In this document: positions 1-45,154 of the stretch, piece by piece | Layout of the letters: each line of letters starts with the position of its first letter | Numbering within the stretch: position 1 is the first letter of the stretch | DNA from: Candidatus Microgenomates bacterium | GTDB taxonomy: Bacteria > Patescibacteriota > Microgenomatia > JACQLA01 | Reading direction: 5' to 3' | Assembly: GCA_016204255.1 (NCBI GenBank) | Contig: JACQLA010000002.1 | Span: forward strand, 1-45,154 | Length of the DNA: 45,154 bases | Made by a program: the position numbers and the translations under genes | The notes under the pieces: model-generated | Seen by the model: the letters and a program-made list of their open reading frames with translations, nothing else | Database searches by the model: none | Told to the model about the DNA's origin: nothing

Positions 1-230
1 AAGGGATTGTATTCGGCAACCCAGGAGCCGGTGGCTACTCCGCTGGTAATGGGAGAATCATTGGGTTGGATTTGGGCGGCGATGTCGTCAAAAAGAGTTC
101 CATTTCTACGAACCTCAAATTTAACCGATTTACCGGTACAGGTACCGGTAGTTGAGGCTGTTAGACCTACTGATTGTCCCTGGATAGCTGTAGCTTTAGA
201 CCAGGAGGCCGAAGAAAGAGAACAGACGCC
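1..230 (-). repeat. Copy 3 (partial) of ~320-bp repeated domain
   Basis: Encodes CSLSSASWS...GKSVKFEVRRNGTLFDDIAAQIQP...WVAEYNP, with long nucleotide identities to copies 1 and 2. Confidence 0.9.
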
Positions 231-1388
231 AGAGGCTGGAGTTGGGGTGGGAGTTGGCGTTACTGTTCCTCCAGTAGATGGAGCTTCGATTGTAGCCACT
301 AATTTTTGAATGTAGAAAAGATCACCCTTGCGATCCGGTTTATCTAAATAGCCCTTAAGCACAGCTGCTGAATCATTAAGTACATAAGAACGCAGCATAA
401 AATAGGTCCAGGAGATCTCCGGAGTGGCATAGGCATGTTCACCCTGAACCAAAGAGGGTCCCACCAGCCAGGCCAGAGGCACATTACTGGTAATTTGAGC
501 AGCATAAGCTGAAGCTTGAGTGGAAGCTTTATCTTTTAAGAAAGTGCCAATATCTCTATTAAAGAAGGCGGCTGTGGGCATCTTTGAGAACAAAAAAAGC
601 GGTGTTGTAAAATCCATCCCGGTATTAGGATAATTTGTTTTGGCAGTTGCTAAAAACTGATCAAGATTGACTCCGGCGGCAAAGCCACTCTCGGCAAAAG
701 CCAAGGCATCATTGTAATCGGCGGTATTCCCCTGATGCTGGGCAATCCTGGCAAAACCAACCACCCCGGCCAGCTCCGGATAGCTATTGATTGCTCCTCC
801 GGTTTTAAAGGAGGTATAGCGGGATTTTAGAGATGTATAATTGTTGTTAACATAAGTCCAGTCTCCGGTATTTTGGGAATAAAGCCAGACAGCATACAAA
901 GCTGAGATGTGAACGGCCGGGCCGGGCCAAAAGTTAAAGCTTTGATTTGGATTAGGAGTAAAGTATTCCCTTTTAGCACCGACAAAATTTGAGACTTTGC
1001 CGTTATTTGGCGGATAATATCCGGTAGAGTGTGGGGGGTAATTGACAATCTCTTGATCCAGATAAGATTTAACCGACGTTTTCAAAGAAGCTGAAAGGTA
1101 AGGATAAGCAGTGCTTAAAGTATAAATAGTTTCAGCGGGAGTGGTATAAAATATCGGGTTTTGGCCCAGGCCGATAAAATAAATCGTTGGAGCCATGTGT
1201 CCCAAGCTGACTATCTCGGCGACTTTTGTTTCCAGCTCCTGCTGGACACCCTGTGTTTCGGTGGTAATAGTAGCCGGTGAAAGAATATTATTAACGTAAT
1301 TCTCATAGACTGCCTTTACCGGATCAGCCTTCATTAAAAATACTCCTACCAATATAAATAACATCAGTTTTAGTAATAATCTTTTCAT
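1..1388 (-). CDS. Secreted/surface protein, truncated by the left window edge (N-terminal ~370-aa helical domain, PT linker, repeated two-Cys domain)
   Basis: Not in the ORF track because it runs off the edge. My translation from ATG 1388 (ATGA overlap with the upstream TGA) reads MKRLLLKLMLFILVGVFLMKADPVKAVYENY..., a signal peptide, and stays open to position 1, ending ...TPTPTPASGVCSLSSASWSKATAIQGQSVGL...WVAEYNP. Confidence 0.9.
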   Translation of the reverse strand, partial: MKRLLLKLMLFILVGVFLMKADPVKAVYENYVNNILSPATITTETQGVQQELETKVAEIVSLGHMAPTIYFIGLGQNPIFYTTPAETIYTLSTAYPYLSASLKTSVKSYLDQEIVNYPPHSTGYYPPNNGKVSNFVGAKREYFTPNPNQSFNFWPGPAVHISALYAVWLYSQNTGDWTYVNNNYTSLKSRYTSFKTGGAINSYPELAGVVGFARIAQHQGNTADYNDALAFAESGFAAGVNLDQFLATAKTNYPNTGMDFTTPLFLFSKMPTAAFFNRDIGTFLKDKASTQASAYAAQITSNVPLAWLVGPSLVQGEHAYATPEISWTYFMLRSYVLNDSAAVLKGYLDKPDRKGDLFYIQKLVATIEAPSTGGTVTPTPTPTPASGVCSLSSASWSKATAIQGQSVGLTASTTGTCTGKSVKFEVRRNGTLFDDIAAQIQPNDSPITSGVATGSWVAEYNP

Positions 1389-4300
1389 CTTTTGGTCCCC
1401 TTGACTGCCAAAATGGTACCGTAGTGTAAAATATAGAAAGTATCATCCACAATCGGAGTAGGTCTTTTAATATTGTTACCGTCACTGTCCATCTCACCAT
1501 AGGGGTTATATTTATCTATCCTCCACCCGTTACCCGAAGCTACATCCACATAGTCATTGAAGGTAATGGAACCGGTTTCGCAGAAAGGTCCACCGGAAGT
1601 GGGATTATAACAAACTGCGGTTTGAAGACGTTTTTTATTTAGGGTATCAAGACCAACCGTACCCCGGGCCACATCAAGATAAATAATGTCACCGCTTCGA
1701 ACCAAGGCTGAGGATTCATCAGAGGTAAAGGGCGATTTATATGGACCGCAATTACTAAGAGTGGTACTTCCGGCCGGTAATGGATTACAGGTATCAACCG
1801 GAATAATATCACCTGTGGTGAGATCCAACTCCCCAGTATATAAAGCGTCATTAGTGGTTGGCCCCCAATAAGACGGCTCACCAAAAGATCTTCTGTAAAT
1901 TACATTGGCATTACCGTTGGGAAGAAGAATTGGTTGGGCATGGGGTGATTGACTGCCTCCTGAGGCATAAAGCACTGGTGGAACAAATGGAGCCACACCG
2001 GAATTTTGATCAAGCACATAAAGAGGTTGCTGATATGGTTTAGCGGCGAGTAAGTTTAAGATGGCCTGTTTTTGAGTAGACCATGGTTGGTTGTAGATAA
2101 GAGTGGCTACGTCTGAGTGAAATAAATAGTTACCGTCAGATAAAGCAGCATGAGAACTTCCATAGAGCATAGGAGTGAAGAAAACTTTGCCATTACCAGC
2201 TACTGTCCACCTGTCCCTGAATCCCTGGCCCCGGATTTCTTTCTGCCAGGCTATTGTCCCGTCAGCAGCATTTAAGGCATACCCTACTGAATTCAACCCG
2301 CCAAAGAAAACCTTACCATTATCGAAAGCTGCGCTGTCATAAATCGGCGCACCAATATCACGTTTCCAGATCAGTAATCCAGCGGAATTATTGGTAGCAG
2401 CATCCAAAGCATACATATTACCATCAGAAGAGCCGATAAATACTCTACCGCCAGCTACAACCGGAGCGGTTTTAACAGTACTGCCTGTTTTATATTTCCA
2501 GATTAAGCTGCCACTACTGGCATTTAGGGCATAAACATAATTATCGGTTGAGCCAAAGAAAACCCTGCCATTATCAAAGGCTGCCGTATTAACCAGCGCT
2601 CCTCCGGTTTTATAACTCCAGGCTGTGGAACCGGAAGTGGTGTTGAGAGCATAGATTGATCCATCGTTGGAGGGAATGAAAACTAAACCTTGAGCAACGA
2701 TTGGTTGGACACGGGAGGATACCGGGAACTGCTTGGTAACTCTCCAAAGTTCGGTATAAGGCGGACCGACTGTTTGAGGAACATAACCTGAATGCTGGGA
2801 ATCTTTTTGAAGCTGTGGCCAATCGGCACCAGCCTGCACCGGCGTAGGAGTAGGCGTGGGTCCAGAGGATGTTACCCGTAGGAGTCTGGGGTTGGATTCC
2901 ACAATAGTAGTATCTCCTGCCACATTAGCTTTGAAATAGTAGTCAGGATCGGTACCGGGTAGCAAGGGATTGTATTCGGCTACCCAGGTGGTTGAAGATG
3001 TGGTACCTGAGATGGAAGTATCTGCGGGTTGGGTATTGGCAGCAATATCATCAAAGAGGGTTCCGTTTCTTCTCACTTCCCAATGGACACTCTTGCCGGT
3101 ACAGGTACCGGTAGTTGAGGCAGTAAGACCTACTGATTGTCCCTGAGTAGCTGTAGCTGTGGACCAGGAGGCAGAAGAGACAGAACAGGGGCCAGAGGCG
3201 GGAGTTGGGGTGGGAGTTGGACCACTGGTAGGAGTAGTAGTTGGGGAAGCACCGGATAAAGTCAGGTGCAGAACCCAATCATTGGTATCCGGAGCAGTTA
3301 AAGTTCTTGAAACCCCGCCTGAAACAGTAGAGGTAGCAGCACCATAAACCCCGGTTCTTGGGTTATACCATTTGGCATCAAAGGTTCCGGAAACCCCAGA
3401 GAGATTAACTGTAACACTGCCACCAGTCTTTAGATATACCACATATTCTTGTCCCGGATTAGCTAAGCCTTGAATGCTACCAAATAAGTCTGGCCTGGAT
3501 TCTAAGAGCCAGAATTTAGTTTTATCCCTAAAGAAGAGGTTAGCATAACTGCTGTATTTAGCTCCCATTGACTGCAGATCAGTGCCCCGAGTCTCATAAT
3601 CAAAATAGCCTCCTCTCATTCTCACGTCCCAAACCATTGGCCTGATCTCATCAGCCATCACCGGGGTGGTCCGACCGCAGTTTAATGACTCTTCATAACC
3701 ACAGTATTCAACATTAACTACCGGCTTGTTGTAGCTTAGGTAATTAGAAGTCTGAGTGGTAGGCAGCTGAAGCATCACATAGTCATACCAGCTTTGGTTA
3801 GCTAAAGTTGCATCCGGACCACCGGTTAAATGAGTGGTAACAAGGTGCTTGTAAGGATCCCATTTCTTCGTGAGGTTACCATAATCATTAACAGTCGTTT
3901 CCCAGCCTGCGCCAAATTCATTTCCTTCGCCAAATAAATTATAGGTAATGTTATAGGCAGCATAACGGGCAATGAGATAACGCCAATAACGTTTCATCTT
4001 AGCGTCACCGATACTTCCCCAGATATTTTGATCCGGCCAACCAAGCATGAATTGGGGGATAACTCCCTGATTTAAAAGAAGTTGGACTCTCTCATCGCCT
4101 TTCTGATAATAAGCCGGATTTAAAAGATCAGGATTATAACTGGTGAAAGGAGCGCCTCCTTCGTTTGCCTGTGTTTGGTTGTTCCACTCCGGTTTATTAA
4201 AACCATAATATCCCCAATGAGTTACACTAAACCCTTGGGAAGATCTGGTATTGATCAAGTTTTGATACGTTCCATCGGTCAGTCTCCCACCACTCCCACC

Positions 4301-7300
4301 ATCAAAATGAGCAATCATCAGCGTCACCGGAGCCCAATAGAAAGGCGTCCCGTCATCCCATTGGAAATGGTGTTTGTTGGTAGGATTAACTCTAACAAAT
4401 CCTTTAGAAGTTGAGGTGGTAACATTAAAGGACCCGGTTTTACCATTCAATCCTGAATCAGTAGAGGAAGTGGTATAAGTCCAGGTACCCTCAACGGTGG
4501 GAGCCATTCTAATCTTCCAGGTATCTCCTCCATCCCAGAAGCCATCAATGGTAATAGTTGGTGTTCCTCCCGGACCGGTGAAGGTCCCGGTGACAAAACC
4601 CGGGGTGGTAGAATCTGAAGGCATTTGAAAGTAAGGATTAGTATAGTTACCGGAATCAGTTAAAGCTACTTCAAAGATTCCATATTTGGGTACTTCGGTT
4701 AAAACCGTACCCTGGGTAACCTTAAGCAACCTGGGGTTAGATTCAACAATGGTGGGGTCCCCTGCCACATTGGCTTTGAAGTAGTAATCAGGATCGGTGC
4801 CGGGGATTAAAGGATTGTATTCAGCAATCCAGGAGCCGGTGGCTATCCCACCGTTGATTGCTGTATCGTTGGGCTGGATTTGTGCCGCAATGTCATCAAA
4901 CAAAATACCATTTCTACGAACCTCAAATTTAACCGACTTGCCAACACAACTTCCGGAAGTATTAGCGGTTAGACCTACGCTCTGACCTTGGGTAGTTGTG
5001 GTGGCCGACCAGAAGGCGGAAGAAATAGTACAGGGTCCTAGAGGGGTAGCGGCGAGCGCTTGCATTTTATCCCAGATGAAAGAAACTCCCGGATCCGCAG
5101 CGGTACCCGCTCCCCCTTTGTCATATCTTGGCCAAGCAACAGAGTCTGCCTGCTGGTGCCAGGCAGCATGCCAAAACCAGTAACCCTTATTGTTAAAGGT
5201 AGTTTGAGCAGCATCTTGAATAGCTGTTCTAGTAGTACCATCTACAGTATTGTCAAAATCACCCGGAACTCCACCATCAGCTGTATAATAATCCTTGCGG
5301 GCATACTCGATCACCACATTACCATTGGATGTGGTAGTACCTGTGTCGCTTAAAAAACCATCATGGGCCCCCGTGTCATCGGAAACATGAGTAATCCTTT
5401 GAGGATCCAGACTTTTAATAAGATTAAATAATTCTATTCTGCCGCTAACGCTGGTCATCAAGGGCTGGGTAAATCCGCCATGATACCATTCATTAATTAC
5501 ATTCAACCAGACATTACGCCAGGGCTTCAAGAAGTTGGTAGCATTAGTAGTGGCTGCCCTAACCGCATTGCTGTCAGTCAGATCTTCATCCCTGGCTTGG
5601 TAGAAAAAGTTCACTACTCCCACCATCTGTCGGGCAACCAGGGCATCTAAAATATTTGCCAGACGGTTGGCGTAGACTGACCTGAGAGTTCCGTCGCTAT
5701 TAAAGGTTTCGGTAGTGCCGGTTTTAGCCCCCTGGAGGGAAATGCTGACTGACTGAATACCATGGGTCTTCATTGAGTCAAGATTATCAATTAGTCTTTG
5801 GGTGACGACATCGGATTCTAAGGCATTAGTTGCTCTTATACCGAAACGCGAGATCTCAACCCCATCTAATTTAAAAACTCCGGTTTCTCTGGTCAAAACA
5901 GGCATTGGTTTTAAATTCAAATGCAAAACCCAGTCGTTGGTATCTGCGGCGGTGAAGGTTTTGGAGGCTCCGCCGCTCACTGCCGCAGCCGAGGTGTAAG
6001 CGCCGGTTCGCGGGTTAAACCACTCAACATTAAAACTGCCAGTTACTGCGGAAAGATTTACTGTCGTTGACCCGCCAGAAGGAAGATAAACAATGTATTC
6101 TGATCCTGTTTTTGCCAAAGTATAGCCGGCGGTCGCTAAGCTATTATTTGGAATCATCTCCCAAAAGTTTGGCTTAGAGCCCTTTATAGATCCCGTACCG
6201 TCATTAAAGAATTTATTAGCATGCCCCATGTATGTACGCATTACTCCGCCACCCATATCGGGAGCAGTAGGATCATAATCTGACCAAACTGTATCATCCT
6301 GTATAAAAGCGCCTCCCCCGGCTACCGCCGTTGACCAGAGTAATCTTCGAGCATTGTCAGCCGTAATAGTCGTAGACCATAAGTTATCAAAAGCAGGGAC
6401 TGACTCGGAATTGACCGCCGGTTTATTGGGAATCTCGTTAAAATATCCCACCCAGCCAGTGTTTACCGAAGTTGGATCATAGGTGTTGGTATGATGAGTT
6501 TTGAAGTCAACATTAGGATTGGTATTTGCATCCGTAACTGTGTAGCCAATATTAACAGTGAGAGGAGCGGTTGTTCTTGCTCTAAAGAAGTTTAACCAAA
6601 AATCATCGTATCCGGCGATATTAGCTCCCTCGTTAGTCATTTCATAGACTATATTATTGCAACCGGCGGTGTTAACTTCGCTAATCAGTTTGTCCGCAAA
6701 TTTTTCCTGAAAATATTTATTTTTCTTCTGCCATGACCAGGTACTACTGTATGTTTGAGTAATAATGCTTGTCGTATAATCATCAAAAGTGTAAAGACTA
6801 TCCCTAAAAGGTTCTCCTGTTCCCGAAATTGATGAAGGGATAGGTCCACCGTTTGGTCCCCAAAAGGGAGAATAACCTTGCGCCCATTTGGCTCCCCCAT
6901 CCCAAACACTAATAAGAAGCACTATGCCGTTATTTTTCGCCGCCGTACAAAGACCGGTTAAACGATTAAAGTAGTTTTGATCAAAAGTATTTAAGTCGTA
7001 GGTTTTCCCACCATCTACCGCCGTTCCTGTACCCGTTCTGGCCCACGGAATTACCGCCGGAACCACATAGCCATATCTTGATTCGGTTAATGTGCCATCA
7101 AGCTTTTGACGGGGCGCCATCCACAACCAGACCATCGCTCCCTTCACTCCCTTACTAGCTAACTCATTAATCCAGGCGTTGTAGTCAATATTGGCATTTT
7201 GCATCACCGATTGAGTAGCGCTATCCCCTAAAAACATTACTGGAGAACCATTGTAGGTAAAATAATGTGAGTTAAACAAAGCTAAATCTGTACTTAGACC

Positions 7301-7594
7301 GGCGACCTGGCCGGTGTTGGTAGATTGCTTCTCCAGCAACACCTCAGGGCGAATGTATGGGAGCAGGGCGGCAAAGGGCGAAGATTGCGATAAAAGATTT
7401 TTAATGGAAAGGGCGGATTTTATTTGAGGTTGGGCTGATCCGAGGCTGTATAAAAATGTTACCAGTAAAACTAGTGCCGTAAAAACGGGGATTAGCATGC
7501 GGAAGCACGCAATATTAAATTCCCGACCCAACCCTTTAGGAGCAGGATTATCTTCTTGTTGAGCCATCTTTTTTTGAATAAATAATAGGTCCAT
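1385..7594 (-). CDS. Giant membrane-anchored multi-domain protein: three glycoside-hydrolase-like modules (last one DUF5060/DUF4038 apiosidase-like), two collagen-binding-like domains, two repeated two-Cys domains, C-terminal PQQ/BamB-type beta-propeller
   Basis: 2069-aa ORF with an N-terminal TM helix. NE motifs (MTNEG, VINEW). GFWDGGDTWKIRMAP is DUF5060-like. EY.VYL..GG...VNLS...W.NPRTG...DWVLHL occurs twice. Repeated VF.GS.D...YAL.A..G...W propeller blades. Start may be 7594 or the ATG of MAQQ. Confidence 0.85.
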   Translation of the reverse strand: MDLLFIQKKMAQQEDNPAPKGLGREFNIACFRMLIPVFTALVLLVTFLYSLGSAQPQIKSALSIKNLLSQSSPFAALLPYIRPEVLLEKQSTNTGQVAGLSTDLALFNSHYFTYNGSPVMFLGDSATQSVMQNANIDYNAWINELASKGVKGAMVWLWMAPRQKLDGTLTESRYGYVVPAVIPWARTGTGTAVDGGKTYDLNTFDQNYFNRLTGLCTAAKNNGIVLLISVWDGGAKWAQGYSPFWGPNGGPIPSSISGTGEPFRDSLYTFDDYTTSIITQTYSSTWSWQKKNKYFQEKFADKLISEVNTAGCNNIVYEMTNEGANIAGYDDFWLNFFRARTTAPLTVNIGYTVTDANTNPNVDFKTHHTNTYDPTSVNTGWVGYFNEIPNKPAVNSESVPAFDNLWSTTITADNARRLLWSTAVAGGGAFIQDDTVWSDYDPTAPDMGGGVMRTYMGHANKFFNDGTGSIKGSKPNFWEMIPNNSLATAGYTLAKTGSEYIVYLPSGGSTTVNLSAVTGSFNVEWFNPRTGAYTSAAAVSGGASKTFTAADTNDWVLHLNLKPMPVLTRETGVFKLDGVEISRFGIRATNALESDVVTQRLIDNLDSMKTHGIQSVSISLQGAKTGTTETFNSDGTLRSVYANRLANILDALVARQMVGVVNFFYQARDEDLTDSNAVRAATTNATNFLKPWRNVWLNVINEWYHGGFTQPLMTSVSGRIELFNLIKSLDPQRITHVSDDTGAHDGFLSDTGTTTSNGNVVIEYARKDYYTADGGVPGDFDNTVDGTTRTAIQDAAQTTFNNKGYWFWHAAWHQQADSVAWPRYDKGGAGTAADPGVSFIWDKMQALAATPLGPCTISSAFWSATTTTQGQSVGLTANTSGSCVGKSVKFEVRRNGILFDDIAAQIQPNDTAINGGIATGSWIAEYNPLIPGTDPDYYFKANVAGDPTIVESNPRLLKVTQGTVLTEVPKYGIFEVALTDSGNYTNPYFQMPSDSTTPGFVTGTFTGPGGTPTITIDGFWDGGDTWKIRMAPTVEGTWTYTTSSTDSGLNGKTGSFNVTTSTSKGFVRVNPTNKHHFQWDDGTPFYWAPVTLMIAHFDGGSGGRLTDGTYQNLINTRSSQGFSVTHWGYYGFNKPEWNNQTQANEGGAPFTSYNPDLLNPAYYQKGDERVQLLLNQGVIPQFMLGWPDQNIWGSIGDAKMKRYWRYLIARYAAYNITYNLFGEGNEFGAGWETTVNDYGNLTKKWDPYKHLVTTHLTGGPDATLANQSWYDYVMLQLPTTQTSNYLSYNKPVVNVEYCGYEESLNCGRTTPVMADEIRPMVWDVRMRGGYFDYETRGTDLQSMGAKYSSYANLFFRDKTKFWLLESRPDLFGSIQGLANPGQEYVVYLKTGGSVTVNLSGVSGTFDAKWYNPRTGVYGAATSTVSGGVSRTLTAPDTNDWVLHLTLSGASPTTTPTSGPTPTPTPASGPCSVSSASWSTATATQGQSVGLTASTTGTCTGKSVHWEVRRNGTLFDDIAANTQPADTSISGTTSSTTWVAEYNPLLPGTDPDYYFKANVAGDTTIVESNPRLLRVTSSGPTPTPTPVQAGADWPQLQKDSQHSGYVPQTVGPPYTELWRVTKQFPVSSRVQPIVAQGLVFIPSNDGSIYALNTTSGSTAWSYKTGGALVNTAAFDNGRVFFGSTDNYVYALNASSGSLIWKYKTGSTVKTAPVVAGGRVFIGSSDGNMYALDAATNNSAGLLIWKRDIGAPIYDSAAFDNGKVFFGGLNSVGYALNAADGTIAWQKEIRGQGFRDRWTVAGNGKVFFTPMLYGSSHAALSDGNYLFHSDVATLIYNQPWSTQKQAILNLLAAKPYQQPLYVLDQNSGVAPFVPPVLYASGGSQSPHAQPILLPNGNANVIYRRSFGEPSYWGPTTNDALYTGELDLTTGDIIPVDTCNPLPAGSTTLSNCGPYKSPFTSDESSALVRSGDIIYLDVARGTVGLDTLNKKRLQTAVCYNPTSGGPFCETGSITFNDYVDVASGNGWRIDKYNPYGEMDSDGNNIKRPTPIVDDTFYILHYGTILAVKGTKR
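2871..3193 (-). repeat. Copy 2 of ~320-bp repeated domain
   Basis: Encodes GPCSVSSASWS...EVRRNGTLFDDIAA...PGTDPDYYFKANVAGDTTIVESNPRLLRVT. Confidence 0.9.
4715..5038 (-). repeat. Copy 1 of ~320-bp repeated domain
   Basis: Encodes GPCTISSAFWS...EVRRNGILFDDIAA...PGTDPDYYFKANVAGDPTIVESNPRLLKVT. Confidence 0.9.
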
Positions 7595-7622
7595 CTCGAC
7601 GTCGATGGAAGTGAAAAAGCCC

Positions 7623-7662
7623 TGTAATAACTATTACAACATATTTTTTTTACACATGTCAA
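7623..7662 (-). promoter_or_regulatory. Putative sigma70 promoter of the giant gene with overlapping inverted repeat
   Basis: TTGACA (7662-7657), 18 nt, TGTAAT (7638-7633). The inverted repeat TGTAATA-AC-TATTACA (7623-7638) overlaps the -10. Confidence 0.5.
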
Positions 7663-7671
7663 GAGCCCATA

Positions 7672-7721
7672 TAATTCACGAAGTGAATTAGTAGTGAGCG
7701 AAGCCCCGATTAAATCGGGGC
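7672..7721. repeat. REP-like palindromes
   Basis: TAATTCAC-GAA-GTGAATTA (7672-7690) and GCCCCGAT-TAA-ATCGGGGC (7703-7721). Confidence 0.7.
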
Positions 7722-7902
7722 GCAGCGAGCGTCTAATTGGAGTATATTTTATCCTATATCTATTATCTATAAACCTCTAGGTTTTTTATATATTGTTTTA
7801 TTTTTAATAACTATTTAGTAAAAAGATCGTATTTAATTACTTTAAGATTATTTTGATCTAAAATGATCTACATCTACTCCCCACCGCAAAACAAAGCACC
7901 TA

Positions 7903-7931
7903 TTGACAATAAAAATGACCTGCCTGAAAAT
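7903..7931 (+). promoter_or_regulatory. Putative sigma70 promoter, leaderless-type
   Basis: TTGACA-17 nt-GAAAAT, 8 nt before ATG 7940. Confidence 0.6.
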
Positions 7932-7939
7932 AACTGATT

Positions 7940-9175
7940 ATGCTTCTCAATCATGTAGAACCGGAAGAAAAACAGTTTGAAGATTATAAAACCTTAATTG
8001 AAAATTCTTTATACGCAGAGATTAAAAATCGATCTCAACGATTGGCTGGCTTAAAAATTGCTCAGCTCAATGCCGCAGCTTCAGGCGGAGGTGTGGTAGA
8101 ACTCCTTCGCAGTTTTATTCCTTTATTAAACGACTTAGGTATCAAGACTGACTGGTACACTCTTTCCGCGCCGACTGCTTTTTTTGAAATCACAAAAAAG
8201 ATGCACAATTTTTTGCAGGGCGGCAAAGGAAAATTAACGCAAGAAGAAAAAGATTTTTATTTTAAATATAACTGTTATTTTGCTGAAGAGATGAAGGAAA
8301 TCAAAACGGATCTTTGGGTGATTCATGATCCACAACCGGCTGCAATTATCTTATACGGTAACCCTCATCCTCTTATCTGGCGCTGTCATCTGGACACTTC
8401 TGAAAGCAATAACTGGATTCAAGGTTTTTTCTCTTTTCTCAAAGATTATGACAAGTATATTTTTTCTTTACCACAATATGCTTTCCCTGATCTTGATAAA
8501 AGAAAAGTCGCTATTTTCCCGCCGGCAATTGACCCCTTTACCCCCAAAAACCAACCATTAGACTCATCGCTGGCAGAGGGAATTATGGCTAAATTAGGCG
8601 TTAATCCGTCAAAACCTATCATCACTCAAGTTTCCCGTTTTGACCCCTGGAAAGATCCATTGGGAGTAATTGAGGCCTATCAGTTGGCTAAAAAGGAAAT
8701 TTCAGACCTTCAGCTTATTCTGACCGGCGAAATGGCGGCCGATGATCCCGAGGGACAGCGGATTTTGGAGGATGTCAAAAAAGTAGCCGGTAGTGACCCG
8801 GATATCCACCTTTGGGCCGATGAGAAGCGGGATGATTTAAAAATCAATGCTGTTCAAGTTGCCTCTGATATTATTTTGCAAAAATCCCTTAAAGAAGGCT
8901 TTGGTCTAACGGTTACTGAGGCGATGTGGAAAGGGAAAGTGGTTATTGGCGGCAATTGCGGCGGAATTAAATTTCAGATTAAAGATGGCAAAAATGGCTT
9001 TTTAGTTAATTCGCCCGAAGAGGCGGCACAAAAAATTATTTGGACACTTAAAAATCCGGAAAAGGCTGAAATCATTGGGCAACGTGCCAAGAAAACGGTC
9101 CGTAAAAATTTCCTTATCCCCCGCCTCTTAAACGACGCCCTCAAACTTTTCGAAGAACTTCTAGCGGTCAAGTAG
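7940..9175 (+). CDS. treT: GT4 glycosyltransferase, trehalose synthase TreT-like
   Basis: N...GGGV.ELL, IHDPQP, WRCHLD, VSRFDPWKDP and EGFGLTVTEAMWKG motifs typical of TreT. Confidence 0.8.
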   Translation: MLLNHVEPEEKQFEDYKTLIENSLYAEIKNRSQRLAGLKIAQLNAAASGGGVVELLRSFIPLLNDLGIKTDWYTLSAPTAFFEITKKMHNFLQGGKGKLTQEEKDFYFKYNCYFAEEMKEIKTDLWVIHDPQPAAIILYGNPHPLIWRCHLDTSESNNWIQGFFSFLKDYDKYIFSLPQYAFPDLDKRKVAIFPPAIDPFTPKNQPLDSSLAEGIMAKLGVNPSKPIITQVSRFDPWKDPLGVIEAYQLAKKEISDLQLILTGEMAADDPEGQRILEDVKKVAGSDPDIHLWADEKRDDLKINAVQVASDIILQKSLKEGFGLTVTEAMWKGKVVIGGNCGGIKFQIKDGKNGFLVNSPEEAAQKIIWTLKNPEKAEIIGQRAKKTVRKNFLIPRLLNDALKLFEELLAVK

Positions 9176-9797
9176 TTTTAATGTTATTAACTGTTTCCCC
9201 ATTACCTTCAGTTATTTTATGTGCCAATTCAATAGGTTTTTTTACTGGAAAAGCCAGTATATCCGGGAATTCTTTTATTAATTGGTTAACCCAAGGCTTA
9301 TTTGCTCTCTCAAGTTGATCAATGATTGATTTTTCAATATAACCAGCGTCCATTCTCTCGATCATTTTCTCAAGCTCAGGATCAGCCCTTTTAATCCCCA
9401 CCTCTTTCCTGATTTCCGCCAGAACCTCCAAAATCTTGGTAATTTCTTCCTCGGCAATTAAATTAACACGCATGTGAACCTCGTCTCGAACAGTATTTAT
9501 ATGAGCCGCACGGTTCTGAGAAACTAAAACAAAGATGGCCAAAAAAATAGCCTCAAGAGAAACAAACATGGTTAAAAGGCCGAATGGAAACGGATCAAAA
9601 GGCGCAACTATACTGATAAAACCAGTATTTATAGCGATCCAGATGGAAAAAACTAGCAAGTGTATAAAGAGAAAGGGCGTGGAACCGCAGACAGTCGTTA
9701 AATCATCGGCGATCTGCGTTAGAAGCGATCTTGATCTTAACGATTTTGCCTCAAAAGAGCGGAAAAATTGCTTACGCCTCTCAAGCTGCTTGGCCAT
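9168..9797 (-). CDS. DUF1003 family membrane protein
   Basis: FDPFPFGLLTMFVSLEAIFLAIFVLVSQNR signature, two TM helices. Confidence 0.85.
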   Translation of the reverse strand: MAKQLERRKQFFRSFEAKSLRSRSLLTQIADDLTTVCGSTPFLFIHLLVFSIWIAINTGFISIVAPFDPFPFGLLTMFVSLEAIFLAIFVLVSQNRAAHINTVRDEVHMRVNLIAEEEITKILEVLAEIRKEVGIKRADPELEKMIERMDAGYIEKSIIDQLERANKPWVNQLIKEFPDILAFPVKKPIELAHKITEGNGETVNNIKTT

Positions 9798-9866
9798 AAT
9801 TCCAGTTTACTCGCATCACAAAACAAAAATCAAGGCTTAAGAAAAACTATGATAAACTTAAATTCA

Positions 9867-10463
9867 ATGTTTCAGAAAAATTTTAATTTAGTTCAAGCGC
9901 AAGTAATTGCCTGGAAAAGCGAGTTATCGATCAGTGCCCTCTCTTTTATCTTCGGAGTCGTTACCAGCGTGATATTTGCTATTTTGTTTCAAATTAACAG
10001 TAAAGAGATTTTAGAGACTTTAACTCGCTCTTTTGAGGATATTCGGGAAACGGCTTTGCAGGAAAATTTCCTAAATATCTTTCTGGCTATTTATCAGCGG
10101 AATCTAACGGCTACAGCAATTATTATTACCTCAGGTTTGATATTTCGCTATATTCCCCTGACGATCGTATTTTTGAACGGCTGGATTTTGGGAATAGTGT
10201 TTTATTCATTTACCAATTTGGGAGCAAAAATTGAGCAGTTAATTAGTCTCCTTTTACCCCACGGCTCTTTTGAGATTCCAGCAATAATTCTCGCTGCGGC
10301 GCTTGGGATGCGCTTATCTCGCCTCGGTAAAGGCCGGGGTTTAAAAGGAAGAGTTGTGGCGTTAATAAATTCCTGGAGAGCCGTTGCTCTAGTCGCGATA
10401 CTTCTCTTTATTGCCGGCCTAATTGAAAGTTCACTAATTATTTTCCTGCGGCCTCACCCTTAG
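9867..10463 (+). CDS. SpoIIM-family integral membrane protein
   Basis: LLPHGSFEIPAI and C-terminal IAGLIES motifs. Start moved to ATG 9867 because TGaTAAACT lies 8 nt upstream. Confidence 0.75.
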   Translation: MFQKNFNLVQAQVIAWKSELSISALSFIFGVVTSVIFAILFQINSKEILETLTRSFEDIRETALQENFLNIFLAIYQRNLTATAIIITSGLIFRYIPLTIVFLNGWILGIVFYSFTNLGAKIEQLISLLLPHGSFEIPAIILAAALGMRLSRLGKGRGLKGRVVALINSWRAVALVAILLFIAGLIESSLIIFLRPHP

Positions 10464-12450
10464 TCTCTTGCCCAATCTCAGAGTCGTTTAATGATTGAGG
10501 TTTTTTCCAGGAGGCAAACTTACAATTTGGCCAGTTCGAGCAGCCATAAAAAGTCCCACCCTTGCGGGTTTTTTTCAAAACAACATCCCCGCCGCACTGG
10601 GGACATTTAATATCGGTTTTAATCTGATATCTTTTTGTAAAATCGCAGTCGGGAAAACGGGAACAGGCCAAGAATTTCCCATATTTTCCCCTTTTTAAAA
10701 CTAAAGGCGCTCCGCATTTTTCGCATTTTTCTCCCTCAATTTTTTCTTGCTCAACTGTTACCTTCTCCCCAACTTCTGCGACATACTCCAGATGTTTTTC
10801 AAAAGGTCCATAAAAATCACGGATTATCTTAACCCACTCCCCTTCTCCCCGGGCAATACTATCCAGGTCCTCTTCCATTTGGGCTGTAAATTCAACATTA
10901 TCAATTTGAGGAAAATATTTGACCAAAAAGTCATTTACAGCAAATCCCAGCTTAGTTGGCTGAAACTTTCTTTCTATTTTCTCGACGTATTCCCTTTCCT
11001 GAATAGTAGAAATAATCGGAGCGTAGGTTGAGGGCCGGCCAATATTTTGCTCCTCTAAAGCCTTAACTAAACTTGCTTCTGTAAAACGCGCCGGGGGTTC
11101 GGTAAAATGCTGAGTTGCCAGAACTGACTCTTCGACCGGTTTTTTAAGATTAACCTTTTCTCCCTTTTTCAGCTCCGGTAATTTTTGGGCCATTTCAGCT
11201 TTCTCATAAAGTTTTTGCCAACCGTCAAATTTAACCTCTGAGCCACTGGCTCTCAAGCGGTATGATTTTACTTTCTTTCCGAGAATCTCAACTGTTAACT
11301 GTTCATAAACTGCTTCCTGCATTTGCGAGGCTAACATGCGCTTCCAGATTAACTCATACAACTTACCCTCATCTCTCCCAAGGCTCGTCTGAATTAAGGA
11401 AGGCGTAGTATTAATCAAAGTAGGTCGAATGGCCTCATGAGCTTCCTGCGCCACCCGGGATTTTGTTTTATAAACCCTTGGCGCTTCCGGCAGGTAATTT
11501 GCACCGAAATTTTTCTGAACATAATCTCGAGTCTCGGAAACAGCCACCTGTGCCAAATTTAATGAATCGGTGCGGTGGTAAGTAATTACCCCCTCTTCAT
11601 AAAGTTTTTGTGCAATCAGCATTGTTTTTTTAGTGGGCCAAAAAAAAGCGTTTCCCGCCGCCTGCTGAAGACTTGAGGTCATAAACGGCGCGGGCGGCTG
11701 CCGTTTGATGTCTTTGATTTCAACATTGTCAATAAGGTAAGGCGTAATTCCTTCCAGATCCTCTTTAATCTTTTTCGCTTCCGCTTCGCCTTTAATTTCT
11801 GCTTTTTCTTCATCAATTTTGGTTAGCTGGGCGGAAAAAATTTCCTGTTCTTTCCCCAGCGAATACAACTGGACCTCAATTTCCCAGTATTCCTCAGCCT
11901 TAAAAGCCTCAATCTCTCGCTCGCGTTCAACAATTAAACGCAGTGCCACCGACTGAACCCGGCCGGCCGAGAGTTTTTTTTGGATTTTTTGCCAAAGTAA
12001 GGGCGAAAGTTTATATCCTACTAGCCTGTCTAAAACCCGCCGGGCTTGTTGAGCATTAACTAAATCCAAGTCAACTGCCCGCGGATGATTCAAAGCTTCT
12101 TTAACTGCCCTTTCTGTAATTTCATGAAAAACCACCCGAGAGAAAGTTCCCTTTGAACCAAGAACTTCCATTACATGGTAGGCAATGGCTTCTCCTTCGC
12201 GGTCCGGGTCGGTGGCAAGAATAATTTTTTTACTCTCTTTTGCTAAATTTTTAAGTAAATTGACTGTTTTTCTTTTTTTGGTAGGAATAACATACCGCGG
12301 CTCAAAGTCATGCTCGACATCTACCCCCAGCTCTGATTTGGGTAAATCACGGACATGACCAATCGTGGCTTCGATTTGAAATCCCTTACCTAAAAAGCGG
12401 CTTAGGGTGCGAGCCTTAGTCGGCGACTCAACAATAATTAAATTTTCCAT
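10438..12450 (-). CDS. topA: DNA topoisomerase I
   Basis: IVESPTKA, ATDPDREGE, SAGRVQS, ITYHRTDS (catalytic Tyr), two C-terminal zinc ribbons. Confidence 0.98.
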   Translation of the reverse strand: MENLIIVESPTKARTLSRFLGKGFQIEATIGHVRDLPKSELGVDVEHDFEPRYVIPTKKRKTVNLLKNLAKESKKIILATDPDREGEAIAYHVMEVLGSKGTFSRVVFHEITERAVKEALNHPRAVDLDLVNAQQARRVLDRLVGYKLSPLLWQKIQKKLSAGRVQSVALRLIVEREREIEAFKAEEYWEIEVQLYSLGKEQEIFSAQLTKIDEEKAEIKGEAEAKKIKEDLEGITPYLIDNVEIKDIKRQPPAPFMTSSLQQAAGNAFFWPTKKTMLIAQKLYEEGVITYHRTDSLNLAQVAVSETRDYVQKNFGANYLPEAPRVYKTKSRVAQEAHEAIRPTLINTTPSLIQTSLGRDEGKLYELIWKRMLASQMQEAVYEQLTVEILGKKVKSYRLRASGSEVKFDGWQKLYEKAEMAQKLPELKKGEKVNLKKPVEESVLATQHFTEPPARFTEASLVKALEEQNIGRPSTYAPIISTIQEREYVEKIERKFQPTKLGFAVNDFLVKYFPQIDNVEFTAQMEEDLDSIARGEGEWVKIIRDFYGPFEKHLEYVAEVGEKVTVEQEKIEGEKCEKCGAPLVLKRGKYGKFLACSRFPDCDFTKRYQIKTDIKCPQCGGDVVLKKTRKGGTFYGCSNWPNCKFASWKKPQSLNDSEIGQETKGEAAGK

Positions 12451-12539
12451 GCTTATTCACTTTATAGATATTGTCTTTGCTCTGTCAAGCTTTTGATTAT
12501 TGGAGAAATAGTGGGACGGCAGATAAGAATTAACCTTAA

Positions 12540-12725
12540 TTAATGCACTTCGTTCTCAGTTTTTCTTTGTTCAAATCCAATCTTTTCTCTCCATTTTTCC
12601 GCTTCCTGTGGAGACAAGCTCCCCACAACTAAGGCCTCATTAATTTCCCTACGCGCCTACTGAATCAGAGTCAAAAAAAACATTCTTTCATCAGGACTTA
12701 ATCCGGCCTGGACTATTCTATCCAT
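12540..12725 (-). pseudogene. Small ORF (61 codons) interrupted by an in-frame TAG
   Basis: MDRIVQAGLSPDERMFFLTLIQ*ARREINEALVVGSLSPQEAEKWREKIGFEQRKTENEVH*, TAG at 12659-12657. Extended -10 TGgTAAAAT lies 6 nt before the ATG. Confidence 0.5.
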
Positions 12726-12777
12726 AAATCTATTTTACCACAGAACAGACAGCAATCGTGCTTTTCATTTCCAGCTC

Positions 12778-12807
12778 TTGACAAAAATAAAAGTAAAATT
12801 TTATACT
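12778..12807 (+). promoter_or_regulatory. Putative sigma70 promoter
   Basis: TTGACA-18 nt-TATACT, 10 nt before ATG 12818. Confidence 0.6.
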
Positions 12808-12817
12808 GGAGAATAAC

Positions 12818-13522
12818 ATGTCTAAGATAAAAATTTCTGTTTCGTTTTTGATTCTACTCACTTTTGTTACCATTTTAGCCAATCCTGTCTTTGCTGAAGA
12901 TGGTTCCACGACAGACAAAACCTTGAAAACTCAAGTAACCGGCTCTACCACCACTAATCGCAATCCCGATATTAAAGTTAAATTAAGGGAACTTAATGAG
13001 GCGCGCACATCAGAAATCCGTAAATTGCACTTGGCCCTAGATCAAAATTGGGCAACAATCGGCGCCCGCTATGCCTCTATCGCCGCTAAACTGAAATTAC
13101 TAAGAGAAAATCGAGCAACTGATGCCGCAGAACGCAAGGAAAAACGCGATGAAAAAAAGATGAGGAATGTCCAGGAATGGGCAGAGAGGGTTGTAAAACG
13201 TGATAAAGCAGCACTGGAAAGATTAACAAATATTCTGATTCGAATTGAATCCCGAGCGGAAAAAATGAAAGCCAAGAGATTGGACACCACTGTTATCGAT
13301 CAAAAAATTGACACTGCTCAACTTAAGCTCAAAGATGCTTCAAATACAGTTAGCTTAGCAGAAGCAACTTTTCAAACTTTAGCTACCTCTGACAATCCAA
13401 AAGAAGCTTTCCAGATTGCAAAAGAAGCCCAGGCAAATGTCAAAGAAGCCTTTAAAGATATTCATCAGGCTTTAAGGGATATTGTTATTTTAATTAAATC
13501 TTCCGAAAAAGGAGAAGAATAA
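12818..13522 (+). CDS. Secreted coiled-coil hypothetical protein
   Basis: Signal peptide ending PVFA, followed by long K/E/R/A-rich helical sequence. Confidence 0.85.
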   Translation: MSKIKISVSFLILLTFVTILANPVFAEDGSTTDKTLKTQVTGSTTTNRNPDIKVKLRELNEARTSEIRKLHLALDQNWATIGARYASIAAKLKLLRENRATDAAERKEKRDEKKMRNVQEWAERVVKRDKAALERLTNILIRIESRAEKMKAKRLDTTVIDQKIDTAQLKLKDASNTVSLAEATFQTLATSDNPKEAFQIAKEAQANVKEAFKDIHQALRDIVILIKSSEKGEE

Positions 13523-13944
13523 TGGACCAACCACCCGCCCCCCAATCACCGATTAACAATAACTCATCAGCCCCGGGAATGGCATCGTCTTCACCCGCGG
13601 CTTCAAATTCACCAACTTCTACATCCACAGCTCCAGAGATGAAAGGCGCTAACAAACCTCTGGTTAGGCCGGCAACAATTTTTATTTTTGTCCTTCTTTT
13701 GGGAATAGTCGGGGCAGTCTTTTTCATTGTTGGAAAAAATAAGTTCACCCAACCTGCACCTTTACCAACTCGACCACCGGCGGTTCGTTCTCAAACCACT
13801 CCAACACCTGCTTCCGACTTAATTGAAAGCGGTCTTAGGGTAACTAATCCTTCGGATGAAGTAAGTGTAATTGAAGGTGATATCAACTCCACCAATCTCG
13901 ATAATCTTGATGAGGGTGTAGCTGGCGCAGAAACAAACCTTTAA
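13522..13944 (+). CDS. Single-TM Pro/Ser-rich hypothetical protein
   Basis: TAATG overlap with the previous gene, one hydrophobic helix, low-complexity flanks. Confidence 0.8.
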   Translation: MDQPPAPQSPINNNSSAPGMASSSPAASNSPTSTSTAPEMKGANKPLVRPATIFIFVLLLGIVGAVFFIVGKNKFTQPAPLPTRPPAVRSQTTPTPASDLIESGLRVTNPSDEVSVIEGDINSTNLDNLDEGVAGAETNL

Positions 13945-13947
13945 ATC

Positions 13948-15060
13948 CTAAGAAGCTAAACTATACTGTCCGCCCCCTAAATTTTTGATTTTTCCTTTAA
14001 TTTCTGCCAGACCTAGAAGGCTACCCACCTGTGAAGCCTGAAGTTCGGATCTGCGGATTAACTCATCGATATGAGCGGGTCCATTTTTTAAAATTTCCAA
14101 AATTTTTTCCTCCTGGGGATTTTCAGCAATTATTTGTTTTGCTGTAAATTGACTCGCTCTTTGTTTAAGATTTAATTCCTCTAAGACATCTTTAACTGTG
14201 TGGACAAGCTTGGCTCCTTTTTGGATCAGTTGAGCTGTACCAACAGACATAGGGCTGGTAATTGGTCCGGGAACGGCAAAAACTTCTCGCCCATGCTCTG
14301 CCGCATCAGAAGCCGTAATTAAGGAGCCCGATTCAGAGGCGGCCTCAGTTACCAAAACCCCCAGAGAAAGTCCACTGATAATCCTGTTGCGGATTGGAAA
14401 ATTTTGCGGAACTGGCGGACAATCGGGAGGAAACTCAGAAACCACGGCCCCTTTTTGGCTGATTCGAAAGGCCAATTCCTTATTTTCCGGAGGATAGATA
14501 TTTTCTACTCCGGAGCCTAAAACTGCAATCGTTCGTCCGCCGGCAGACAAGGCTGTTTGATGGGCAATTGTGTCCACTCCCCGAGCCAAACCGGAAACGA
14601 TAGTCAAACCCGCAGCCACTAAATTATTGACCAAAACCATTGTTACTTCCCGACCATAAGTGGTGACCTTACGGGTCCCCACCACGGCCAAAGACAGATT
14701 ATCTTCCGGTTTAAATTCCCCTTTAAAATACAAAACCGGCGGCGGAGCGGAAATCTGCTTTAGAAGCTCGGGGTAATCCTTATCCAGTAAGGATAAAGCC
14801 TTTATTCCCTTTTTTTGAAGTGAGCTAAAATAATCATAGGGGAAAAATTTTTCGCGAAAATCACAAAAATCTAAAACTATTTTCTCTGATAAACCTAATT
14901 TTTGAAAATCAATAAAAGGCGCCATCCACGCCCTTTTAGCCGAACCGAAATAATCAACAAGAAGCTTAAACCGTTGGGGACCGATCCCCGGGAAGTTGGA
15001 AAAAGCCACCCAGTAATGTCTTTCTTCGTCAAGGCTCACGGGCGGTTGAGATCTGGTCAT
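13948..15060 (-). CDS. dprA: DNA-processing protein DprA
   Basis: AVVGTR, VSGLARGVD, FPIRNRIISGLS, GSLITA, VFAVPG, C-terminal winged helix. Confidence 0.97.
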   Translation of the reverse strand: MTRSQPPVSLDEERHYWVAFSNFPGIGPQRFKLLVDYFGSAKRAWMAPFIDFQKLGLSEKIVLDFCDFREKFFPYDYFSSLQKKGIKALSLLDKDYPELLKQISAPPPVLYFKGEFKPEDNLSLAVVGTRKVTTYGREVTMVLVNNLVAAGLTIVSGLARGVDTIAHQTALSAGGRTIAVLGSGVENIYPPENKELAFRISQKGAVVSEFPPDCPPVPQNFPIRNRIISGLSLGVLVTEAASESGSLITASDAAEHGREVFAVPGPITSPMSVGTAQLIQKGAKLVHTVKDVLEELNLKQRASQFTAKQIIAENPQEEKILEILKNGPAHIDELIRRSELQASQVGSLLGLAEIKGKIKNLGGGQYSLAS

Positions 15061-15079
15061 AAAATAAACTATACACTAT

Positions 15080-16795
15080 TTACTGTTTGTCACGGAAGTA
15101 TTCCTCTAAGACCTTTTTGGCGATGGGGGCACCGACATTTGACCCCTCACCTCCGCCTTCAACTAGGACCGTAGCCACAATTTGAGGATTTTCAGCCGGG
15201 GCAAAAACTGTAAACCAAGCATGAGTCCTACCTTTTGGATCGCCGTATTCGGCAGTACCGGTTTTGCAGGCAGTTTGGATTGCCCTATCCCCGACTTTAA
15301 AATCAAATAACGGCCAGCCTGTTCCCCCGGTTGAGCAGGCTTCAATCATTCCCTTTTTAATCAAATCAATTGTTTCTGTTTTTAAAAAATCCTTACGAAT
15401 CACAACCGCCTGATCGCTTTTAACCAACAGCGGTTTGTATAAAATCCCGCCATTGGCAATAACCGCTGTCCAAAAGTTTACTTGAAGCGGCGTAGTTAAA
15501 ACATATCCCTGACCAATTCCAATGTGGTACGTATCGCCCAAATACCATTTCTCACCGATATTTTTCTCTTTCCATTGCGGGTTGGGCATCAGGCCTGAAC
15601 TTTCGCCCTCAAGCGGGATTCCCAATTTTTGCCCCACTCCGAATTTGGCGGCCCATTTCCCCAATTCTCCCTCCCCCACCATTCCGGCGGTTTTATAAAA
15701 GAAAATGTCATTTGAGCGTTTAAGTGCCCCCACAACGTCCAAATTACCTTCGGTTTTCCCGTATTGAATAAGATACCAGTTTGGAAACCGATAAGGGCCG
15801 ATAACAATCTCCCCCGTATCTTCAATAAGAGTGCTCTTGTCAATCTTTCCTTCCTCTAAGCCTGCTGCCGCAGTTACGATCTTAAAAGTTGATCCCGGAG
15901 GATAAACGCCGGAAATCGCCCGGTTTAAAAATGGTTTTTCCCGGTCATCATTAAAAAGTTGTTTAATTTTTTCCTCATCCTGATCAACCGTAAAAAGATT
16001 AGGATCAAAGCTTGGGCGGGAAACTAAAGCCAGAATTTGGCCGTCGGAGGGACGGGAAACCACCACCACCCCCCGAACATTTCCTAATGCCTCGTAGGCA
16101 GATTTTTGCAGATTTAGATCAAAGCTTAAGGTTAGGTTTTGACCAGGTTGCGAGAGCTCTTCGTTTAGAATACCCAATTTTTTCTCTTGAGCATCAACTT
16201 CAATAAATTCCTTTCCTTTTTGCCCGCGAAGAGTTTTTTCGTATTCCTTCTCAATACCTGCTCGACCCACTTTATCCCCCCCCTGATAATCATCAGTTTT
16301 GGCATAGGTCTTAAGTTCCTCCTGGGTAATTTCGCTTGTGTAACCCAGAACATGGGCAAAAATCTCTGGATAAAGATATTCGCGCAAAATATCAATTTCC
16401 AAATTAGCCGCCTCCATTCCCCCGTGAGCCTCAACATCTAAGGCTTTATCGCGACTTAAAACCCTGTAGGATTCTTGGGTTTTTAAGCGGTAGCCCGGAA
16501 TATTCCGGACTAAAATTTGGTCATTGCGATCAAAAATGATTCCCCGAGGAGCCGGCAGAGGCTTGATTCTTACCCGGTTTTCTTCAGAAATTTGACGATT
16601 TTGAGCCCCGACAATAATTTGAAGATAAAATAGGCGCCCGATTAAAACCAGGGGAAAAATCAAAAGAATTAAACTGAAGATAGCAATCCTTGCATGATTG
16701 TTAAAACCCTCATCTTCATCCCAATCAGTTTTTTTGTTTTTCGGTTTCGTTCGCGAAAATTCCAGTGTGTCGGCAAATCCTTGACCTAATTTCAT
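15080..16795 (-). CDS. mrdA: Penicillin-binding protein 2
   Basis: PGSTFK (SxxK), SND, KTGTAE, PRG.I.DRN. Start placed at ATG 16795 (ATGA overlap with the mreD stop). Confidence 0.93.
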   Translation of the reverse strand: MKLGQGFADTLEFSRTKPKNKKTDWDEDEGFNNHARIAIFSLILLIFPLVLIGRLFYLQIIVGAQNRQISEENRVRIKPLPAPRGIIFDRNDQILVRNIPGYRLKTQESYRVLSRDKALDVEAHGGMEAANLEIDILREYLYPEIFAHVLGYTSEITQEELKTYAKTDDYQGGDKVGRAGIEKEYEKTLRGQKGKEFIEVDAQEKKLGILNEELSQPGQNLTLSFDLNLQKSAYEALGNVRGVVVVSRPSDGQILALVSRPSFDPNLFTVDQDEEKIKQLFNDDREKPFLNRAISGVYPPGSTFKIVTAAAGLEEGKIDKSTLIEDTGEIVIGPYRFPNWYLIQYGKTEGNLDVVGALKRSNDIFFYKTAGMVGEGELGKWAAKFGVGQKLGIPLEGESSGLMPNPQWKEKNIGEKWYLGDTYHIGIGQGYVLTTPLQVNFWTAVIANGGILYKPLLVKSDQAVVIRKDFLKTETIDLIKKGMIEACSTGGTGWPLFDFKVGDRAIQTACKTGTAEYGDPKGRTHAWFTVFAPAENPQIVATVLVEGGGEGSNVGAPIAKKVLEEYFRDKQ

Positions 16796-17238
16796 ATCTT
16801 TAACGGCATTTGCAATGATGTCCCTTCGTTTCTTCTTGACCAAAGAGTAATTAGAGGACGGAACAGAAAAATTATAAAAGCGTTTATAAAAAGATTGGTT
16901 GAAAAAGAGAAATTCTTTTCGAAAATCTGCCAGATAAAAAGACCAAAAAAAGCAATTGGAAATAAATAAATAAAGCGGGTGATTTTGAACTTACCTTTAT
17001 AAAGATTGAGCAAAAAGGCAATTAAAAGAAAAATAACACTGGAGAGGCCTAATGGGTTTTCCGGACGGGTTAAATCCAAAATAATTCCGGCCAAAAAGGC
17101 GCCGGCAAAACCCTCTTTGGGCAAGCGAATTATTACCCAAATTAAAACCGCCAGAATCACAAGTCTTAAGGGAATAATTGTGGACTCCAAAAGAGCCAAA
17201 ATCAAAACCACTAAAAGAAAATAAATTGTTTTTTTCAT
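16792..17238 (-). CDS. mreD: Rod shape-determining protein MreD
   Basis: Hydrophobic, AFLAGIILDL motif, located between mreC and mrdA. The track start (17262) lies inside a repeat element, so ATG 17238 is preferred. Confidence 0.8.
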   Translation of the reverse strand: MKKTIYFLLVVLILALLESTIIPLRLVILAVLIWVIIRLPKEGFAGAFLAGIILDLTRPENPLGLSSVIFLLIAFLLNLYKGKFKITRFIYLFPIAFFGLFIWQIFEKNFSFSTNLFINAFIIFLFRPLITLWSRRNEGTSLQMPLKI

Positions 17239-17256
17239 CAAATCGAACTTTATACA

Positions 17257-17374
17257 TGTCATTCTGAACGAAGTGAAGAATCTCTAAACTCGTTTTAGGA
17301 ATGCTCATATTCGCCCCGCTTCACCGACTTAGCGAGGCACGAGAGATCCTTCGGACTTTGTCCTCAGGATGACA
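17257..17374. mobile_element. REP/MITE-like palindromic element
   Basis: Arms TGTCATTCTGAACGAAGTGAAGAATCTCT (17257-17285) and AGAGATCCTTCGGACTTTGTCCTCAGGATGACA (17342-17374) are imperfect inverted repeats, non-coding. Confidence 0.75.
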
Positions 17375-17381
17375 ATTTATA

Positions 17382-18167
17382 CTAATCTATAATTATAAAA
17401 ACCTCTTCAAGAGTATCAAAATCGATTAAGGGTTTGACTGTCGCCTCCTGAAAGACTGCGTTTTCCTCTTTTTTCACCGATTCTATTTTGCCAATGATTA
17501 AATCCTTTGGATAATCCCCTTCTCCCGAGGTTAAAACTAAATCTTCGACGGTCAATTTTTCTCCTTGGGTCACTTTTCCCAAAATCGCCTTTTTCCCAAA
17601 CTCTCCAACCAGAAAACCCCGGGCGGCGGTTTTTTCGGTTTGAACCGGAATTTTACTCTCGGGATCCAAGGGTAACTGCACCTGACTGGTAAAAGGCCCC
17701 GCCTCAACAACTTTACCGATTAGAAAATTTTTAAAAATGACTATTTGCCCGACCTCAACTCCATTTTTATCCCCTTTATCCAAGCTTAAATAACGGGAAA
17801 GGCCAATAATTTTAGCGGGCGCAAGATTGCGCAGAGAAGAATCTGAAATTTCAAGCTGGGCTCGTAATGCTCGATTTTCTTTTTCAAGTCCTTCGGCCTT
17901 TTGTGCGGCCACCAAAAGTTCGCGGTTTTTTTCCTCCAAAGCTTTAAGTTTTTGATTACCCGAGCGCCAAAAAGTCAAAAAACCAAAAGTATTGCGAGTC
18001 CCCTGGGCGGTCTGATAAAGAATTTGTTTAACAGGTTTTTCGGTGATTTCTGTAGCGCCTATCAGAGGCTTAAATAAACCCAGATGATTTAGAAAAAGAA
18101 TGAGGAGAGAAAGTAAAAGAAAAAAGAAAAAACTGGGTAAAGATTTTAAAGCTACCTCCTTCTCCAT
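17382..18167 (-). CDS. mreC: Rod shape-determining protein MreC
   Basis: N-terminal TM, coiled coil LEKENRALRAQL, LDKG...GV, VLTSG, operon context. Confidence 0.93.
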   Translation of the reverse strand: MEKEVALKSLPSFFFFLLLSLLILFLNHLGLFKPLIGATEITEKPVKQILYQTAQGTRNTFGFLTFWRSGNQKLKALEEKNRELLVAAQKAEGLEKENRALRAQLEISDSSLRNLAPAKIIGLSRYLSLDKGDKNGVEVGQIVIFKNFLIGKVVEAGPFTSQVQLPLDPESKIPVQTEKTAARGFLVGEFGKKAILGKVTQGEKLTVEDLVLTSGEGDYPKDLIIGKIESVKKEENAVFQEATVKPLIDFDTLEEVFIIID

Positions 18168-18214
18168 ATTCTCCACATTTTATACTACTCCGCAAATTTT
18201 TGGTATATACTTTC

Positions 18215-18234
18215 GTAGCCCCGATTTATCGGGG
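18215..18234 (+). repeat. GTAG-type REP palindrome
   Basis: GTAG followed by CCCCGAT-TT-ATCGGGG, same stem as 7704-7720. Confidence 0.7.
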
Positions 18235-18282
18235 TAAAGGAATATCGTAGAAGCCTATAGAGAGTTTAACAATCTAACTACT

Positions 18283-18870
18283 TCAGAAATTAAGGGCTTT
18301 ACCACCCACGAGGCTTAAAACGCCAAATACCACTAAAATAGCTAGACCCACACCGCTGAAAATTTGTCCCCAGGTATGTTTTTTTTCTTCATAACGGCTC
18401 CAGCAAACTAATGGAACCAAAAGAAAAAGATAAGGCATTGGCTGAACTAAAAAGTAAAAAAGCAAAACCGCCGCAGTAATGGTTGTAGTGTGAGCACTTA
18501 TTTTCCAGAAAAAATTGATAGCTGTCACCGAAAGCACCAATAAATAGAATGTTAAGGCCACTAAAAAGGTGTGAGGATGCTCAAAAAATCTTAAAATGAC
18601 CATCGCTACTGTTCCACTGACAACCGCGATGAGATAGATAGGATAACGTTGTTTCCTTTCCGTTACATCCCAATCCTTAATTTCTCCTTTCTTGATCTGA
18701 AAAAGTAAATAGAAAAATGGCGTAAGAATAATTAATACTATTAAAAATAGTAAATAAATTTGCTCAACCGTTAAAGTAACTCTAGAAATAAAAATCGGAA
18801 AGGTTAAAGGAAAAACCGTTACCGGATGAGAAAAAGCAGAAATGACTTTGGCCGTTCTTTGACGAAACAT
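18283..18870 (-). CDS. PAP2-superfamily-like membrane protein
   Basis: Multi-TM, with WKISAH and SR....HT motifs resembling PAP2 C2/C3. Confidence 0.65.
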   Translation of the reverse strand: MFRQRTAKVISAFSHPVTVFPLTFPIFISRVTLTVEQIYLLFLIVLIILTPFFYLLFQIKKGEIKDWDVTERKQRYPIYLIAVVSGTVAMVILRFFEHPHTFLVALTFYLLVLSVTAINFFWKISAHTTTITAAVLLFYFLVQPMPYLFLLVPLVCWSRYEEKKHTWGQIFSGVGLAILVVFGVLSLVGGKALNF

Positions 18871-19953
18871 CTAACGTAAACCTCCAGTTACTCTGACTTT
18901 TTCAAGAAGACTTTTATCCTCCAGGACCTTTCCGCAACCGCGCACAACACAAGTCATTGGGTCATCGGCAATCCAAACGGGAATCTTAATGGTCTCTGCA
19001 ATCAGCTTATCAATTCCCCGAAGCTGTGATCCGCCTCCGCAAAGAATAATTCCCTTTTCAAGGATATCCCCCAATATCTCCGGCGGAGTCTGTTCAATCA
19101 TCTCGCTTAAGGCTTCGATAATAACATTTACCACCGGAGCTAAAGCTTCGCGAATCTCGCCTTCAGTGATTTTTAAAGATTTTGGCAGGCCTGTTTCCAA
19201 ATCTCTCCCTCTGACTATAGCCACCTTTTCCCTTTTTTCTCCGTCACCACCTTTATCTATTTTTCCTCTCACACTGGCAGCGCTGCCAATTTGAATCTTT
19301 GCTTCTTCCGCGCTTCTTTCACCCAAAAGGAAACCGTATTTGAGCCTTAAAAAGTTGATAATTGCCTCATTCATTTCGTCTCCGGCAACTCTTAAGGACC
19401 GGTTTAAAACAATTCCTCCTAAAGAAATAACGGCCATTTCCGTTGTTCCGCCGCCAATATCCACAATAATTCCACCCGATGGCTCCTCAATTGGTAACCC
19501 GGCCGCAATAGCTGCGGCCATGGCTTCTTCAATTAGATAAGCCTTTCTGGCTCCGGCGGAAAGACATACTTCCTGAACAGCCCGCCTTTCGACCTCAGTT
19601 ACCCCCGAGGGTATGCCGACGACCACCTGTGGCCGTGGAATTTTAGGCATCCAGCTTTGAGGAGATTCATGAATCTTCTTAATGTAATATGTGAGCATAG
19701 CGGTAGTGGCATCAAAATCGGCAATCACCCCATCTTTTAAAGGCCTGAAGGCAGAAATCGTTGCCGGAGTCTTCCCCAGCATTTTTTTGGCCTCAGACCC
19801 GACCGCCAGGACTTGTTTGGTTTTTCTGTGTTGCGCAACCACTGATGGCTCGCGCACAACAACGCCTTTCCCTTTAACCAAAACCAGAGTATTGGCAGTG
19901 CCTAAGTCGATCCCCATATCATGAGAAAAAAGGCCTAAAAAGTAATTTAACAT
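18871..19953 (-). CDS. mreB: Rod shape-determining actin MreB
   Basis: GIDLGTANT, PLKDGVIADF, TEVERRAV, DIGGGTTE. Start at ATG 19953, 7 nt after TGtTAGAAT. Confidence 0.97.
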   Translation of the reverse strand: MLNYFLGLFSHDMGIDLGTANTLVLVKGKGVVVREPSVVAQHRKTKQVLAVGSEAKKMLGKTPATISAFRPLKDGVIADFDATTAMLTYYIKKIHESPQSWMPKIPRPQVVVGIPSGVTEVERRAVQEVCLSAGARKAYLIEEAMAAAIAAGLPIEEPSGGIIVDIGGGTTEMAVISLGGIVLNRSLRVAGDEMNEAIINFLRLKYGFLLGERSAEEAKIQIGSAASVRGKIDKGGDGEKREKVAIVRGRDLETGLPKSLKITEGEIREALAPVVNVIIEALSEMIEQTPPEILGDILEKGIILCGGGSQLRGIDKLIAETIKIPVWIADDPMTCVVRGCGKVLEDKSLLEKVRVTGGLR

Positions 19954-20035
19954 CGCCCTCATTCTAACATTTCGGCCTCCGTTTTCCAAGCCAGAAGAAA
20001 GCAATTATGGCTAATAATATGCTATACTAAATCCC

Positions 20036-22186
20036 ATGAAATTAGCCCGGGTCTGCGATAAAATTATTGAGTACTCATTTTACTTACTTTTCTTCCTCAC
20101 GCCCCTAGTTTTAACTCCCCTAAACTACGAGCTTTTTGAATTTAATAAATTGATGTTTGTCTATGTCGTTGCAGCCATTATTTTAACCTTCTGGCTGATG
20201 AGAGGTGTGATCGAAGGCGAAATAAGAATTCGGCGAACGCCGCTGGATAGCCCCCTCCTCCTTTTCCTTGCCTCTCAAATCATCTCGACCATTTTTTCGA
20301 TTGATCGCCATGTATCAATTTGGGGCTACTACTCCCGCTTCCACGGTAGCCTGCTTTCAACCATAGCCTATATCGCCCTTTATTACATCCTTGTCTCAAC
20401 TTTTAACAAAGAGAAGATTTTGCTCCTTTTACGCTATGCTCTTTTTGGCGGAGTAATAGTTGCCGGCTATGGAACCGCTGAACACTTCGGAATCGATGCT
20501 CAGTACTGGGTTCAAGATGTGCGTAATCGGGTTTTCTCTACCTTAGGCCAACCCAACTGGCTAGCAGCCTACACCTCAGTTTTAATACCTATAGCGATCG
20601 CCTTCGGTATTCAAAACTCCGTATCACAAACAAAAACCGGCGATAAGTATCAAATATCAAGCATCAAGTATTATTTATCAAAAAAGAATTTTCTACCTAT
20701 TATTTATTACCTATTACTTATTACCTTTTACTTAGCCTTGCTTTACACCCGCTCTCGCTCGGGATTTTTAGGGTTCTGGGGTGGAAATTTAATCTTTTGG
20801 GGAATTTTGCTTTTAAAATTTCGGGGGGGAATCTTAAAATGGTTTTTAATTGTAAATTGTACATTCTTAATTATAAATTTCTTCGCTGGTTCTCCTTTTG
20901 AACAAATCAATAAGTACTTTTCTCTCTCGGCAATCACTACCAACGGCTCCACCGCCCCCATCGCTCCTCCACCGCCCGGCGGCACGGAATCCGGGGAAAT
21001 CCGAAAAATTGTCTGGAAAGGAGCAGTCGATATTTTTAAACATTACCCGATTTTTGGTTCGGGAGTTGAAACATTTGCTTTCTCTTATTATCAATTTCGC
21101 CCGGTTGAACACAATTTAACTTCAGAGTGGGATTTTCTTTATAATAAAGCTCACAACGAATACCTCAATTTTTTGGCAACCACGGGAAGTTTTGGTCTGG
21201 GCACTTATTTATTACTAATAGGCTGGTTCATCGCATGGAATTTAAAATCTATAATTTATCATTTAAAATTTAAGAATCATAAATATGAAATAATAGATGA
21301 TAAATATTATTTATTACTTGCTTTATTTGCTGCCTATATTTCAATTCTTGTTTCCAATTTTTTTGGCTTCTCGGTTGTTATCGTCGGACTTTTCTTCTTC
21401 CTGATTCCAGCTTTTTCCTTTATTGCTTCCGAAAAGCCTAATAGACAAATTGCTTGGAGCGTTCCCTTAGTCCACAATCAAAACTCGCTGGGAGCAACTC
21501 AGTGGATATTAATGGCTGTCGTTTTTGTCATTTTTCTTTATGGAGTCACTTCCTTAGTCCGTTTTTGGATCGCAGATGTTTATTTTGCTAATGGTTATAA
21601 TCTCAATCAATCGGAAAACTACCAGGAGGCCTACCCCGCTCTCCAAACTGCAATCAGTCTTCGCTCTGGAGAACCTTTTTACCATGATGAACTGGCCTGG
21701 AGTGCATCGGCCTTGGCGGCCGAGCTGGCTCAGGAAAAAGAAGCTACGCTTGCGGCAATATTTGCCGATGAGGCGATCAGGGAAAGTGATCATGCCCTTA
21801 AAACCTCACCGAAAAATGTTAGTTTTTGGAAAACCCGTACCAAGGTTTTTTATAGTCTTTCTGAGATCGATGAAAGTTATAATCAGGAGGCACTAAAAGC
21901 AATTCTTGAAGCCCAAAAATTGGCCCCTACTGATGCAAAAATCGCCTATAATTTGGCAATCCTGCATGGTCGTGTCGGAGATGAACAAATGGCGGTAAAA
22001 ACCCTGGAAGAAACCGTTAGGCTCAAATCTGATTATCGCGACGCCCGTTTTGCCCTGGCACTATATTTAGACCTTAAAGGTAAACGAAAAGAAGCGGCAG
22101 ATGAGCTAAAATACATTCTTGAAAAAATTACTCCCAACGATGAACAAAGTATGGAAAAACTGAGAGAATGGGGAGAAAAAATTTAA
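20036..22186 (+). CDS. O-antigen ligase (Wzy_C)-family membrane protein with C-terminal TPR domain
   Basis: STLGQPN, TRSRSG, R..VW, PIFGSG, AHNEYL motifs, with helical TPR-like repeats at the C-terminus. Confidence 0.88.
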   Translation: MKLARVCDKIIEYSFYLLFFLTPLVLTPLNYELFEFNKLMFVYVVAAIILTFWLMRGVIEGEIRIRRTPLDSPLLLFLASQIISTIFSIDRHVSIWGYYSRFHGSLLSTIAYIALYYILVSTFNKEKILLLLRYALFGGVIVAGYGTAEHFGIDAQYWVQDVRNRVFSTLGQPNWLAAYTSVLIPIAIAFGIQNSVSQTKTGDKYQISSIKYYLSKKNFLPIIYYLLLITFYLALLYTRSRSGFLGFWGGNLIFWGILLLKFRGGILKWFLIVNCTFLIINFFAGSPFEQINKYFSLSAITTNGSTAPIAPPPPGGTESGEIRKIVWKGAVDIFKHYPIFGSGVETFAFSYYQFRPVEHNLTSEWDFLYNKAHNEYLNFLATTGSFGLGTYLLLIGWFIAWNLKSIIYHLKFKNHKYEIIDDKYYLLLALFAAYISILVSNFFGFSVVIVGLFFFLIPAFSFIASEKPNRQIAWSVPLVHNQNSLGATQWILMAVVFVIFLYGVTSLVRFWIADVYFANGYNLNQSENYQEAYPALQTAISLRSGEPFYHDELAWSASALAAELAQEKEATLAAIFADEAIRESDHALKTSPKNVSFWKTRTKVFYSLSEIDESYNQEALKAILEAQKLAPTDAKIAYNLAILHGRVGDEQMAVKTLEETVRLKSDYRDARFALALYLDLKGKRKEAADELKYILEKITPNDEQSMEKLREWGEKI

Positions 22187-22188
22187 AT

Positions 22189-22737
22189 ATGTTAAAAATC
22201 TTGCGCGCGCCACAGTCAATTTTATCTCAACCTGCAAAACGGGTTGAAAAAATTAATAAAAAGATCCTTGAGATTATCGATGAAATGAAAGTAGCGTTGA
22301 ATCAGCAAAGCGATCCGGAGGGGGTGGGATTGGCCGCTCCCCAAGTCGGCTACTCGTTAAAAATTTTTATCACCAAACCCACCTCAAAATCGGCCATTCG
22401 GGTTTTTATCAATCCGGAAATCACCTGGCTTTCCGACGATTTAACCAGTAATGATAGCGAGTCCAAAAATCCTCTTGAAGGCTGTCTATCCTTACCTAAA
22501 ATTTGGGGGCCGGTCCAAAGACACAAATCTTTAAAACTACGCTATCTAACTCCCGATGGTCAAAGTCATGAGGAACTTTTTAAAGACTTTTTGGCCGTGA
22601 TTATTCAGCATGAGATGGATCATTTGGAAGGCCGCCTTTTTACTCAAAGAGTCTTGCTGCAAAAAGGCAAACTTTATCAAACAGTTGGGAAAAATGAGGA
22701 TGGTAGCGATATTTTTGAAGAAGTGGAAGTGAGTTAA
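22189..22737 (+). CDS. def: Peptide deformylase
   Basis: GVGLAAPQVG, EGCLS, QHEMDHL. Confidence 0.97.
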   Translation: MLKILRAPQSILSQPAKRVEKINKKILEIIDEMKVALNQQSDPEGVGLAAPQVGYSLKIFITKPTSKSAIRVFINPEITWLSDDLTSNDSESKNPLEGCLSLPKIWGPVQRHKSLKLRYLTPDGQSHEELFKDFLAVIIQHEMDHLEGRLFTQRVLLQKGKLYQTVGKNEDGSDIFEEVEVS

Positions 22738-22738
22738 A

Positions 22739-23617
22739 ATGTTTCCTATCATTTTTTTTGGCACGCCAGATTTTTCCGCTAAAGTTTTAGAAAAACTTAT
22801 TTCAGCCAAAGGCTACCCTGTTGTCGCCGTTGTCACCGCCCCCGACCGCAAGGCCGGACGACACGAGATTCTTACCCCTACCCCGGTTAAACTTTTAGCT
22901 CAAAAAAACGGAATCCCGGTTTTAACCCCTGAAAAACTCGATGAGCAATTTATTCGCAATTCGATAATTTGCAATTCACAATTGGCTATCCTTGCCGCTT
23001 ACGGTAAAATTATTCCCCAAAATTTATTAAACTTACCCAAATACGGGTTTTTGAATATTCATCCCTCCCTTCTGCCAAAATACCGTGGTCCCTCGCCCGT
23101 CCAAACGGCCATTTTGGATGGCACTAGAGAAACCGGGGTTACTATTATGAAAATGGATGAGCAGGTCGATCATGGCCCGATCATTGCTCAATATAAGGAG
23201 GGTCTAAAACCGGATGACACCAGCGAAACACTTTTAAACCGTCTTTTTTCAAAAGGCGCGGATTTTTTAATCGACATTCTACCGAACTATCTTGAAGGCC
23301 GTATTCAACCCCAGCCGCAAGATCACAACCGGGCTACTTTCACCAAAATGTTTAAGCGCGAAGACGGCCATATTGATTTGGCCAATCCCCCGTCGCCCGA
23401 AATGTTTGACCGTATGATCCACGCTTACTACCCCTGGCCGGGAGTCTGGACTAAGTTAGGAATTAGGAATCAGGAATTAAGGATTAGTAACAAATTCATC
23501 AAATTCTTACCCGGAAAAATGATTCAAATTGAGGGTGGTAAACCGATGACTGTCAAAGACTTTCTCAACGGCTACCCCGAGGCCCAAGATTGGCTCTCCA
23601 AAATTTACCAGCTTTGA
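22739..23617 (+). CDS. fmt: Methionyl-tRNA formyltransferase
   Basis: FFGTPDF, NIHPSLLPKYRGPSP, ETGVT, follows def. Confidence 0.97.
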   Translation: MFPIIFFGTPDFSAKVLEKLISAKGYPVVAVVTAPDRKAGRHEILTPTPVKLLAQKNGIPVLTPEKLDEQFIRNSIICNSQLAILAAYGKIIPQNLLNLPKYGFLNIHPSLLPKYRGPSPVQTAILDGTRETGVTIMKMDEQVDHGPIIAQYKEGLKPDDTSETLLNRLFSKGADFLIDILPNYLEGRIQPQPQDHNRATFTKMFKREDGHIDLANPPSPEMFDRMIHAYYPWPGVWTKLGIRNQELRISNKFIKFLPGKMIQIEGGKPMTVKDFLNGYPEAQDWLSKIYQL

Positions 23618-23741
23618 AATTTATTACCTCTTTTGCTATACCCAAAATACTTTGATTCGTAACTGGTAAAATATTTTTTGGGTACAAAACCGTTCAACGA
23701 GAGTTGTAAATTCGAGTTAAATGGGTGTATATTGAATCCCT

Positions 23742-24161
23742 ATGAATCGTCAGGAAGAAGAAATCAGCCGTCGGGATTTTCTTGTTTATCATCTTAGTCC
23801 TGCTCTTGCAGGAGGAGGAATAGCTATCGCTATGGGCGGGGCACTAGAAGATTATAAAGCCCGCGTTACCGCAAAAGAAGATAGAAATCGGGTACAGAAA
23901 AATTTGCAGAACGAACTGGAATCTGCCTGCATACAGCTAACAAACAACGCTCAGCAAGAAGATTGTCTAAAAAAGGCTGGCGGCATAGTAAACGAAAGTC
24001 AACAATTTTTAACACGTTACGAAAAAGCGCGCTGGTATGAGCTTAGAGGTGATGAAGGAAAAAATTTTATACACTTCGGGGCTGCATTTTTCTGTGCAGG
24101 TATAATGATTAAAGCTGTAGATTTTATTATTCAAAGAAGAATCGCCAATCAGGGAAGATAA
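23742..24161 (+). CDS. Two-TM hypothetical protein with SRRDFL motif
   Basis: 139-aa ORF with two hydrophobic segments and a Cys pair. TTGTAA-18-TATATT lies 8 nt before the ATG. Confidence 0.75.
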   Translation: MNRQEEEISRRDFLVYHLSPALAGGGIAIAMGGALEDYKARVTAKEDRNRVQKNLQNELESACIQLTNNAQQEDCLKKAGGIVNESQQFLTRYEKARWYELRGDEGKNFIHFGAAFFCAGIMIKAVDFIIQRRIANQGR

Positions 24162-24166
24162 TTTGA

Positions 24167-24412
24167 TTAGCTTGCGGCAACTGATGTAGTCGCCTCAGGG
24201 GCAGTTTTTACACTTTCATTTTTAGCGGCGGCTTTTTCTTTCACCAATCTTAGGCATTTTGTGCAGAGAAACATTCTCTCCATCTTCCCGGCCACGTAAA
24301 TTCGTGCCCAATGAAGATTGGGTTTAAAAATCTTTCTTGTTCGTCTTTTGGAGTGAGAAACATTGTGACCGTATTGAACACCTTTGCCACATTTATCGCA
24401 TTTGTAAGCCAT
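24167..24412 (-). CDS. rpmB: 50S ribosomal protein L28
   Basis: MAYKCDKCGK..GHNVSHSKRRTRKIFKPNL...CTKCLR. Promoter TTGTCA-17-TATAGT upstream supports ATG 24412. Confidence 0.95.
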   Translation of the reverse strand: MAYKCDKCGKGVQYGHNVSHSKRRTRKIFKPNLHWARIYVAGKMERMFLCTKCLRLVKEKAAAKNESVKTAPEATTSVAAS

Positions 24413-24471
24413 AGTAATACCTTTTAAAAGCTGATATACTATAACATAGTAAGATTTTTTTGACAAGGATA

Positions 24472-24587
24472 AAAAATCCTAAAAGTCCTAAATAAATCCA
24501 AATTAACAAAATTCAAATTTTTAAAGGAGATTTTGAAATTAGAGTTTTGAAATTGTTTGGGATTTAGATATTAGTATTTAGAATTTA
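24472..24587. repeat. Degenerate AT-rich heptamer arrays in inverted orientation
   Basis: aaaatcct/aaattc-type units followed by ttttgaa-attagag-ttttgaa and ggattta-gatatta-gtattta-gaattt. Confidence 0.6.
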
Positions 24588-24592
24588 TTTTT

Positions 24593-25228
24593 ATGTTGCT
24601 TTTCCTTGCCGGTTTTGTCATTTTAATACTTTCTATTATTCTTCATGAAGTAGCCCATGGCTATGCCGCCAATTATTTAGGCGATCCCACCGCCCGTATT
24701 TCAGGAAGATTAACCTTAAATCCCATTCCTCATATCGATCCTGTAATGAGCGTTGCTTTACCGCTTATTTTGGTTCTTTCGGGTTCACCGGTTATTTTTG
24801 GTTCGGCCAAACCCGTCCCGATTGATCCATTTAACTTTCGGGAATCAAGAAAGGACATGGGCATCGTGGGTTTGGCCGGACCCGGCACGAATCTCGCCTT
24901 GGCTATTTTGGCCGCACTTTTAACCAAAATTTTACTCATTATCGACCCGCCTATTTATTATACTGAAGTCCCACTCGCCCTTTTGAGACTAATGGCCTTT
25001 TATAATCTTCTTTTGGCTGCATTTAATCTAATCCCTATCCCCCCGCTGGATGGCTCACGAATCCTGGCAGCCATTCTTCCTGAAAAACAGGCTCATTTTC
25101 TGGACTTCTTAGAACCATATGGAATTTTTATTCTATTCTTTCTGCTTCTTTTTCCCGTCGGCGGGTTTTCCCTAGGATATATGATTTTCAATCTTGTTTC
25201 TTTCTGGTTGCGACTTTTAGGTTTTTAA
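24593..25228 (+). CDS. Site-2 protease (M50 family)
   Basis: HEVAH, LAGP..N, FNLIPIPPLDG. Confidence 0.95.
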   Translation: MLLFLAGFVILILSIILHEVAHGYAANYLGDPTARISGRLTLNPIPHIDPVMSVALPLILVLSGSPVIFGSAKPVPIDPFNFRESRKDMGIVGLAGPGTNLALAILAALLTKILLIIDPPIYYTEVPLALLRLMAFYNLLLAAFNLIPIPPLDGSRILAAILPEKQAHFLDFLEPYGIFILFFLLLFPVGGFSLGYMIFNLVSFWLRLLGF

Positions 25229-25298
25229 ACATTAAATTTTAATTAAAATTTAATAGCTAAAAATGGCGATTTGGGCTTTCTGACGACCTCCACTATCC

Positions 25299-25327
25299 TT
25301 GACTTTAAGCGTAAAATGTGATAAAAA
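25299..25327 (+). promoter_or_regulatory. Putative promoter of the ncRNA
   Basis: TTGACT-17 nt-TAAAAA with extended TG. Confidence 0.5.
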
Positions 25328-25347
25328 TATCTTGCTAAAAGCAGTCT

Positions 25348-25507
25348 ATCCCTGCCGAGCACGTTTCAAAATTAAGGAAGTTTTTCCTCACAGACTCTCG
25401 AGACTTTGGGTTTGGGCGAAGTCCTCGTTTCGCTGAGGCGGGACAGGCAGCTCTCCCACTTTGAAGCTTCGGGGAAATACCCTTAGTTTGCACGACCTGG
25501 TGGGGAT
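25348..25507 (+). ncRNA. ssrS: 6S RNA-like structured ncRNA
   Basis: Rod fold by eye: ATCCCTGCC/GGTGGGGAT, CAAA/TTTG, ATTAAGG/CCTTAGT, TTTCCTC/GGGGAAA, then an unpaired central bubble (ACAGACTCTC vs CCACTTTGAAGCTTC) and an apical stem. Own promoter, no ORF. Confidence 0.55.
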
Positions 25508-25581
25508 TTTCTTAAAAACTCTTCGATAATATTTTTATGAGTCTTCAGTTTATTTAAACCCTCAATGCCTTCTCACCTCAA

Positions 25582-25610
25582 TTGAAATTAGTCTTTCATT
25601 TTACTATAAT
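25582..25610 (+). promoter_or_regulatory. Strong sigma70 promoter of the tRNA locus
   Basis: TTGAAA-17 nt-TATAAT. Confidence 0.75.
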
Positions 25611-25668
25611 ATTGAAGCTTGCAGAACTCCCAAAGTCCGGGGAGAAGTTTTAGTTAACCCATAATTTT

Positions 25669-25936
25669 GCCGGGGTAACTCAGTGGCCCGTCTCGAATCG
25701 GCGCTCGAGCCGAGGCGGATAGAGTAACTGTTTTTGCCCCAGTAAAATCTTGCCAATTTTGATAAAATTGGCTTAAATTCACGGGATCCCGAAATTTCAA
25801 GCCGACTTAGCTCAGTGGTAGAGCAACTGTTTTGTAAACAGTAGGTCGTCGGTTCAAATCCGACAGTCGGCTCCAAAAGTCGGCAGAAATTTCTGGGATA
25901 AACAGCAAGTCGTGGGTTCGAATCCCACTCCCGGCT
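25669..25936 (+). tRNA. Interrupted outer tRNA gene (Thr-like body), pieces 25669-25686, 25720-25736, 25899-25936; functional status unknown
   Basis: Acceptor GCCGGGG/TCCCGGC, D stem ACTC/GAGT, anticodon stem ACTGT/ACAGC, T arm GTGGG-TTCGAAT-CCCAC, T73. Insertions of 33 nt (D loop) and 162 nt (anticodon loop). Confidence 0.75.
25801..25875 (+). tRNA. tRNA-Thr(TGT), nested inside the outer tRNA
   Basis: Canonical cloverleaf: GCCGACT/AGTCGGC, GCTC/GAGC, ACTGT-TTTGTAA-ACAGT, GTCGG-TTCAAAT-CCGAC, T73, encoded CCA. Confidence 0.97.
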
Positions 25937-25975
25937 CAGCGATAGCAAAGCGGGATAAACAACAGAGATTAGAAG

Positions 25976-26058
25976 GCTGGAGTACGGAAGTAGACAAACC
26001 GACCTGACTGTAAATCAGGTGCCTCACGGCTTCGTAGGTGCAAATCCTGCCTCCAGCA
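25976..26058 (+). tRNA. tRNA-Tyr(GTA)
   Basis: GCTGGAG/CTCCAGC, CGG/CCG D stem, CCTGA-CTGTAAA-TCAGG, long variable arm, A73. Confidence 0.93.
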
Positions 26059-26095
26059 CCCAAGTCTAACTTGGAAAATGTCGACTTTAGATTGG

Positions 26096-26452
26096 CTAGT
26101 CGGAAGAAGGAAGAGGCTTAGGATTCTCTAAACTCATAGGCATATCGCAGCAATACGGTCTACCACCTTCTTGATCTTGAGGATCTTTAACAGAGGACTT
26201 TTTCGTACACAATATTTGCGTCTCACAACCAAAATTTATCTCACCGGCGCTAGTTTTTCTTATGCCACCTTTTAGCTCTGTTACCTCAATTCCCTCTCGT
26301 ATCCTTGTGAATGGATTAGCACATTTATAGCGTTTTCCTAATTGAGACACAGCTCCTTCCCGATATGGTTTTCCGTCACTAACCTGAGTTGTCCATTCAT
26401 GACCATCTTCTAATTTTGCGGTAGCGGTTATTACCGGCGCTTCTTTACTCAT
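26096..26452 (-). CDS. Small Cys-rich desulforedoxin-like metal-binding protein
   Basis: QLGKRYKC...CETQILCTK...YCCDMPM pattern. ATG 26452 is preceded by TGcTAAAAAT. Confidence 0.6.
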   Translation of the reverse strand: MSKEAPVITATAKLEDGHEWTTQVSDGKPYREGAVSQLGKRYKCANPFTRIREGIEVTELKGGIRKTSAGEINFGCETQILCTKKSSVKDPQDQEGGRPYCCDMPMSLENPKPLPSSD

Positions 26453-26484
26453 ACATCGATTTTTAGCACAACAAAAAATACCTG

Positions 26485-27027
26485 TCAATAGTCTTTCTTA
26501 AATCGGGCAAAAGGCCCGCCGGAAAATGGTAATTGCCGAAACTTCCTCTCCTCCTCCGGAGTCATCTGCCAGGGTTTGGGTGAAAGAAGGTGAATCACTC
26601 TTCCGTTAACCGGAATCAGCTCCGCGTTAAAATAAGGTTGACCAGTATCTTCATCAAGTCTTCGCTCTTTTTGCAAAGCAAAACCGGGAGGTGGCGTCTT
26701 TCTAAAAGCATTCTCAAGTAATCTAATCATGATTTGATTGGGACAGCGGGCAAAAACCTTTAAATCAATATCATTTCCTGTCGCTTCTTTACCGTCACGG
26801 ACATTACGCACTGAACTTCCTACCTCCCAAATTTCTCCTTGATTACCGACAACCCCCGAAAGCCAGTCCAGCACCGTTTTAACGTTAGTCTGATCTTCGT
26901 TAGGTAAGGCGGCAAACCATTGTCCGAAATCAACTTCTTTATTTAAAGCGTGCTGAAGACGTTCTCTTAGCGTATCTCGTATATTTAAGCGGCGGCCAAT
27001 CTGACCAATGTTTTCTAAATAAGTCAT
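26485..27027 (-). CDS. Pol-beta-type (minimal) nucleotidyltransferase-like protein
   Basis: VGSS...NDIDL motif. Confidence 0.6.
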   Translation of the reverse strand: MTYLENIGQIGRRLNIRDTLRERLQHALNKEVDFGQWFAALPNEDQTNVKTVLDWLSGVVGNQGEIWEVGSSVRNVRDGKEATGNDIDLKVFARCPNQIMIRLLENAFRKTPPPGFALQKERRLDEDTGQPYFNAELIPVNGRVIHLLSPKPWQMTPEEERKFRQLPFSGGPFARFKKDY

Positions 27028-27130
27028 TTTCTTAAAAATATCATTTATTCTGGTTTTTACAAGTCTATTTTACGAGTTTTACGAATTACAAGGTTTAACC
27101 TCGTTTTACGTTTTAGGCTGATTTGACAAT

Positions 27131-27829
27131 CTATTCAGTTTCGGTCACTACTTGAATTTCCACCCATTTTCCATCCGAGGAGATTTCAAACGTCACCGGA
27201 TAAGGGAAAGTATTGGTAATATAAAGGTTCTGGTTGGCACTATTCCGGCTCCCGTCTGGCGAATAAAATACGGATGTCCCGTACTCCCGCGGAACTTCAG
27301 GAACCGGTAAAAAGTCGTGATTAACCATAGATTTTACAGTAAGTCCCGCCTCCGAAGCTACCCAGTTAAACAATGAGGCCAAATGGCAAACCCCATCCCC
27401 TACTAAATAACCATCGCTTTTATAGCCATCGCTGAAGCCAAAGCCGCTTTTTCCTGCAATTACATCTTTATCTTTAAACTCAGAGTGAAGATTTTTATGG
27501 TAGGCAAAAGTTTGCTCCGGTTTTAAGGTCATTGTGAACTCAAAAGGCGCACGAACCTTTTCCCAGTCAATTTTACCATTCTTATCCTTTAATTCCTCGC
27601 TGTCGCCTTTAAGGTAATGCAGATTCAAAAGAATATTGTCGGCAAAAACCTCATTAACGCTTTTAACCGGATGTCGGGTTGAGAGATCAAGAGTTTTTTG
27701 AGCCAAAACCTTTTCTTCAGACTTAAATTCCTCAGGGGCCACGTTTAATACTCCTGCCACGGTTGCCTGATCGGCAGGAGTTAAAAGGGAAAGGCCCAAA
27801 AGGGCTAAGGTAGAGATAAAATTATCCAT
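27131..27829 (-). CDS. VanW-family exported protein
   Basis: VGDGVCHLASLF..A..AGL.V...NH and NLYITN.F.YPV motifs, N-terminal hydrophobic segment. Confidence 0.8.
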   Translation of the reverse strand: MDNFISTLALLGLSLLTPADQATVAGVLNVAPEEFKSEEKVLAQKTLDLSTRHPVKSVNEVFADNILLNLHYLKGDSEELKDKNGKIDWEKVRAPFEFTMTLKPEQTFAYHKNLHSEFKDKDVIAGKSGFGFSDGYKSDGYLVGDGVCHLASLFNWVASEAGLTVKSMVNHDFLPVPEVPREYGTSVFYSPDGSRNSANQNLYITNTFPYPVTFEISSDGKWVEIQVVTETE

Positions 27830-27835
27830 AAAGGA

Positions 27836-27867
27836 GAAAAAGAAAAGTGCTTCACACGAAGCACTTT
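27836..27867 (-). terminator. Intrinsic terminator-like hairpin
   Basis: AAAGTGCTTC-GTGT-GAAGCACTTT followed by TCTTTTTC on the minus strand. Confidence 0.7.
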
Positions 27868-27876
27868 AGAAGGCGA

Positions 27877-27905
27877 ATTCTAGCACAAAAATGGGGGAAA
27901 GTCAA
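27877..27905 (-). promoter_or_regulatory. Putative sigma70 promoter
   Basis: TTGACT-17 nt-TAGAAT with extended TG. Confidence 0.65.
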
Positions 27906-27926
27906 GTCGACTGAAGTAAAACACTC

Positions 27927-29336
27927 CTACCTCGCCCAATCCACAAAGCCTGTAAGTGCCTTCAGAAGATATTTTGGGGACCGGATTTTCGACAATGTTT
28001 TAAATATTATTCTCGGCCGAAGATAAAATTTTCGGTAGGCAAGTCGCCGAAGCTCCATAATTTCTTTGGCTGAAAGATTGGGTGAAGTTAAAATGGAAAA
28101 ATTCTGTTCAAACAGGGCCCAGTTACTACTTTCCAACCAACCCCTATCTATGGCTTGCTGATATAGTTCCGATCCTGGAAAAGGAACAGCGCAATAGAAT
28201 TGAGCAAAATCAAAGGGTAAATCACAGGCTAGCTTAATGGTTGTCAGAATTGTTTCTCTGCTCTCGCCGGGAAAACCAATCATAAAATGACCTGTTACCA
28301 AAAGACCTTCCTGTTTAGAGGCCAAAACGGCATTTCGGATTTGATCGACTTTAATACACTTTTTCATTGTTTTGAGAACTTTATTTACTCCGGACTCGAC
28401 TCCAAAACCAATTTGCCAACAACCGGCCTCCCTCAGCTTGACTAAAAGCTGCTGGTCAACATGATCCACCCGACTGTTAACGACAAATCGCACCTTTAAT
28501 CCCCGCTTTATAATTTCCTCACAAACACCGATAGCAAAATCACGATTTAAGGTAAAAGATTCTGTCCAAAACAAAAAATCATTAACTTTAAATCTCTTTT
28601 GATCATATTCAATCTCATCCACCACCCGGAATGGCGAGGGCAAGCGCAAACCTCGACTATAGTAAACTTTGTCTGCACAAAAAACACACGAGTAGGGGCA
28701 TCCCCTACCCGTTCCCACCAAAAGAAAGGGTTTATCGCTTAAAGGCATCCGATAATTTGCGACATCTATCTTTTCCCAAGCTGGAAAGGGTAAATCATTT
28801 AAATTTTTGATAGGATTTTGAGGAGGATTATGAATTATTTTTTGCCCATTTTTCCAGGAAATCCCCTTCACTACCGCCAGCCCTCCATTGTTTTTTAAGC
28901 TTTTGGCTAAATTGAGTGTGGTTTCTTCAGGTTCACCCCTGATAATAAAGTCAAGTTTTGGCTCGATTCTGAAGCAGTCATCAGGAAGAGCGCTGACATG
29001 AATTCCAAAGGTCGAGGTTTTAATCTGTGGATTCAACTTCTTAGCAAAAGTGGCCATTGAAAGATCGCTTTCAATCGAACCTGAAGCTGTATTAAAAACA
29101 ATAAGATTTGGTTTGAAATCTTTGATAATTTTTCCCAAACCGGTAAAGCCCACATTTTCTGTAATGGCATCCACAAGTTTTGTTTCAAACCCACCTTTTT
29201 CTAAAACCGCGGCGATGGTGGCTAGAGAAATCGGCGACCAAACGGATGTCCATGCTCCCTCTCGCTGCATACATCTTCCCTCCCGAACCATGCGAACACC
29301 AGATGCGGTCGGTGGATTTAAGAGTAGGATCTTCAT
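27927..29336 (-). CDS. B12-binding-domain radical SAM protein
   Basis: RGCPYSCVFC, GIHVS, IRGEPE, FGVESG. Confidence 0.92.
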   Translation of the reverse strand: MKILLLNPPTASGVRMVREGRCMQREGAWTSVWSPISLATIAAVLEKGGFETKLVDAITENVGFTGLGKIIKDFKPNLIVFNTASGSIESDLSMATFAKKLNPQIKTSTFGIHVSALPDDCFRIEPKLDFIIRGEPEETTLNLAKSLKNNGGLAVVKGISWKNGQKIIHNPPQNPIKNLNDLPFPAWEKIDVANYRMPLSDKPFLLVGTGRGCPYSCVFCADKVYYSRGLRLPSPFRVVDEIEYDQKRFKVNDFLFWTESFTLNRDFAIGVCEEIIKRGLKVRFVVNSRVDHVDQQLLVKLREAGCWQIGFGVESGVNKVLKTMKKCIKVDQIRNAVLASKQEGLLVTGHFMIGFPGESRETILTTIKLACDLPFDFAQFYCAVPFPGSELYQQAIDRGWLESSNWALFEQNFSILTSPNLSAKEIMELRRLAYRKFYLRPRIIFKTLSKIRSPKYLLKALTGFVDWAR

Positions 29337-29364
29337 TTTTTGAGAAAAACAAGCTCTGCTTATT

Positions 29365-30045
29365 TTAAAAATATAAGTACTTAAAAAGAGTATAAAGGTG
29401 TCTTAGCCAAACTTTACGCAAACTAATTCTTGACTTCCCAAAACGGCGAGTATACTCATGAGCCGGGACTTCAACGACTCTTAATCCATGTTTTAAACTT
29501 TTGATCAATATCTCTTGTTCGACAGCAAAGCCATCTTCCTTAATATTAAACTTTTTTGCCAGATCTCTTTTAATGGCCCGGAATCCATTTTGACTATCGG
29601 ATAAATCAGTTTTAAAACGATAGTTAATTAAAATCGTTACGATGTGACTACCTGTCTCCCTGATAAACCGGTAAAATGTGCCATGTGACTCATCGCTCCC
29701 CCCAAGAATTCTTGACCCAATCACGTGATCAGCCTTATCGGCTAAAATCGGTTTAACCAAATTTTTAATATCGGCGGGGTCATGAGAACCGTCTCCATCC
29801 ATAAAAACTAAAACCTCGCTTGCTGCTTTTTTAATTGCCACCTTTATTCCCCCGCCTTTACCCCAACCCGGATCCGAGAAAACTTTAGCTTTAAATTTTT
29901 GAGCGATTTCCCTTGTTTTATCCGTGGACTGTCCATCAATGACTAAGATTTCCCCCGGAAAATTCTTTAGATTTTTTAAAAGATAGGGAAGACTTTTTTC
30001 TTCGTTTTTGGTAAAAATAATAACAGAGATTTTATCTTTGGCCAT
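29365..30045 (-). CDS. GT2 glycosyltransferase (polyprenol-phosphate glycosyltransferase/DPM1-like)
   Basis: IDGQSTD, MDGDGSH (DxD), DSQNGFRA, R..GKS. ATG 30045 directly follows the upstream stop. Confidence 0.9.
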   Translation of the reverse strand: MAKDKISVIIFTKNEEKSLPYLLKNLKNFPGEILVIDGQSTDKTREIAQKFKAKVFSDPGWGKGGGIKVAIKKAASEVLVFMDGDGSHDPADIKNLVKPILADKADHVIGSRILGGSDESHGTFYRFIRETGSHIVTILINYRFKTDLSDSQNGFRAIKRDLAKKFNIKEDGFAVEQEILIKSLKHGLRVVEVPAHEYTRRFGKSRISLRKVWLRHLYTLFKYLYF

Positions 30046-30046
30046 T

Positions 30047-31519
30047 CTAGTCCTCTCTTTCTGCTGATTTTTTATCATCTCCTCGGAAAGCAAAGTCAAA
30101 AACCTGAGCTGCAGCTAGTGTCGCCCGACGAAGCTCACCAATGCTTTTGATACTTGTTAGCCATTTTAACCAAAGGCTGGGCTTGAGGTAAAATTTTCGA
30201 TAGGCCAACCTTAATAATCTCCCCAGCTCTTCTTCTGAAACTTCGGTAAAAACCCTATTATAAAAAGCGCTGGTATGGAGCTTTGATAAATCAGCCGCAC
30301 TTCCGTCGACAATCTCCGGAAATCGAGTTGCAACTTGAGTAAAAAGACGCGTGCCGGGAAAAGGCGTACAAATTCCAAACGTAGCCAGTGAAGGGTTAAG
30401 ATCTACAGCAAAATCGATTGTTTTTTTAATTGTGCCGACAGTATCACCCGGCATTCCGATCATTAAGTGGGCATGGGTATCAATTCCGAACTTGCGGCAC
30501 CAGCGAAAAACCTTTTTAGTTTGCGTAAGCCTTATTCCCTTTTTAGAGTTATCTAGAATCTCTTGAGATCCGGACTCCACTCCAAACCGGATCAAGTGAC
30601 AACCAGCTCGTTTCATTATCTTAAGCATTTCCCGGTCAATCGAGTCAATTCTGCTTGAGCAAATCCAGGAAATTTTAAGATCTTTTTTAATCATCCCCTC
30701 GCAAATCTCCAAAACCCGTTTTTTTGAAGCGGTAAAAATTTCATCCCGGATAAACACCTCTTTAAAATCCAAGCGCTTAATTTCTTCAAATTCGGCAAGA
30801 ACGCTTTGCGCACTCCTTAAACGAACCCGGTGGCCGTAAAAAATTGGTGAAGCGCAAAAAACACAAAGCCCCGGGCAGCCACGGGCCGAAAACATTGTCG
30901 TAAAAGGGACTTTCCTGACGATGGGATTAAAATAGTGAATATTTTTTGGAAGCAAGGTTCGATCAGGAATCGGCAAATCATCCAGATTTTCAATCAGGGG
31001 ATAAAAATCATTAATCACCGGTTTTCCCTTCTTTTTAAAACCAATCCCCTTAATCTCTTCCCAATTTTTGCCCTTTTCAAAAGCATTTATTAGATCTCTT
31101 AAGACAAGCTCTACCTCGCGGCGAATAATAATGTCTATTCCCGGTTTGGAAAGTGTTTCTTTCGGCATTGCCGTGGGATGCCCGCCGAAAACGATCGTTT
31201 TAAGATTTTTATTTGCCATCTTTAATTCCTTAAGTATTTGTGCATCCTCATTAATACTTGAGGTTGAAGTTAAAACAACTACGGCGTCAAAATTATGTAT
31301 CTTTTTTTTAAGAGTTGTCAGCGGAGTTTGAGTTGCCATGGCGTCTAAAACACAAACCTGATGACCCGAATTCTTTAAAACTGTGGCGGCCAAAGTTAAA
31401 GAAACAGGCGGAAAAGTAACTCCGCCTATTCTTTTCCCTCGACACCAGCAACCGTAAACCAAATCCCGGGCTACGTTCTTGGCAAACTTTGAGGGAGGAA
31501 CCAAAAATAAAACTTTCAT
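30047..31519 (-). CDS. B12-binding-domain radical SAM protein
   Basis: RGCPGLCVFC, GGHPT, FGVESGS. Confidence 0.92.
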   Translation of the reverse strand: MKVLFLVPPSKFAKNVARDLVYGCWCRGKRIGGVTFPPVSLTLAATVLKNSGHQVCVLDAMATQTPLTTLKKKIHNFDAVVVLTSTSSINEDAQILKELKMANKNLKTIVFGGHPTAMPKETLSKPGIDIIIRREVELVLRDLINAFEKGKNWEEIKGIGFKKKGKPVINDFYPLIENLDDLPIPDRTLLPKNIHYFNPIVRKVPFTTMFSARGCPGLCVFCASPIFYGHRVRLRSAQSVLAEFEEIKRLDFKEVFIRDEIFTASKKRVLEICEGMIKKDLKISWICSSRIDSIDREMLKIMKRAGCHLIRFGVESGSQEILDNSKKGIRLTQTKKVFRWCRKFGIDTHAHLMIGMPGDTVGTIKKTIDFAVDLNPSLATFGICTPFPGTRLFTQVATRFPEIVDGSAADLSKLHTSAFYNRVFTEVSEEELGRLLRLAYRKFYLKPSLWLKWLTSIKSIGELRRATLAAAQVFDFAFRGDDKKSAERED

Positions 31520-33111
31520 AATCTTTTAATTAGGTTAATCGTCCTTTTTTCATTCAAAATTTGCGACAAATCTTCTTTCTTTTCCCAAATTAATGAGGAA
31601 GGGGTAAAAAATAAGGAAGTCGGGGTATATTTTTGGCAAAAATTGGTAGTCTTTACCAAGGATTTTAAAAAGACACCGTCTTCTAAAGAAATCTCGTCTT
31701 TAAGGATGATTTCGTCCATCTTTATCACCAAATCTCTTTTTAAAAATACCGGTGCGGTTTTGACAGAAGATATATATCGCCTTTTTATCCATCGCTCAAT
31801 AAATTTTGCAACGAAATCAATTCTACCCAAAGTATAGTTAAATAAACGGAAAAAAATAATTTTTTGACCCATTGCAGGCTCCCTTATAAAACAAAACTTT
31901 GCCCGAACCGCTCCTTTTTGCCAATGTGGGTTTAACCACTGCGAGGAAACAATCCGACCATCATTGAGTCTTCCCAACCAACCAGTATCAGAAAAGGACA
32001 ATTTCCCGTTTTTGAAAACCTTAATTACTCCATTTTTCTTGTAAGAAAAGACTAAATAAAAATTTTTATTTTTTCTCACCCCTAGTCCTGCCTCTGGAAA
32101 ATCTTTTTCAAATTCGATATTTTCTTTTTCTGCTGTTTTTTTGCTTCCAAGTTTTTCAGTTTCCCCATTCCTTCGTTTTTCTGCTTCCAGATATGCCTGA
32201 ATCCAGTTTCCTAAAAAGAAGAAGATTAAATAGCGGTCGTCGAAAGAGTCAAATGGCTCCCAAATATCAAGAATATCCTGCGCTTGAGATAAGCGATAGG
32301 ATAAGACTTCCAAACCCGTCGGAATCAAGAACTTGGTCCCCCGCGAACCGTACTCTCCCCCATAGCTTCCATCGGGATGAATGAAGTAAGACATAAAATT
32401 GACTGCCTTTTCTAAAGCAGTTAAAACTTTTTTCTCTTTTGTCTTTTGAAAATATTTGGCCAGAAAATCGACAGTCAAAGATAAATATCCCAGGTCCGCC
32501 CCACCATATTCTGGAAACCATCCCTCTACAGATTGTAAGCCTGTCAAGACTCTGAAATTTTCCCAAGATGCTTTACGAAATTCATTTTTCCCCGTTAAAA
32601 GGTAGATATTATAAAGGGCAATTACGGCGCCGGCGGTATGATTTGAAACCTCAGAGTCAGGATTTTTTCTTAACCATCTTCCTGCCCTTTCTAAAGCTGA
32701 GCAAACAAGTCTTTTGTAATTTGGAGGGAATTCTTTGTCTAAAAGTAGGAGGGCCTCGGAAACCGCATAGGAAGTAAAGGCGGTGGCAACATAACTGTGT
32801 TCGTTTGGATACCACTCACTAAACGATCCGTCCGCGTGCTGGATTTTTACCCAAAAATCAGCCGCCGCACAAGTCAACTCTAAAATTTTCTTCTGGTCAT
32901 GATAAATATTTCCGGGAAATTTTTTCTTATATAAAAGTGCTAAGGTCAAAATTCCTGTCTGGAGAACACTCGACGGAAAATCTTTCTCGATTTTATAGTG
33001 CCAGAAGTCTCGATCAAGACAGCCGTAATTTTTTGAGTATTTATTTTGGTTTGTGGCTGAAAATAACCGGGGGCAGTTTTTAAGAATCAATTCTAAATAA
33101 TTACTTTTCAT
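31516..33111 (-). CDS. Hypothetical protein with alpha/alpha-barrel-like Q..DG.F repeats
   Basis: 531-aa ORF overlapping both neighbours. IQHADGSF, LQSVEGWF, FIHPDGSY. Confidence 0.75.
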   Translation of the reverse strand: MKSNYLELILKNCPRLFSATNQNKYSKNYGCLDRDFWHYKIEKDFPSSVLQTGILTLALLYKKKFPGNIYHDQKKILELTCAAADFWVKIQHADGSFSEWYPNEHSYVATAFTSYAVSEALLLLDKEFPPNYKRLVCSALERAGRWLRKNPDSEVSNHTAGAVIALYNIYLLTGKNEFRKASWENFRVLTGLQSVEGWFPEYGGADLGYLSLTVDFLAKYFQKTKEKKVLTALEKAVNFMSYFIHPDGSYGGEYGSRGTKFLIPTGLEVLSYRLSQAQDILDIWEPFDSFDDRYLIFFFLGNWIQAYLEAEKRRNGETEKLGSKKTAEKENIEFEKDFPEAGLGVRKNKNFYLVFSYKKNGVIKVFKNGKLSFSDTGWLGRLNDGRIVSSQWLNPHWQKGAVRAKFCFIREPAMGQKIIFFRLFNYTLGRIDFVAKFIERWIKRRYISSVKTAPVFLKRDLVIKMDEIILKDEISLEDGVFLKSLVKTTNFCQKYTPTSLFFTPSSLIWEKKEDLSQILNEKRTINLIKRL

Positions 33112-33985
33112 TTCCCTTTTTGGACAAAGTCACCATTAAATCGGCCAAAAAACCGATGGAGATTGTAAAAAAACCAATCATTAAAAGAATTAATTCCAGC
33201 ATTCTGGCCTCACCGTAAACAAAAAATGTCCAGAGACCCTTAACAACAGCCAAAAAAATTAAAGCTAGGCCGATCGGCAAAAAAACCTTCAAAGGATTGT
33301 AGATTAGAACCATCCTTACCACTGTAAGAAGATAGTTATAGGTATCTTTCAGCGGATGAAATTTTGACTTACCAATCCTTGTTTTATAAGAAATTGGCAC
33401 CCATTTAACTTGATGGCCATTAGCTAAAAAAGTCATTGTCATTGTCGTCACACAAGAAAAACCATCAGGAATAAGCCAGAGATATTTCAGCGCTATATCT
33501 TTTTTAAAAGCTCGCATACCGGAATTCAAATCAGGGATTTTAACTCCAGTTAGATAGCTTGCGAGACCTTTAATGAATGATTTTACCAGGAAACGAATAG
33601 GACGCAAAGTGCCGGCTTCTTTAACTCTCGAACCAATTACTTGATCAAAAACAGGAAAGTAATTTAAAATTTTATGAATATCAATTACCGAGTAACTGCC
33701 ATCAGCATCCATCATTAGAATAATTTCTCCTTTTGCATGCCGAATCCCCGTTTTCCTTGCGGCACCAGAACCGCGATTAGCGGGATGACGAATAACCTTA
33801 ACGCCGCTCCCTTGGGCTTTTTCACTAGTTTTATCAGTAGATCCGTCATCGACAACAATTATTTCGTACTGGTATCCGGGAACTTTGCTAATCATTTTTT
33901 TTAGATCAGCAATTACCCCGCTTATGGCTTCTACTTCGTTGTAGACAGGTAGAATAATACTTACAAAGAGGCGCTTGTCTAACAT
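33101..33985 (-). CDS. GT2 glycosyltransferase with two C-terminal TM helices
   Basis: VVDDGSTD, MDADG, DLNSGMRAF. Start ATG 33985 is 7 nt after TTGAAA-17-TATACT. Confidence 0.9.
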   Translation of the reverse strand: MLDKRLFVSIILPVYNEVEAISGVIADLKKMISKVPGYQYEIIVVDDGSTDKTSEKAQGSGVKVIRHPANRGSGAARKTGIRHAKGEIILMMDADGSYSVIDIHKILNYFPVFDQVIGSRVKEAGTLRPIRFLVKSFIKGLASYLTGVKIPDLNSGMRAFKKDIALKYLWLIPDGFSCVTTMTMTFLANGHQVKWVPISYKTRIGKSKFHPLKDTYNYLLTVVRMVLIYNPLKVFLPIGLALIFLAVVKGLWTFFVYGEARMLELILLMIGFFTISIGFLADLMVTLSKKGNEK

Positions 33986-34031
33986 GCGCATAAGTATACT
34001 TATAGCGTCTCTTATTTTCAATGACGAGTAA

Positions 34032-35513
34032 TCACGGTACGTTTTTCTGAGTCCACAGGAATCTTAATAAATAAAAAAATTTAGCATCATTCATTTTTAA
34101 TGCATTTAAAAAAACTATCAACTTACTTATCAGCCTTTCTGAGGGTAAAATTAAGACTATTCTTTTCGAAAAAGAGTAAATCAAATTATCATGGAAAAGA
34201 CTGCGGAGTTGAAATAGAATTTGATACTTTAAATACATATTGACCTTTTTCGAATCAACCGATCCGGTTTTATGTGTAAAACCAATAACGCCATTTTCAA
34301 TATCGTTAATTTCTTTATCGGAAATCAGTTTATAGCGCCGGGCAAAATTAATAATATCAGTTTTGGGGTAAAACGTGAGCCAAAAAGTCATTATTCGATC
34401 AACTTTAACCTGATTATATAATTTTAGACTTTTTTCAAGATCACTGCGGGTTTCCGAAGGAGCACCGAATATATTATCTACCGAAATTTTAATTCCAGCC
34501 TTTTTAATAATCATGATACTTTCTATAATTTTTTGATTACTTTCGTAGCGATGGAAAATTTCTTTCCGGATTCTTTCGGATCCTGATTGAACACCCATCG
34601 TAACCAACCAACAACCGCCCTCTTTTAATAAAGCAATAATTTTCTCGGAAACCGCCAGGGGGTGAACAGAACACCAAAAAGGTAACTTAATTTCAGATTT
34701 GTACAATGGAATAAATTTTTGCAGCCAAGGAAGAGAAAAAGTAAAAATATCATCACCGAAATTAACCAGCCGCACGTCCCATTTCTTTTTGGCCATTTTT
34801 AATTCTTCGATCACATTTTCTGGTGACCTTCTTCTAACATGATTTTTCTCTTTAATATAGAGATTATGGTACATATCGTTACTGCAGTAAGTGCAATTAT
34901 ACGGGCATCCTCTTGTGGTCATGATCAGATAGTGTTTAGCAAAAAGAGGCACTTTTTCGTAGAATATTTTTTTATCCGGCAGAGGAAGATTATCTAGATT
35001 CCAAATATATGGCCGAGGTGGATTTAGATTGATTTTTCCATTAAATCTAAAACCGAGGTTGGGAATTTTAGCTAGATATTTCGGGGATTCCTTTTTTTCT
35101 AAATGATTAAGTAGATTTACTAAAACTCCTTCTCCCTCACCAATAGCAACATAGTCAATAAAATCATTAAGCAGGACTTTCTCCGGAACCGCAGTGGCAT
35201 GAACCCCGCCGAAAATTATTGGAATCTTCGGTAAAGCTATTTTAAGATTTTGAGCAACCTTTAAACACCAATTATAGTTACCTGTATAAACGGAGAAACC
35301 GATTATATCGGGTTTAATTCTAAATGCCTTATTAATAATTTTTTTATCTATGGTAAAAATTTTTGAAAGGAAACGATTATCTATCAATTGATCTCCGGAG
35401 AAAATGGCTGGATCAAAAAGAAGATATGTTTTGTGACCCTTCGACTTTAACAAACTTGATAAATATTCTATGCCTAAATTTTCGGCGCCGTTATAAACAA
35501 ATAGTATTTTCAT
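34032..35513 (-). CDS. B12-binding-domain radical SAM protein
   Basis: RGCPYNCTYC, GGVHAT, GEGE, GVQSGS. Confidence 0.92.
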   Translation of the reverse strand: MKILFVYNGAENLGIEYLSSLLKSKGHKTYLLFDPAIFSGDQLIDNRFLSKIFTIDKKIINKAFRIKPDIIGFSVYTGNYNWCLKVAQNLKIALPKIPIIFGGVHATAVPEKVLLNDFIDYVAIGEGEGVLVNLLNHLEKKESPKYLAKIPNLGFRFNGKINLNPPRPYIWNLDNLPLPDKKIFYEKVPLFAKHYLIMTTRGCPYNCTYCSNDMYHNLYIKEKNHVRRRSPENVIEELKMAKKKWDVRLVNFGDDIFTFSLPWLQKFIPLYKSEIKLPFWCSVHPLAVSEKIIALLKEGGCWLVTMGVQSGSERIRKEIFHRYESNQKIIESIMIIKKAGIKISVDNIFGAPSETRSDLEKSLKLYNQVKVDRIMTFWLTFYPKTDIINFARRYKLISDKEINDIENGVIGFTHKTGSVDSKKVNMYLKYQILFQLRSLFHDNLIYSFSKRIVLILPSERLISKLIVFLNALKMNDAKFFYLLRFLWTQKNVP

Positions 35514-36988
35514 TTTCTCAACGCGTTTGTCTTTTGGGTCATTTCCCTTCGGCGGTAGGCGTAAAGGACAAAGTGAACTAAATCCTCGGTGTTTTTAGTT
35601 TTTAAAAATCTTTTAAAGGCTTTTATCAGCTCTTGAAGGTCTAAAATCGACGCCCAGATTACTCCAAGCAGGAAAGGAATATTTTTTGGATAAAAAACAT
35701 ATCGATAATTCTGCCAAAAAAGAGAGTTATGAAGATGAGAACGGGCGGCTACCAAATCCTCAGAACTAAGGTTAATGGTCATTATCGGCGAATCGCTCTT
35801 TATAAAATCCCAGCGGTTACCAAAACTAGGTTGAACCCAACCCATTTTGAGAGCTTGTTCGTAAAGCTCTGTCCCGGGCAAGGGTGTACAAAAAGAGATA
35901 TGAGTGTAGCTGGGAGCTATTTCTTTAATGAGTCTCTCTGTTTCTTTAATATCTTCCAACTTCTCCGCTGGACTACCCAAGATAAGCGTAGCAAAAGTTC
36001 TGAGTTTCGCCCTTTTGGCCAGTTTAAAAGCACGCCTGATATCTTTTGGACGTTGCCCCTTTTTCAGATTGGTAAGTACTCTTTCTGATCCGCTCTCGAC
36101 TCCAAAATCAACTTGGACACAACCCGCCTTCCGCATCATTTTTAGAAGTTTTTCACTAACCGAAGTAACTCTGGTCTGACAGCCCCAAATTAAATCCATC
36201 TTTTCCTTCCTTTTCTGCCGGCAAAAATCCATAACCCAATTTTTATCGGTAGCAAATGTGTCATCCATAAAATAAACGCCATCTATATGATATTTTTCCT
36301 TAAGCAACCTCATTTCCTCAAGTACGTTTTTAACCGATCGGCGGCGATTTTTTCTTCCAAATAAAAGATGACTTGAACAAAAGGTACAAACCGCCGGACA
36401 CCCCCGGCTGGTATATATAGTTAGCGTCCGGGCAAGGATATAGCTTCTGATGTAACCGGGCGGGATAAGATAGTTCTCGACATCAATAAGGTCGCGGTTG
36501 GGGAATGGAATTTCATCAATATTTTGAATCAACTCCCGCGGAGGATTTTTAATAATGACGCCATTTTTTTTATAAACGACGCCTTTAACATTTTCCAAAC
36601 CTTTACCTTTTCCCAACTTCTGACAAACCTCTCTAATCGTACTTTCCCCTTCTCCATAAACGATAAAGTCCAGATTAAGATCTTCTAGGGTTCTTTCCGG
36701 TAAAGCGGTCGGATGAATTCCACCAGCGCAGATCAAGGCGTCAGGTAATTCGTGTCGAAAAATCCTGGACATTTTTTTAGCCCGGTCGTAAGTGGCAGTT
36801 AGGATAGAAAGACCTATTAGATCGGGTTTAAAGACTTTAACTTTTTTAAGAAAACTCCAGTCCTCAAAAAAAGGATCAAATACCTGCACCTCGTGCCCTG
36901 CCGCTTCCAGAGCACTGGCGACGTAAAGAATACCAAGCGGCATAACCACGCTATCGCTGTGTCGAGAGTTAAGCAGCGTAATCTTCAA
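35510..36988 (-). CDS. B12-binding-domain radical SAM protein
   Basis: RGCPAVCTFC, GGIHPT, GEGE, FGVESGS. TTG start with AAAGGAG upstream. Confidence 0.92.
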   Translation of the reverse strand: MKITLLNSRHSDSVVMPLGILYVASALEAAGHEVQVFDPFFEDWSFLKKVKVFKPDLIGLSILTATYDRAKKMSRIFRHELPDALICAGGIHPTALPERTLEDLNLDFIVYGEGESTIREVCQKLGKGKGLENVKGVVYKKNGVIIKNPPRELIQNIDEIPFPNRDLIDVENYLIPPGYIRSYILARTLTIYTSRGCPAVCTFCSSHLLFGRKNRRRSVKNVLEEMRLLKEKYHIDGVYFMDDTFATDKNWVMDFCRQKRKEKMDLIWGCQTRVTSVSEKLLKMMRKAGCVQVDFGVESGSERVLTNLKKGQRPKDIRRAFKLAKRAKLRTFATLILGSPAEKLEDIKETERLIKEIAPSYTHISFCTPLPGTELYEQALKMGWVQPSFGNRWDFIKSDSPIMTINLSSEDLVAARSHLHNSLFWQNYRYVFYPKNIPFLLGVIWASILDLQELIKAFKRFLKTKNTEDLVHFVLYAYRRREMTQKTNALRK

Positions 36989-37026
36989 ATTAATTCTCCT
37001 TTCCCCTTGAAAGGGAGTGTCATTTT

Positions 37027-38505
37027 TTAAACTTCGGCGTAAATTAAAAGCGATCCGGAAACCTCCCGCACAATTGGTACCTTTTCAAGAATAAATCCTA
37101 ATTTATTTACCGGCCCGATTAACAATTTTGGTGTGAAAGGATGAAGAAAATCAAAGGGTTTTACTTGAATATTTTTAAAACCGGCCTTCGCCAGATTTGA
37201 ATGGAGCGACCAACGAAAAAAAGCTGTTTCCTCCGGAGAGTCCCGGGAAATTCTCTTTAAAATACCTACCTTCTTTTGTAAAAAAACGTGGGGATTGGCT
37301 AAATTAGGCTCAAAAAAAATAATCCCGCCGCCGGATTTTAAGACTCTTTTAATCCCGAGCAAAGCTTTTGATAAATTTAAATGATGCAAAACCGAATTGC
37401 CCACAACGAAATCAAAGGAGTCCGAGTCAAATGGCAAAGCATGCGCATCTCCCTGACGAAAAGAAATATTTTTACCCTTAATCTCTTTGCGGGCAAGAGC
37501 AACCAACTCCGAAGAAATGTCAACGCATACTATCTTGACTCCGGCTTTAATTAAATGACGACTAAACTCTCCCACCCCTGATCCAATTTCTAAAACTTTA
37601 TCTTCCGACTCTAAGAAATCGGCTACAACTTGACCTCTGCGAGCAATTCTTACTTTTCCGGCCGCCGTTGCCCACCAAAGTGTTTGATCCTTTTTAGAAA
37701 GCTGACGAAAGTGGTTTTTTTCACGTTCCACTCTAAGATCGGTGATATTTTTGGGTTTAACCAATTTTTCAGACTTGATAATCAGATAACCAAACTGACT
37801 CTTTGGAACAAAAGGAAAAAGAAAGTCATCGATCTTCAAGCAAACAGGACTCAAACAGGTAAGAAATGAAAATCCATAGCGGTAATGAAGAAGAGCCCGA
37901 AAGAACATTAAGGGTTCCTTCAGTAAAATCTCTGTTTTACCTAAAAACTTTTCTTGGAAAACCAAAGAGGCTAATTTTGTAACCATGGAATCAACAGTTT
38001 TTGTCTCGGACTTAACTAGTTTGGCAAAGACAAAATTTATCAAATTGTTACCGTTTCCTTCTATAATGATTACCTTTCCCCTTTGCCTACAAACTCTTAC
38101 CATTTCACTAATTACTTTCTCCTTAAAACTTACGTGATGTAAAAGATTTTTGGCAAAAACCAAGTCAAATTGCTTTTTCTTAAAGGGCAATTTATAAGCA
38201 TTGGCAACAATTAATTTAGCAAAGGGACTTTTCTTGCGGGCAAAAGTAATTTTTGGTCTAGAGAAATCGACTCCGGTAACTTCTCCCTTAAATCCTAATT
38301 TTTTAAGATTAACAATATTTGCACCTTCGCCACAGCCTACTTCAAGAATCTTTTTGGGATTCTCTTTTAAAATCTCTGCAAGTATTTGCTTTTCTTTCTC
38401 AAAAATGTACGGATTTTGGGTTAACCAATAAAATTGACTCCTCTCTGCCCGCTGAAAGTGTTTTTTCTGAAAGGAATCGAATTTGTTTTTAGTTAATTTT
38501 TTCAT
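37027..38505 (-). CDS. Tandem double class I SAM-dependent methyltransferase
   Basis: Two motif-I copies (ILEVGCGEG, VLEIGSGVG), each followed by A..LPF...FD and LHH. Confidence 0.9.
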   Translation of the reverse strand: MKKLTKNKFDSFQKKHFQRAERSQFYWLTQNPYIFEKEKQILAEILKENPKKILEVGCGEGANIVNLKKLGFKGEVTGVDFSRPKITFARKKSPFAKLIVANAYKLPFKKKQFDLVFAKNLLHHVSFKEKVISEMVRVCRQRGKVIIIEGNGNNLINFVFAKLVKSETKTVDSMVTKLASLVFQEKFLGKTEILLKEPLMFFRALLHYRYGFSFLTCLSPVCLKIDDFLFPFVPKSQFGYLIIKSEKLVKPKNITDLRVEREKNHFRQLSKKDQTLWWATAAGKVRIARRGQVVADFLESEDKVLEIGSGVGEFSRHLIKAGVKIVCVDISSELVALARKEIKGKNISFRQGDAHALPFDSDSFDFVVGNSVLHHLNLSKALLGIKRVLKSGGGIIFFEPNLANPHVFLQKKVGILKRISRDSPEETAFFRWSLHSNLAKAGFKNIQVKPFDFLHPFTPKLLIGPVNKLGFILEKVPIVREVSGSLLIYAEV

Positions 38506-40381
38506 CTGCAAATTTTTGCCACCACAGCTCAAAAATAACCAGAGCCATAAGCTGTTTACCTAAAAGAAGTGGTGATTTTTTAAACTCTTTTTTTAGGCTT
38601 TCTATGTATTCAAAATTAAAAAGACCTCGCTTTTCGACGACCTTGCGGCTTAAAGTTTTAGAAAATAACTTTAGCATTTCTTTTCCCCAAAACTGCTCTA
38701 TTGGAACAAAGAATGATCGTTTTGGTCTTTTTAAAACATCTGGGGGTAAAACACCAGCCATCGCTTCTCTCAAGATGAGTTTATTCTTCCATCTCTTTAT
38801 TTTAAAATCCGACGGGAGTGAAAGGGCAAACTCTACGAGACGGTAATCAAGGTACGGGACCCGGGCTTCCAAACCATGAGCCATTGATAAGCGATCGGCC
38901 ATATAAAGAATGTAATCAGGTAACCAATTTAAAACATCAAAAACAATAATTCGTGATAGAAAATCACCACTCCCTTTTTTAAGAGATCGTTTTAATTCTG
39001 CCTCTATTGATTTCTTACCTATCAGGTGCTTGGCGAAATTTTTAGTGTAAAGCTTTTTTTTATCCTCCTGGGTAAAAAGATTCGCAAAGGTAAAATAGTT
39101 TTCAAATAAAGAATTCGCCTTTAAGAAATGCGTTAATCGCCGTTTACCTTTTTCTCCAACTGATGCCGGGTAAGGGAATATTCGATCAATTATTTTACTC
39201 GGGATAAACTTAACCCCAAAAGCCAAAAAGCTAGCAGGTAAAAATTTTTGTAGCTTTTCTTTCCAAAAAATTCCCAGATGATGAATATAACCGCCAAAGA
39301 TTTCGTCAGCACCATCGCCGGTCAAAACAACTTTAACTTCTTTACTCGCTCTCCCAGCTAATAAATAAATAGGCATAATGATTGGGTCACCGATTGGCTC
39401 ATCGAGAAAGGAAACAATTTCCGGCAATAGGGTAAAGTTTTTGGGAATAACCGAAAAATGATGATAATCAGTTTTTAGACGTTTTGCCAATTCGATTGCT
39501 TGATGAGTTTCATCAATTGAAGAATTAAATCCAAGAGTAAAAGTTTTAATTTTCCTCTCGTGCTTTCTTTGCGCCAAGGAGGTAACTATCGAGGAATCTA
39601 TTCCTCCGGATAAATAAGCTCCAACGGGAACGTCAGCGACCATCTGCGAAGAGATAGACGCCCTGAGCAATCTTTCCAACTGATTCCTTGCCTCATTTTT
39701 ATTGAATGATGAACTGTGTATCGTTGGCTGCCAATACCTACTTACTTTTATTTTTCCTTCTTTAAAGATTAAAATTGACCCGGCGGACAATTTTCTAATC
39801 TGGCTAAACATCGTTTTATCTCCCGGTAAGTAGCGTAGACTTAAATACGTATCGATTGAAACGGGATCAATTTCTTTTTTAATTTTTTTCCAAGCAAGGA
39901 TTGCTTTTGCTTCTGAGGCAAAAATTAGACAGCCGTTAACTAGCGCAAAGTAAAGCGGTTTGACTCCTAAATGATCCCGGACTAAAATTAGCGTTTTTCT
40001 TCTCTTATTCCAAATAGCAAAAGCAAAAATACCTATAAAATGCTTAACAAAATCAAGCCCCCACTCTTCATAAGCATGAAGAATGACTTCGTTATCGCTT
40101 TTTCCACCGAACCTATGACCTTTATCCTCTAGATCACGCCGCAATTCCTTGAAATTATAAATTTCACCGTTAGCAGCTAAAATAGCGTTTTTGTCTTCGC
40201 TGACAAATGGCTGATGACCGCCTTGAGAAAGATCAATTATTGCTAGGCGCCGATGGCCAAGACTTACTATCCCATTGGAGTAAAAACCAGAATCGTCTGG
40301 TCCACGATGGACAAGCAATCGAGACATTTTTTGGAGCAGTCGCTGATCTTTAAAACCGACAAAACCATAAATTGCGCACAT
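38489..40381 (-). CDS. asnB: Asparagine synthase (glutamine-hydrolysing)-family amidotransferase
   Basis: N-terminal Cys2, HRGPD, RLAIID, NGEIYN, LSGGIDSS, GDGADE. Confidence 0.95.
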   Translation of the reverse strand: MCAIYGFVGFKDQRLLQKMSRLLVHRGPDDSGFYSNGIVSLGHRRLAIIDLSQGGHQPFVSEDKNAILAANGEIYNFKELRRDLEDKGHRFGGKSDNEVILHAYEEWGLDFVKHFIGIFAFAIWNKRRKTLILVRDHLGVKPLYFALVNGCLIFASEAKAILAWKKIKKEIDPVSIDTYLSLRYLPGDKTMFSQIRKLSAGSILIFKEGKIKVSRYWQPTIHSSSFNKNEARNQLERLLRASISSQMVADVPVGAYLSGGIDSSIVTSLAQRKHERKIKTFTLGFNSSIDETHQAIELAKRLKTDYHHFSVIPKNFTLLPEIVSFLDEPIGDPIIMPIYLLAGRASKEVKVVLTGDGADEIFGGYIHHLGIFWKEKLQKFLPASFLAFGVKFIPSKIIDRIFPYPASVGEKGKRRLTHFLKANSLFENYFTFANLFTQEDKKKLYTKNFAKHLIGKKSIEAELKRSLKKGSGDFLSRIIVFDVLNWLPDYILYMADRLSMAHGLEARVPYLDYRLVEFALSLPSDFKIKRWKNKLILREAMAGVLPPDVLKRPKRSFFVPIEQFWGKEMLKLFSKTLSRKVVEKRGLFNFEYIESLKKEFKKSPLLLGKQLMALVIFELWWQKFADEKIN

Positions 40382-40388
40382 AACCTTA

Positions 40389-41822
40389 TTAAGTAGAATC
40401 TAGAATCGGATCACCTGTTACCGGAGGAAGAATAAGGGTATCCAGGGCAGCGTGAAAGGCTTTATTAAAATCATTTAGGGACCTCATTTTCTTAAGTGCT
40501 GGAAAAATCCTTTTTGGGCGAAAATAAAATTTAAGATAGGCTTGACGAACCAACTGTTTTGCCTCCAGTGGCGTCAAACGCGTCCTAACCAACGGCAAAG
40601 ATTTCTCATTAGCCGGATTAAGTACAAAGCTGCTCCAATAATCTTCTCCTGTATCTTCCATCATCATTTGATAAAGCTCCGTCGCCGGAAAAGGGGTCAT
40701 CTTAGTAAATTGAACCCAATCCAAAGGCAATTCGCAGGCAAATTGGATGGTTTTTTGGGCAGTTTCTCGTGTCTCACCAGGCGAACCGATAATGAAAAAG
40801 CCCAGTGCTTCAATATTATATTCTTTAGTCCAAGCAATAATTTTTCTGATCTGATCGACACTAATTCCCTTACGCAGGGTTTTAAGAATTTCTGGATCAG
40901 CCGACTCAATTCCAAACATGATCCGTACACATCCAGACCTTGACAATTCTTTAAGCATCTCCTTATCTACACAGTCAACCCGGGTTCGGATTGACCAAAT
41001 AATATCCAACTTTCTTTGTCTAATTTCTTTACATATTTCTAAAACCCTTTGTTTATTAGCGGTAAAAGAAGAATCATAAAAATCGATCTCGCGAACACCG
41101 AAGTCCTTATAGCATTCCTCCATTTCGTCAGCAATGTTTTGGGGAGATCTCATCCGCCATTTCGCCTTTTTTAAGTCACAGAAGATGCAGTGAAAAGGGC
41201 AACCCCGAGTTGTTACCATGGCCGTAAATTTTTTCCGGCGGGAAACAACGTTATAATACTTTGCATTGTCAACAAGGTGTCTTGCTGGAAAAGGAATCTT
41301 ATCAATCTCCATCACTTTATCTTGAGGAGAATTAAATATAGTCTTTCCATTTTGACGGAAAGCAAGACCATTTACTCCTTCTAGAGATTTTCCTTTTTCT
41401 AAAGTTTCAAAAAACTGAGGTAAAGTAATTTCCGCCTCTCCAACTACTGCATAGTCTATTTCTTTATGTGTCATTGTTTCTTTAGGATAAGTCCCCAGAT
41501 GCTGCCCGCCAATCAAAATCGGTAGATTCATTCGCTTTTTAATTTCTCTAATCCAAGAAAGAGCCTGGTGAAACATGTAGGTAGTCATGGTAAAACCTAA
41601 AATATCAGGTGAAAAAACCTCAAGTTCCGAGATCACATCCTCAACAGACAATTTTTGGGCCACTGTATCAATAATTATTACCTGATGACCCGCCTGTTCG
41701 GCGATAGCCGCCACATAAAGAAGGCTCAACGGAGGGATAATCCCTAAATTTCTTTCTTGAGCACGAATTGCCGTCCAATTATTTTCAGCAAAAGTCGGTG
41801 TATAAATTAAAGCTAATCTCAT
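40389..41822 (-). CDS. B12-binding-domain radical SAM protein
   Basis: RGCPFHCIFC, GGQH, GEAE, FGIES. Confidence 0.92.
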   Translation of the reverse strand: MRLALIYTPTFAENNWTAIRAQERNLGIIPPLSLLYVAAIAEQAGHQVIIIDTVAQKLSVEDVISELEVFSPDILGFTMTTYMFHQALSWIREIKKRMNLPILIGGQHLGTYPKETMTHKEIDYAVVGEAEITLPQFFETLEKGKSLEGVNGLAFRQNGKTIFNSPQDKVMEIDKIPFPARHLVDNAKYYNVVSRRKKFTAMVTTRGCPFHCIFCDLKKAKWRMRSPQNIADEMEECYKDFGVREIDFYDSSFTANKQRVLEICKEIRQRKLDIIWSIRTRVDCVDKEMLKELSRSGCVRIMFGIESADPEILKTLRKGISVDQIRKIIAWTKEYNIEALGFFIIGSPGETRETAQKTIQFACELPLDWVQFTKMTPFPATELYQMMMEDTGEDYWSSFVLNPANEKSLPLVRTRLTPLEAKQLVRQAYLKFYFRPKRIFPALKKMRSLNDFNKAFHAALDTLILPPVTGDPILDST

Positions 41823-41834
41823 CGAGCTATATTA

Positions 41835-44744
41835 TTAATATTCATCTTCCTCGAGGACAGTTTTGGAAAATCGGGAGAAGACCCCTTTACTAAACCCCGT
41901 AAAAAAAACAAACGCTTTTGGTACCAACAAAAAGATCAAAAGAATTATAAACGTTAGAATGGAAATTATACGGGCGCCGAGGGGAACGGTTGATAAACTA
42001 AGCTCTAGTTTAATTTTTTCTCCTGGTTGAGAGGGAGGAAGACGCAACAACATCAGATTTGGTCCAGAACGATAAACAGGTAGGCTACCTTTTCTTCCCA
42101 TGTTTACCTGCCAATCGGGATAAAAATTCTCTCGCCACAAAAGAGAACTATAAGAAGGGCTTCCATCTGCCAAAGTAAATTCGATTTTATCAGGATTAGG
42201 CCTTTTTAGAGTCACCATCATATCCTTATTATCTTTATCCTCAACTAACCAGCTAAAAAGTTTTTGAGTGAAGTTATATTCCTCCCGAGCCTGATAATAT
42301 TGTAAATGACCTAAAAGATTCATACCCGACCAAACCACTTTTCCCTGTCCCAATTTACCGACAACAATGATCGGTTTATCGTTTCGTTCGTAAATAACCT
42401 CACCCCAATCCTTAACCGCTGATTTTGGCGCGGTGGCAACGTCCCAAGTATCATTGTAATAGACGAACTTCCCAAATTTTTCCTGATCAAACTCACCGCC
42501 TATTTTTGCGGTATCAAGCTTCAAATTATTAGCTTCACTACTATCCCATTCCAAACTCTGCAGTGGAATCACCTCTAAAGCCTGATGAGCCTGCCATTCC
42601 GAATTGGTGTATTGCCAACCAGACTCGATAAATAATCTACCTCCCTCTTCAACATAAGCCGTTAGCATTTTCTCCACTTTTGACTTGTCGTCATAAACTT
42701 GTCCATAAAGAATTAAGCCATCAAACTTCTTCAGCTCCTCTAGGGTATATCTATCTAATCTACCGTCATCCCTTCCCTCAACTAGCAATGCTGTTTCGTA
42801 AGGAATAGCCCCCGAGACTGCTTTGCGAAAAACTTGTTCGTAGGATTGTTTTTTCAGATTTCCTATCACCAGAAAAGTTGGCCGGTTTGTCCAAGTTACA
42901 ACTCCTGGGAAATTTTTAGACCGCACCACTTCCAGCGATTTATCTGGCTCATCAAGAACCTGTTCCCAATTTTTATTCTCATACTTTTCAAAAGGATCGG
43001 TCTTATTTTTAGCAATTATTTCTTTGTCTGTTGTTTTGTGTAAAATAACGTATTTTATCCCAAACCATGAAGCTAATTGAGGGATCGTTTCTGGCGGTTC
43101 AACACTTTCGCGGTCATAAAAAACGCCTTCCTGAAAACCTAAAAATTTCCAATTCAGCGCCATGGCATACCAGTAAAGCGGTAAAATTGGGGCATTACTC
43201 ACGTTGGACCAAGTCGCAATCAATTCGCCACGTTTAGGAGAAATGTCAATTGGCGTCTGCTCAGAGAGCTCAAGTTTGTCGGCAATATTTCGAGCTAATC
43301 CTTCGTAAGGTGCTCCCCAAGACCCTAAGCTTAGATCAATTTTATTAAGTCTTTCCCAAAAATTGCAGTAATCAACTTTTGTTCGCCACCAACGACCAAA
43401 ACCCTGATAACAATCAGCTTGTTCAATATTGGGTGGACCACCCTTAAGAAAAAAGATGAATAAAATTGCGATTAGAAGAGTAAAAACTGGAGTTAAATTT
43501 ACTCTCGGAATAAATTTCGCAAGCCATTGACCAGAAGCTAAACAACCCCAAGCGGCAAGCACCGGCAGTAGAATAATGACTGGAACCAAACCCCGAACAT
43601 AAATATCCCGCCAAAAAATCAAAAGACTTTTAACCAACCAGGGAGTTACTCCAGGCGCAATTGCATAGAAAACAAAAAAGATGGAGACAAACGAAACTGC
43701 GACGGCAGTCTTATTTACAGTTGATCTTTGGCTGTTTTTTTGCCCTTCTTGTTGTTTATTTTGTGTTGAGGCAAACGAAGCTGGCCGGAAAGCAAATATG
43801 GCCCCCAAGATCGCTAACGCCCAGACCGGACGAGAGAAAAAGACATACCACATTGAATTATTTTGCGAAAGACTGTCAAGTCCGGATACTCCAAAAAGTG
43901 CTCCTAGGGTAGTGTATGGCACCTGTTCAAATGACCAGTAGGCCAAAAGATTCCTTGAAGCGATGTAAGTATAACGCCAATACGGAAATAGCCAGAATCC
44001 AGCCAGCAGTACAGCAACAAAAATAACTAAAATTGGCAAAGCTAGACCATGGGATAAGTTTTTTATTTTTTTTCCGCCGGCAAAAATTGAGTAAATCACT
44101 CCATAACTAAAAATTGTTGCAAATAAAACCGTCCCGGCCAAAAAATGTGTTAAAACAGCAAAACTTGCAAGAAGCGAACTTGAGAAAAACCAAAGGATAA
44201 TCCTTCTTGGACGTCTCTGCCCAAAAGACTCGGCTAATAAAAGATCAAAAAATAAAATCACCGGTGGGAAAAAAATAAACGCCAAGGAGTGCGCATAAAG
44301 TCCTATTTCGGCAAGCCAGGCCCAAGAGGCGTTAGAAAGGGGGTAAAAAACTCCGGCTAAAATAGCTGCCATCCAGCTTTTAAACCTAACTCGCATAAAA
44401 ATAAAAATGCCTAAAGCCGTCAAATAAACTGACAAAAATTCCCAAAGATGCATTGACTGAACGATTGTGATATTAAATAGGCGGCTTGTAAGAACAGTTA
44501 TAATAGGCGCGCCAATGACTCCCTGCGAAAGTTGAACTCCACTGCCGTGTAAGGGAAACCATTGAGGAATATTGGGGAAAAAGCGATCGAACCACAAAGC
44601 TGCTGTTTGAGCGACACCAATGTCATTACCCACAAGGTAATCAGGTAAAAGATCCCACCCAAAAAGGTAAACAATCAGAAATATAATAACTGTGCCGAAG
44701 AAAAATCCCGTAAGATTAATAAATACTGAAAGAAGCTTTGCCAT
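41835..44744 (-). CDS. Large polytopic membrane protein, GT-C/YfhO-like (PTPS-related membrane domain)
   Basis: GND after the first TM, P.W.P...G, many TM helices, large extracellular domain, ENFYPDW motif, C-terminal TM. Confidence 0.7.
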   Translation of the reverse strand: MAKLLSVFINLTGFFFGTVIIFLIVYLFGWDLLPDYLVGNDIGVAQTAALWFDRFFPNIPQWFPLHGSGVQLSQGVIGAPIITVLTSRLFNITIVQSMHLWEFLSVYLTALGIFIFMRVRFKSWMAAILAGVFYPLSNASWAWLAEIGLYAHSLAFIFFPPVILFFDLLLAESFGQRRPRRIILWFFSSSLLASFAVLTHFLAGTVLFATIFSYGVIYSIFAGGKKIKNLSHGLALPILVIFVAVLLAGFWLFPYWRYTYIASRNLLAYWSFEQVPYTTLGALFGVSGLDSLSQNNSMWYVFFSRPVWALAILGAIFAFRPASFASTQNKQQEGQKNSQRSTVNKTAVAVSFVSIFFVFYAIAPGVTPWLVKSLLIFWRDIYVRGLVPVIILLPVLAAWGCLASGQWLAKFIPRVNLTPVFTLLIAILFIFFLKGGPPNIEQADCYQGFGRWWRTKVDYCNFWERLNKIDLSLGSWGAPYEGLARNIADKLELSEQTPIDISPKRGELIATWSNVSNAPILPLYWYAMALNWKFLGFQEGVFYDRESVEPPETIPQLASWFGIKYVILHKTTDKEIIAKNKTDPFEKYENKNWEQVLDEPDKSLEVVRSKNFPGVVTWTNRPTFLVIGNLKKQSYEQVFRKAVSGAIPYETALLVEGRDDGRLDRYTLEELKKFDGLILYGQVYDDKSKVEKMLTAYVEEGGRLFIESGWQYTNSEWQAHQALEVIPLQSLEWDSSEANNLKLDTAKIGGEFDQEKFGKFVYYNDTWDVATAPKSAVKDWGEVIYERNDKPIIVVGKLGQGKVVWSGMNLLGHLQYYQAREEYNFTQKLFSWLVEDKDNKDMMVTLKRPNPDKIEFTLADGSPSYSSLLWRENFYPDWQVNMGRKGSLPVYRSGPNLMLLRLPPSQPGEKIKLELSLSTVPLGARIISILTFIILLIFLLVPKAFVFFTGFSKGVFSRFSKTVLEEDEY

Positions 44745-44802
44745 AAGATTCAACAATCGAAACTAACAAAAGCCCGGTATTAATCAAGTTCTTTTATTCC
44801 TT

Positions 44803-45154
44803 CTACTCTTCTTGTTCCCACCATTTATTGAGCCCGGGACGAAAGCTGGAAAAGATTTTCCGGCTGAAACTTAAAAACATTTTATCATTAATAAAAAGGA
44901 TTACCAAGAACACAATCATAAGCAAAGAGGTCAAACGGGAAAGAAGATAAACGGTTGATTTATCTAAGGTTAACGTTATTTTTTCGCCTCCATCGACCGT
45001 TTTAAGCGGTATCAGCATAAAATTCGGGCCGGCTCGATAGATAGGCAATTTTTCACCATTTGAAAGACGCGCCTGCCAATCAGGGTAAAAATTCTCCCGC
45101 CAGTAAAGCCAGGAGTTTTGTTGGGGCTGGGAGAAGATGAACTCAATCTTATCA
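44803..45154 (-). CDS. C-terminal part of a paralogue of the 41835-44744 protein (truncated by the window edge)
   Basis: Open frame from the edge: DKIEFIFSQ...WRENFYPDWQ...LPIYRAGPNFML, matching DKIEFTLA...WRENFYPDWQ...LPVYRSGPNLML. Confidence 0.9.
   Translation of the reverse strand, partial: DKIEFIFSQPQQNSWLYWRENFYPDWQARLSNGEKLPIYRAGPNFMLIPLKTVDGGEKITLTLDKSTVYLLSRLTSLLMIVFLVILFINDKMFLSFSRKIFSSFRPGLNKWWEQEE

What the first reader, a model, noticed from the sequence alone, without database searches (positions are those of the whole stretch)
25669..25936. A tRNA gene nested inside another tRNA gene
Seen: removing 25687-25719 and 25737-25898 gives GCCGGGGTAACTCAGTGG|TAGAGTAACTGTTTTTG|TAAACAGCAAGTCGTGGGTTCGAATCCCACTCCCGGCT, a full cloverleaf. 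The 162-nt anticodon insert contains a complete tRNA-Thr(TGT) with CCA (25801-25875). The outer and inner tRNAs differ by pairing-preserving changes in the acceptor, D and T stems, so this is not a simple duplication or obvious misassembly. Both lie under one strong promoter ahead of tRNA-Tyr. Inference, two models: (a) a tRNA-targeting mini-element that disrupts the resident tRNA-Thr and supplies an entire replacement inside itself, or (b) a novel intron type where processing of the inner tRNA and hairpins releases outer fragments that are ligated. I know of no described bacterial example.
Basis: partly seen in the sequence, partly recalled or inferred. Interest (0 to 1): 0.95.

Follow-up and report, generated by a model that had tools for sequence, protein, structure and literature searches.

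The report
Replacement tRNA nested in disrupted tRNA
An intact threonine tRNA gene sits inside the anticodon loop of an older, now damaged threonine tRNA gene, and the same Russian-doll layout recurs in many small-genome bacteria, which points to selfish DNA that invades tRNA genes while bringing a spare copy.

Summary
The nesting is real. ARAGORN and Rfam find one intact tRNA-Thr(TGT) at 25801-25875. It is flanked by the two halves of a second tRNA-Thr whose acceptor, D and T stems pair with each other, not with the inner gene. Independent contigs from two studies bridge every junction without mismatch.

The outer gene is damaged. It carries a 33-nt D-loop hairpin and one extra T in the anticodon loop, and ARAGORN does not call the joined halves a normal tRNA.

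The layout is recurrent. The signature occurs in 10 of 401 genomes of the same class (reversed-pattern control 0) and in at least 119 stretches of the species-genome collection. Unselected 5' fragments end at the same anticodon-loop position. Triple nests exist. Of 38 paired nests, 20 give a valid tRNA-Thr after exact removal of the insert and 18 do not.

In this genome and others, 83-101 aa GIY-YIG (UPF0213) genes lie just before tRNA genes. A broken 5' piece of the same tRNA, with the same kind of hairpin arms, lies upstream of them.

Best reading: an ORF-less member of a family of tRNA-gene-invading cassettes that carry a replacement tRNA. The homing-like mechanism is inferred. RNA splicing of the outer gene is not supported. 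I found no published description.

The parts
25582..25610 (+). Promoter-like site ahead of the outer tRNA (TTGAAA-17-TATAAT)
   Evidence: 11 of 12 consensus positions; 3 sites found in the region against a mean of 0.8 in shuffles.
25627..25644 (+). Short CTCCC..GGGAG hairpin between the promoter and the outer tRNA; role unknown
   Evidence: terminator-like scan.
25669..25686 (+). Outer tRNA-Thr, 5' piece a: acceptor 5' strand, D stem 5' strand, start of the D loop
   Evidence: It pairs with 25930-25936 in 7 of 7 positions, one of them G.T. Homologous to the outer genes of L022 and L063.
25687..25719 (+). 33-nt G+C-rich hairpin inserted in the D loop of the outer tRNA (arms CCCGTCTCG / CGAGGCGGA)
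   Evidence: Absent from the homologous outer gene of L022, while L063 has a different hairpin at a different place. A hairpin with nearly the same arms lies at the same spot, just before TAGA, in a tRNA-Leu(CAG) fragment of this genome.
25720..25736 (+). Outer tRNA-Thr, 5' piece b: D stem 3' strand, anticodon stem 5' strand, first part of the anticodon loop (with one extra T)
25737..25786 (+). Insert, unit 1: CCCCAG ... CGGGA segment holding a promoter-like site (TTGCCA-18-TAAATT; TGATAAAAT at 25760-25768) and a 9-bp hairpin
   Evidence: The segment AAATTTTGATAAAATTGGCTT is conserved in L022 and L063. A -10-like hexamer lies at the same place in the other two-unit inserts, by my reading.
25787..25800 (+). 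Insert, 5' arm and leader of the inner tRNA (TCCCGAAATTTC AA), complementary to 25886-25898
   Evidence: Leader-trailer pairing across 66 nests: mean -16.6 against -10.6 kcal/mol for mismatched pairs.
25801..25875 (+). Inner, intact tRNA-Thr(TGT) with encoded CCA; the only tRNA-Thr(TGT) found in the genome
25876..25898 (+). Insert, trailer: repeat of the inner acceptor 3' strand (AGTCGGC, 25878-25884) and 3' arm GAAATTTCTGGGA
   Evidence: The same layout occurs in L002, L022 and L003.
25899..25936 (+). Outer tRNA-Thr, 3' half: end of the anticodon loop, anticodon stem 3' strand, variable loop, T arm, acceptor 3' strand
   Evidence: E 2.2e-4; 92-95% identical over 38 nt to the corresponding part of tRNA-Thr genes in other genomes of the class.
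25937..25970 (+). Possible remnant of a still older layer: ...GCGGGA followed by TAAAC AACAG..., the same junction motif as at 25894-25903
   Evidence: By inspection only; no matching 5' piece was found.
25976..26060 (+). tRNA-Tyr(GTA), the usual neighbour of tRNA-Thr(TGT) in this class

Best explanation
The 162-nt insert is a small DNA cassette: promoter-like unit, 5' arm, complete tRNA-Thr(UGU), 3' arm. It was inserted, as DNA, exactly between the second and third anticodon bases (TTTTG|TAAAC) of the tRNA-Thr(UGU) gene that was resident at a conserved locus.

The insertion killed the resident gene. The cassette's own tRNA took over its job. The outer halves are now a decaying pseudogene: a later 33-nt hairpin in the D loop, one extra T in the loop and an A.C pair.

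The cassette is an ORF-less member of a family. Larger members carry an 83-101 aa GIY-YIG (UPF0213-type) nuclease gene just ahead of the replacement tRNA.

Shown:
- the anatomy;
- the fixed insertion point without target duplication;
- recurrence, and repeated invasion of the cassette's own tRNA (Russian dolls);
- decay of outer copies;
- patchy distribution combined with high similarity;
- the physical link between GIY-YIG genes, broken tRNA pieces and intact copies of the same tRNA.

Inferred:
- spread is by homing, in which a nuclease cuts intact tRNA genes and the break is repaired from a cassette-bearing copy, with the conserved tRNA halves serving as homology;
- the window's cassette moved with a nuclease supplied in trans, or lost its nuclease gene afterwards;
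- the hairpin-only inserts are emptied cassettes or repair scars.
For: (1) Only the inner gene is a normal tRNA. The outer one is broken in three ways.

(2) The outer gene belongs to a tRNA-Thr lineage that is intact in other genomes of the class: up to 69 of 73-74 positions, against 59 of 73 to the inner gene. The locus is syntenic with fmt in G070, G266 and G285. So the outer gene is the resident.

(3) The insertion point is fixed. Among tRNA-Thr fragments lying outside intact genes, 43 of 73 5' fragments end at profile positions 33-35. These ends were not selected by my search pattern. In 20 of 38 paired nests, exact removal of the insert gives a valid tRNA-Thr with no duplicated or missing base.

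(4) Re-invasion: three layers in L030, several stacked 5' halves in L091 and L111, and two matches each in G266 and G363.

(5) Decay.
- 18 of 38 paired outer genes are not restorable.
- 38 nests keep only a 3' fragment and 16 only a 5' fragment.
- The nearest syntenic relative found, L173 (neighbouring protein 69% identical), keeps only a stub before its tRNA-Thr.

(6) Mobility.
- The signature is in 10 of 401 class genomes from 10 genera, with the reversed-pattern control at 0.
- The window and G070 share 84% identity over 25720-25938, and the homology stops at the end of the outer tRNA.
- Their Fmt proteins are only 42% identical.

(7) Own promoter-like site, conserved in L022 and L063.

(8) Link to a nuclease.
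- This genome has 9 small GIY-YIG ORFs, and 6 lie 25-84 nt from a same-strand tRNA gene.
- For Glu, Leu(CAG) and Asn, a 5' piece of the same tRNA with hairpin inserts lies just upstream of the ORF.
- In other genomes 16 of 29 such ORFs have a same-strand tRNA whose start lies from 19 nt before to 139 nt after the ORF's end.
- 11 of those 16 have a 5' fragment of that tRNA upstream. It is broken in the anticodon, D or T loop and followed by arms of the same kinds as in the Thr nests.
- L139, L053, L083 and L126 also keep the outer 3' part.

(9) The same genome holds further nests: Pro(TGG) in Pro, and Ile(GAT).

(10) No splicing machinery or intron family was found.
Against: - The window's cassette has no ORF, and no GIY-YIG gene lies on its contig. 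The nuclease link is therefore by family resemblance only.
- UPF0213 proteins have no shown homing activity. They are catalytic-domain-only proteins. A 2006 survey suggested that prokaryotic Slx1-like proteins might act in RNA metabolism (passage seen).
- Homing does not by itself explain the inverted-repeat arms or the hairpin-only inserts. These look more like ends of a transposon-like element.
- 20 of 38 outer genes are still perfectly restorable. That could mean recent insertion, or some selection on them.
- High similarity across families could in principle reflect constraint rather than transfer.
- Homology arms of about 35 nt are short for recombinational repair.
- No empty and filled alleles were seen in one population.
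- No RNA data exist.
Confidence: 0.68

Rival explanations
1. Same outcome (DNA cassette with a replacement tRNA, dead outer gene) but a different engine. The hairpin arms are the ends of a miniature transposon-like or recombinase-dependent element. It is cut out and inserted into loop-coding parts of tRNA genes, perhaps through folded single-stranded DNA. The GIY-YIG protein acts as a structure-specific nuclease on the hairpins, or is not involved at all.
For: - The arms are specifically complementary within each element: 59 of 66 pair better than with other elements' trailers.
- Joined ends would form a palindrome like the internal CGGGATCCCG.
- Two conserved arm families (TCCCG..CGGGA and CCTGCCCGCC..GGCAGGCGGG) recur across phyla.
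- The same arms occur without any tRNA in D, anticodon and T loops of outer fragments.
- A nearly identical hairpin sits at the same D-loop position in two different tRNA remnants of this genome.
Against: - There is no target-site duplication.
- No Y1 transposase was found in the genome (81% complete).
- The two tyrosine recombinases lie on other contigs.
- The insert is too small to encode anything.
- No circular or excised form was seen.
Confidence: 0.2
2. The insert is a new kind of bacterial tRNA intron. The inner tRNA is released by RNase P and 3' processing, the arms hold the outer halves together, an endonuclease (possibly the small GIY-YIG protein acting on RNA) trims them, and a ligase joins them, so that both tRNAs are made.
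For: - 20 of 38 paired outer genes give a valid tRNA-Thr after exact removal of the insert.
- The arms bring the two exon ends together in the predicted fold.
- All three layers of L030 keep matching acceptor halves.
- The 2006 GIY-YIG survey noted a fusion of an Slx1-like domain with a tRNA methyltransferase (passage).
Against: - In the window the outer gene also has a 33-nt D-loop insert, an 8-nt loop and an A.C pair.
- 18 of 38 outer genes elsewhere lack 1-12 nt or are otherwise not restorable, and many nests keep one half only.
- No EndA or RtcB was found.
- There is no Rfam intron or ribozyme match.
- The two junctions lie opposite each other in a 4x3 internal loop, not in a bulge-helix-bulge.
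- No tRNA that is the only gene for its anticodon was found with such an insert.
- The outer product would be redundant with the inner one.
Confidence: 0.06
3. Assembly artefact or local rearrangement: two strain variants of tRNA-Thr wrongly threaded together, or a chance duplication followed by drift.
For: - No single Logan contig spans the whole nest. Contigs break inside the inner tRNA, where many organisms share sequence.
- The genome is a metagenome bin of 8 contigs.
Against: - Each junction is bridged with 0 differences in contigs from 2 studies.
- The two sides fit each other in three independent ways: inner acceptor, outer acceptor and arms.
- The same architecture, with different sequences, occurs in at least 119 stretches from many projects.
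- Outer and inner genes belong to different tRNA-Thr lineages, so it is not a local duplication.
Confidence: 0.02

Closest known systems
Free-standing homing endonuclease genes, e.g. GIY-YIG Seg proteins of phage T4; SegB lies in the T4 tRNA gene cluster. (SegB's role is recalled. Only listings and abstract starts of PMC2988022 and PMC13096335 were seen.)
   Same: A GIY-YIG nuclease gene sits next to tRNA genes. Spread is expected by a cut in a copy that lacks the element and repair from the copy that has it. Flanking gene sequence is carried along. Distribution is patchy.
   Different: Here the element sits inside a cellular tRNA gene, destroys it and brings a whole replacement gene. The window's copy has no nuclease gene. 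The proteins are 83-101 aa UPF0213-type domains without a DNA-binding domain. No activity has been shown.
Mobile endonuclease ORF plus a replacement gene end in fungal mitochondria (Allomyces atp6 case; recalled from memory, not seen in any call)
   Same: The mobile insert carries a substitute for the part of the host gene that it displaces. The displaced part remains as a pseudogene beside it.
   Different: That case replaces one end of a protein gene. Here a complete tRNA gene with its own promoter is placed inside the old one, both displaced halves remain, and the process repeats into nests.
Integrative elements that target tRNA genes and leave tRNA gene fragments (abstract of PMC9897764 seen)
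   Same: tRNA genes are the target. The anticodon-loop region is a usual crossover site (established knowledge). Partial tRNA copies are left behind, and function is preserved by sequence that the element brings.
   Different: Those are kilobase-sized elements with an integrase, and they duplicate only the 3' part at the far end. Here the insert is 104-162 nt plus arms, no integrase is adjacent, and both halves flank a complete foreign tRNA.
Group I introns in bacterial tRNA anticodon loops (abstract start of PMC3984707 seen), and archaeal bulge-helix-bulge tRNA introns and their transposition (passage in PMC10714607)
   Same: Insertion is in the anticodon loop (and in D or T arms in Archaea). 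The inserts behave as mobile units, and the position is conserved.
   Different: There is no ribozyme core, no bulge-helix-bulge geometry, and no splicing endonuclease or RtcB. The insert carries a gene of the same kind as its host gene, and the host gene decays.
[quoted passage not shown] 2022)
   Same: Same kind of organisms. Selfish inserts sit in highly conserved RNA genes.
   Different: Those are self-splicing group I or II introns that keep the host gene working. Here the host gene is replaced, not spliced.

Membership tests
tRNA (Rfam RF00005): inner gene | Cloverleaf covariance-model score above 29 bits and a 7-nt anticodon loop | tested here: met
   77.6 bits over model positions 1-71. 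ARAGORN calls tRNA-Thr(tgt).
tRNA (functional gene): outer gene | Contiguous cloverleaf, or one restored by removing a single intron | tested here: not met
   No Rfam hit as encoded. After removal of both inserts ARAGORN gives an abnormal loop. A normal tRNA-Thr appears only after deleting one more T.
Group I intron in a tRNA anticodon loop | Ribozyme core detectable by the Rfam group I models | tested here: not met
   An Rfam scan at E up to 10 of 25500-26100 lists only the two tRNAs plus weak chance hits. The same holds for L107.
Archaeal-type spliced tRNA intron | Bulge-helix-bulge motif at the exon-intron junctions | tested here: not met
   By inspection, the junctions lie opposite each other, with TTTTG on one strand and TAA on the other, between the anticodon stem and the arm helix.
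Archaeal-type spliced tRNA intron | Splicing endonuclease (PF01974) and RtcB ligase (PF01139) in the genome | tested here: not met
   0 matches each, while the controls ring in the archaeal genomes. The genome is 81% complete, so absence is not proven.
Homing-endonuclease element | Precise insertion at one site of a conserved gene, without target duplication | tested here: met
   43 of 73 5' fragments end at profile positions 33-35. 20 of 38 paired nests restore exactly.
Homing-endonuclease element | Endonuclease gene inside the element | tested here: not met
   The 162-nt insert has no ORF. The only ORF across it is an antisense 114-aa frame without a Pfam match. There is no GIY-YIG on contig C3. 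The feature is met in related elements for other tRNAs.
Homing-endonuclease element | Patchy distribution with high similarity between distant hosts | tested here: met
   10 of 401 class genomes. 84% DNA identity against 42% Fmt protein identity for G000 and G070.
Homing-endonuclease element | The nuclease cuts the insert-free allele | not testable with these tools
   Needs a biochemical or genetic assay.
Integrase-borne island at a tRNA gene | Tyrosine or serine recombinase gene next to the tRNA, and a 3' fragment repeated at the far end of a large element | tested here: not met
   The neighbours are an M50 peptidase, L28, Fmt, VanW-like and unnamed proteins. The two PF00589 hits lie on C4 and C5. 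The insert is 162 nt.
MITE or DDE transposon | Terminal inverted repeats together with a target-site duplication | tested here: not met
   Inverted-repeat arms are present, but there is no duplication.
IS200/IS605-type element | Y1 transposase (PF01797) in the genome | tested here: not met
   0 matches. The genome is 81% complete.
GIY-YIG nuclease, UPF0213 group (the ORFs beside tRNAs elsewhere in the genome) | GIY-YIG catalytic domain | tested here: met
   PF01541, E 2.4e-16. 9 small copies. Closest solved chains are 1zg2_A and 1ywl_A, 'hypothetical UPF0213 protein'. No NCBIfam name.

The most novel reading that the evidence does not exclude
These nests are the footprints of an undescribed, gene-drive-like family of selfish elements that specialise in tRNA genes. 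A minimal UPF0213 GIY-YIG nuclease cuts loop-coding parts of intact tRNA genes. The break is repaired from a cassette that carries a cut-resistant spare tRNA with its own promoter, using the universally conserved tRNA halves as homology. This lets the element cross family and even phylum borders and re-invade its own cargo, giving Russian-doll tRNAs. Hairpin arms and hairpin-only inserts would be working parts or scars of that cycle. A still bolder reading, not excluded, is that intact outer copies are rejoined at the RNA level by the same small nuclease. I give that about 0.06.
Probability: 0.45. Interest if true: 0.92.

Novelty: new variant of a known kind. Interest (0 to 1): 0.86.

Why it matters
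tRNA genes are among the most conserved sequences in biology. They are known as landing sites for integrating elements and as hosts of self-splicing introns.

Here a third strategy appears. The element breaks the gene and brings a whole new one. It does so repeatedly, so genomes keep stacked fossils of earlier tRNA genes.

If the homing reading holds, several things follow.
- Abundant small UPF0213 GIY-YIG proteins, so far of unknown role, would gain a biological function.
- Part of the puzzling tRNA-fragment content of small-genome bacteria would be explained.
- tRNA genes, and so possibly decoding properties, could be swapped horizontally between distant lineages.
- There would be a natural example of a drive that compensates for the damage it does.

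It also matters for annotation. tRNA finders report only the inner gene. With intron options they report false hybrid tRNAs.

Tried and rejected
- Literature: ten searches found no description of a tRNA gene nested in a tRNA gene, or of GIY-YIG-plus-tRNA cassettes in bacteria. Terms covered nested tRNA; tRNA intron with Candidate Phyla Radiation; GIY-YIG with tRNA gene and homing; Patescibacteria; tRNA gene fragments; UPF0213; and anticodon loop. The library lacks most subscription journals, and supplements were closed and not consulted, so 'not in print' is limited to those searches.
- Known RNA families: nothing but tRNAs.
- Splicing or transposition enzymes in the genome: PF01974, PF01139 and PF01797 gave no match. 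PF00589 gave two hits on other contigs.
- Neighbouring genes in the window: no mobile-element domain.
- Viral contigs: the nest pattern hit 2 stretches. Neither is a tRNA-Thr nest.
- RNA evidence: no RNA holder listed, so expression and splicing could not be looked at.
- Empty-site search through the neighbouring M50 peptidase gene in metagenome contigs: 80 loci were kept. Only L173 and L185 have a tRNA-Thr(TGT) downstream of the M50 match, and none is close enough to give an empty/filled pair.
- Search for interrupted tRNAs that are the only gene for their anticodon: neither the nhmmer search with this genome's tRNA profile nor ARAGORN intron mode found any. tRNA-Asp and tRNA-Lys(TTT) remain unfound in this 81%-complete genome.
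- A third outer layer in the window: a ...GCGGGA|TAAAC junction at 25951-25960 suggests one, but no 5' partner was found.
- Tandem duplication as the origin was rejected. Each layer's two halves pair with each other and differ from the inner gene.
- My first splice test miscounted restorable nests because the profile alignments overlapped by one base. It was corrected. That script classed the window's own nest as '3' fragment only' because the D-loop insert splits the 5' half, so the pair counts are underestimates. The '5' only' class is inflated by fragments that belong to neighbouring nests.
- ARAGORN run with plain -i lost many tRNAs, and that output was not used.
It was corrected and sent again with the content unchanged.
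Full report
**What is there**

The window is contig C3 of a 0.71-Mb, 8-contig genome bin that is 81% complete. ARAGORN and Rfam see two tRNA genes in the region: tRNA-Thr(TGT) at 25801-25875 (77.6 bits) and tRNA-Tyr(GTA) at 25976-26060.

- 25669-25686 and 25720-25736 are the 5' part of a second tRNA-Thr. They are separated by a 33-nt G+C-rich hairpin in the D loop.
- 25899-25936 is its 3' half.
- The 162 nt between the two halves hold the intact gene.

The outer halves pair with each other: acceptor GCCGGGG/TCCCGGC, D stem ACTC/GAGT, T stem GTGGG/CCCAC. They differ from the inner gene by changes on both sides of each stem.

The outer halves are not chance look-alikes.
- The 3' half scores E 2.2e-4 against this genome's own tRNA profile.
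- The halves joined in a script match intact tRNA-Thr(TGT) genes of other genomes of the class at up to 69 of 73-74 positions. They match the inner gene at only 59 of 73.

The outer gene is not a clean cloverleaf. A normal tRNA-Thr(TGT) appears only when one more T is removed. The first anticodon-stem pair is A.C.

**Assembly**

Logan contigs from four runs of two studies were laid on 25400-26300.
- In run X1, contigs cover 25400-25837 and 25820-26300 with no difference.
- In run X3, contigs cover 25400-25761, 25746-25828 and 25846-26300 with no difference.

Every junction is therefore bridged independently of the bin's assembler. No single contig crosses the middle of the inner tRNA, where many organisms of the sample share sequence. 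Two of the runs may be the source sample. The two sides also fit each other in three ways: inner acceptor stem, outer acceptor stem and the arms.

**The insert is organised**

It begins CCCCAG and ends CTGGGA.
- The first 50 nt (25737-25786) hold a promoter-like site: TTGCCA-18-TAAATT, and TGATAAAAT at 25760-25768.
- Then comes GGGA|TCCC.
- Then a 5' arm and leader (25787-25800).
- Then the tRNA.
- Then a trailer that repeats the tRNA's 3' acceptor strand and ends in a 3' arm complementary to the leader (25886-25898).

The predicted fold of the whole region is much more stable than shuffles (z -6.1).

**It recurs**

A search of 60 relatives, all only 'same class', showed mostly plain tRNA-Thr(TGT) next to tRNA-Tyr. 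Two had related flanks.

A search of 400 class genomes with the trailer plus the outer 3' half found further nests.
- G070 has a homologous insert and an undamaged outer gene.
- G090 has a minimal insert, with 14 and 15 nt around the tRNA.
- G266 has three layers, and each layer's halves pair.
- G285 has two stacked 5' halves and a chimeric 3' half.

A strict pattern was then used: T loop, 20-45 nt, then the 3' half of a tRNA starting TAAAC.
- It hits 10 of 401 class genomes from 10 genera. The reversed pattern hits none.
- It hits at least 119 stretches in the collection of one genome per species.
- Of the 80 records listed there, 40 are titled as Patescibacteria or Candidatus phyla of that group, by my count of the titles. 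Others are titled Gammaproteobacteria, Chlorobiaceae, Endomicrobiia, Elusimicrobia, Bacteroidota, Ignavibacteria and others. These are labels of metagenome bins.

Most hits are an intact tRNA-Thr(TGT or CGT) followed 8-31 nt later by the 3' half of another tRNA-Thr. Arg(TCT) and Met(CAT) examples also occur.

**One insertion point, no duplication**

I built a profile of tRNA-Thr, masked all intact tRNAs and searched for fragments.
- 213 fragments turned up in 106 of 167 loci.
- 5' fragments, whose ends my pattern did not select, end at profile positions 33-35 in 43 of 73 cases. A second group ends at 22-27.
- 3' fragments start at positions 34-35 in 92 of 113 cases. This figure is biased by the pattern.

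The main site is between the second and third anticodon bases (TTTTG|TAAAC).

Among 96 non-redundant intact tRNA-Thr genes with an adjoining fragment:
- 38 have both halves with complementary acceptor strands;
- 38 have only a 3' fragment;
- 16 have only a 5' fragment;
- 4 have two non-matching fragments.

Exact removal of the insert gives a valid tRNA-Thr in 20 of the 38 pairs. The other 18 lack 1-12 nt, carry further inserts or are mismatched.

**Arms**

Two end types recur by my reading.
- TCCCG...CGGGA. This type is often built from two units, a hairpin around a -10-like hexamer followed by the tRNA unit. The window, L022, L063, L103, L117, L122, L125 and L128 are of this kind.
- CCTGCCCGCC...GGCAGGCGGG. 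This type is found in the anticodon loop or in the D stem.

Leader and trailer of the same element pair much better than leaders with other elements' trailers: mean -16.6 against -10.6 kcal/mol, and stronger in 59 of 66.

The same arms occur without a tRNA inside D, anticodon and T loops of outer fragments. The window's D-loop hairpin has nearly the same arms, and sits at the same place just before TAGA, as a hairpin in a tRNA-Leu(CAG) fragment elsewhere in this genome.

**Resident and invader**

fmt lies 2-3 kb from the nest in the window, G070, G266 and G285. The outer gene is therefore the resident tRNA-Thr of a conserved locus.

The window and G070 share 84% identity over 25720-25938, and the homology stops at the end of the outer tRNA. 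Their Fmt proteins are 42% identical.

The rare and scattered occurrence in the class, combined with this similarity in non-coding parts, is what horizontal spread predicts. Constraint is the alternative.

The nearest syntenic relative found keeps only a short stub of the outer 5' half before its tRNA-Thr (L173; neighbouring M50 peptidase 69% identical).

Of the three homologous nests aligned, one outer gene has no D-arm insert. The other two have different hairpins at different places. These are therefore later events in outer genes.

**The link to a nuclease**

This genome holds more such remains.
- tRNA-Pro(TGG) is nested in a tRNA-Pro-like gene.
- tRNA-Ile(GAT) has a 5' fragment and two 3' fragments around it.
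- A tRNA-Leu(TAA) 5' fragment carries a CCTGCC hairpin.
- In three cases (Glu, Leu-CAG, Asn) a 5' piece of a tRNA, with hairpins, is followed by an 83-101 aa ORF and then by a complete copy of the same tRNA.

The ORF is a GIY-YIG domain protein.
- Pfam PF01541, E 2.4e-16.
- The closest solved chains are named 'hypothetical UPF0213 protein'.
- It has no NCBIfam name.

The genome has 9 such small ORFs. Six lie 25-84 nt from a same-strand tRNA gene.

In the loci fetched from other genomes:
- 16 of 29 such ORFs have a same-strand tRNA whose start lies from 19 nt before to 139 nt after the ORF's end.
- In 11 of those 16, a 5' fragment of that same tRNA lies upstream of the ORF. It is broken in the anticodon, D or T loop and followed by the same kinds of arms.
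- In L139 (Arg), L053 (Tyr), L083 (Glu) and L126 (Gln) the outer 3' part is also present downstream. These are nests with the nuclease gene inside.

The window's insert has no ORF, and contig C3 has no GIY-YIG gene.

**What it is not**

- Rfam at E up to 10 finds no intron or ribozyme.
- No tRNA-splicing endonuclease, RtcB or Y1 transposase was found in the genome (81% complete).
- The two tyrosine recombinases are on other contigs.
- The neighbours in the window are ordinary genes.
- The junctions do not form a bulge-helix-bulge.
- No tRNA that is the only gene for its anticodon carries such an insert.
- The pattern was not found as a nest in viral contigs.

**Mechanism**

Shown:
- a complete, separately promoted tRNA gene lies at a fixed point inside a resident tRNA gene;
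- the event has happened many times, and also into cassettes' own tRNAs;
- outer genes decay;
- larger relatives carry a GIY-YIG gene.

Inferred, most likely: homing. A nuclease cuts intact tRNA genes. Repair copies the cassette from a filled allele, using the conserved tRNA halves as homology. The cassette's tRNA keeps the cell alive. The nuclease gene is later lost, or acts in trans.

Open:
- what the arms do;
- whether the small nuclease recognises sequence or DNA structure;
- whether hairpin-only inserts are emptied cassettes or repair scars.

A transposon-like engine is the main rival. RNA splicing is unlikely.

**Comparison and novelty**

The nearest known things are these.
- Free-standing GIY-YIG homing endonuclease genes, including one in the T4 tRNA cluster. 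This is recalled; only listings were seen.
- The mitochondrial endonuclease ORF that brings a replacement gene end (recalled).
- Integrase-borne islands that leave tRNA fragments (abstract).
- Mobile introns of tRNA and of rRNA genes in Candidate Phyla Radiation bacteria (passages).

None combines a whole replacement gene, insertion inside the gene of the same kind, and repeated nesting. Ten literature searches found no description.

I rate it a new variant of a known kind (homing-type selfish DNA), of high interest.

Noticed in passing
window 25937-25970: Right after the outer tRNA comes ...GCGGGA followed by TAAAC AACAG..., the same junction motif as at the inner/outer boundary. It may be the stub of a third, older tRNA layer. 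No matching 5' piece was found.
   Followed up: partly
G000:C5:121206-121410 (minus strand; locus L171): tRNA-Pro(TGG) is nested between the halves of another Pro-like tRNA (acceptor CGGGGTG/CACCCCG). The junction is again after TTTG. ARAGORN in intron mode miscalls the outer gene as tRNA-Thr(tgt) with a 135-nt intron.
   Followed up: partly
G000:C5:301185-301440 (minus strand; locus L172): tRNA-Ile(GAT) is preceded by a 5' fragment (GGGCTGT...) and followed by two 3' fragments of other Ile-like tRNAs. One of them pairs with the 5' fragment.
   Followed up: partly
G000:C5:22593-22979 (L170); C5:145653-146110; C2:183620-183992: There are three modules of the form [5' piece of a tRNA with one or two hairpin inserts] - [83-101 aa GIY-YIG ORF] - [complete tRNA of the same identity], for Glu, Leu(CAG) and Asn. 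The hairpin arms next to tRNA-Glu repeat the adjoining exon sequence CCATCG in both orientations.
   Followed up: yes
G000:C5:121540-121610 (minus strand): A 5' fragment of a tRNA-Leu with a CCTGCC...GGCAGG hairpin in its D loop lies directly before the intact tRNA-Leu(TAA).
   Followed up: no
L030 (G266:C67) and L091, L111, L118: There are multi-layer nests. L030 has three complete layers of tRNA-Thr, and each leader-trailer pair is complementary. Up to four stacked 5' halves occur in L091.
   Followed up: partly
L030, L093, L101, L134: In the four nests that classes as lacking one base, the outer 5' half ends TTTT (TTCT in L134) with the G missing. In L030, L093 and L101 an A follows it (also in L094). 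The same state recurs in four separate records. The cause is unknown.
   Followed up: no
G000:C4:46118-46794: A tyrosine recombinase gene ends about 130 nt before a gene that ARAGORN calls tRNA-Ile(TAT). This is possibly an integrated element of the ordinary kind.
   Followed up: no
G000, several contigs (e.g. C2:11224, 11385, 11479, 20733; C5:29710, 200856, 289647, 304931): A family of small hairpins (T)CCCCGAT-TTA-ATCGGGG(A) is scattered over the genome. One also follows tRNA-Ile. They may be terminators or REP-like repeats.
   Followed up: no
runs X3, X5, X6 laid on window 25799-25937: Contigs of other organisms in the same groundwater samples join tRNA-Thr pieces to CCTGCCCGCC... or ...CTGGGA arms. 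Many nests therefore coexist in the community (table 5c).
   Followed up: no
G000 whole genome: 39 tRNA genes were found. The genome is 81% complete.
   Followed up: partly
L073, L096, L098, L119, L126, L139: Outer 3' fragments are interrupted in the T loop right after GGTTC by short hairpins such as TCCGCC..GGCGGA, in records titled Bacteroidota, Ignavibacteria and Saccharibacteria.
   Followed up: no

What the first reader, a model, noticed from the sequence alone, without database searches (positions are those of the whole stretch)
25687..25898. Shared junction rule for palindromic insertions in the outer tRNA
Seen: both interruptions sit at G^TA, start with CCC and end with GGA. Insert 1 (33 nt) is C-CCGTCTCG...CGAGGCGG-A. 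Insert 2 resolves into hairpin A (25737-25786, CCCCAGTAAAAT..GCCAATTTT-GAT-AAAATTGGC..AATTCACGGGA) and hairpin B (25787-25898, TCCCGAAATTTC...GAAATTTCTGGGA). All three end GGA followed by T, with no target duplication, and another CGGGA|TAAACA occurs at 25951-25961. Inference: one site-specific mechanism (HUH/REP-like ssDNA insertion, or RNA-level excision) recognises hairpin ends rather than internal sequence.
Basis: partly seen in the sequence, partly recalled or inferred. Interest (0 to 1): 0.8.

Follow-up and report, generated by a model that had tools for sequence, protein, structure and literature searches.

The report
Replacement tRNA nested in dead tRNA
A threonine tRNA gene of a tiny groundwater bacterium is split by a small hairpin-ended insert that carries its own working copy of the same tRNA, a Russian-doll design that recurs across this bacterial group and that I could not find described.

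Summary
The sequence facts hold. An outer tRNA-Thr gene (25669-25936) is interrupted at 25687-25719 (33 nt, D-loop) and at 25737-25898 (162 nt, anticodon loop). There is no target duplication.

The 162-nt insert is one copy of a conserved two-hairpin element:
- Its ends read TCCCAG..CGGGA | TCCCG..CTGGGA.
- It sits 3' of T(T/C)G in tRNA loops.
- It carries a complete tRNA of the same kind as the gene it splits.

I found 42 such cargo copies (Thr, Cys) and 6 cargo-free copies in Microgenomates-type genomes, including triple nests. Every interrupted copy has an intact twin inside or beside it. Only 14 of 34 outer genes are still read as a tRNA once the insert is removed.

The window's copy is degenerate: an extra T, a C for T at its first base, and weakened hairpin A. 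The 33-nt insert belongs to a different GC-rich hairpin family found in D-loops of other dead tRNA pieces.

Best reading (0.6): a DNA-level, target-specific, non-autonomous mobile element that replaces the tRNA gene it destroys. The enzyme is unknown. No Y1 transposase, RtcB or EndA was found in this 81%-complete genome. RNA-level splicing is not excluded (about 0.12).

The parts
25669..25686 (+). Outer tRNA-Thr gene, piece 1: acceptor 5' strand, D-stem 5' strand and D-loop up to GG.
   Evidence: Read directly. It pairs 7 of 7 (one G-U) with 25929-25935. It forms a cloverleaf with the other two pieces in ARAGORN. The same tRNA type is uninterrupted here in G070.
25687..25719 (+). Insert 1: a 33-nt GC-rich hairpin in the D-loop (8-bp arms, unpaired C and A tails). 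It belongs to a different family from insert 2.
   Evidence: Fold (z = -1.15). Three further copies with the same arms are in this genome: one beside the 16S 5' end, one in the D-loop of an orphan tRNA-Leu fragment, one in a coding region. The G070 orthologue is an exact empty site.
25720..25736 (+). Outer tRNA-Thr gene, piece 2: D-stem 3' strand, anticodon stem 5' strand and the loop up to TTTTTG. It has one T more than the family consensus.
   Evidence: The extra T is reproduced in contigs of four runs.
25737..25786 (+). Hairpin A of the two-hairpin element. Its loop holds an extended -10-like word (TGATAAAAT, 25760-25768) pointing at the inner tRNA.
   Evidence: z = -3.08. It is 47 of 50 identical to copies in two Levybacteria-labelled records, and the 3 differences weaken the stem (14 vs 21 pairs). 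The TGNTANNNT word occurs in 27 of 42 copies, 32-43 nt before the tRNA. The same word precedes ordinary tRNA genes in these genomes (read by eye).
25787..25800 (+). Left arm of hairpin B (TCCCG...), leader of the inner tRNA.
   Evidence: Together with the first 8 nt of the tRNA it pairs with 25877-25898. The arms differ between genomes but stay complementary.
25801..25875 (+). Inner, intact tRNA-Thr(UGU) with encoded CCA. It is the only UGU isoacceptor found in this assembly.
   Evidence: ARAGORN. Rfam tRNA 77.6 bits. Genome-wide ARAGORN list.
25876..25898 (+). Right arm of hairpin B. It contains a repeat of the acceptor 3' strand followed by ...CTGGGA, the right end of the element.
   Evidence: The right end is CTGGGA in 30 of 34 parsed relatives.
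25899..25936 (+). Outer tRNA-Thr gene, piece 3: TAA of the anticodon loop, anticodon stem 3' strand (A27-C43 mismatch), variable loop, T-arm, acceptor 3' strand and discriminator. No CCA is encoded.
25950..25961 (+). Possible relic of a further right junction (GCGGGA|TAAACA) between the outer tRNA and tRNA-Tyr. No 5' partner was found.
   Evidence: Read directly. Second right junctions follow the outer gene in other loci, such as L076 and L146. Rfam finds no further tRNA piece upstream. This is inference.
25976..26060 (+). tRNA-Tyr(GUA), the usual downstream neighbour of tRNA-Thr(UGU). It marks the locus as the ancestral Thr-Tyr site.
   Evidence: ARAGORN. Thr-Tyr adjacency is seen in 5 of 11 relatives' loci and in G070 and G109.

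Best explanation
Insert 2 is a decayed copy of a small, non-autonomous, target-specific mobile DNA element of Microgenomates-type (CPR) bacteria.

**The element**
- It is about 156-172 bp and has two adjacent hairpins.
- Its ends are short inverted repeats (TCCCAG ... CTGGGA), with an internal dyad CGGGA|TCCCG.
- It inserts without target duplication immediately 3' of T(T/C)G. It is found in the single-stranded loops of tRNA genes: the anticodon loop, or the T-loop read on the other strand.

**How it survives**
- Such an insertion destroys the tRNA gene. Copies therefore survive only where an intact gene of the same tRNA is present.
- The successful form carries that gene itself. Hairpin A often supplies an extended -10 promoter. 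Hairpin B encloses a complete tRNA in a long stem.
- The element therefore replaces the gene it breaks. The carried tRNA keeps the target word and can be hit again, which gives Russian-doll nests.

**This window**
- The outer tRNA-Thr is the dead resident gene. The inner one is the working gene.
- Insert 1 is a separate GC-rich hairpin of a kind that accumulates in D-loops of dead tRNA pieces.

**Shown versus inferred**
- Shown: anatomy, boundaries, target word, recurrence, presence/absence between congeners, decay of the outer genes.
- Inferred: mobility as DNA, promoter activity, the selective logic, and the enzyme, which is unknown. Candidates are RAYT-like Y1 proteins or the small GIY-YIG nucleases that sit beside tRNA genes.
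For: 1. **Recurrence.** 20 of 400 other genomes of the class, from 10 families, match beyond the inner tRNA into hairpins and outer halves. This is a lower bound, because only 150 matches were listed and 119 more were not. A pattern scan of 185,579 species genomes brought further copies, mostly titled Levy-, Roizman-, Gottesman-, Woesebacteria or Microgenomates.
2. **Boundaries.** Of 42 distinct cargo copies, 34 right ends were parsed. CTGGGA ends 30 of 34. Length is 156-172 bp in 33 of 34. No duplication was seen.
3. **Cargo matches target.** A Thr cargo has a TAAA flank in 26 of 27 copies. A Cys cargo has a CA flank in 6 of 7.
4. **New sites.** The same ends occur in Ser and Glu anticodon loops and in T-loop fragments without cargo. 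There are 6 such elements, and each lies within about 100 nt of an intact tRNA. For five that tRNA is of the fragment's kind; for L069 the kind is unclear. In G401, 4 of the 28 GGGATCCC sites are this element, and all 4 are in tRNA pieces.
5. **Outer genes decay.** After exact removal, ARAGORN calls a tRNA in only 14 of 34. Halves are mismatched or truncated in L054, L032, L033 and L116. The window's own outer gene has an extra T, a stem mismatch and a D-loop insert.
6. **Presence/absence.** G070 carries the nest. Its congener G109 has a plain tRNA-Thr at the syntenic Thr-Tyr locus. G070 is also an exact empty site for insert 1.
7. **Horizontal spread.** Hairpin A here is 47 of 50 identical to copies in another order-level lineage, and the 3 changes weaken its stem.
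8. **Nests.** Triple nests occur in L023, L031, L065 and L076.
9. **Splicing machinery.** No RtcB or EndA was found here. RtcB is in 1 of 5 element-bearing genomes.
Against: - No transposase is linked to the element.
  - No Y1 gene was found in this genome (the genome is 81% complete).
  - The four Y1 loci scanned lack the hairpins.
  - The Y1 enrichment (18 of 20 vs 221 of 380, Fisher p = 0.004) is not corrected for relatedness.
- The element is not repeated in this genome. blastn-short finds no other copy of either insert. GGGATCCC occurs 5 times against 4.6 expected. Mobility is therefore inferred from other genomes.
- No excised circle or filled/empty polymorphism was seen in the four runs laid.
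- Several unrelated-looking hairpin inserts occupy the same anticodon-loop site of tRNA-Thr (L022, L023, L031, L033). This is unexpected for independent transposons. It could mean an RNA-level or structure-driven process, or old divergence.
- Between two Levybacteria copies the outer T-stem shows two compensatory pair changes (L021 vs L116). This hints at continued constraint on part of the outer gene.
- How a tRNA comes to lie in hairpin B, always co-oriented with the target, is not explained.
- The pattern used fixes the left junction and the central dyad, so those features are biased in that subset.
Confidence: 0.6

Rival explanations
1. The inserts are RNA-level intervening sequences. The whole nest is transcribed, an unknown endonuclease cuts at the base of each terminal helix, and a ligase rejoins the outer tRNA. 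One locus would then yield two (or three) tRNAs.
For: - All inserts lie in loops of the tRNA (D, anticodon, T).
- Their terminal helices bring the exon ends together.
- 14 of 34 outer genes are perfect after exact removal.
- Different hairpin families share the same anticodon-loop site.
- The outer T-stem shows compensatory changes between L021 and L116.
- CPR rRNA genes hold many short (<200 bp) ORF-less insertions that are neither group I nor group II introns (PMC11270868, passages read).
Against: - Every one of the 48 elements examined has an intact tRNA inside it or beside it, of the kind of the gene it splits wherever that could be read. A spliced intron would not need this.
- 20 of 34 outer genes are broken beyond the insert.
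- The site follows a DNA word (after G35 in Thr, after G34 in Cys and Ser, T-loop on the opposite strand), not a tRNA position.
- In this window exact removal leaves a 6- or 8-nt anticodon loop.
- I saw no bulge-helix-bulge geometry. This was by inspection only.
- No EndA or RtcB in this genome. RtcB is in 1 of 5 element-bearing genomes.
- No intron family is found by Rfam.
Confidence: 0.12
2. There is no transposition of the hairpin element as such. Nests and partial tRNA duplications would be by-products of double-strand breaks made in tRNA genes by free-standing homing-type nucleases (the small GIY-YIG proteins). The breaks would be repaired from foreign or sister DNA, with the conserved tRNA halves acting as homology arms. 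The hairpins would be processing or promoter structures that travel with the cassette.
For: - This genome has 8 small GIY-YIG genes. One was confirmed by Pfam (E = 2.4e-16).
- 6 of the 8 lie within about 80 nt of tRNA genes.
- 3 of them follow an orphan 5' fragment of the very tRNA that lies downstream, and each fragment has a hairpin in its D-loop.
- Such genes number 4-13 in each of 5 of 5 element-bearing genomes (counts include a ~430-aa GIY-YIG protein, probably UvrC, in each). They lie a few hundred bases from several nests.
- L133 shows a tandem partial duplication of the kind expected from recombinational insertion.
- Phage T4 SegB is a GIY-YIG homing endonuclease in a tRNA gene cluster (PMC2330249, abstract in the listing).
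Against: - Homology-driven spread cannot move the same ends between Thr, Cys, Ser and Glu anticodon loops and T-loops.
- No GIY-YIG gene lies on the window's contig.
- The cleavage specificity of these proteins is unknown.
Confidence: 0.15
3. Chance resemblance or an assembly artefact: a chimeric contig joining pieces of two tRNA-Thr genes.
For: Contigs in public assemblies break inside the inner tRNA, as expected for a sequence shared by many organisms.
Against: - The junction-bearing flanks are reproduced with 0 differences in four runs of two studies.
- The same architecture is present in dozens of independent assemblies, including long contigs.
- The outer halves pair 7 of 7 in the acceptor stem.
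Confidence: 0.01

Closest known systems
REP / BIME / REPIN palindromic repeats mobilised by RAYT (Y1 HUH) transposases
   Same: - Short imperfect palindromes that often occur as adjacent dimers.
- Conserved stems with variable loops.
- No target duplication.
- Y1-domain genes are common in this class (239 of 401 genomes).
   Different: - Only one to a few copies per genome.
- Confined to tRNA-gene loops.
- Carries a whole gene.
- Ends read TCCC..GGGA rather than the GTAG or CGTC tags described in PMC3733652 (passages read).
- No Y1 gene in this genome, and none seen flanked by the hairpins.
IS200/IS605 family and its miniature derivatives (recalled knowledge of IS608-type insertion)
   Same: - Insertion immediately 3' of a fixed short word.
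- No target duplication.
- Hairpin-forming ends.
- Preference for single-stranded or loop DNA is plausible.
   Different: - The ends here are true short inverted repeats, with a central perfect dyad.
- No tnpA or tnpB lies next to any copy examined.
Integrative elements that target tRNA genes and restore the 3' part of the gene (tyrosine integrases; recalled)
   Same: The same logic: the invader makes good the tRNA gene it interrupts, and the anticodon loop is a favoured site.
   Different: - Here a complete tRNA with promoter is carried, and the old gene is left as two flanking halves.
- There is no direct repeat of a tRNA part and no integrase. The nearest ORFs are a Peptidase_M50 protein and three ORFs without a Pfam family.
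- The insert is only about 165 bp.
Archaeal bulge-helix-bulge tRNA introns, including multiple and mobile introns of Thermoproteales (recalled)
   Same: Several interruptions per tRNA gene, at the D-loop and anticodon loop, with hairpin-forming inserts.
   Different: - The host is a bacterium (16S).
- No BHB geometry was seen by inspection.
- No EndA or RtcB was found.
- A back-up tRNA is always present.
- The outer genes decay.
Group I introns in bacterial tRNA anticodon loops (PMC3984707, abstract in the listing)
   Same: Location in the anticodon loop of a bacterial tRNA gene.
   Different: - No group I match at Rfam gathering score or at E up to 10.
- Only 87 nt of the insert lie outside the inner tRNA, which is too short for the ribozyme.
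Free-standing GIY-YIG homing endonucleases in tRNA clusters (T4 SegB, PMC2330249, abstract in the listing)
   Same: Small GIY-YIG genes abut tRNA genes in this genome, with duplicated tRNA pieces.
   Different: No such gene is inside or next to the nest in the window. Any link to the hairpin element is untested.

Membership tests
REP/REPIN-RAYT system | Many dispersed copies of one short palindrome per genome | tested here: not met
   No second copy of insert 2 in G000. GGGATCCC occurs 5 times against 4.6 expected. G401 has only 4 element copies among its 28 dyad sites. Insert 1 arms occur 4 times in G000.
REP/REPIN-RAYT system | GTAG or CGTC tetranucleotide tag at one end (PMC3733652, passages) | tested here: inconclusive
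   The element ends are TCCCAG/CTGGGA, with no tag. Insert 1 has CGTC inside its 5' arm in 2 of its 4 copies, but the stem and tail layout was not compared with the published families.
REP/REPIN-RAYT system | A RAYT (Y1) gene in the genome, typically flanked by the repeats | tested here: not met
   PF01797 is absent from G000, which is 81% complete. It is present in 5 of 5 element-rich genomes, but the 4 Y1 loci scanned hold no such hairpins.
IS200/IS605-type miniature element | Insertion 3' of a fixed tetra- or pentanucleotide without target duplication | tested here: met
   TTTG in 8 and ATCG in 1 of the 9 copies found by similarity alone. TTTG in 41 of 42 overall, though the pattern imposes it in part. 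One TTTT case (L177) and T-loop cases TTTG and ATCG. No duplication.
IS200/IS605-type miniature element | Unlike left and right ends with subterminal hairpins, and a Y1 TnpA acting on them | tested here: inconclusive
   The ends are 6-9 nt inverted repeats, with a bulged base in each hairpin. Enzyme action cannot be tested with these tools.
Archaeal-type (BHB) tRNA intron | Bulge-helix-bulge motif at both junctions | tested here: not met
   By inspection, both junctions lie directly opposite each other at the base of a continuous helix, with no 3-4-3 geometry. No dedicated tool was run.
Archaeal-type (BHB) tRNA intron | Splicing endonuclease and RtcB-type ligase encoded | tested here: not met
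   PF01974 gives 0 hits and PF01139 gives 0 hits in G000. RtcB is in 1 of 5 element-bearing genomes. Caveat: G000 is 81% complete.
Group I intron | Ribozyme core recognisable by covariance model | tested here: not met
   Rfam gives only the two tRNAs at gathering score. No intron family appears at E up to 10 over 25200-26100.
tRNA-targeting integrative element | Direct repeat of the tRNA 3' part at both ends, and an integrase gene | tested here: not met
   The layout is nested, not repeated. The neighbouring ORFs are a Peptidase_M50 protein and three ORFs with no Pfam family.
Integron gene cassette | attC with RYYYAAC / GTTRRRY cores (recalled definition) | tested here: not met
   Read by eye. 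The ends are TCCCAG/CTGGGA and the target is TTTG^TAAAC. Neither fits the cores.

The most novel reading that the evidence does not exclude
The hairpin-ended inserts would be genuine bacterial tRNA intervening sequences removed at the RNA level by an unknown cut-and-rejoin system. Microgenomates would then express 'Russian-doll' precursors that yield two or three tRNAs from one locus. This would be a third kind of tRNA splicing, beside group I and BHB introns, in a bacterium that lacks RtcB and EndA.
Probability: 0.1. Interest if true: 0.95.

Novelty: new variant of a known kind. Interest (0 to 1): 0.72.

Why it matters
- **A different way to invade a tRNA gene.** tRNA genes are classic landing sites for mobile DNA because they are conserved. 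Known invaders either splice out (introns) or restore the missing end (integrative elements). Here a roughly 165-bp element appears to invade single-copy, essential tRNA genes by bringing a complete, promoter-equipped replacement. The old gene is left as two dead halves, and the new gene is open to the next invasion.
- **Drive and turnover.** This is a minimal 'gene-replacement' strategy in genomes of under 1 Mb. It also offers a way for tRNA genes to turn over horizontally.
- **Annotation.** tRNA finders report only the inner gene, so the outer halves and hairpins go unannotated.
- **Leads for experiments.** The dead halves date successive invasions. The conserved ends and target word give a defined substrate for finding the responsible enzyme in a group with no genetics.
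- **If the RNA-level rival were true,** it would be a new bacterial tRNA splicing system.
- **Published record.** I found no description in nine searches of the held library.

Tried and rejected
- **Repeats within the genome.** blastn-short of 25380-25975 against all 8 contigs found no other copy of either insert. Dyad counts are at expectation.
- **Archaeon idea.** Rejected. The 16S is bacterial, 1305.8 bits.
- **Cyanobacterial short-repeat idea** (my first guess from G+C content). Dropped once relatives proved to be genomes of about 0.8 Mb of one class with Microgenomates-type record titles.
- **Moving junction 2 by -3..+3 on each side.** Only a shift of the 3' cut by one base gives a 7-nt loop, and that reads Gln(UUG), which does not fit the Thr-like body.
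- **Expression.** No RNA holder was listed for this stretch, so nothing can be said about expression.
- **Read laying.** No contig skipped insert 1 or insert 2. Contigs cannot show absence.
- **Y1 gene neighbourhoods.** No element hairpins in 4 loci.
- **23S rRNA.** Only a truncated 5' part lies at a contig end, so it is uninformative for short insertions.
- **Rfam at E up to 10.** No tRNA remnant upstream of 25669 that would partner the possible third junction.
- **Earlier-findings tool.** It was closed, so no earlier notes were seen.
- **Literature.** Searches gave nothing on nested or hairpin-interrupted tRNA genes in CPR.
  - PMC7143001 (passages) mentions only rRNA introns.
  - PMC11270868 (passages) has 0 occurrences of 'tRNA'. 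Its supplementary tables of short uncharacterised rRNA insertions could not be seen and might hold related hairpins.
- **Call errors.** One search term was too long, and one fold item was too long (redone).
Full report
**1. The observation**

- A tRNA-like gene starts at 25669. It is broken at 25687-25719 (33 nt) and at 25737-25898 (162 nt), and it ends at the discriminator, 25936.
- ARAGORN and Rfam see only the complete tRNA-Thr(UGU) inside the second insert (25801-25875; 77.6 bits) and the tRNA-Tyr downstream.
- Joining the three outer pieces by coordinates gives a cloverleaf with a 7-bp acceptor stem and good D and T arms, but a 6-nt (or 8-nt) anticodon loop. ARAGORN cannot name it.
- Both inserts are flanked G^..^TA, begin with CCC, end with GGA, and duplicate nothing. 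CGGGA|TAAACA recurs at 25951-25961.
- Contigs of four public DNA runs from two studies reproduce the junction-bearing flanks with no difference. Some of these runs may be the source sample.
- Hairpins A and B fold far better than shuffles (z = -3.08 and -7.14). The 33-nt insert does not (z = -1.15).

**2. The organism**

- The window is a whole contig of a 712-kb, 81%-complete assembly.
- It has a bacterial 16S and is the only held member of its order.
- Its class consists of genomes of about 0.8 Mb.
- Named records with the same element are titled Levy-, Roizman-, Gottesman-, Woesebacteria, Microgenomates or WWE3. One record is titled Paceibacterota and one Saccharibacteria.

**3. Insert 2 is one copy of a family**

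- Neither insert is repeated in this genome.
- A similarity search of 400 other genomes of the class found 20 genomes, in 10 families, whose match runs beyond the inner tRNA into the hairpins and outer halves. The best is G070, 84% over 219 nt. Only 150 matches were listed and 119 more were not, so 20 is a lower bound.
- A pattern scan of species genomes added more copies. About two thirds of the listed hits were chance matches in coding DNA of unrelated bacteria, as expected for the pattern.
- After removing duplicates there are 42 copies that carry a tRNA.
- The layout is constant: ...T(T/C)G | TCCCAG-hairpin A-CGGGA | TCCCG-arm-[complete tRNA]-arm-CTGGGA | rest of the interrupted tRNA.
- The right end could be parsed in 34 of the 42 copies:
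  - CTGGGA ends 30 of 34.
  - Length is 156-172 bp in 33 of 34.
  - There is no duplication.
- The left flank is TTTG in 8 and ATCG in 1 of the 9 copies found by similarity alone, including the window. The pattern scan imposes TTTG on the rest.
- The window's own left end departs from the consensus: an extra T, and C for T as the first base.
- Its hairpin A is 47 of 50 identical to two Levybacteria-labelled copies. All three differences weaken the stem (14 against 21 pairs). It therefore looks like a decaying copy.

**4. Cargo and target**

- The carried tRNA is of the kind that is interrupted:
  - A Thr cargo has a TAAA flank in 26 of 27 copies.
  - A Cys cargo has a CA flank in 6 of 7 copies.
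  - Cargo and target are co-oriented even where the element is flipped (5 Cys copies).
- The insertion point follows a DNA word, not a tRNA position:
  - after G35 in tRNA-Thr;
  - after G34 in tRNA-Cys and tRNA-Ser;
  - after TTTT in one tRNA-Glu;
  - after TTTG or ATCG of the T-loop read on the other strand.
- Six copies have no cargo (L069, L101 twice, L133, L140, L177).
  - Each sits in a fragment of a tRNA gene, within about 100 nt of an intact tRNA.
  - The intact tRNA is of the fragment's kind in five of them (Ser twice, Glu, His, Gly). In L069 the T-arm fragment differs from that of the neighbouring tRNA-Leu.
- L133 is a tandem partial duplication: promoter plus tRNA-Ser 1-41 with the element, followed by the promoter plus the intact gene.
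- In G401 the dyad GGGATCCC occurs 28 times, against 1 for the reversed control. Of these sites:
  - 4 are this element, all in tRNA pieces;
  - 11 belong to an unrelated inverted-repeat element;
  - the rest are unrelated.

**5. State of the outer genes**

- After exact removal of the insert, ARAGORN calls a tRNA across the junction in 14 of 34 copies. In 12 of these the anticodon is the expected one.
- The other 20 have mismatched halves, truncations or further inserts. Examples are L054, L032, L033 and L116, whose anticodon stem is destroyed.
- Triple nests occur in L023, L031, L065 and L076.
- G070 and its congener G109 are syntenic around Thr-Tyr. G109 has a plain tRNA-Thr, with no halves or hairpins.
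- G070 carries the same outer tRNA type as the window but lacks insert 1. It has a normal 7-nt loop once insert 2 is removed, so it is an exact empty site for insert 1.

**6. Functions of the hairpins (inferred)**

- Hairpin A holds TGNTANNNT, the extended -10 word that also precedes ordinary tRNA genes in these loci (read by eye). It occurs in 27 of 42 copies, 32-43 nt before the cargo:
  - 26 of 33 Thr copies;
  - 1 of 4 Cys copies in the same orientation;
  - 0 of 5 flipped Cys copies.
- Hairpin B pairs the leader and the first bases of the tRNA with the trailer. The arms differ between genomes but stay complementary.
- This could serve precursor processing, or recognition of the element as folded DNA. 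The data do not tell which.

**7. Insert 1**

- Its arms recur three more times in this genome:
  - beside the 16S 5' end, with the same unpaired C and A tails and a ^TA flank;
  - in the D-loop of an orphan tRNA-Leu fragment, with a ^TAGA flank;
  - in a coding region.
- Related GC-rich hairpins sit in D arms or T loops of outer or orphan tRNA pieces in L022, L053, L157, L133, L032, L065 and L114. The positions differ. L065, L114 and the window share the right boundary ..GGCGGA^TA.
- Insert 1 is therefore a second family. The likeness of its ends to those of insert 2 is limited to CC..GG.

**8. Candidate enzymes**

- This genome has no Y1 transposase, RtcB or tRNA-intron endonuclease (completeness 81%).
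- Y1 domains occur in 239 of 401 class genomes.
  - They occur in 18 of the 20 nest-bearing genomes, against 221 of 380 others.
  - Fisher p = 0.004, not corrected for relatedness.
  - The four Y1 loci scanned are not flanked by the hairpins.
- RtcB is in 1 of 5 element-bearing genomes.
- This genome also has 8 small GIY-YIG genes (one confirmed by Pfam, E = 2.4e-16).
  - 6 lie within about 80 nt of tRNA genes.
  - 3 follow an orphan 5' piece of the downstream tRNA with a hairpin in its D-loop.
- Such GIY-YIG genes number 4-13 in each of 5 element-bearing genomes; each count includes a ~430-aa GIY-YIG protein, probably UvrC.
- T4 SegB is a known GIY-YIG homing nuclease in a tRNA cluster (PMC2330249, abstract in the listing).

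**9. Verdict**

- The best-supported reading is a DNA-level, target-specific, non-autonomous element that breaks a tRNA gene and supplies its replacement. The window's outer gene would be a relic, and insert 1 a separate hairpin in a dead gene (confidence 0.6).
- The strongest arguments are:
  - the universal back-up copy;
  - the decay of the outer genes;
  - the word-defined rather than position-defined site;
  - the spread of identical ends to different tRNAs;
  - the congener polymorphism.
- The weak points are:
  - the missing enzyme;
  - the lack of direct evidence of movement;
  - the sharing of one site by dissimilar hairpin inserts;
  - hints of constraint on outer T-stems.
- These weak points keep RNA-level excision alive (0.12). 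Nuclease-driven recombination without transposition is a further rival (0.15).
- I found no published account. See the searches listed under Tried and rejected. Supplementary tables of PMC11270868 could not be seen.

Noticed in passing
G000:C5:22590-22979 (L199 about 190-580). Also G000:C2:183560-183992 and G000:C5:145653-146110.: Small GIY-YIG nuclease genes sit directly upstream of tRNA-Glu, tRNA-Asn and tRNA-Leu(CAG). Each is preceded by an orphan copy of the first 19-32 nt of that same tRNA, with one or two small hairpins inserted in its D-loop. The tRNA-Glu ORF runs 12 nt into the tRNA. 6 of the 8 such genes in this genome lie within about 80 nt of a tRNA gene.
   Followed up: partly
G000:C2:11158-11651 (L014 1501-1994): The RNase P RNA gene spans 494 nt for a 367-position model and scores 60.7 bits, below the gathering score of 100. 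It has an extra TCCCCGAT..ATCGGGGG hairpin. It also has a roughly 90-nt insertion near the 3' end that repeats the following 14-nt segment of the gene.
   Followed up: no
G000:C5:306061-306096: A hairpin with the same 8-bp arms and C/A tails as insert 1, but a different loop, lies a few bases from the 5' end of the 16S rRNA gene, on the opposite strand.
   Followed up: partly
window 25950-25961: GCGGGA|TAAACA lies between the outer tRNA-Thr and tRNA-Tyr. It looks like the right junction of a third, outermost nest level. No left partner was found.
   Followed up: partly
L023 (G266), L031 (G285), L065, L076: These are triple nests: two successive tRNA 5' halves, one intact tRNA, then one or two 3' halves. 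In L031 the surviving 3' half looks like a chimera of two T-arms, as if a deletion had occurred between them.
   Followed up: partly
L022 (G090), L023 (G266), L031 (G285), L033 (G101): Hairpin inserts with quite different end sequences (CCTGCCCGCC.., AAGT.., AGTTACACG..) also carry a tRNA-Thr at the same anticodon-loop site. In L023 the G of the anticodon is missing at the junction.
   Followed up: no
G401 contigs: L173-L175, L179, L182-L185, L188, L191, L192: A different miniature element, with terminal inverted repeats GTCATTGCGAG and a central GGGATCCC dyad, accounts for 11 of the 28 dyad sites in that genome.
   Followed up: no
L197 (G109:C2), between tRNA-Thr and tRNA-Tyr: An ORF of about 230 aa lies between the two tRNA genes. 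By eye it has a helix-turn-helix-like start and a LAGLIDADG-like motif. It was not tested against any library.
   Followed up: no
L049, L071, L096, L102, L115, L121, L123: Records titled 'uncultured Gammaproteobacteria' carry the element. L071, L115 and L121 show the same sequence over the printed flanks as L019 (G399), L017 (G070) and L032 (G146), which belong to the window's class. The titles therefore look like placeholder taxonomy.
   Followed up: no

What the first reader, a model, noticed from the sequence alone, without database searches (positions are those of the whole stretch)
25787..25898. Inner tRNA is built into the arms of a hairpin element
Seen: TCCC-GAAATTTC-AA-GCCGACTT [rest of tRNA] AAGTCGGC-A-GAAATTTC-T-GGGA. 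The tRNA 5' end GCCGACTT can pair with its own acceptor strand (25865-25871) or with a second AGTCGGC (25878-25884) in the right arm. Inference: the element captured the tRNA as cargo (a ~112-bp mobile tRNA cassette), and the alternative pairing could gate RNase P/3' maturation.
Basis: partly seen in the sequence, partly recalled or inferred. Interest (0 to 1): 0.75.

Follow-up and report, generated by a model that had tools for sequence, protein, structure and literature searches.

The report
tRNA gene nested inside broken tRNA
A working threonine tRNA gene, clamped by a 20-base-pair hairpin stem, sits inside the anticodon loop of an older, disabled copy of the same gene; this small insertion cassette recurs in ultra-small groundwater bacteria.

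Summary
TCCC-GAAATTTC-AA-GCCGACTT (25787-25808) and AAGTCGGC-A-GAAATTTC-T-GGGA (25877-25898) bracket an intact tRNA-Thr(UGU) (25801-25875). The second AGTCGGC (25878-25884) is real.

The hairpin is the right-hand module of a 162-nt, gene-less insert (25737-25898). The insert lies between G35 and T36 of a second tRNA-Thr(UGU) gene (halves 25669-25736 and 25899-25936). That outer gene also carries a 33-nt D-loop hairpin, an extra T and an A-C mismatch.

The same cassette splits Thr tRNA genes in many Patescibacteria, up to three layers deep. Its layout is TCCCAG, hairpin A, CGGGATCCCG, leader, tRNA, trailer, CTGGGA. In 15 distinct members the leader-trailer helix is always 17-21 bp, borrowing 0-8 nt of the tRNA 5' end. 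The alternative pairing is therefore a conserved feature, and it is predicted to dominate here (probability 0.97).

Best reading: an insertion cassette carrying a replacement tRNA inside a relic shell, with arms that probably act as an RNase III-type processing stem. How it inserts is unknown. Suggestively, 6 of 9 small GIY-YIG nuclease genes in this genome lie beside tRNA genes, one beside a cargo-free double hairpin with the same ends.

This scan has noted the same phenomenon on other DNA. My literature searches found no description.

The parts
25582..25610 (+). Promoter-like site TTGAAA-17-TATAAT, about 59 nt upstream of the outer tRNA; the likely promoter of the whole nest plus tRNA-Tyr
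   Evidence: 11 of 12 matches; a consensus match only
25669..25686 (+). Outer (shell) tRNA-Thr, 5' part a: acceptor 5' strand GCCGGGG, D-stem 5' strand and start of the D loop
   Evidence: D3, 78% to the inner 5' end; contiguous with part b in G070
25687..25719 (+). 33-nt GC-rich hairpin inserted in the D loop of the shell (CCGTCTCG...CGAGGCGG). It is absent from the G070 shell; G055 has an insert at the same place
25720..25736 (+). Shell 5' part b: D-stem 3' strand, anticodon stem 5' strand, T32-G35. It carries one extra T in the run 25731-25735 and an A (25727) that gives an A-C mismatch with 25907
   Evidence: (D4)
25737..25786 (+). Hairpin A, the cargo-free left module of the insert (CCCCAG...CGGGA). 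Its structure is conserved with compensatory changes in 13 family members
   Evidence: 92.2% of cells paired; 9 of 17 pairs with double changes; covariation 0.373 vs 0.132 shuffled, 0 of 500
25787..25800 (+). Left arm of hairpin B / leader of the inner tRNA (TCCCGAAATTTCAA)
   Evidence: (I2)
25801..25875 (+). Inner, intact tRNA-Thr(UGU) with encoded CCA. Its first 8 nt (25801-25808) also belong to the hairpin B helix
25877..25884 (+). Decoy AAGTCGGC, a second copy of the acceptor 3' strand. It pairs with the tRNA 5' end in the predicted precursor fold
   Evidence: (D7); homologous decoys in G019, G070, L089, L104
25886..25898 (+). Right arm of hairpin B (GAAATTTC-T-GGGA), ending in the family's conserved right terminus CTGGGA
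25899..25936 (+). Shell tRNA-Thr 3' half from T36 (anticodon stem 3' strand, variable region, T arm, acceptor 3' strand TCCCGGC, discriminator T). It is 95% identical to 3' halves of intact tRNA-Thr(UGU) genes in other genomes
   Evidence: (D1)
25940..25966 (+). Possible relic of a still older layer: ...GCAAAGCGGGA | TAAACAACAG repeats the junction 'right terminus GGGA + TAAACAG'
   Evidence: D5: GGGATAAACAGCA / GGGATAAACAACA, 92%; by eye, not tested further
25976..26060 (+). tRNA-Tyr(GUA), the conserved downstream neighbour of tRNA-Thr(UGU) in this class

Best explanation
The flagged hairpin is the right-hand module of a 162-nt, protein-less insertion cassette (25737-25898). The cassette sits exactly between G35 and T36 of the resident tRNA-Thr(UGU) gene, at the conserved locus M50 peptidase - tRNA-Thr - tRNA-Tyr.

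The cassette has two parts:
- Hairpin A, a cargo-free stem-loop with ends (T/C)CCCAG...CGGGA.
- Hairpin B, with ends TCCCG...CTGGGA, whose loop is a complete tRNA-Thr(UGU).

Shown:
- The inner tRNA is the intact gene.
- The outer gene is split and carries further lesions.
- The same cassette architecture, with the same termini and the same insertion point, splits Thr tRNA genes in many Patescibacteria, sometimes in two or three nested layers and with different tRNA-Thr variants as cargo and shell.
- The arms of hairpin B co-vary with their partner and always form a helix of 17-21 bp that runs across the 5' end of the cargo tRNA.

Inferred:
- The insertion killed the resident single-copy gene, and the cargo replaced it. 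Only hairpin insertions that bring a spare tRNA can survive in an essential tRNA gene. Cargo-free hairpins then accumulate in the dead shell, as in the D loop here.
- The nest is transcribed from the shell's promoter.
- The ~20-bp helix, which here includes the decoy AAGUCGGC, is a processing stem cut by a double-strand-specific RNase. RNase III is encoded in this genome. Cutting would free the tRNA 5' strand to pair with its true 3' strand before RNase P and 3' trimming.
- The cassette spreads between lineages by recombination through the conserved tRNA halves. Spread may be stimulated by breaks made by the small tRNA-adjacent GIY-YIG nucleases that abound in this genome.

The DNA insertion chemistry itself is unknown.
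For: Anatomy:
-. Inner and outer halves are 28 of 33 and 31 of 39 identical.

Orthologous locus:
- The M50 peptidase gene lies upstream in G070 (52% aa identity), G055 (59%), G266 and G285.

Recurrence:
- At least 11 of 29 class loci inspected are nests, including a three-layer nest in G266.
- 16 of 24 genome-contig hits to the right junction are nests.
- 11 of 80 metagenome loci fetched for the left junction are nests, all with the tRNA 60-73 nt from the junction.

Shell decay:
- Window: D-loop insert, extra T, A-C mismatch.
- G055: shell 3' half truncated.
- G019: shell 5' half mostly gone and T arm degenerate.
- L090, L097, L084: T arms disrupted (by eye).

Helix:
- 15 distinct members have 17-21 pairs, with 0-8 pairs inside the tRNA, inversely related to leader length.
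- The cognate trailer ranks best of 15 for 11 of 15 leaders; mean energy is -24.7 against -14.8 for non-cognate pairs.
- Decoys follow the cargo sequence: ACGTCGGC with GCCGACGT in L089, AGTCGGC with GCCGACT in the window, L104 and G019.
- The helix is cassette-specific: 1 of 39 tRNAs in this genome has it.

Other:
- Hairpin A covariation.
- No splicing machinery found: no tRNA-intron endonuclease, no RtcB. No group I intron or other Rfam family in the insert.
- RNase III is present.
- Nuclease link: 10 GIY-YIG matches, 9 of them small ORFs, and 6 of those 9 lie 25-85 nt from a tRNA gene.
- C5:22560-22990 reads: tRNA-Glu 5' fragment, a cargo-free double hairpin with the same termini and the only other CGGGATCCCG in the genome, a GIY-YIG ORF, then the intact tRNA-Glu.
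Against: - No allele without the insert was seen for this strain. No RNA data exist, so transcription, processing and the death of the shell are untested.
- No nuclease or transposase gene lies inside any of the 16 + 11 compact nests. None lies next to this one. The GIY-YIG link is association only.
- The shell halves are still very tRNA-like: the 3' half is 95% identical to live genes. That means either a recent insertion or some constraint on the shell.
- Covariation in palindromic DNA can be kept by DNA-level processes without any RNA function. G-U pairs are rare in the arms (5 of 297) but also in the tRNAs (10 of 353), so this does not discriminate.
- In G019 the trailer persists although the left arm is gone.
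Confidence: 0.7

Rival explanations
1. One reading: a pre-existing mobile hairpin (hairpin B) captured a tRNA as cargo, and the alternative pairing gates RNase P and 3' maturation as a regulatory switch.
For: - Cargo-free hairpins with the same termini exist: hairpin A, and C5:22599-22648.
- GC-rich cargo-free hairpins sit in shell D arms.
- The decoy fold dominates the predicted ensemble.
Against: - The arms are tailored to each cargo and borrow 0-8 nt of it to keep a constant 17-21 bp. That looks like co-evolution of a tRNA with its own flanks, not capture.
- No other copy of these arms occurs in the genome.
- Nothing suggests a reversible switch. A one-way processing order explains the same data.
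Confidence: 0.2
2. The outer tRNA is alive. The 162-nt insert and the 33-nt D-loop insert are RNA-level introns that are removed and the halves rejoined, as with archaeal multi-intron or split tRNAs, or a group I intron.
For: - The shell acceptor, D, T and most anticodon-stem pairs are intact, and the whole nest folds as a stalk on the shell anticodon stem.
- The inserts lie at loop positions, as archaeal introns often do.
Against: - No tRNA-intron endonuclease and no RtcB were found in the 81%-complete genome.
- No intron family matched in Rfam.
- The extra T and the A-C mismatch are in the shell. By eye the junction does not form a bulge-helix-bulge.
- Excision of the inner tRNA by RNase P and 3' processing would cut the shell in two.
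- Shells decay in G055, G019, L090 and L097.
Confidence: 0.05
3. There is no mobile element. A local duplication or template switch within the tRNA-Thr gene produced the nested copy and its inverted flanks.
For: - The decoy plus right arm is an inverted copy of the leader plus tRNA 5' end, as a fold-back or template-switch event would make.
- The tandem AGTCGGC copies (D7).
Against: - Inner and outer copies are only 59 of 72 identical and belong to different tRNA-Thr variants.
- The same cassette termini and hairpin A occur in many families with other cargo and shell combinations, in both directions.
- Three-layer nests have three different tRNAs.
Confidence: 0.05
4. The nest is a remnant of an integrase-type island or prophage that integrated in the anticodon loop and was later deleted down to 162 nt.
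For: Anticodon loops are classical attachment sites of tyrosine integrases (recalled). Phages that disrupt a tRNA gene and bring a substitute are known (PMC10865867, abstract read).
Against: - No integrase or other ORF is in or beside the insert.
- There is no duplicated core sequence at the two junctions.
- The nested order 5'-5'-3'-3' is not what att recombination gives.
- Constant compact size in 27 of 27 nests.
- Two viral contigs pattern scans found no nests: 0 hits, and 0 of 16 loci with a tRNA.
Confidence: 0.03

Closest known systems
tRNA-dependent lysogeny of actinobacteriophages (Guerrero-Bustamante & Hatfull 2024, PMC10865867; abstract read)
   Same: An inserted element disrupts an essential host tRNA gene without rebuilding it. 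[quoted passage not shown]
   Different: That element is a whole phage using a tyrosine integrase and a ~10-bp common core. Here the insert is 162 nt with no gene, no core repeat and hairpin ends. It sits inside the anticodon and forms recursive nests.
Free-standing GIY-YIG homing endonuclease SegB in the phage T4 tRNA gene cluster (PMC2330249; abstract read)
   Same: A GIY-YIG nuclease gene lies among tRNA genes, recognises tRNA-gene sequence and drives inheritance of itself and neighbouring tRNA genes. In this genome 6 of 9 small GIY-YIG ORFs lie beside tRNA genes, several between a tRNA fragment and an intact copy.
   Different: The nucleases here are ~85-100 aa proteins of UPF0213 type: best solved relatives are 1ywl and 1zg2, with no SegB-like DNA-binding part. 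None lies in or next to the Thr nest. Their activity is untested.
Dada DNA transposons of fish and other animals (Kojima 2022, PMC8869645; abstract read)
   Same: [quoted passage not shown] Those are the two regions hit here.
   Different: Dada elements are eukaryotic, encode a transposase and target multicopy genes, so no spare is needed. Here the target is single-copy, the element encodes no protein, and a spare is carried.
Processing stems and intervening sequences of bacterial rRNA genes cut by RNase III (processing stems: PMC6582327, abstract seen in the search listing; intervening sequences: recalled)
   Same: A long leader-trailer helix encloses a stable RNA, and hairpin insertions replace loops of a structured RNA gene. 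RNase III is present.
   Different: I know of no such stem described for a tRNA. A tRNA cut in its anticodon loop cannot work, so the host RNA is lost rather than fragmented but functional.
Archaeal disrupted tRNA genes (multiple introns, split tRNAs; review PMC4090602 seen in the search listing only)
   Same: Insertions at D-loop and anticodon-loop positions of tRNA genes, with complementary flanks.
   Different: This is a bacterium (tRNA-Tyr with a long variable arm). No splicing endonuclease or RtcB was found. There is no bulge-helix-bulge by eye, and the insert carries a complete tRNA.

Membership tests
Group I intron in a bacterial tRNA anticodon loop | Group I ribozyme core (P3-P9) detectable by covariance model | tested here: not met
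   No intron family in Rfam at gathering score or at E <= 5 over 25300-26400. The insert is only 162 nt, of which 75 are a tRNA.
Archaeal-type (bulge-helix-bulge) tRNA intron or split tRNA | Splicing endonuclease (PF01974) and RtcB-type ligase encoded | tested here: not met
   0 matches for PF01974 and PF01139 in the own genome, which is 81% complete, so absence is not proven.
Archaeal-type (bulge-helix-bulge) tRNA intron or split tRNA | Two 3-nt bulges separated by a 4-bp helix at the exon-intron junctions | tested here: inconclusive
   By eye the junction is a 5-bp helix (CCCAG/CTGGG) under an asymmetric internal loop. No dedicated motif search was run.
Integrase-type island or prophage in a tRNA gene | Integrase gene, and a duplicated core or 3' part of the tRNA at the two ends | tested here: not met
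   No ORF in the insert. Neighbouring ORFs are an M50 peptidase, VanW, radical SAM and unknowns. The junctions share no repeat.
MITE / terminal-inverted-repeat transposon | Terminal inverted repeats | tested here: met
   The termini (T/C)CCCAG ... CTGGGA are conserved in the family.
MITE / terminal-inverted-repeat transposon | Target-site duplication and many dispersed copies in one genome | tested here: not met
   The insertion is exact between G35 and T36 with no duplication. No second copy is in the genome. Only C5:22599-22648 shares the termini.
IS200/IS605-derived palindromic element | Y1 (HUH) transposase available; insertion without duplication next to a fixed short target; subterminal hairpins | tested here: inconclusive
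   No PF01797 match in the own genome. Insertion without duplication and the two hairpins would fit. However, the cargo lies in the loop of a hairpin, not between the hairpins.
Homing-endonuclease-driven mobile segment (SegB-like) | Nuclease gene inside or adjacent to the mobile segment; cleavage of the empty allele | tested here: inconclusive
   No nuclease gene is in the 16 + 11 compact nests or beside this one. In the genome, 6 of 9 small GIY-YIG ORFs abut tRNA genes. Cleavage is not testable here.
RNase III processing stem | About two turns of double helix enclosing a stable RNA; RNase III present; cleavage in the stem | tested here: inconclusive
   A helix of 17-21 bp in 15 of 15 members. 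RNase III gene at C5:168527-168919. Cleavage is not testable with these tools.

The most novel reading that the evidence does not exclude
The nest is the footprint of an undescribed, protein-less palindromic insertion module with termini TCCC(A)G...C(T)GGGA. Small UPF0213-type GIY-YIG nucleases encoded beside tRNA genes drive it into loop-coding positions of tRNA genes. It survives in an essential gene only when it carries a spare tRNA. Its ~20-bp arms double as the RNase III stem that frees that tRNA. The alternation of tRNA-Thr variants as shell and cargo, up to three layers deep, would then record an arms race between nucleases and tRNA alleles in ultra-small bacteria.
Probability: 0.25. 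Interest if true: 0.9.

Novelty: new variant of a known kind. Interest (0 to 1): 0.75.

Why it matters
tRNA genes are usually seen as passive landing pads whose function the invader restores or spares. Here a 162-nt insert with no gene of its own splits a single-copy essential tRNA gene in the anticodon and supplies the replacement. The replacement then becomes the next target, giving nested genes.

If the reading holds, three things follow:
- It adds a minimal kind of selfish DNA to bacteria and explains odd 'pseudo-tRNA' fragments in Patescibacteria genomes.
- It warns that tRNA finders and synteny analyses will misread these loci.
- It offers a natural, self-contained tRNA expression and maturation module: stem, tRNA and possibly a promoter in hairpin A.

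The conserved 20-bp helix that swallows the tRNA 5' end makes a testable prediction about the order of RNase III and RNase P action in organisms with a reduced RNase set.

Tried and rejected
- Sequencing runs: 20 runs listed, no RNA holder listed. The four runs laid (X5, X6, X8, X9) are contigs only. At 80% likeness they mostly show other organisms' Thr tRNAs and nests. No contig of this strain bridges the site without the insert, and contigs break at the repeated tRNA words. This gives no verdict on polymorphism or expression.
- Viral contigs: 0 hits for the right junction. The 16 loci hit by CGGGATCCCGTAAAA have no tRNA nearby and look like chance.
- ORFs in Thr-Tyr gaps of relatives: 10 scanned. 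One is an HNH endonuclease (L074). The rest are ordinary (YqeY, VanW, LysM, methyltransferase) or unknown. There is no consistent nuclease inside nests.
- A local profile of the 9 own GIY-YIG ORFs found 8 such ORFs near tRNA clusters in the fetched loci, none inside a cassette.
- A loose regular-expression census of TCCC..GGGA hairpins in the genome was uninformative. It gave hundreds of chance matches, and the stricter CGTA-arm pattern found none. I draw nothing from it. The resemblance I saw by eye between the hairpins before GIY-YIG ORFs (CGTAAAAT...ATTTGTACG) and stem B of L052, L072 and L096 is therefore untested.
- G-U content as a test of RNA-level versus DNA-level pairing did not discriminate.
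- The NCBIfam scan of two GIY-YIG ORFs gave only a sub-threshold group I intron endonuclease hit (19 bits against a 56-bit cut-off).
- Literature searches gave nothing on nested or cassette-borne tRNA genes in Patescibacteria.
- Genome G067 is flagged unpublished. No claim here rests on it.
Full report
**1. What is at the coordinates**

- Left side: TCCC (25787-90), GAAATTTC (25791-98), AA, GCCGACTT (25801-08).
- Right side: AAGTCGGC (25877-84), A, GAAATTTC (25886-93), T, GGGA (25895-98).
- Between them lies an intact tRNA-Thr(UGU): ARAGORN 25801-25875 with an encoded CCA; Rfam tRNA 77.6 bits.
- The true acceptor 3' strand AGTCGGC is at 25865-71 and a second copy is at 25878-84.
- The repeat finder reports the arms as I2 (23 nt, 74% complementary) and the duplicated 3' end as D7.

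The pairing is far beyond chance.
- The leader plus tRNA 5' end and the trailer form 20 pairs at -26.7 kcal/mol. Shuffled trailers give -7.0 +/- 2.2, and 0 of 2000 reach the observed value.
- Of the 39 tRNA genes of this genome, only this one has such a leader-trailer duplex (z -6.7; the next best is -2.5).

**2. The wider anatomy**

The hairpin is only part of the structure. Upstream and downstream lie the two halves of a second tRNA-Thr(UGU)-like gene.
- 5' half, part a: GCCGGGGTAACTCAGTGG (25669-86).
- A 33-nt GC-rich hairpin in the D loop (25687-719).
- 5' half, part b: TAGAGTAACTGTTTTTG (25720-36, ending with G35).
- 3' half, starting at T36: TAAACAGCAAGTCGTGGGTTCGAATCCCACTCCCGGCT (25899-936).

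The insert between G35 and T36 is 25737-25898, 162 nt. It folds as two side-by-side hairpins on top of the outer anticodon stem: hairpin A (25737-86) and hairpin B (25787-898) with the inner tRNA at its tip (-103.7 kcal/mol, z -5.7).

Inner and outer copies are 28 of 33 and 31 of 39 identical in their halves. They are different tRNA-Thr variants, not fresh duplicates.

The outer copy has three lesions: an extra T in the run 25731-35, an A-C mismatch at the top of the anticodon stem, and the D-loop hairpin.

A promoter-like site (TTGAAA-17-TATAAT, 25582-610) precedes the whole nest. tRNA-Tyr follows at 25976.

**3. The organism and the locus**

The window is contig 3 of a 0.71-Mb, 41% GC genome that is 81% complete. 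Its kin in the held genomes are no closer than 'same class'. Public records that carry the same cassette are labelled Patescibacteria, Levy-, Roizman- and Gottesmanbacteria and Parcubacteria. Runs holding the window are groundwater metagenomes.

The M50-peptidase gene upstream of the nest (24593-25228) is also upstream of tRNA-Thr(UGU) in G070, G055, G266 and G285, at 40-59% aa identity. This is therefore the resident Thr-Tyr locus.

**4. The nest recurs**

- In G070 the outer 5' half is uninterrupted. The insert is homologous throughout, with the same hairpins A and B and the same cargo variant.
- G055 has a decayed version: a D-loop insert at the same place, hairpin A lost, and the shell 3' half cut down to AAAACAGC.
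- G019 has the cargo, now with anticodon CGU, plus the trailer and a degenerate shell at a non-syntenic place.
- G266 has three layers, tRNA in tRNA in tRNA. G090 and G285 use another arm family (GCCTGCCCGCC...GGCGGG).
- Of 29 class loci fetched for similarity to the outer 3' half, at least 11 are nests.
- A scan of one genome per species for the right junction gave 24 hits. 16 are nests with an intact tRNA-Thr just upstream. The other 8 have no tRNA and look like chance.
- Five of the nest-bearing records are labelled Gammaproteobacteria MAGs. One of them (L094) shows the same nest sequence as the class relative G070, so I distrust those labels.
Of 80 loci fetched, 11 are nests, all with the tRNA 60-73 nt after the junction. 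The rest have no tRNA.
- Cargo and shell variants swap roles between genomes. For example, the window has GCCGACTT inside GCCGGGGTAACTCAG, and L065 has the reverse.

**5. The cassette family**

All members read as follows: shell ...CTGTTTTG | (T/C)CCCAG - hairpin A - CGGG(A/G)TCCCG - leader - tRNA - trailer - CTGGGA | TAAAC... shell.

Hairpin A:
- It is structurally conserved with free sequence change. In 13 sequences 92.2% of cells pair, against 79.0% in shuffles.
- 9 of 17 pairs have double changes.
- The covariation score is 0.373 against 0.132, with 0 of 500 shuffles as high. Slid registers pair at most 56%.

Hairpin B:
- The cognate trailer is the best partner of its leader in 11 of 15 cases.
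- The helix is always 17-21 pairs long. Leaders of 14 nt borrow 7-8 nt of the tRNA 5' end (window, G070/L094, L089, L104). Leaders of 17-22 nt borrow 0-4.
- The borrowed part follows the cargo: ACGTCGGC with GCCGACGT in L089, AGTCGGC with GCCGACT here.

In the window the model ensemble puts 0.97 probability on the decoy pairing and 0.001 on the canonical acceptor stem. The decoy fold is 3.7 kcal/mol better. Tertiary tRNA contacts are not modelled.

Because the left end TCCCAG is the exact complement of the right end CTGGGA, and the middle CGGGA|TCCCG looks like a right end abutting a left end, I read the insert as two tandem hairpin elements of one kind. A has no cargo and B has a tRNA in its loop. 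This is inference.

**6. What it is not**

- No Rfam family other than tRNA matches the region, even at E <= 5.
- The genome shows no tRNA-intron endonuclease, no RtcB and no Y1 transposase. At 81% completeness this is not proof of absence.
- There is no ORF in the insert, no integrase nearby, no target duplication and no second copy in the genome.
- Two viral contigs pattern scans found no nests: the right-junction pattern gave 0 hits, and none of the 16 loci hit by CGGGATCCCGTAAAA has a tRNA nearby.

**7. A lead on the driver**

The genome has 10 GIY-YIG matches, 9 of them ORFs of 83-102 aa. Their closest solved relatives are the UPF0213 proteins 1ywl and 1zg2.

Six of the nine lie 25-85 nt from a tRNA gene. 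By my own rough estimate about 3% of random placements would do so.

Examples:
- At C5:22560-22990 a tRNA-Glu 5' fragment is interrupted by a cargo-free double hairpin (TCCCG...CGGGA | TCCCG...CGGGG). It holds the only other CGGGATCCCG in the genome. A GIY-YIG ORF and the intact tRNA-Glu follow.
- Similar layouts of fragment, hairpin, nuclease and intact tRNA occur at tRNA-Asn and tRNA-Leu(CAG).

Further tRNA fragments lie upstream of tRNA-Leu(UAA) and tRNA-Leu(CAA). GIY-YIG ORFs of this kind also sit in the Thr-Tyr-Thr-Trp clusters of relatives.

None lies inside any compact Thr nest, so the link is by association.

**8. How it most likely works**

Shown: the geometry, the recurrence, the co-varying arms, the constant helix length, the lesions and decay of shells, and the nuclease-tRNA adjacency.

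Inferred:
- (a) The insert disabled the resident single-copy gene and the cargo took over its job.
- (b) Cargo-free hairpins are tolerated only in dead shells, which explains the D-loop and T-loop hairpins seen there.
- (c) The nest is transcribed from the shell promoter.
- (d) The ~20-bp helix is cut by a double-strand RNase. RNase III is encoded. Cutting removes the decoy and lets the acceptor stem form for RNase P.
- (e) Spread between lineages uses recombination through the conserved tRNA halves, possibly after nuclease breaks.

The insertion chemistry is unknown. Palindromic DNA can keep its arms matched without RNA function, so (d) rests mainly on the constant length and on the helix being cassette-specific.

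**9. Comparison with what is known, and novelty**

Functionally the closest case is tRNA-dependent lysogeny (PMC10865867, abstract): disruption of a tRNA gene plus a complementing copy. That element is a phage with an integrase.

SegB (PMC2330249, abstract) shows that GIY-YIG nucleases can target tRNA-gene sequence and drive tRNA-region inheritance. Dada transposons (PMC8869645, abstract) hit the same two regions of tRNA genes, but in animals and with their own transposase.

I found no description of gene-less hairpin cassettes carrying a tRNA inside a tRNA, nor of nested bacterial tRNA genes. The relevant searches were made; supplements were not visible.

This scan has noted the same phenomenon on other DNA: 19 findings held my search words and 24 windows held look-alike stretches. 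Those are unchecked AI notes and I do not count them as support.

I class the finding as a new variant of a known kind: a tRNA-gene-targeting insertion that compensates for its own damage. There is a real chance that the mechanism is new.

Noticed in passing
window 25940-25966: Just before tRNA-Tyr the motif ...GCAAAGCGGGA | TAAACAACAG repeats the junction 'cassette right end + T36-A38 + anticodon stem'. This may be the last relic of an even older outer layer whose T arm and 5' half are gone.
   Followed up: partly
window 25627-25644: A small hairpin CTCCCAAAGTCCGGGGAG lies between the promoter-like site and the shell tRNA. It has TCCC...GGGGA ends like the cassette hairpins. The consensus scan lists it as terminator-like.
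   Followed up: no
window 25750-25779 (apex of hairpin A): The conserved apex of hairpin A (TTGCCAAATTTGATAAAATTTGG in most members) contains a TGnTAAAAT-like extended -10 motif, and the scan reports a weak promoter-like site here (9 of 12). The cassette may carry its own promoter.
   Followed up: no
own genome C5:22560-22990, C2:183600-183992, C5:145653-146110 (outside the window): At each place a tRNA 5' fragment interrupted by hairpin(s) is followed by a ~85-aa GIY-YIG ORF and then the intact tRNA (Glu, Asn, Leu-CAG). Overall 6 of 9 small GIY-YIG ORFs lie beside tRNA genes.
   Followed up: partly
own genome C5:121703-121726 and C5:219830-219860: There are orphan copies of tRNA 5' ends. An exact 24-nt copy of tRNA-Leu(UAA) lies ~170 nt upstream of that gene. 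A 31-nt, 97% copy of tRNA-Leu(CAG) lies ~50 nt upstream of tRNA-Leu(CAA).
   Followed up: no
L020/L078 (G019), minus strand about 1470-1640: A tRNA-Thr(CGU) at a non-syntenic place carries the same trailer, decoy and a degenerate shell 3' half as the window's nest. A Thr(CGU) gene seems to have arisen from a copy of the UGU cassette. The window genome itself shows no Thr(CGU) gene in its 81%-complete assembly.
   Followed up: partly
L091, L094, L096, L101, L106 (genome contigs records): Five nest-bearing records are titled 'uncultured Gammaproteobacteria bacterium' MAGs. L094 shows the same nest sequence as the class relative G070, so these labels look wrong.
   Followed up: no
L074:1587-2231 (G374): A 214-aa ORF with an HNH endonuclease domain fills the gap between tRNA-Thr(UGU) and tRNA-Tyr in one relative.
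   Followed up: no

Follow-up and report, generated by a model that had tools for sequence, protein, structure and literature searches.

A radical-SAM-rich operon of a Candidatus Microgenomates bacterium with predicted features of a polyprenyl-phosphate-sugar surface glycosylation system

The ultra-small bacteria of the CPR live attached to host organisms, and to our knowledge almost nothing has been learned of their surface chemistry. We analyzed a window of 45,154 nucleotides, one whole contig of a Candidatus Microgenomates bacterium, a tiny-genome groundwater organism with an assembly of 712 kb that is 81% complete. Five radical SAM genes lie among glycosyltransferase genes at positions 27927–45154, which raises the question of what this gene set makes. 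We consider it probable that these genes form the 3′ half of a long operon encoding a three-component polyprenyl-phosphate-sugar surface glycosylation system with radical-SAM tailoring, a type of system likened here to GtrB/GtrC, CsbB/YfhO or ArnC/ArnT.

Table 1. Features of the region, with window coordinates and the matches on which each assignment is based
Feature	Coordinates	Strand	Basis
Terminator-like hairpin and T-run between RS1, the last operon gene, and the VanW-like next gene	27844..27867	-	Consensus match only
RS1, B12-binding-domain radical SAM, 469 aa	27927..29336	-	PF04055 73.5 bits, PF02310 46.2 bits
GT2a, small soluble Dpm1/AglJ/PpgS-like family-2 glycosyltransferase, 244 aa	29365..30099	-	PF00535 95.9 bits
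RS2, B12-binding-domain radical SAM, 490 aa	30047..31519	-	PF04055 and PF02310 above cut-off
Soluble (alpha/alpha)6-barrel plus beta-sandwich protein, Ulvan_lyase_N/C-like, 531 aa	31516..33111	-	AF2 model, structure search
GT2b, polyprenyl-phosphate glycosyltransferase-like GT2, 306 aa	33101..34021	-	PF00535 105.8 bits
RS3, most divergent of the five radical SAMs, 493 aa	34032..35513	-	PF04055 87.6 bits, PF02310 68.2 bits
RS4, B12-binding-domain radical SAM, 492 aa	35510..36988	-	PF02310 88.6 bits, PF04055 80.8 bits
Tandem class-I SAM methyltransferase (MT), two domains, 501 aa	37027..38532	-	Methyltransf_11, two stretches, 161.4 bits
AsnB-type glutamine-dependent amidotransferase, 630 aa	38489..40381	-	PF00733 297.1 bits, GATase_7 153.5 bits
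RS5, B12-binding-domain radical SAM, 477 aa	40389..41822	-	PF04055 94 bits, PF02310 75.7 bits
GT-C-fold glycosyltransferase, PTPS_related/YfhO-like, 973 aa	41835..44756	-	PF10131 41.4 bits
C-terminal 116 aa of second GT-C paralogue, cut by contig end	44803..45153	-	Similarity to 973-aa protein

The region is a gap-free, co-oriented run of genes, 11 of them complete and one a fragment (Table 1), in agreement with the original prediction. Pfam and NCBIfam scores recovered the five B12-binding-domain radical SAMs, the AsnB, the double methyltransferase and the two GT2s that it listed. Its "unknown barrel protein" was confirmed as a barrel and is now placed, from a predicted structure, as an (alpha/alpha)6 barrel with a beta-sandwich, whereas only one of its two GT-C-like proteins is complete, the other being the last 116 residues of a paralogue. 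The absence of NRPS, PKS and precursor-peptide genes that it reported was also upheld: no NRPS, PKS, protease or transporter domain was found in the run by Pfam search, and the intergenic gaps range from −53 to +46 nt and therefore leave no room for a precursor-peptide gene. The terminator-like site downstream of RS1 is one of 26 such sites in the region, a number not clearly above that in shuffled sequences (19.4, sd 4.6). At the other end, the 116-aa fragment shares 45% identity with residues 856–963 of the 973-aa protein and 43% with the C-terminal end of the upstream GT-C paralogue in a class relative (G047). The continuation of the run is very probably on contig C6, which opens with what is, by similarity, the N-terminal 632 aa of a GT-C paralogue, giving three to four tandem paralogues across the contig break; no sequence overlap joining the window to C6 was found.

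The motif CxxxCxxC is intact in all five radical SAMs (CPYSCVFC in RS1), as originally predicted. PF04055 scored 73.5–94 bits in all five against a cut-off of 29.5, and PF02310, the N-terminal B12-binding Rossmann-like domain, scored 46.2–88.6 bits against 32.1. The operon holds five of the seven PF04055 matches and all five PF02310 matches of the genome within about 14 kb of the 712-kb assembly, which indicates that the clustering is not due to chance. HpnJ (TIGR03471, equivalog cut-off 577.6 bits) was the top NCBIfam model for RS1 (254.9 bits), RS2 (264.1 bits), RS4 (209.7 bits) and RS5 (217.4 bits), all below the cut-off. In regards to RS3, the best models were ApyD, MJ_1487 and BchE at about 114–122 bits, below their cut-offs, and HpnJ scored 113.2 bits. 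The AprD4 model gave 44–147 bits over the radical SAMs (cut-off 500), with 147.3 bits for RS2, whose best solved relative is AprD4 (6fd2, E 9.3e-33). Because the family-specific models all score far below cut-off, no reaction type can be assigned to the five enzymes. The heavy methylation originally proposed for the product is one option, but the nearest models, HpnJ, BchE and AprD4, represent non-methylating radical SAMs.

AsnB, the sole copy in the genome, possesses the N-terminal Cys2 (MCAIYG...), the SGGIDS loop, and both the class-II GATase and the Asn_synthase PP-loop domains, and it scored 486.7 bits on TIGR01536, above the cut-off of 267.1. GT2a has a DGD motif and no TM segment, and its NCBIfam matches, AglJ (143.8 bits) and PpgS (66 bits), are both below cut-off. 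GT2b has a DAD motif and two C-terminal TM helices (237–270 and 271–300), and its top solved relatives are DPMS (5mlz, E 5.3e-17), GtrB (5ekp) and ArnC. By its DXD motif, solved relatives and C-terminal helices, GT2b fits the polyprenyl-phosphate glycosyltransferase class, for which transfer to the carrier is predicted.

The 973-aa protein comprises an N-terminal multi-TM domain, a GATase1-like external domain and a C-terminal TM, with about 10 TM segments. Atlas structural TM values were 0.68 to PTPS_related clusters and 0.64 to YfhO clusters, and the VIA neighbors of its AF2 model (pLDDT 71.5) at Z 26.6–20 were STT3, AglB, PglB, Pmt4, ArnT and DPY19 (8agb STT3, Z 26.6, 340 residues aligned, rmsd 3.5; 3waj AglB, 24.9; PglB, 21.4; Pmt4, 20.9; ArnT, 20.8). 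As modeled, the protein has the GT-C membrane fold. Among 13 GT-C paralogues and orthologues, only W66, G73 and W882 are invariant; where a conserved acidic residue is expected in the first external loop, at least half of them share a consensus GxD (around residue 45), which is not invariant. The solved relatives of GT2b and this GT-C model bear out the originally proposed pairing of GT2 loading with GT-C transfer.

The 531-aa protein has no TM segment, and its AF2 model has a pLDDT of 90.2. Foldseek placed it with PL8/PL17/PL33 lyases and DS-epimerase 1 (E 1.5e-7 to PL8 lyases), and the VIA search matched residues 1–317 at Z 24.1–21 to YPO2471, glucose and cellobiose 2-epimerases, AGE and UGL; DS-epimerase 1 aligned over 429 residues at Z 19.3. 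At the sequence level, a 30-member profile of the family found no solved protein at E < 0.05, Pec_lyase gave 26.3 bits with no passing stretch, and the PF25840 (Ulvan_lyase_N) and PF25841 assignments of the family are precomputed labels only. The family numbers 2,588 representatives at 50% identity, and its alignment contains 35 invariant columns, many with polar residues. The modeled fold makes the protein a candidate for epimerase, isomerase or lyase activity on a carrier-bound sugar.

We examined ±7 kb around 531-aa homologues in 78 loci of other genomes, taken from the best 80 of at least 581 matches. In this sample, chosen by similarity to the 531-aa protein and including kin that are not independent, the raw counts were, for GT2, 64 of the 78 within 7 kb and 33 directly adjoining the homologue; a B12-radical SAM was present at 21, an LPG_synthase_TM flippase-like protein at 18 (and fused to PMT_2 at 6 more), an identified GT-C (PMT_2, PMT, YfhO or STT3) at 19, AsnB at 13, a UDP-sugar dehydrogenase at 9 and an NAD sugar epimerase at 12. 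AsnB homologues of 229–608 bits occur within such loci of other phyla. The core module of AsnB, MT, GT2b, the 531-aa protein and RS2 is orthologous in Omnitrophota, Actinomycetota, Cyanobacteriota, Planctomycetota and archaea; GT2b orthologues (43–73% identity) adjoin members of the 531-aa family, and in one locus (L084) the MT genes likewise lie between AsnB and GT2b. The closest relative (L083) keeps the order RS3-GT2b-531-aa-RS2-GT2a at 57–73% identity, with a partial ORF 63% identical to RS3 at the same position; GT2a orthologues are 57–70% identical there and in L100 and L104. RS2 falls in a clade of 13 rows from bacteria and archaea with 100/100 support, and the other 12 rows are adjacent to, or one gene from, a 531-aa homologue. 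Judged from these positions, RS2 is a conserved partner of the 531-aa protein in both domains.

The remaining genes have a different distribution. The class relative G047 carries GT-C (53% identity), RS5 (67%, directly after the GT-C), MT (42.5%, its single MT against one domain of the tandem enzyme), GT2a (57%) and RS1 (60%) in the same order without the module, and the RS1 orthologues of G018 (63%) and G047 both adjoin GT2a orthologues. The 531-aa protein was absent from all 40 class relatives searched. Since the flanking genes recur in the same order without the module in one class relative, the operon is a mosaic: as read from gene order, a backbone of GT-C, GT-C, RS5, MT, GT2a and RS1 has received a travelling module of AsnB, RS4, RS3, GT2b, the 531-aa protein and RS2. 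Of 201 genomes of the class, 78 encode B12-domain proteins, all eight inspected B12-domain regions of class relatives lie inside glycan loci, and their multi-radical-SAM regions hold GT2, GT4, NAD epimerases and PMT_2. By gene content, the cluster belongs to a recurrent class-wide type and is not a one-off. The gene sets thus recur in other genomes, and no characterized pathway matching the operon was found among the NCBIfam models, whose family hits are far below cut-off, or in the literature searched, which held no description of it; the claim of an undescribed pathway stands on both counts.

We propose the following sequence of reactions, based on family and fold. Membrane-anchored GT2b and soluble GT2a would load polyprenyl phosphate at the cytoplasmic face with a monosaccharide taken from a nucleotide sugar. 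The carrier-bound sugar would then be remodeled in the cytoplasm, where the 531-aa protein may act as an epimerase, isomerase or lyase, AsnB may convert a carboxylate to an amide, the tandem methyltransferase may O- or N-methylate, and the five radical SAMs may C-methylate, deoxygenate or rearrange the ring at unactivated carbons. Once flipped, the modified sugar would be passed to surface acceptors by the tandem PTPS_related/YfhO-like GT-Cs, with their computed GT-C fold. A more specific version, which we offer only tentatively and think unlikely, is that the cassette of AsnB, MT, GT2b, barrel and RS2 makes a polyprenyl-phosphate-bound acidic sugar that is amidated and C-methylated or ring-rearranged, resembling moenuronamide, that four further radical SAMs elaborate it, and that the cassette is exchanged horizontally among CPR, DPANN and Omnitrophota.

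CsbB/GtcA/YfhO and GtrB/GtrA/GtrC are three-component glycosylation systems. They share with this operon a Dpm1/GtrB-type GT2 with two C-terminal TM helices and YfhO/PTPS_related GT-Cs, and they resemble the GT2/flippase-like/GT-C cassettes around the 531-aa family in other genomes. However, neither a GtrA/GtcA nor an LPG_synthase_TM gene was identified in the operon here, which counts against the lipid-carrier reading (the genome has one PF03706 gene, on contig C5), and those systems have none of the eight tailoring enzymes (five radical SAMs, AsnB, double MT and barrel) that lie here between GT2s and GT-Cs. In the lipid A aminoarabinose pathway, ArnC/ArnD/ArnE-F/ArnT, the tailoring enzyme is a deformylase. 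That pathway likewise modifies the sugar on undecaprenyl phosphate before GT-C transfer, and ArnC and ArnT are among the solved relatives found here, but it contains no radical SAM or AsnB, and its acceptor, lipid A, is not expected in this lineage. MoeF5 is the AsnB-like amidotransferase of moenomycin unit F. Unit-F formation also combines an AsnB-type amidotransferase and a class-B radical SAM methylase on a lipid-phosphate-bound uronic acid, a likeness to MoeK5/MoeF5 by description and not by sequence; moenomycin differs in being a secondary metabolite on a phosphoglycerate lipid, and no uronic-acid-forming dehydrogenase was found in this 81%-complete genome.

Published accounts list MoeK5 as a Csp3-methyltransferase that co-clusters with HpnJ and Fom3 (PMC9204698, PMC12931638), and one proposes that HpnJ contracts the glucosamine ring of a membrane-bound glycolipid (PMC9204698). 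The HpnI/HpnK/HpnJ system, like this operon, pairs a GT2 with a B12-domain radical SAM on a glycolipid sugar, and HpnJ is the best model for RS1, RS2, RS4 and RS5; it differs in the scores (210–264 bits against 577.6) and in having one such enzyme against five paralogues here, and no HpnK-like deacetylase was seen. AglQ of Haloferax volcanii and Agl32 of Halobacterium salinarum are described as soluble alpha-helical barrel proteins of epimerase/isomerase type needed for hexuronic-acid-containing lipid-linked N-glycans. The predicted structural homologues reported for AglQ (1fp3, YihS, unsaturated glucuronyl hydrolase and YteR) coincide, as entries or as families, with the top matches of the 531-aa search, a comparison by fold and not by sequence. 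Agl32, a glucuronyl C5-epimerase, is described as a single alpha-helical domain, whereas the 531-aa protein has an additional beta-sandwich domain like that of DS-epimerase 1. HpnJ, MoeK5, AglQ and Agl32 are precedents for the action of radical SAMs or epimerases on sugars bound to lipids. AprD4, GenK and GenD1 also perform radical SAM chemistry on sugar carbons, but their substrates are soluble pseudo-oligosaccharides.

A doubtful but serious competitor is that the substrates of the tailoring enzymes are soluble nucleotide sugars or a repeat-unit polysaccharide under construction (capsule/EPS), with the GT2s as ordinary chain-building transferases. The class relatives' regions hold GT4s, NAD-dependent sugar epimerases/dehydratases and SPASM radical SAMs typical of such pathways, a Wzy_C/TPR protein lies at 20036–22186, and the structural neighbors of the 531-aa protein act on polysaccharides. 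AsnB reaches 490 bits on the EPS-associated XrtA/PEP-CTERM amidotransferase model (TIGR03108), but this is below the cut-off of 816.9. GT2b, with its two C-terminal TM helices, is built like DPMS, GtrB and ArnC, the Pfam search found GT-Cs but no Wzx, Wzy or initiating phosphoglycosyl transferase within the operon, and the 531-aa family is found in GT2/flippase-like/GT-C cassettes, all of which count against this alternative.

Tailoring of membrane lipids (hopanoid-, ladderane- or tetraether-like), in which the radical SAMs would modify chains or a head group and the barrel would resemble a terpene cyclase or prenyltransferase, appears improbable. The leading position of HpnJ among models for four of the five radical SAMs and the scores on the "lipid biosynthesis B12-binding/radical SAM" model (99–153 bits, sub-threshold) fit this explanation, but they are all less than half of the cut-offs, and HpnJ has a glycolipid sugar as its own substrate (PMC9204698). 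One 531-aa homologue is named "prenyltransferase/squalene oxidase repeat-containing" by its source; the top 50 structural neighbors of the barrel are nevertheless sugar epimerases, hydrolases and lyases, with no terpene cyclases, and no squalene-hopene-cyclase-type match was among the Pfam hits of the operon. The set of GT2, LPG_synthase_TM and HpnJ-like genes mirrors hpnI/hpnL/hpnJ, but the neighbors across phyla are glycan genes (UGDH, NAD epimerases, GT4, STT3 and PMT). Least probable is a RiPP or other natural-product cluster in which B12 radical SAMs C-methylate a peptide and AsnB is a lasso-type or macrolactam cyclase. The sub-threshold matches to ApyD (122–171 bits), rSAM_ocin_1 (76–119 bits) and, for AsnB, lasso cyclase (258.9 bits) are in its favor, but AsnB clears the cut-off of the general Asn-synthase model and retains the glutaminase Cys2, the genes conserved alongside encode GT2s and GT-Cs, and neither space for a precursor gene nor the protease, transporter, NRPS or PKS domains of such clusters are present in the run.

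The carrier-lipid reading also has points against it in the 81%-complete assembly, where no UppS (PF01255) was found as the origin of the carrier and no UDP-sugar dehydrogenase (PF03721) as the source of a carboxylate for AsnB. In regards to cofactors, the original proposal of host-derived supply was too broad: the genome encodes MetK, a cysteine desulfurase (NifS) and NifU, which leaves cobalamin as the one cofactor that might come from a host. A search of the same assembly returned no FecCD/BtuC-type permease. AprD4 and ArsL homologues have a B12-binding domain yet do not bind cobalamin (PMC12931638). A B12-binding-domain match therefore does not prove cobalamin use, and the lack of BtuC/FecCD in the assembly together with the cobalamin-free AprD4, the best solved relative of RS2, points against our preferred reading.

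Judging from this operon and related ones, CPR bacteria appear to devote much of a genome of ~0.7–0.9 Mb to radical chemistry for surface sugars. The analysis defines a compact five-gene module (AsnB, MT, GT2, barrel protein and RS2) and provides a handle on the function of the sizeable, unnamed 531-aa enzyme family, a partner of polyprenyl-phosphate GT2s in bacteria and archaea. If the substrates are carrier-lipid sugars, class-B radical SAM chemistry would extend from antibiotics and hopanoids to general envelope glycosylation. If the moenuronamide-like version were true, it would be the first case in primary envelope biogenesis of radical-SAM chemistry acting on sugars bound to a carrier lipid, and ultra-small lineages would gain surface sugars beyond the reach of ordinary nucleotide-sugar pathways.

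The source assembly comprises 711,806 bp in 8 contigs and is 81% complete, and the window is the whole of one contig (C3). From position 27927 to the contig end, all long ORFs lie on the minus strand, with intergenic gaps of −53 to +46 nt. In order of transcription, they encode a 116-aa C-terminal fragment, a 973-aa PTPS_related membrane protein, the B12-binding-domain radical SAM protein RS5, the glutamine-dependent amidotransferase AsnB, a tandem class-I methyltransferase, RS4, RS3, the family-2 glycosyltransferase (GT2) GT2b, a 531-aa protein, RS2, GT2a, and RS1 (Pfam and NCBIfam). The ORF layout, the Pfam and NCBIfam matches, and the CxxxCxxC motif in all five radical SAM proteins confirmed the gene cluster described in the original prediction. 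Scans for promoters (48 sites against 39 in shuffled sequences, sd 5.7) and terminators (26 against 19.4, sd 4.6) gave no clear excess. The stretch was present in seven groundwater DNA sequencing runs from two studies, six of them possible sources of the assembly, and no RNA run was listed among the runs containing it.

RS1–RS5 all scored above the Pfam cut-offs for Radical_SAM and B12-binding, and they account for 5 of the 7 Radical_SAM matches and all 5 B12-binding matches in the genome. Their pairwise identity of only 26–33% marks them as old paralogues rather than products of recent duplication. Four of the five matched the NCBIfam models HpnJ and BchE best, and RS3 matched ApyD/MJ_1487; the best solved relative of RS2 was AprD4. 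All five best NCBIfam scores were less than half of the model cut-offs; by this measure, the operon radical SAMs therefore belong to no characterised radical-SAM family. A full-text search of the literature returned no description of such clusters, and none of the terms searched for was present in a paper on Patescibacteria gene exchange (PMC12455944). The earlier view of the pathway as undescribed thus stands on both the literature and the family models.

The model of the 531-aa protein (pLDDT 90.2, from a 30-row alignment) consists of an N-terminal (alpha/alpha)6 barrel (residues 1–317) followed by a C-terminal beta-sandwich. Over the full length, Foldseek matched it best to polysaccharide lyases of families PL8, PL17, and PL33 and to human dermatan-sulfate epimerase 1 (E 1.5e-7 to 1e-6, TM 0.45–0.57). 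In the independent structure search (VIA), sugar 2-epimerases/isomerases, N-acyl-glucosamine 2-epimerase, and unsaturated glucuronyl hydrolases ranked at the top (Z 24–21), and the best two-domain match was dermatan-sulfate epimerase 1 (Z 19.3, 429 residues aligned). Precomputed labels place the family with Ulvan_lyase_N/C (the name of PF25840 is from Atlas), and the Pfam search gave a weak Pec_lyase match only. Searched against PDB sequences, the family profile found nothing below E 0.05, the best match being a complement C4 thioester domain. The protein has no TM segment; 35 columns of the alignment are invariant, and many of these hold polar residues. We read it from the model as a putative cytoplasmic sugar epimerase, isomerase, or lyase.

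The family of the 531-aa protein contains at least 917 clusters at 90% identity, and an exhaustive profile search gave 2,588 representatives at 50% identity with E ≤ 0.001, of which 1,206 had E ≤ 1e-30. Relatives were encoded by at least 581 of the 600 stretches listed in a scan of species-representative genomes, across many bacterial and archaeal phyla. We examined the neighbourhoods (±7 kb) of the best 80 of these loci, where loss of the ORFs of L051 and L060 to a filter left 78. GT2 genes were found in 64/78 and directly adjoined the homologue in 33/78. B12-radical SAM genes occurred in 21 of the 78, LPG_synthase_TM in 18 (plus 6 fused to PMT_2), AsnB in 13, NAD sugar epimerase in 12, UDP-sugar dehydrogenase in 9, PMT_2 in 7, and MBOAT in 5; with the YfhO-, PMT-, and STT3-type membrane glycosyltransferases (GT-Cs) at other loci, identified GT-Cs total 19/78. 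The recurring unit of GT2, barrel protein, flippase-like protein, and GT-C is, by analogy, a three-component carrier-lipid glycosylation layout. Directly beside the family member were a nitroreductase-family protein of about 215 aa at 14/78 loci (L007, L013, L020, L021, L027–L029, L035, L040, L042, L045, L058, L069, and L074), and an FrhB/FdhB-like Fe-S flavoprotein at 6/78 (L049, L050, L064, L070, L076, and L077). A second nitroreductase form (420–467 aa) lay beside the family at 5/78. This gene association suggests a redox step coupled to the 531-aa family in lineages without the radical SAM.

An orthologous module of AsnB, methyltransferase, GT2b (>250 bits), 531-aa protein, and RS2 (>450 bits) was present, in full or in part, at L002, L005, L006, L015, L023, L024, L048, and L059 and on the metagenome contigs L084 and L085. 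The split genes of L048 are either frameshifts or assembly errors. A tree was constructed from 33 radical SAMs (ORFs >380 aa, >100 bits), excluding the split L048 and partial L085 copies. RS2 fell in a clade of 13 rows with 100/100 support, including Omnitrophota, Actinomycetota, Cyanobacteriota, Woesearchaeota, one Asgard archaeon, and other MAGs, and in all 12 remaining rows a 531-aa homologue adjoined the radical SAM gene or was one gene away. RS1, RS3, RS4, and RS5 had no supported orthologues among the loci in this tree. L083, the nearest relative, retains the order RS3-GT2b-531-aa protein-RS2-GT2a, with identities of 63, 73, 57, 65, and 70%, respectively. UDP-sugar dehydrogenase was encoded in 5/5 genomes with the module; its co-occurrence is non-discriminating, because 11–13 of 14 control genomes encode it as well.

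The 531-aa protein was absent from all 40 relatives of the same class searched, and RS1 orthologues (E ≤ 1e-100) occurred in only 2 of 200. One relative (G047) carries, without change of order, orthologues of the 973-aa GT-C (53% identity), RS5 (67%), one methyltransferase domain (42.5%), GT2a (57%), and RS1 (60%), with no gene between the methyltransferase and GT2a; in another (G018), GT2a-RS1 (59 and 63% identity) lies 3' of two GT-C paralogues. From this absence and this shared backbone, AsnB and the block from RS4 to RS2 (RS4-RS3-GT2b-531-aa protein-RS2) seem to have been added to a lineage backbone, which would make the operon a mosaic. The GC content of AsnB and the block, 0.35–0.38 versus about 0.41, lends weak support to insertion.

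The best solved relatives of GT2b were Pyrococcus dolichol-P-mannose synthase, GtrB (sll0501), and ArnC, and its C-terminal end forms two TM helices; GT2a is a soluble, Dpm1/AglJ/PpgS-like GT2. Two runs of complex prediction for GT2b paired with the 531-aa protein both returned ipSAE 0.00, a value that is uninformative either way. The model of the 973-aa protein (pLDDT 71.5, from a 13-row alignment) is a GT-C enzyme with a GATase1-like external domain, matching STT3, AglB, PglB, Pmt4, ArnT, and DPY19 in VIA (Z 26.6–20), and Atlas groups the protein with PTPS_related and YfhO clusters. AsnB, single-copy in the genome, carries the Cys2 nucleophile and a PP-loop and scored above the cut-off of the generic Asn-synthase model and below that of the XrtA-associated amidotransferase model. 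The LPG_synthase_TM protein encoded on contig C5 could supply the flippase-like function missing from the operon.

The genome encodes MetK, a cysteine desulfurase, and a NifU scaffold; therefore, SAM and Fe-S clusters need no host source, and the predicted dependence on host-derived cofactors does not hold for these two. In regard to cobalamin, no FecCD/BtuC permease was found, and neither were SufBD, UppS, or UDP-sugar dehydrogenase, in an 81%-complete assembly that does not thereby establish their absence. The genes found thus include no UDP-sugar dehydrogenase that could form the carboxylate AsnB would amidate. The B12-binding domain alone does not establish cobalamin use in RS1–RS5, because AprD4-like enzymes are reported to carry the domain with no cobalamin bound (PMC12931638).

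The 116-aa fragment at the C3 end is 45% identical to residues 856–963 of the 973-aa protein, and contig C6 opens, in the same orientation, with the first 632 residues of a paralogue, which align to residues 7–668; a third GT-C paralogue, of 900 aa, comes next. Further co-oriented C6 genes encode a 702-aa protein sharing the TM architecture of these paralogues, a methyltransferase, multi-TM proteins, and a 589-aa protein with a weak PTPS_related match at its N-terminus; C6 also encodes two nucleotidyl-transferases. The C6 genes occur in the same order in a class relative (G014, L105) beside such GT-C paralogues, and the 968-aa C6 protein keeps the same neighbours there. In G047, a paralogue precedes the 973-aa orthologue, and the C-terminus of this paralogue shares 43% identity with the 116-aa fragment. 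The join of C3 and C6 is drawn from the split paralogue and this synteny, no two contig ends having shared an exact overlap of 15–300 nt, and by it the operon very probably extends another 15–19 kb onto C6. Inside this probable continuation, the 696-aa ORF is an odd DNA-binding/membrane glycosyltransferase fusion. The serine recombinase, past the co-oriented C6 genes, is a possible boundary marker of a mobile island. Elsewhere in the window, the giant 2069-aa protein would bind or hydrolyse glycans and is probably secreted or exposed at the surface.

Coordinates of features in the window and at other loci
Feature	Location	Strand	Details
116-aa fragment	window 45153-44803	minus	
531-aa protein	window 31516-33111	minus	
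Terminator-like hairpin	window 27867-27844		3' of RS1; consensus match only
716-aa membrane protein	window 20036-22186	plus	Wzy_C (O-antigen ligase-like) with fused TPR repeats; def and fmt lie downstream
2069-aa protein	window 1385-7594	minus	collagen-binding-like, DUF5060, apiosidase-like, PQQ/beta-propeller domains
ORF	window 3-1388		next to 2069-aa protein gene; no Pfam match
GT2 + LPG_synthase_TM	C5:100704-101969		second such pair; genome's only PF03706 gene
968-aa protein	C6:9181-12087 (L082)	minus	~10 N-terminal TM segments, spermine/spermidine-synthase-like domain, C-terminal TPRs
696-aa ORF	C6:13435-15525 (L082)	minus	HTH_Tnp_1 + HTH_23/28, two TM helices, C-terminal GT2
Large serine recombinase	C6:20882-22408 (L091:882-2408)	minus	Resolvase, Recombinase, Zn_ribbon_recom; just past co-oriented envelope genes
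Split module genes	L048:6946-10056		Planctomycetales MAG; 531-aa homologue and RS2 orthologue each in two ORFs; module otherwise intact

Gene content, folds, co-orientation, module conservation, and the mosaic layout are direct observations, and beside them we propose a glycan pathway. GT2b and GT2a would load sugar on polyprenyl phosphate; the 531-aa barrel protein, AsnB, the methyltransferases, and the five radical SAMs would remodel the carrier sugar on the cytoplasmic face; and after flipping, the tandem GT-Cs would pass it to surface acceptors. Readings of the cluster as a RiPP pathway or as a lipid-tail pathway rank low beside this carrier-sugar pathway. The operon is likened in its mode of working to GtrB/GtrC or CsbB/YfhO and in its on-carrier tailoring stage to Arn (ArnCDT). 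Precedents for such tailoring include moenomycin, where the AsnB-like MoeF5 amidates a uronic acid bound to lipid phosphate and MoeK5 C-methylates it. MoeK5 is listed as a Csp3-methylase (PMC12931638), and HpnJ, for which ring contraction of hopanoid-bound glucosamine is proposed, co-clusters with Fom3 and MoeK5 in the class-B network (PMC9204698). AglQ and Agl32 are described as soluble helical-barrel isomerase/epimerases of archaeal lipid-linked N-glycan assembly (PMC3827465, PMC13308652).

Of the 201 genomes of the class, this one included, 78 encoded B12-binding-domain proteins (63 above the cut-off), and some carried many copies (9, 7, 7, and 6). Eight regions of class relatives, picked for radical-SAM density, all contained GT2-like ORFs, some as weak matches, and also held NAD sugar epimerases, GT4s, SPASM or other radical SAMs, and PMT_2 or PTPS_related GT-Cs. 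The module is directly testable, and similar radical-SAM glycan loci are common in this lineage.
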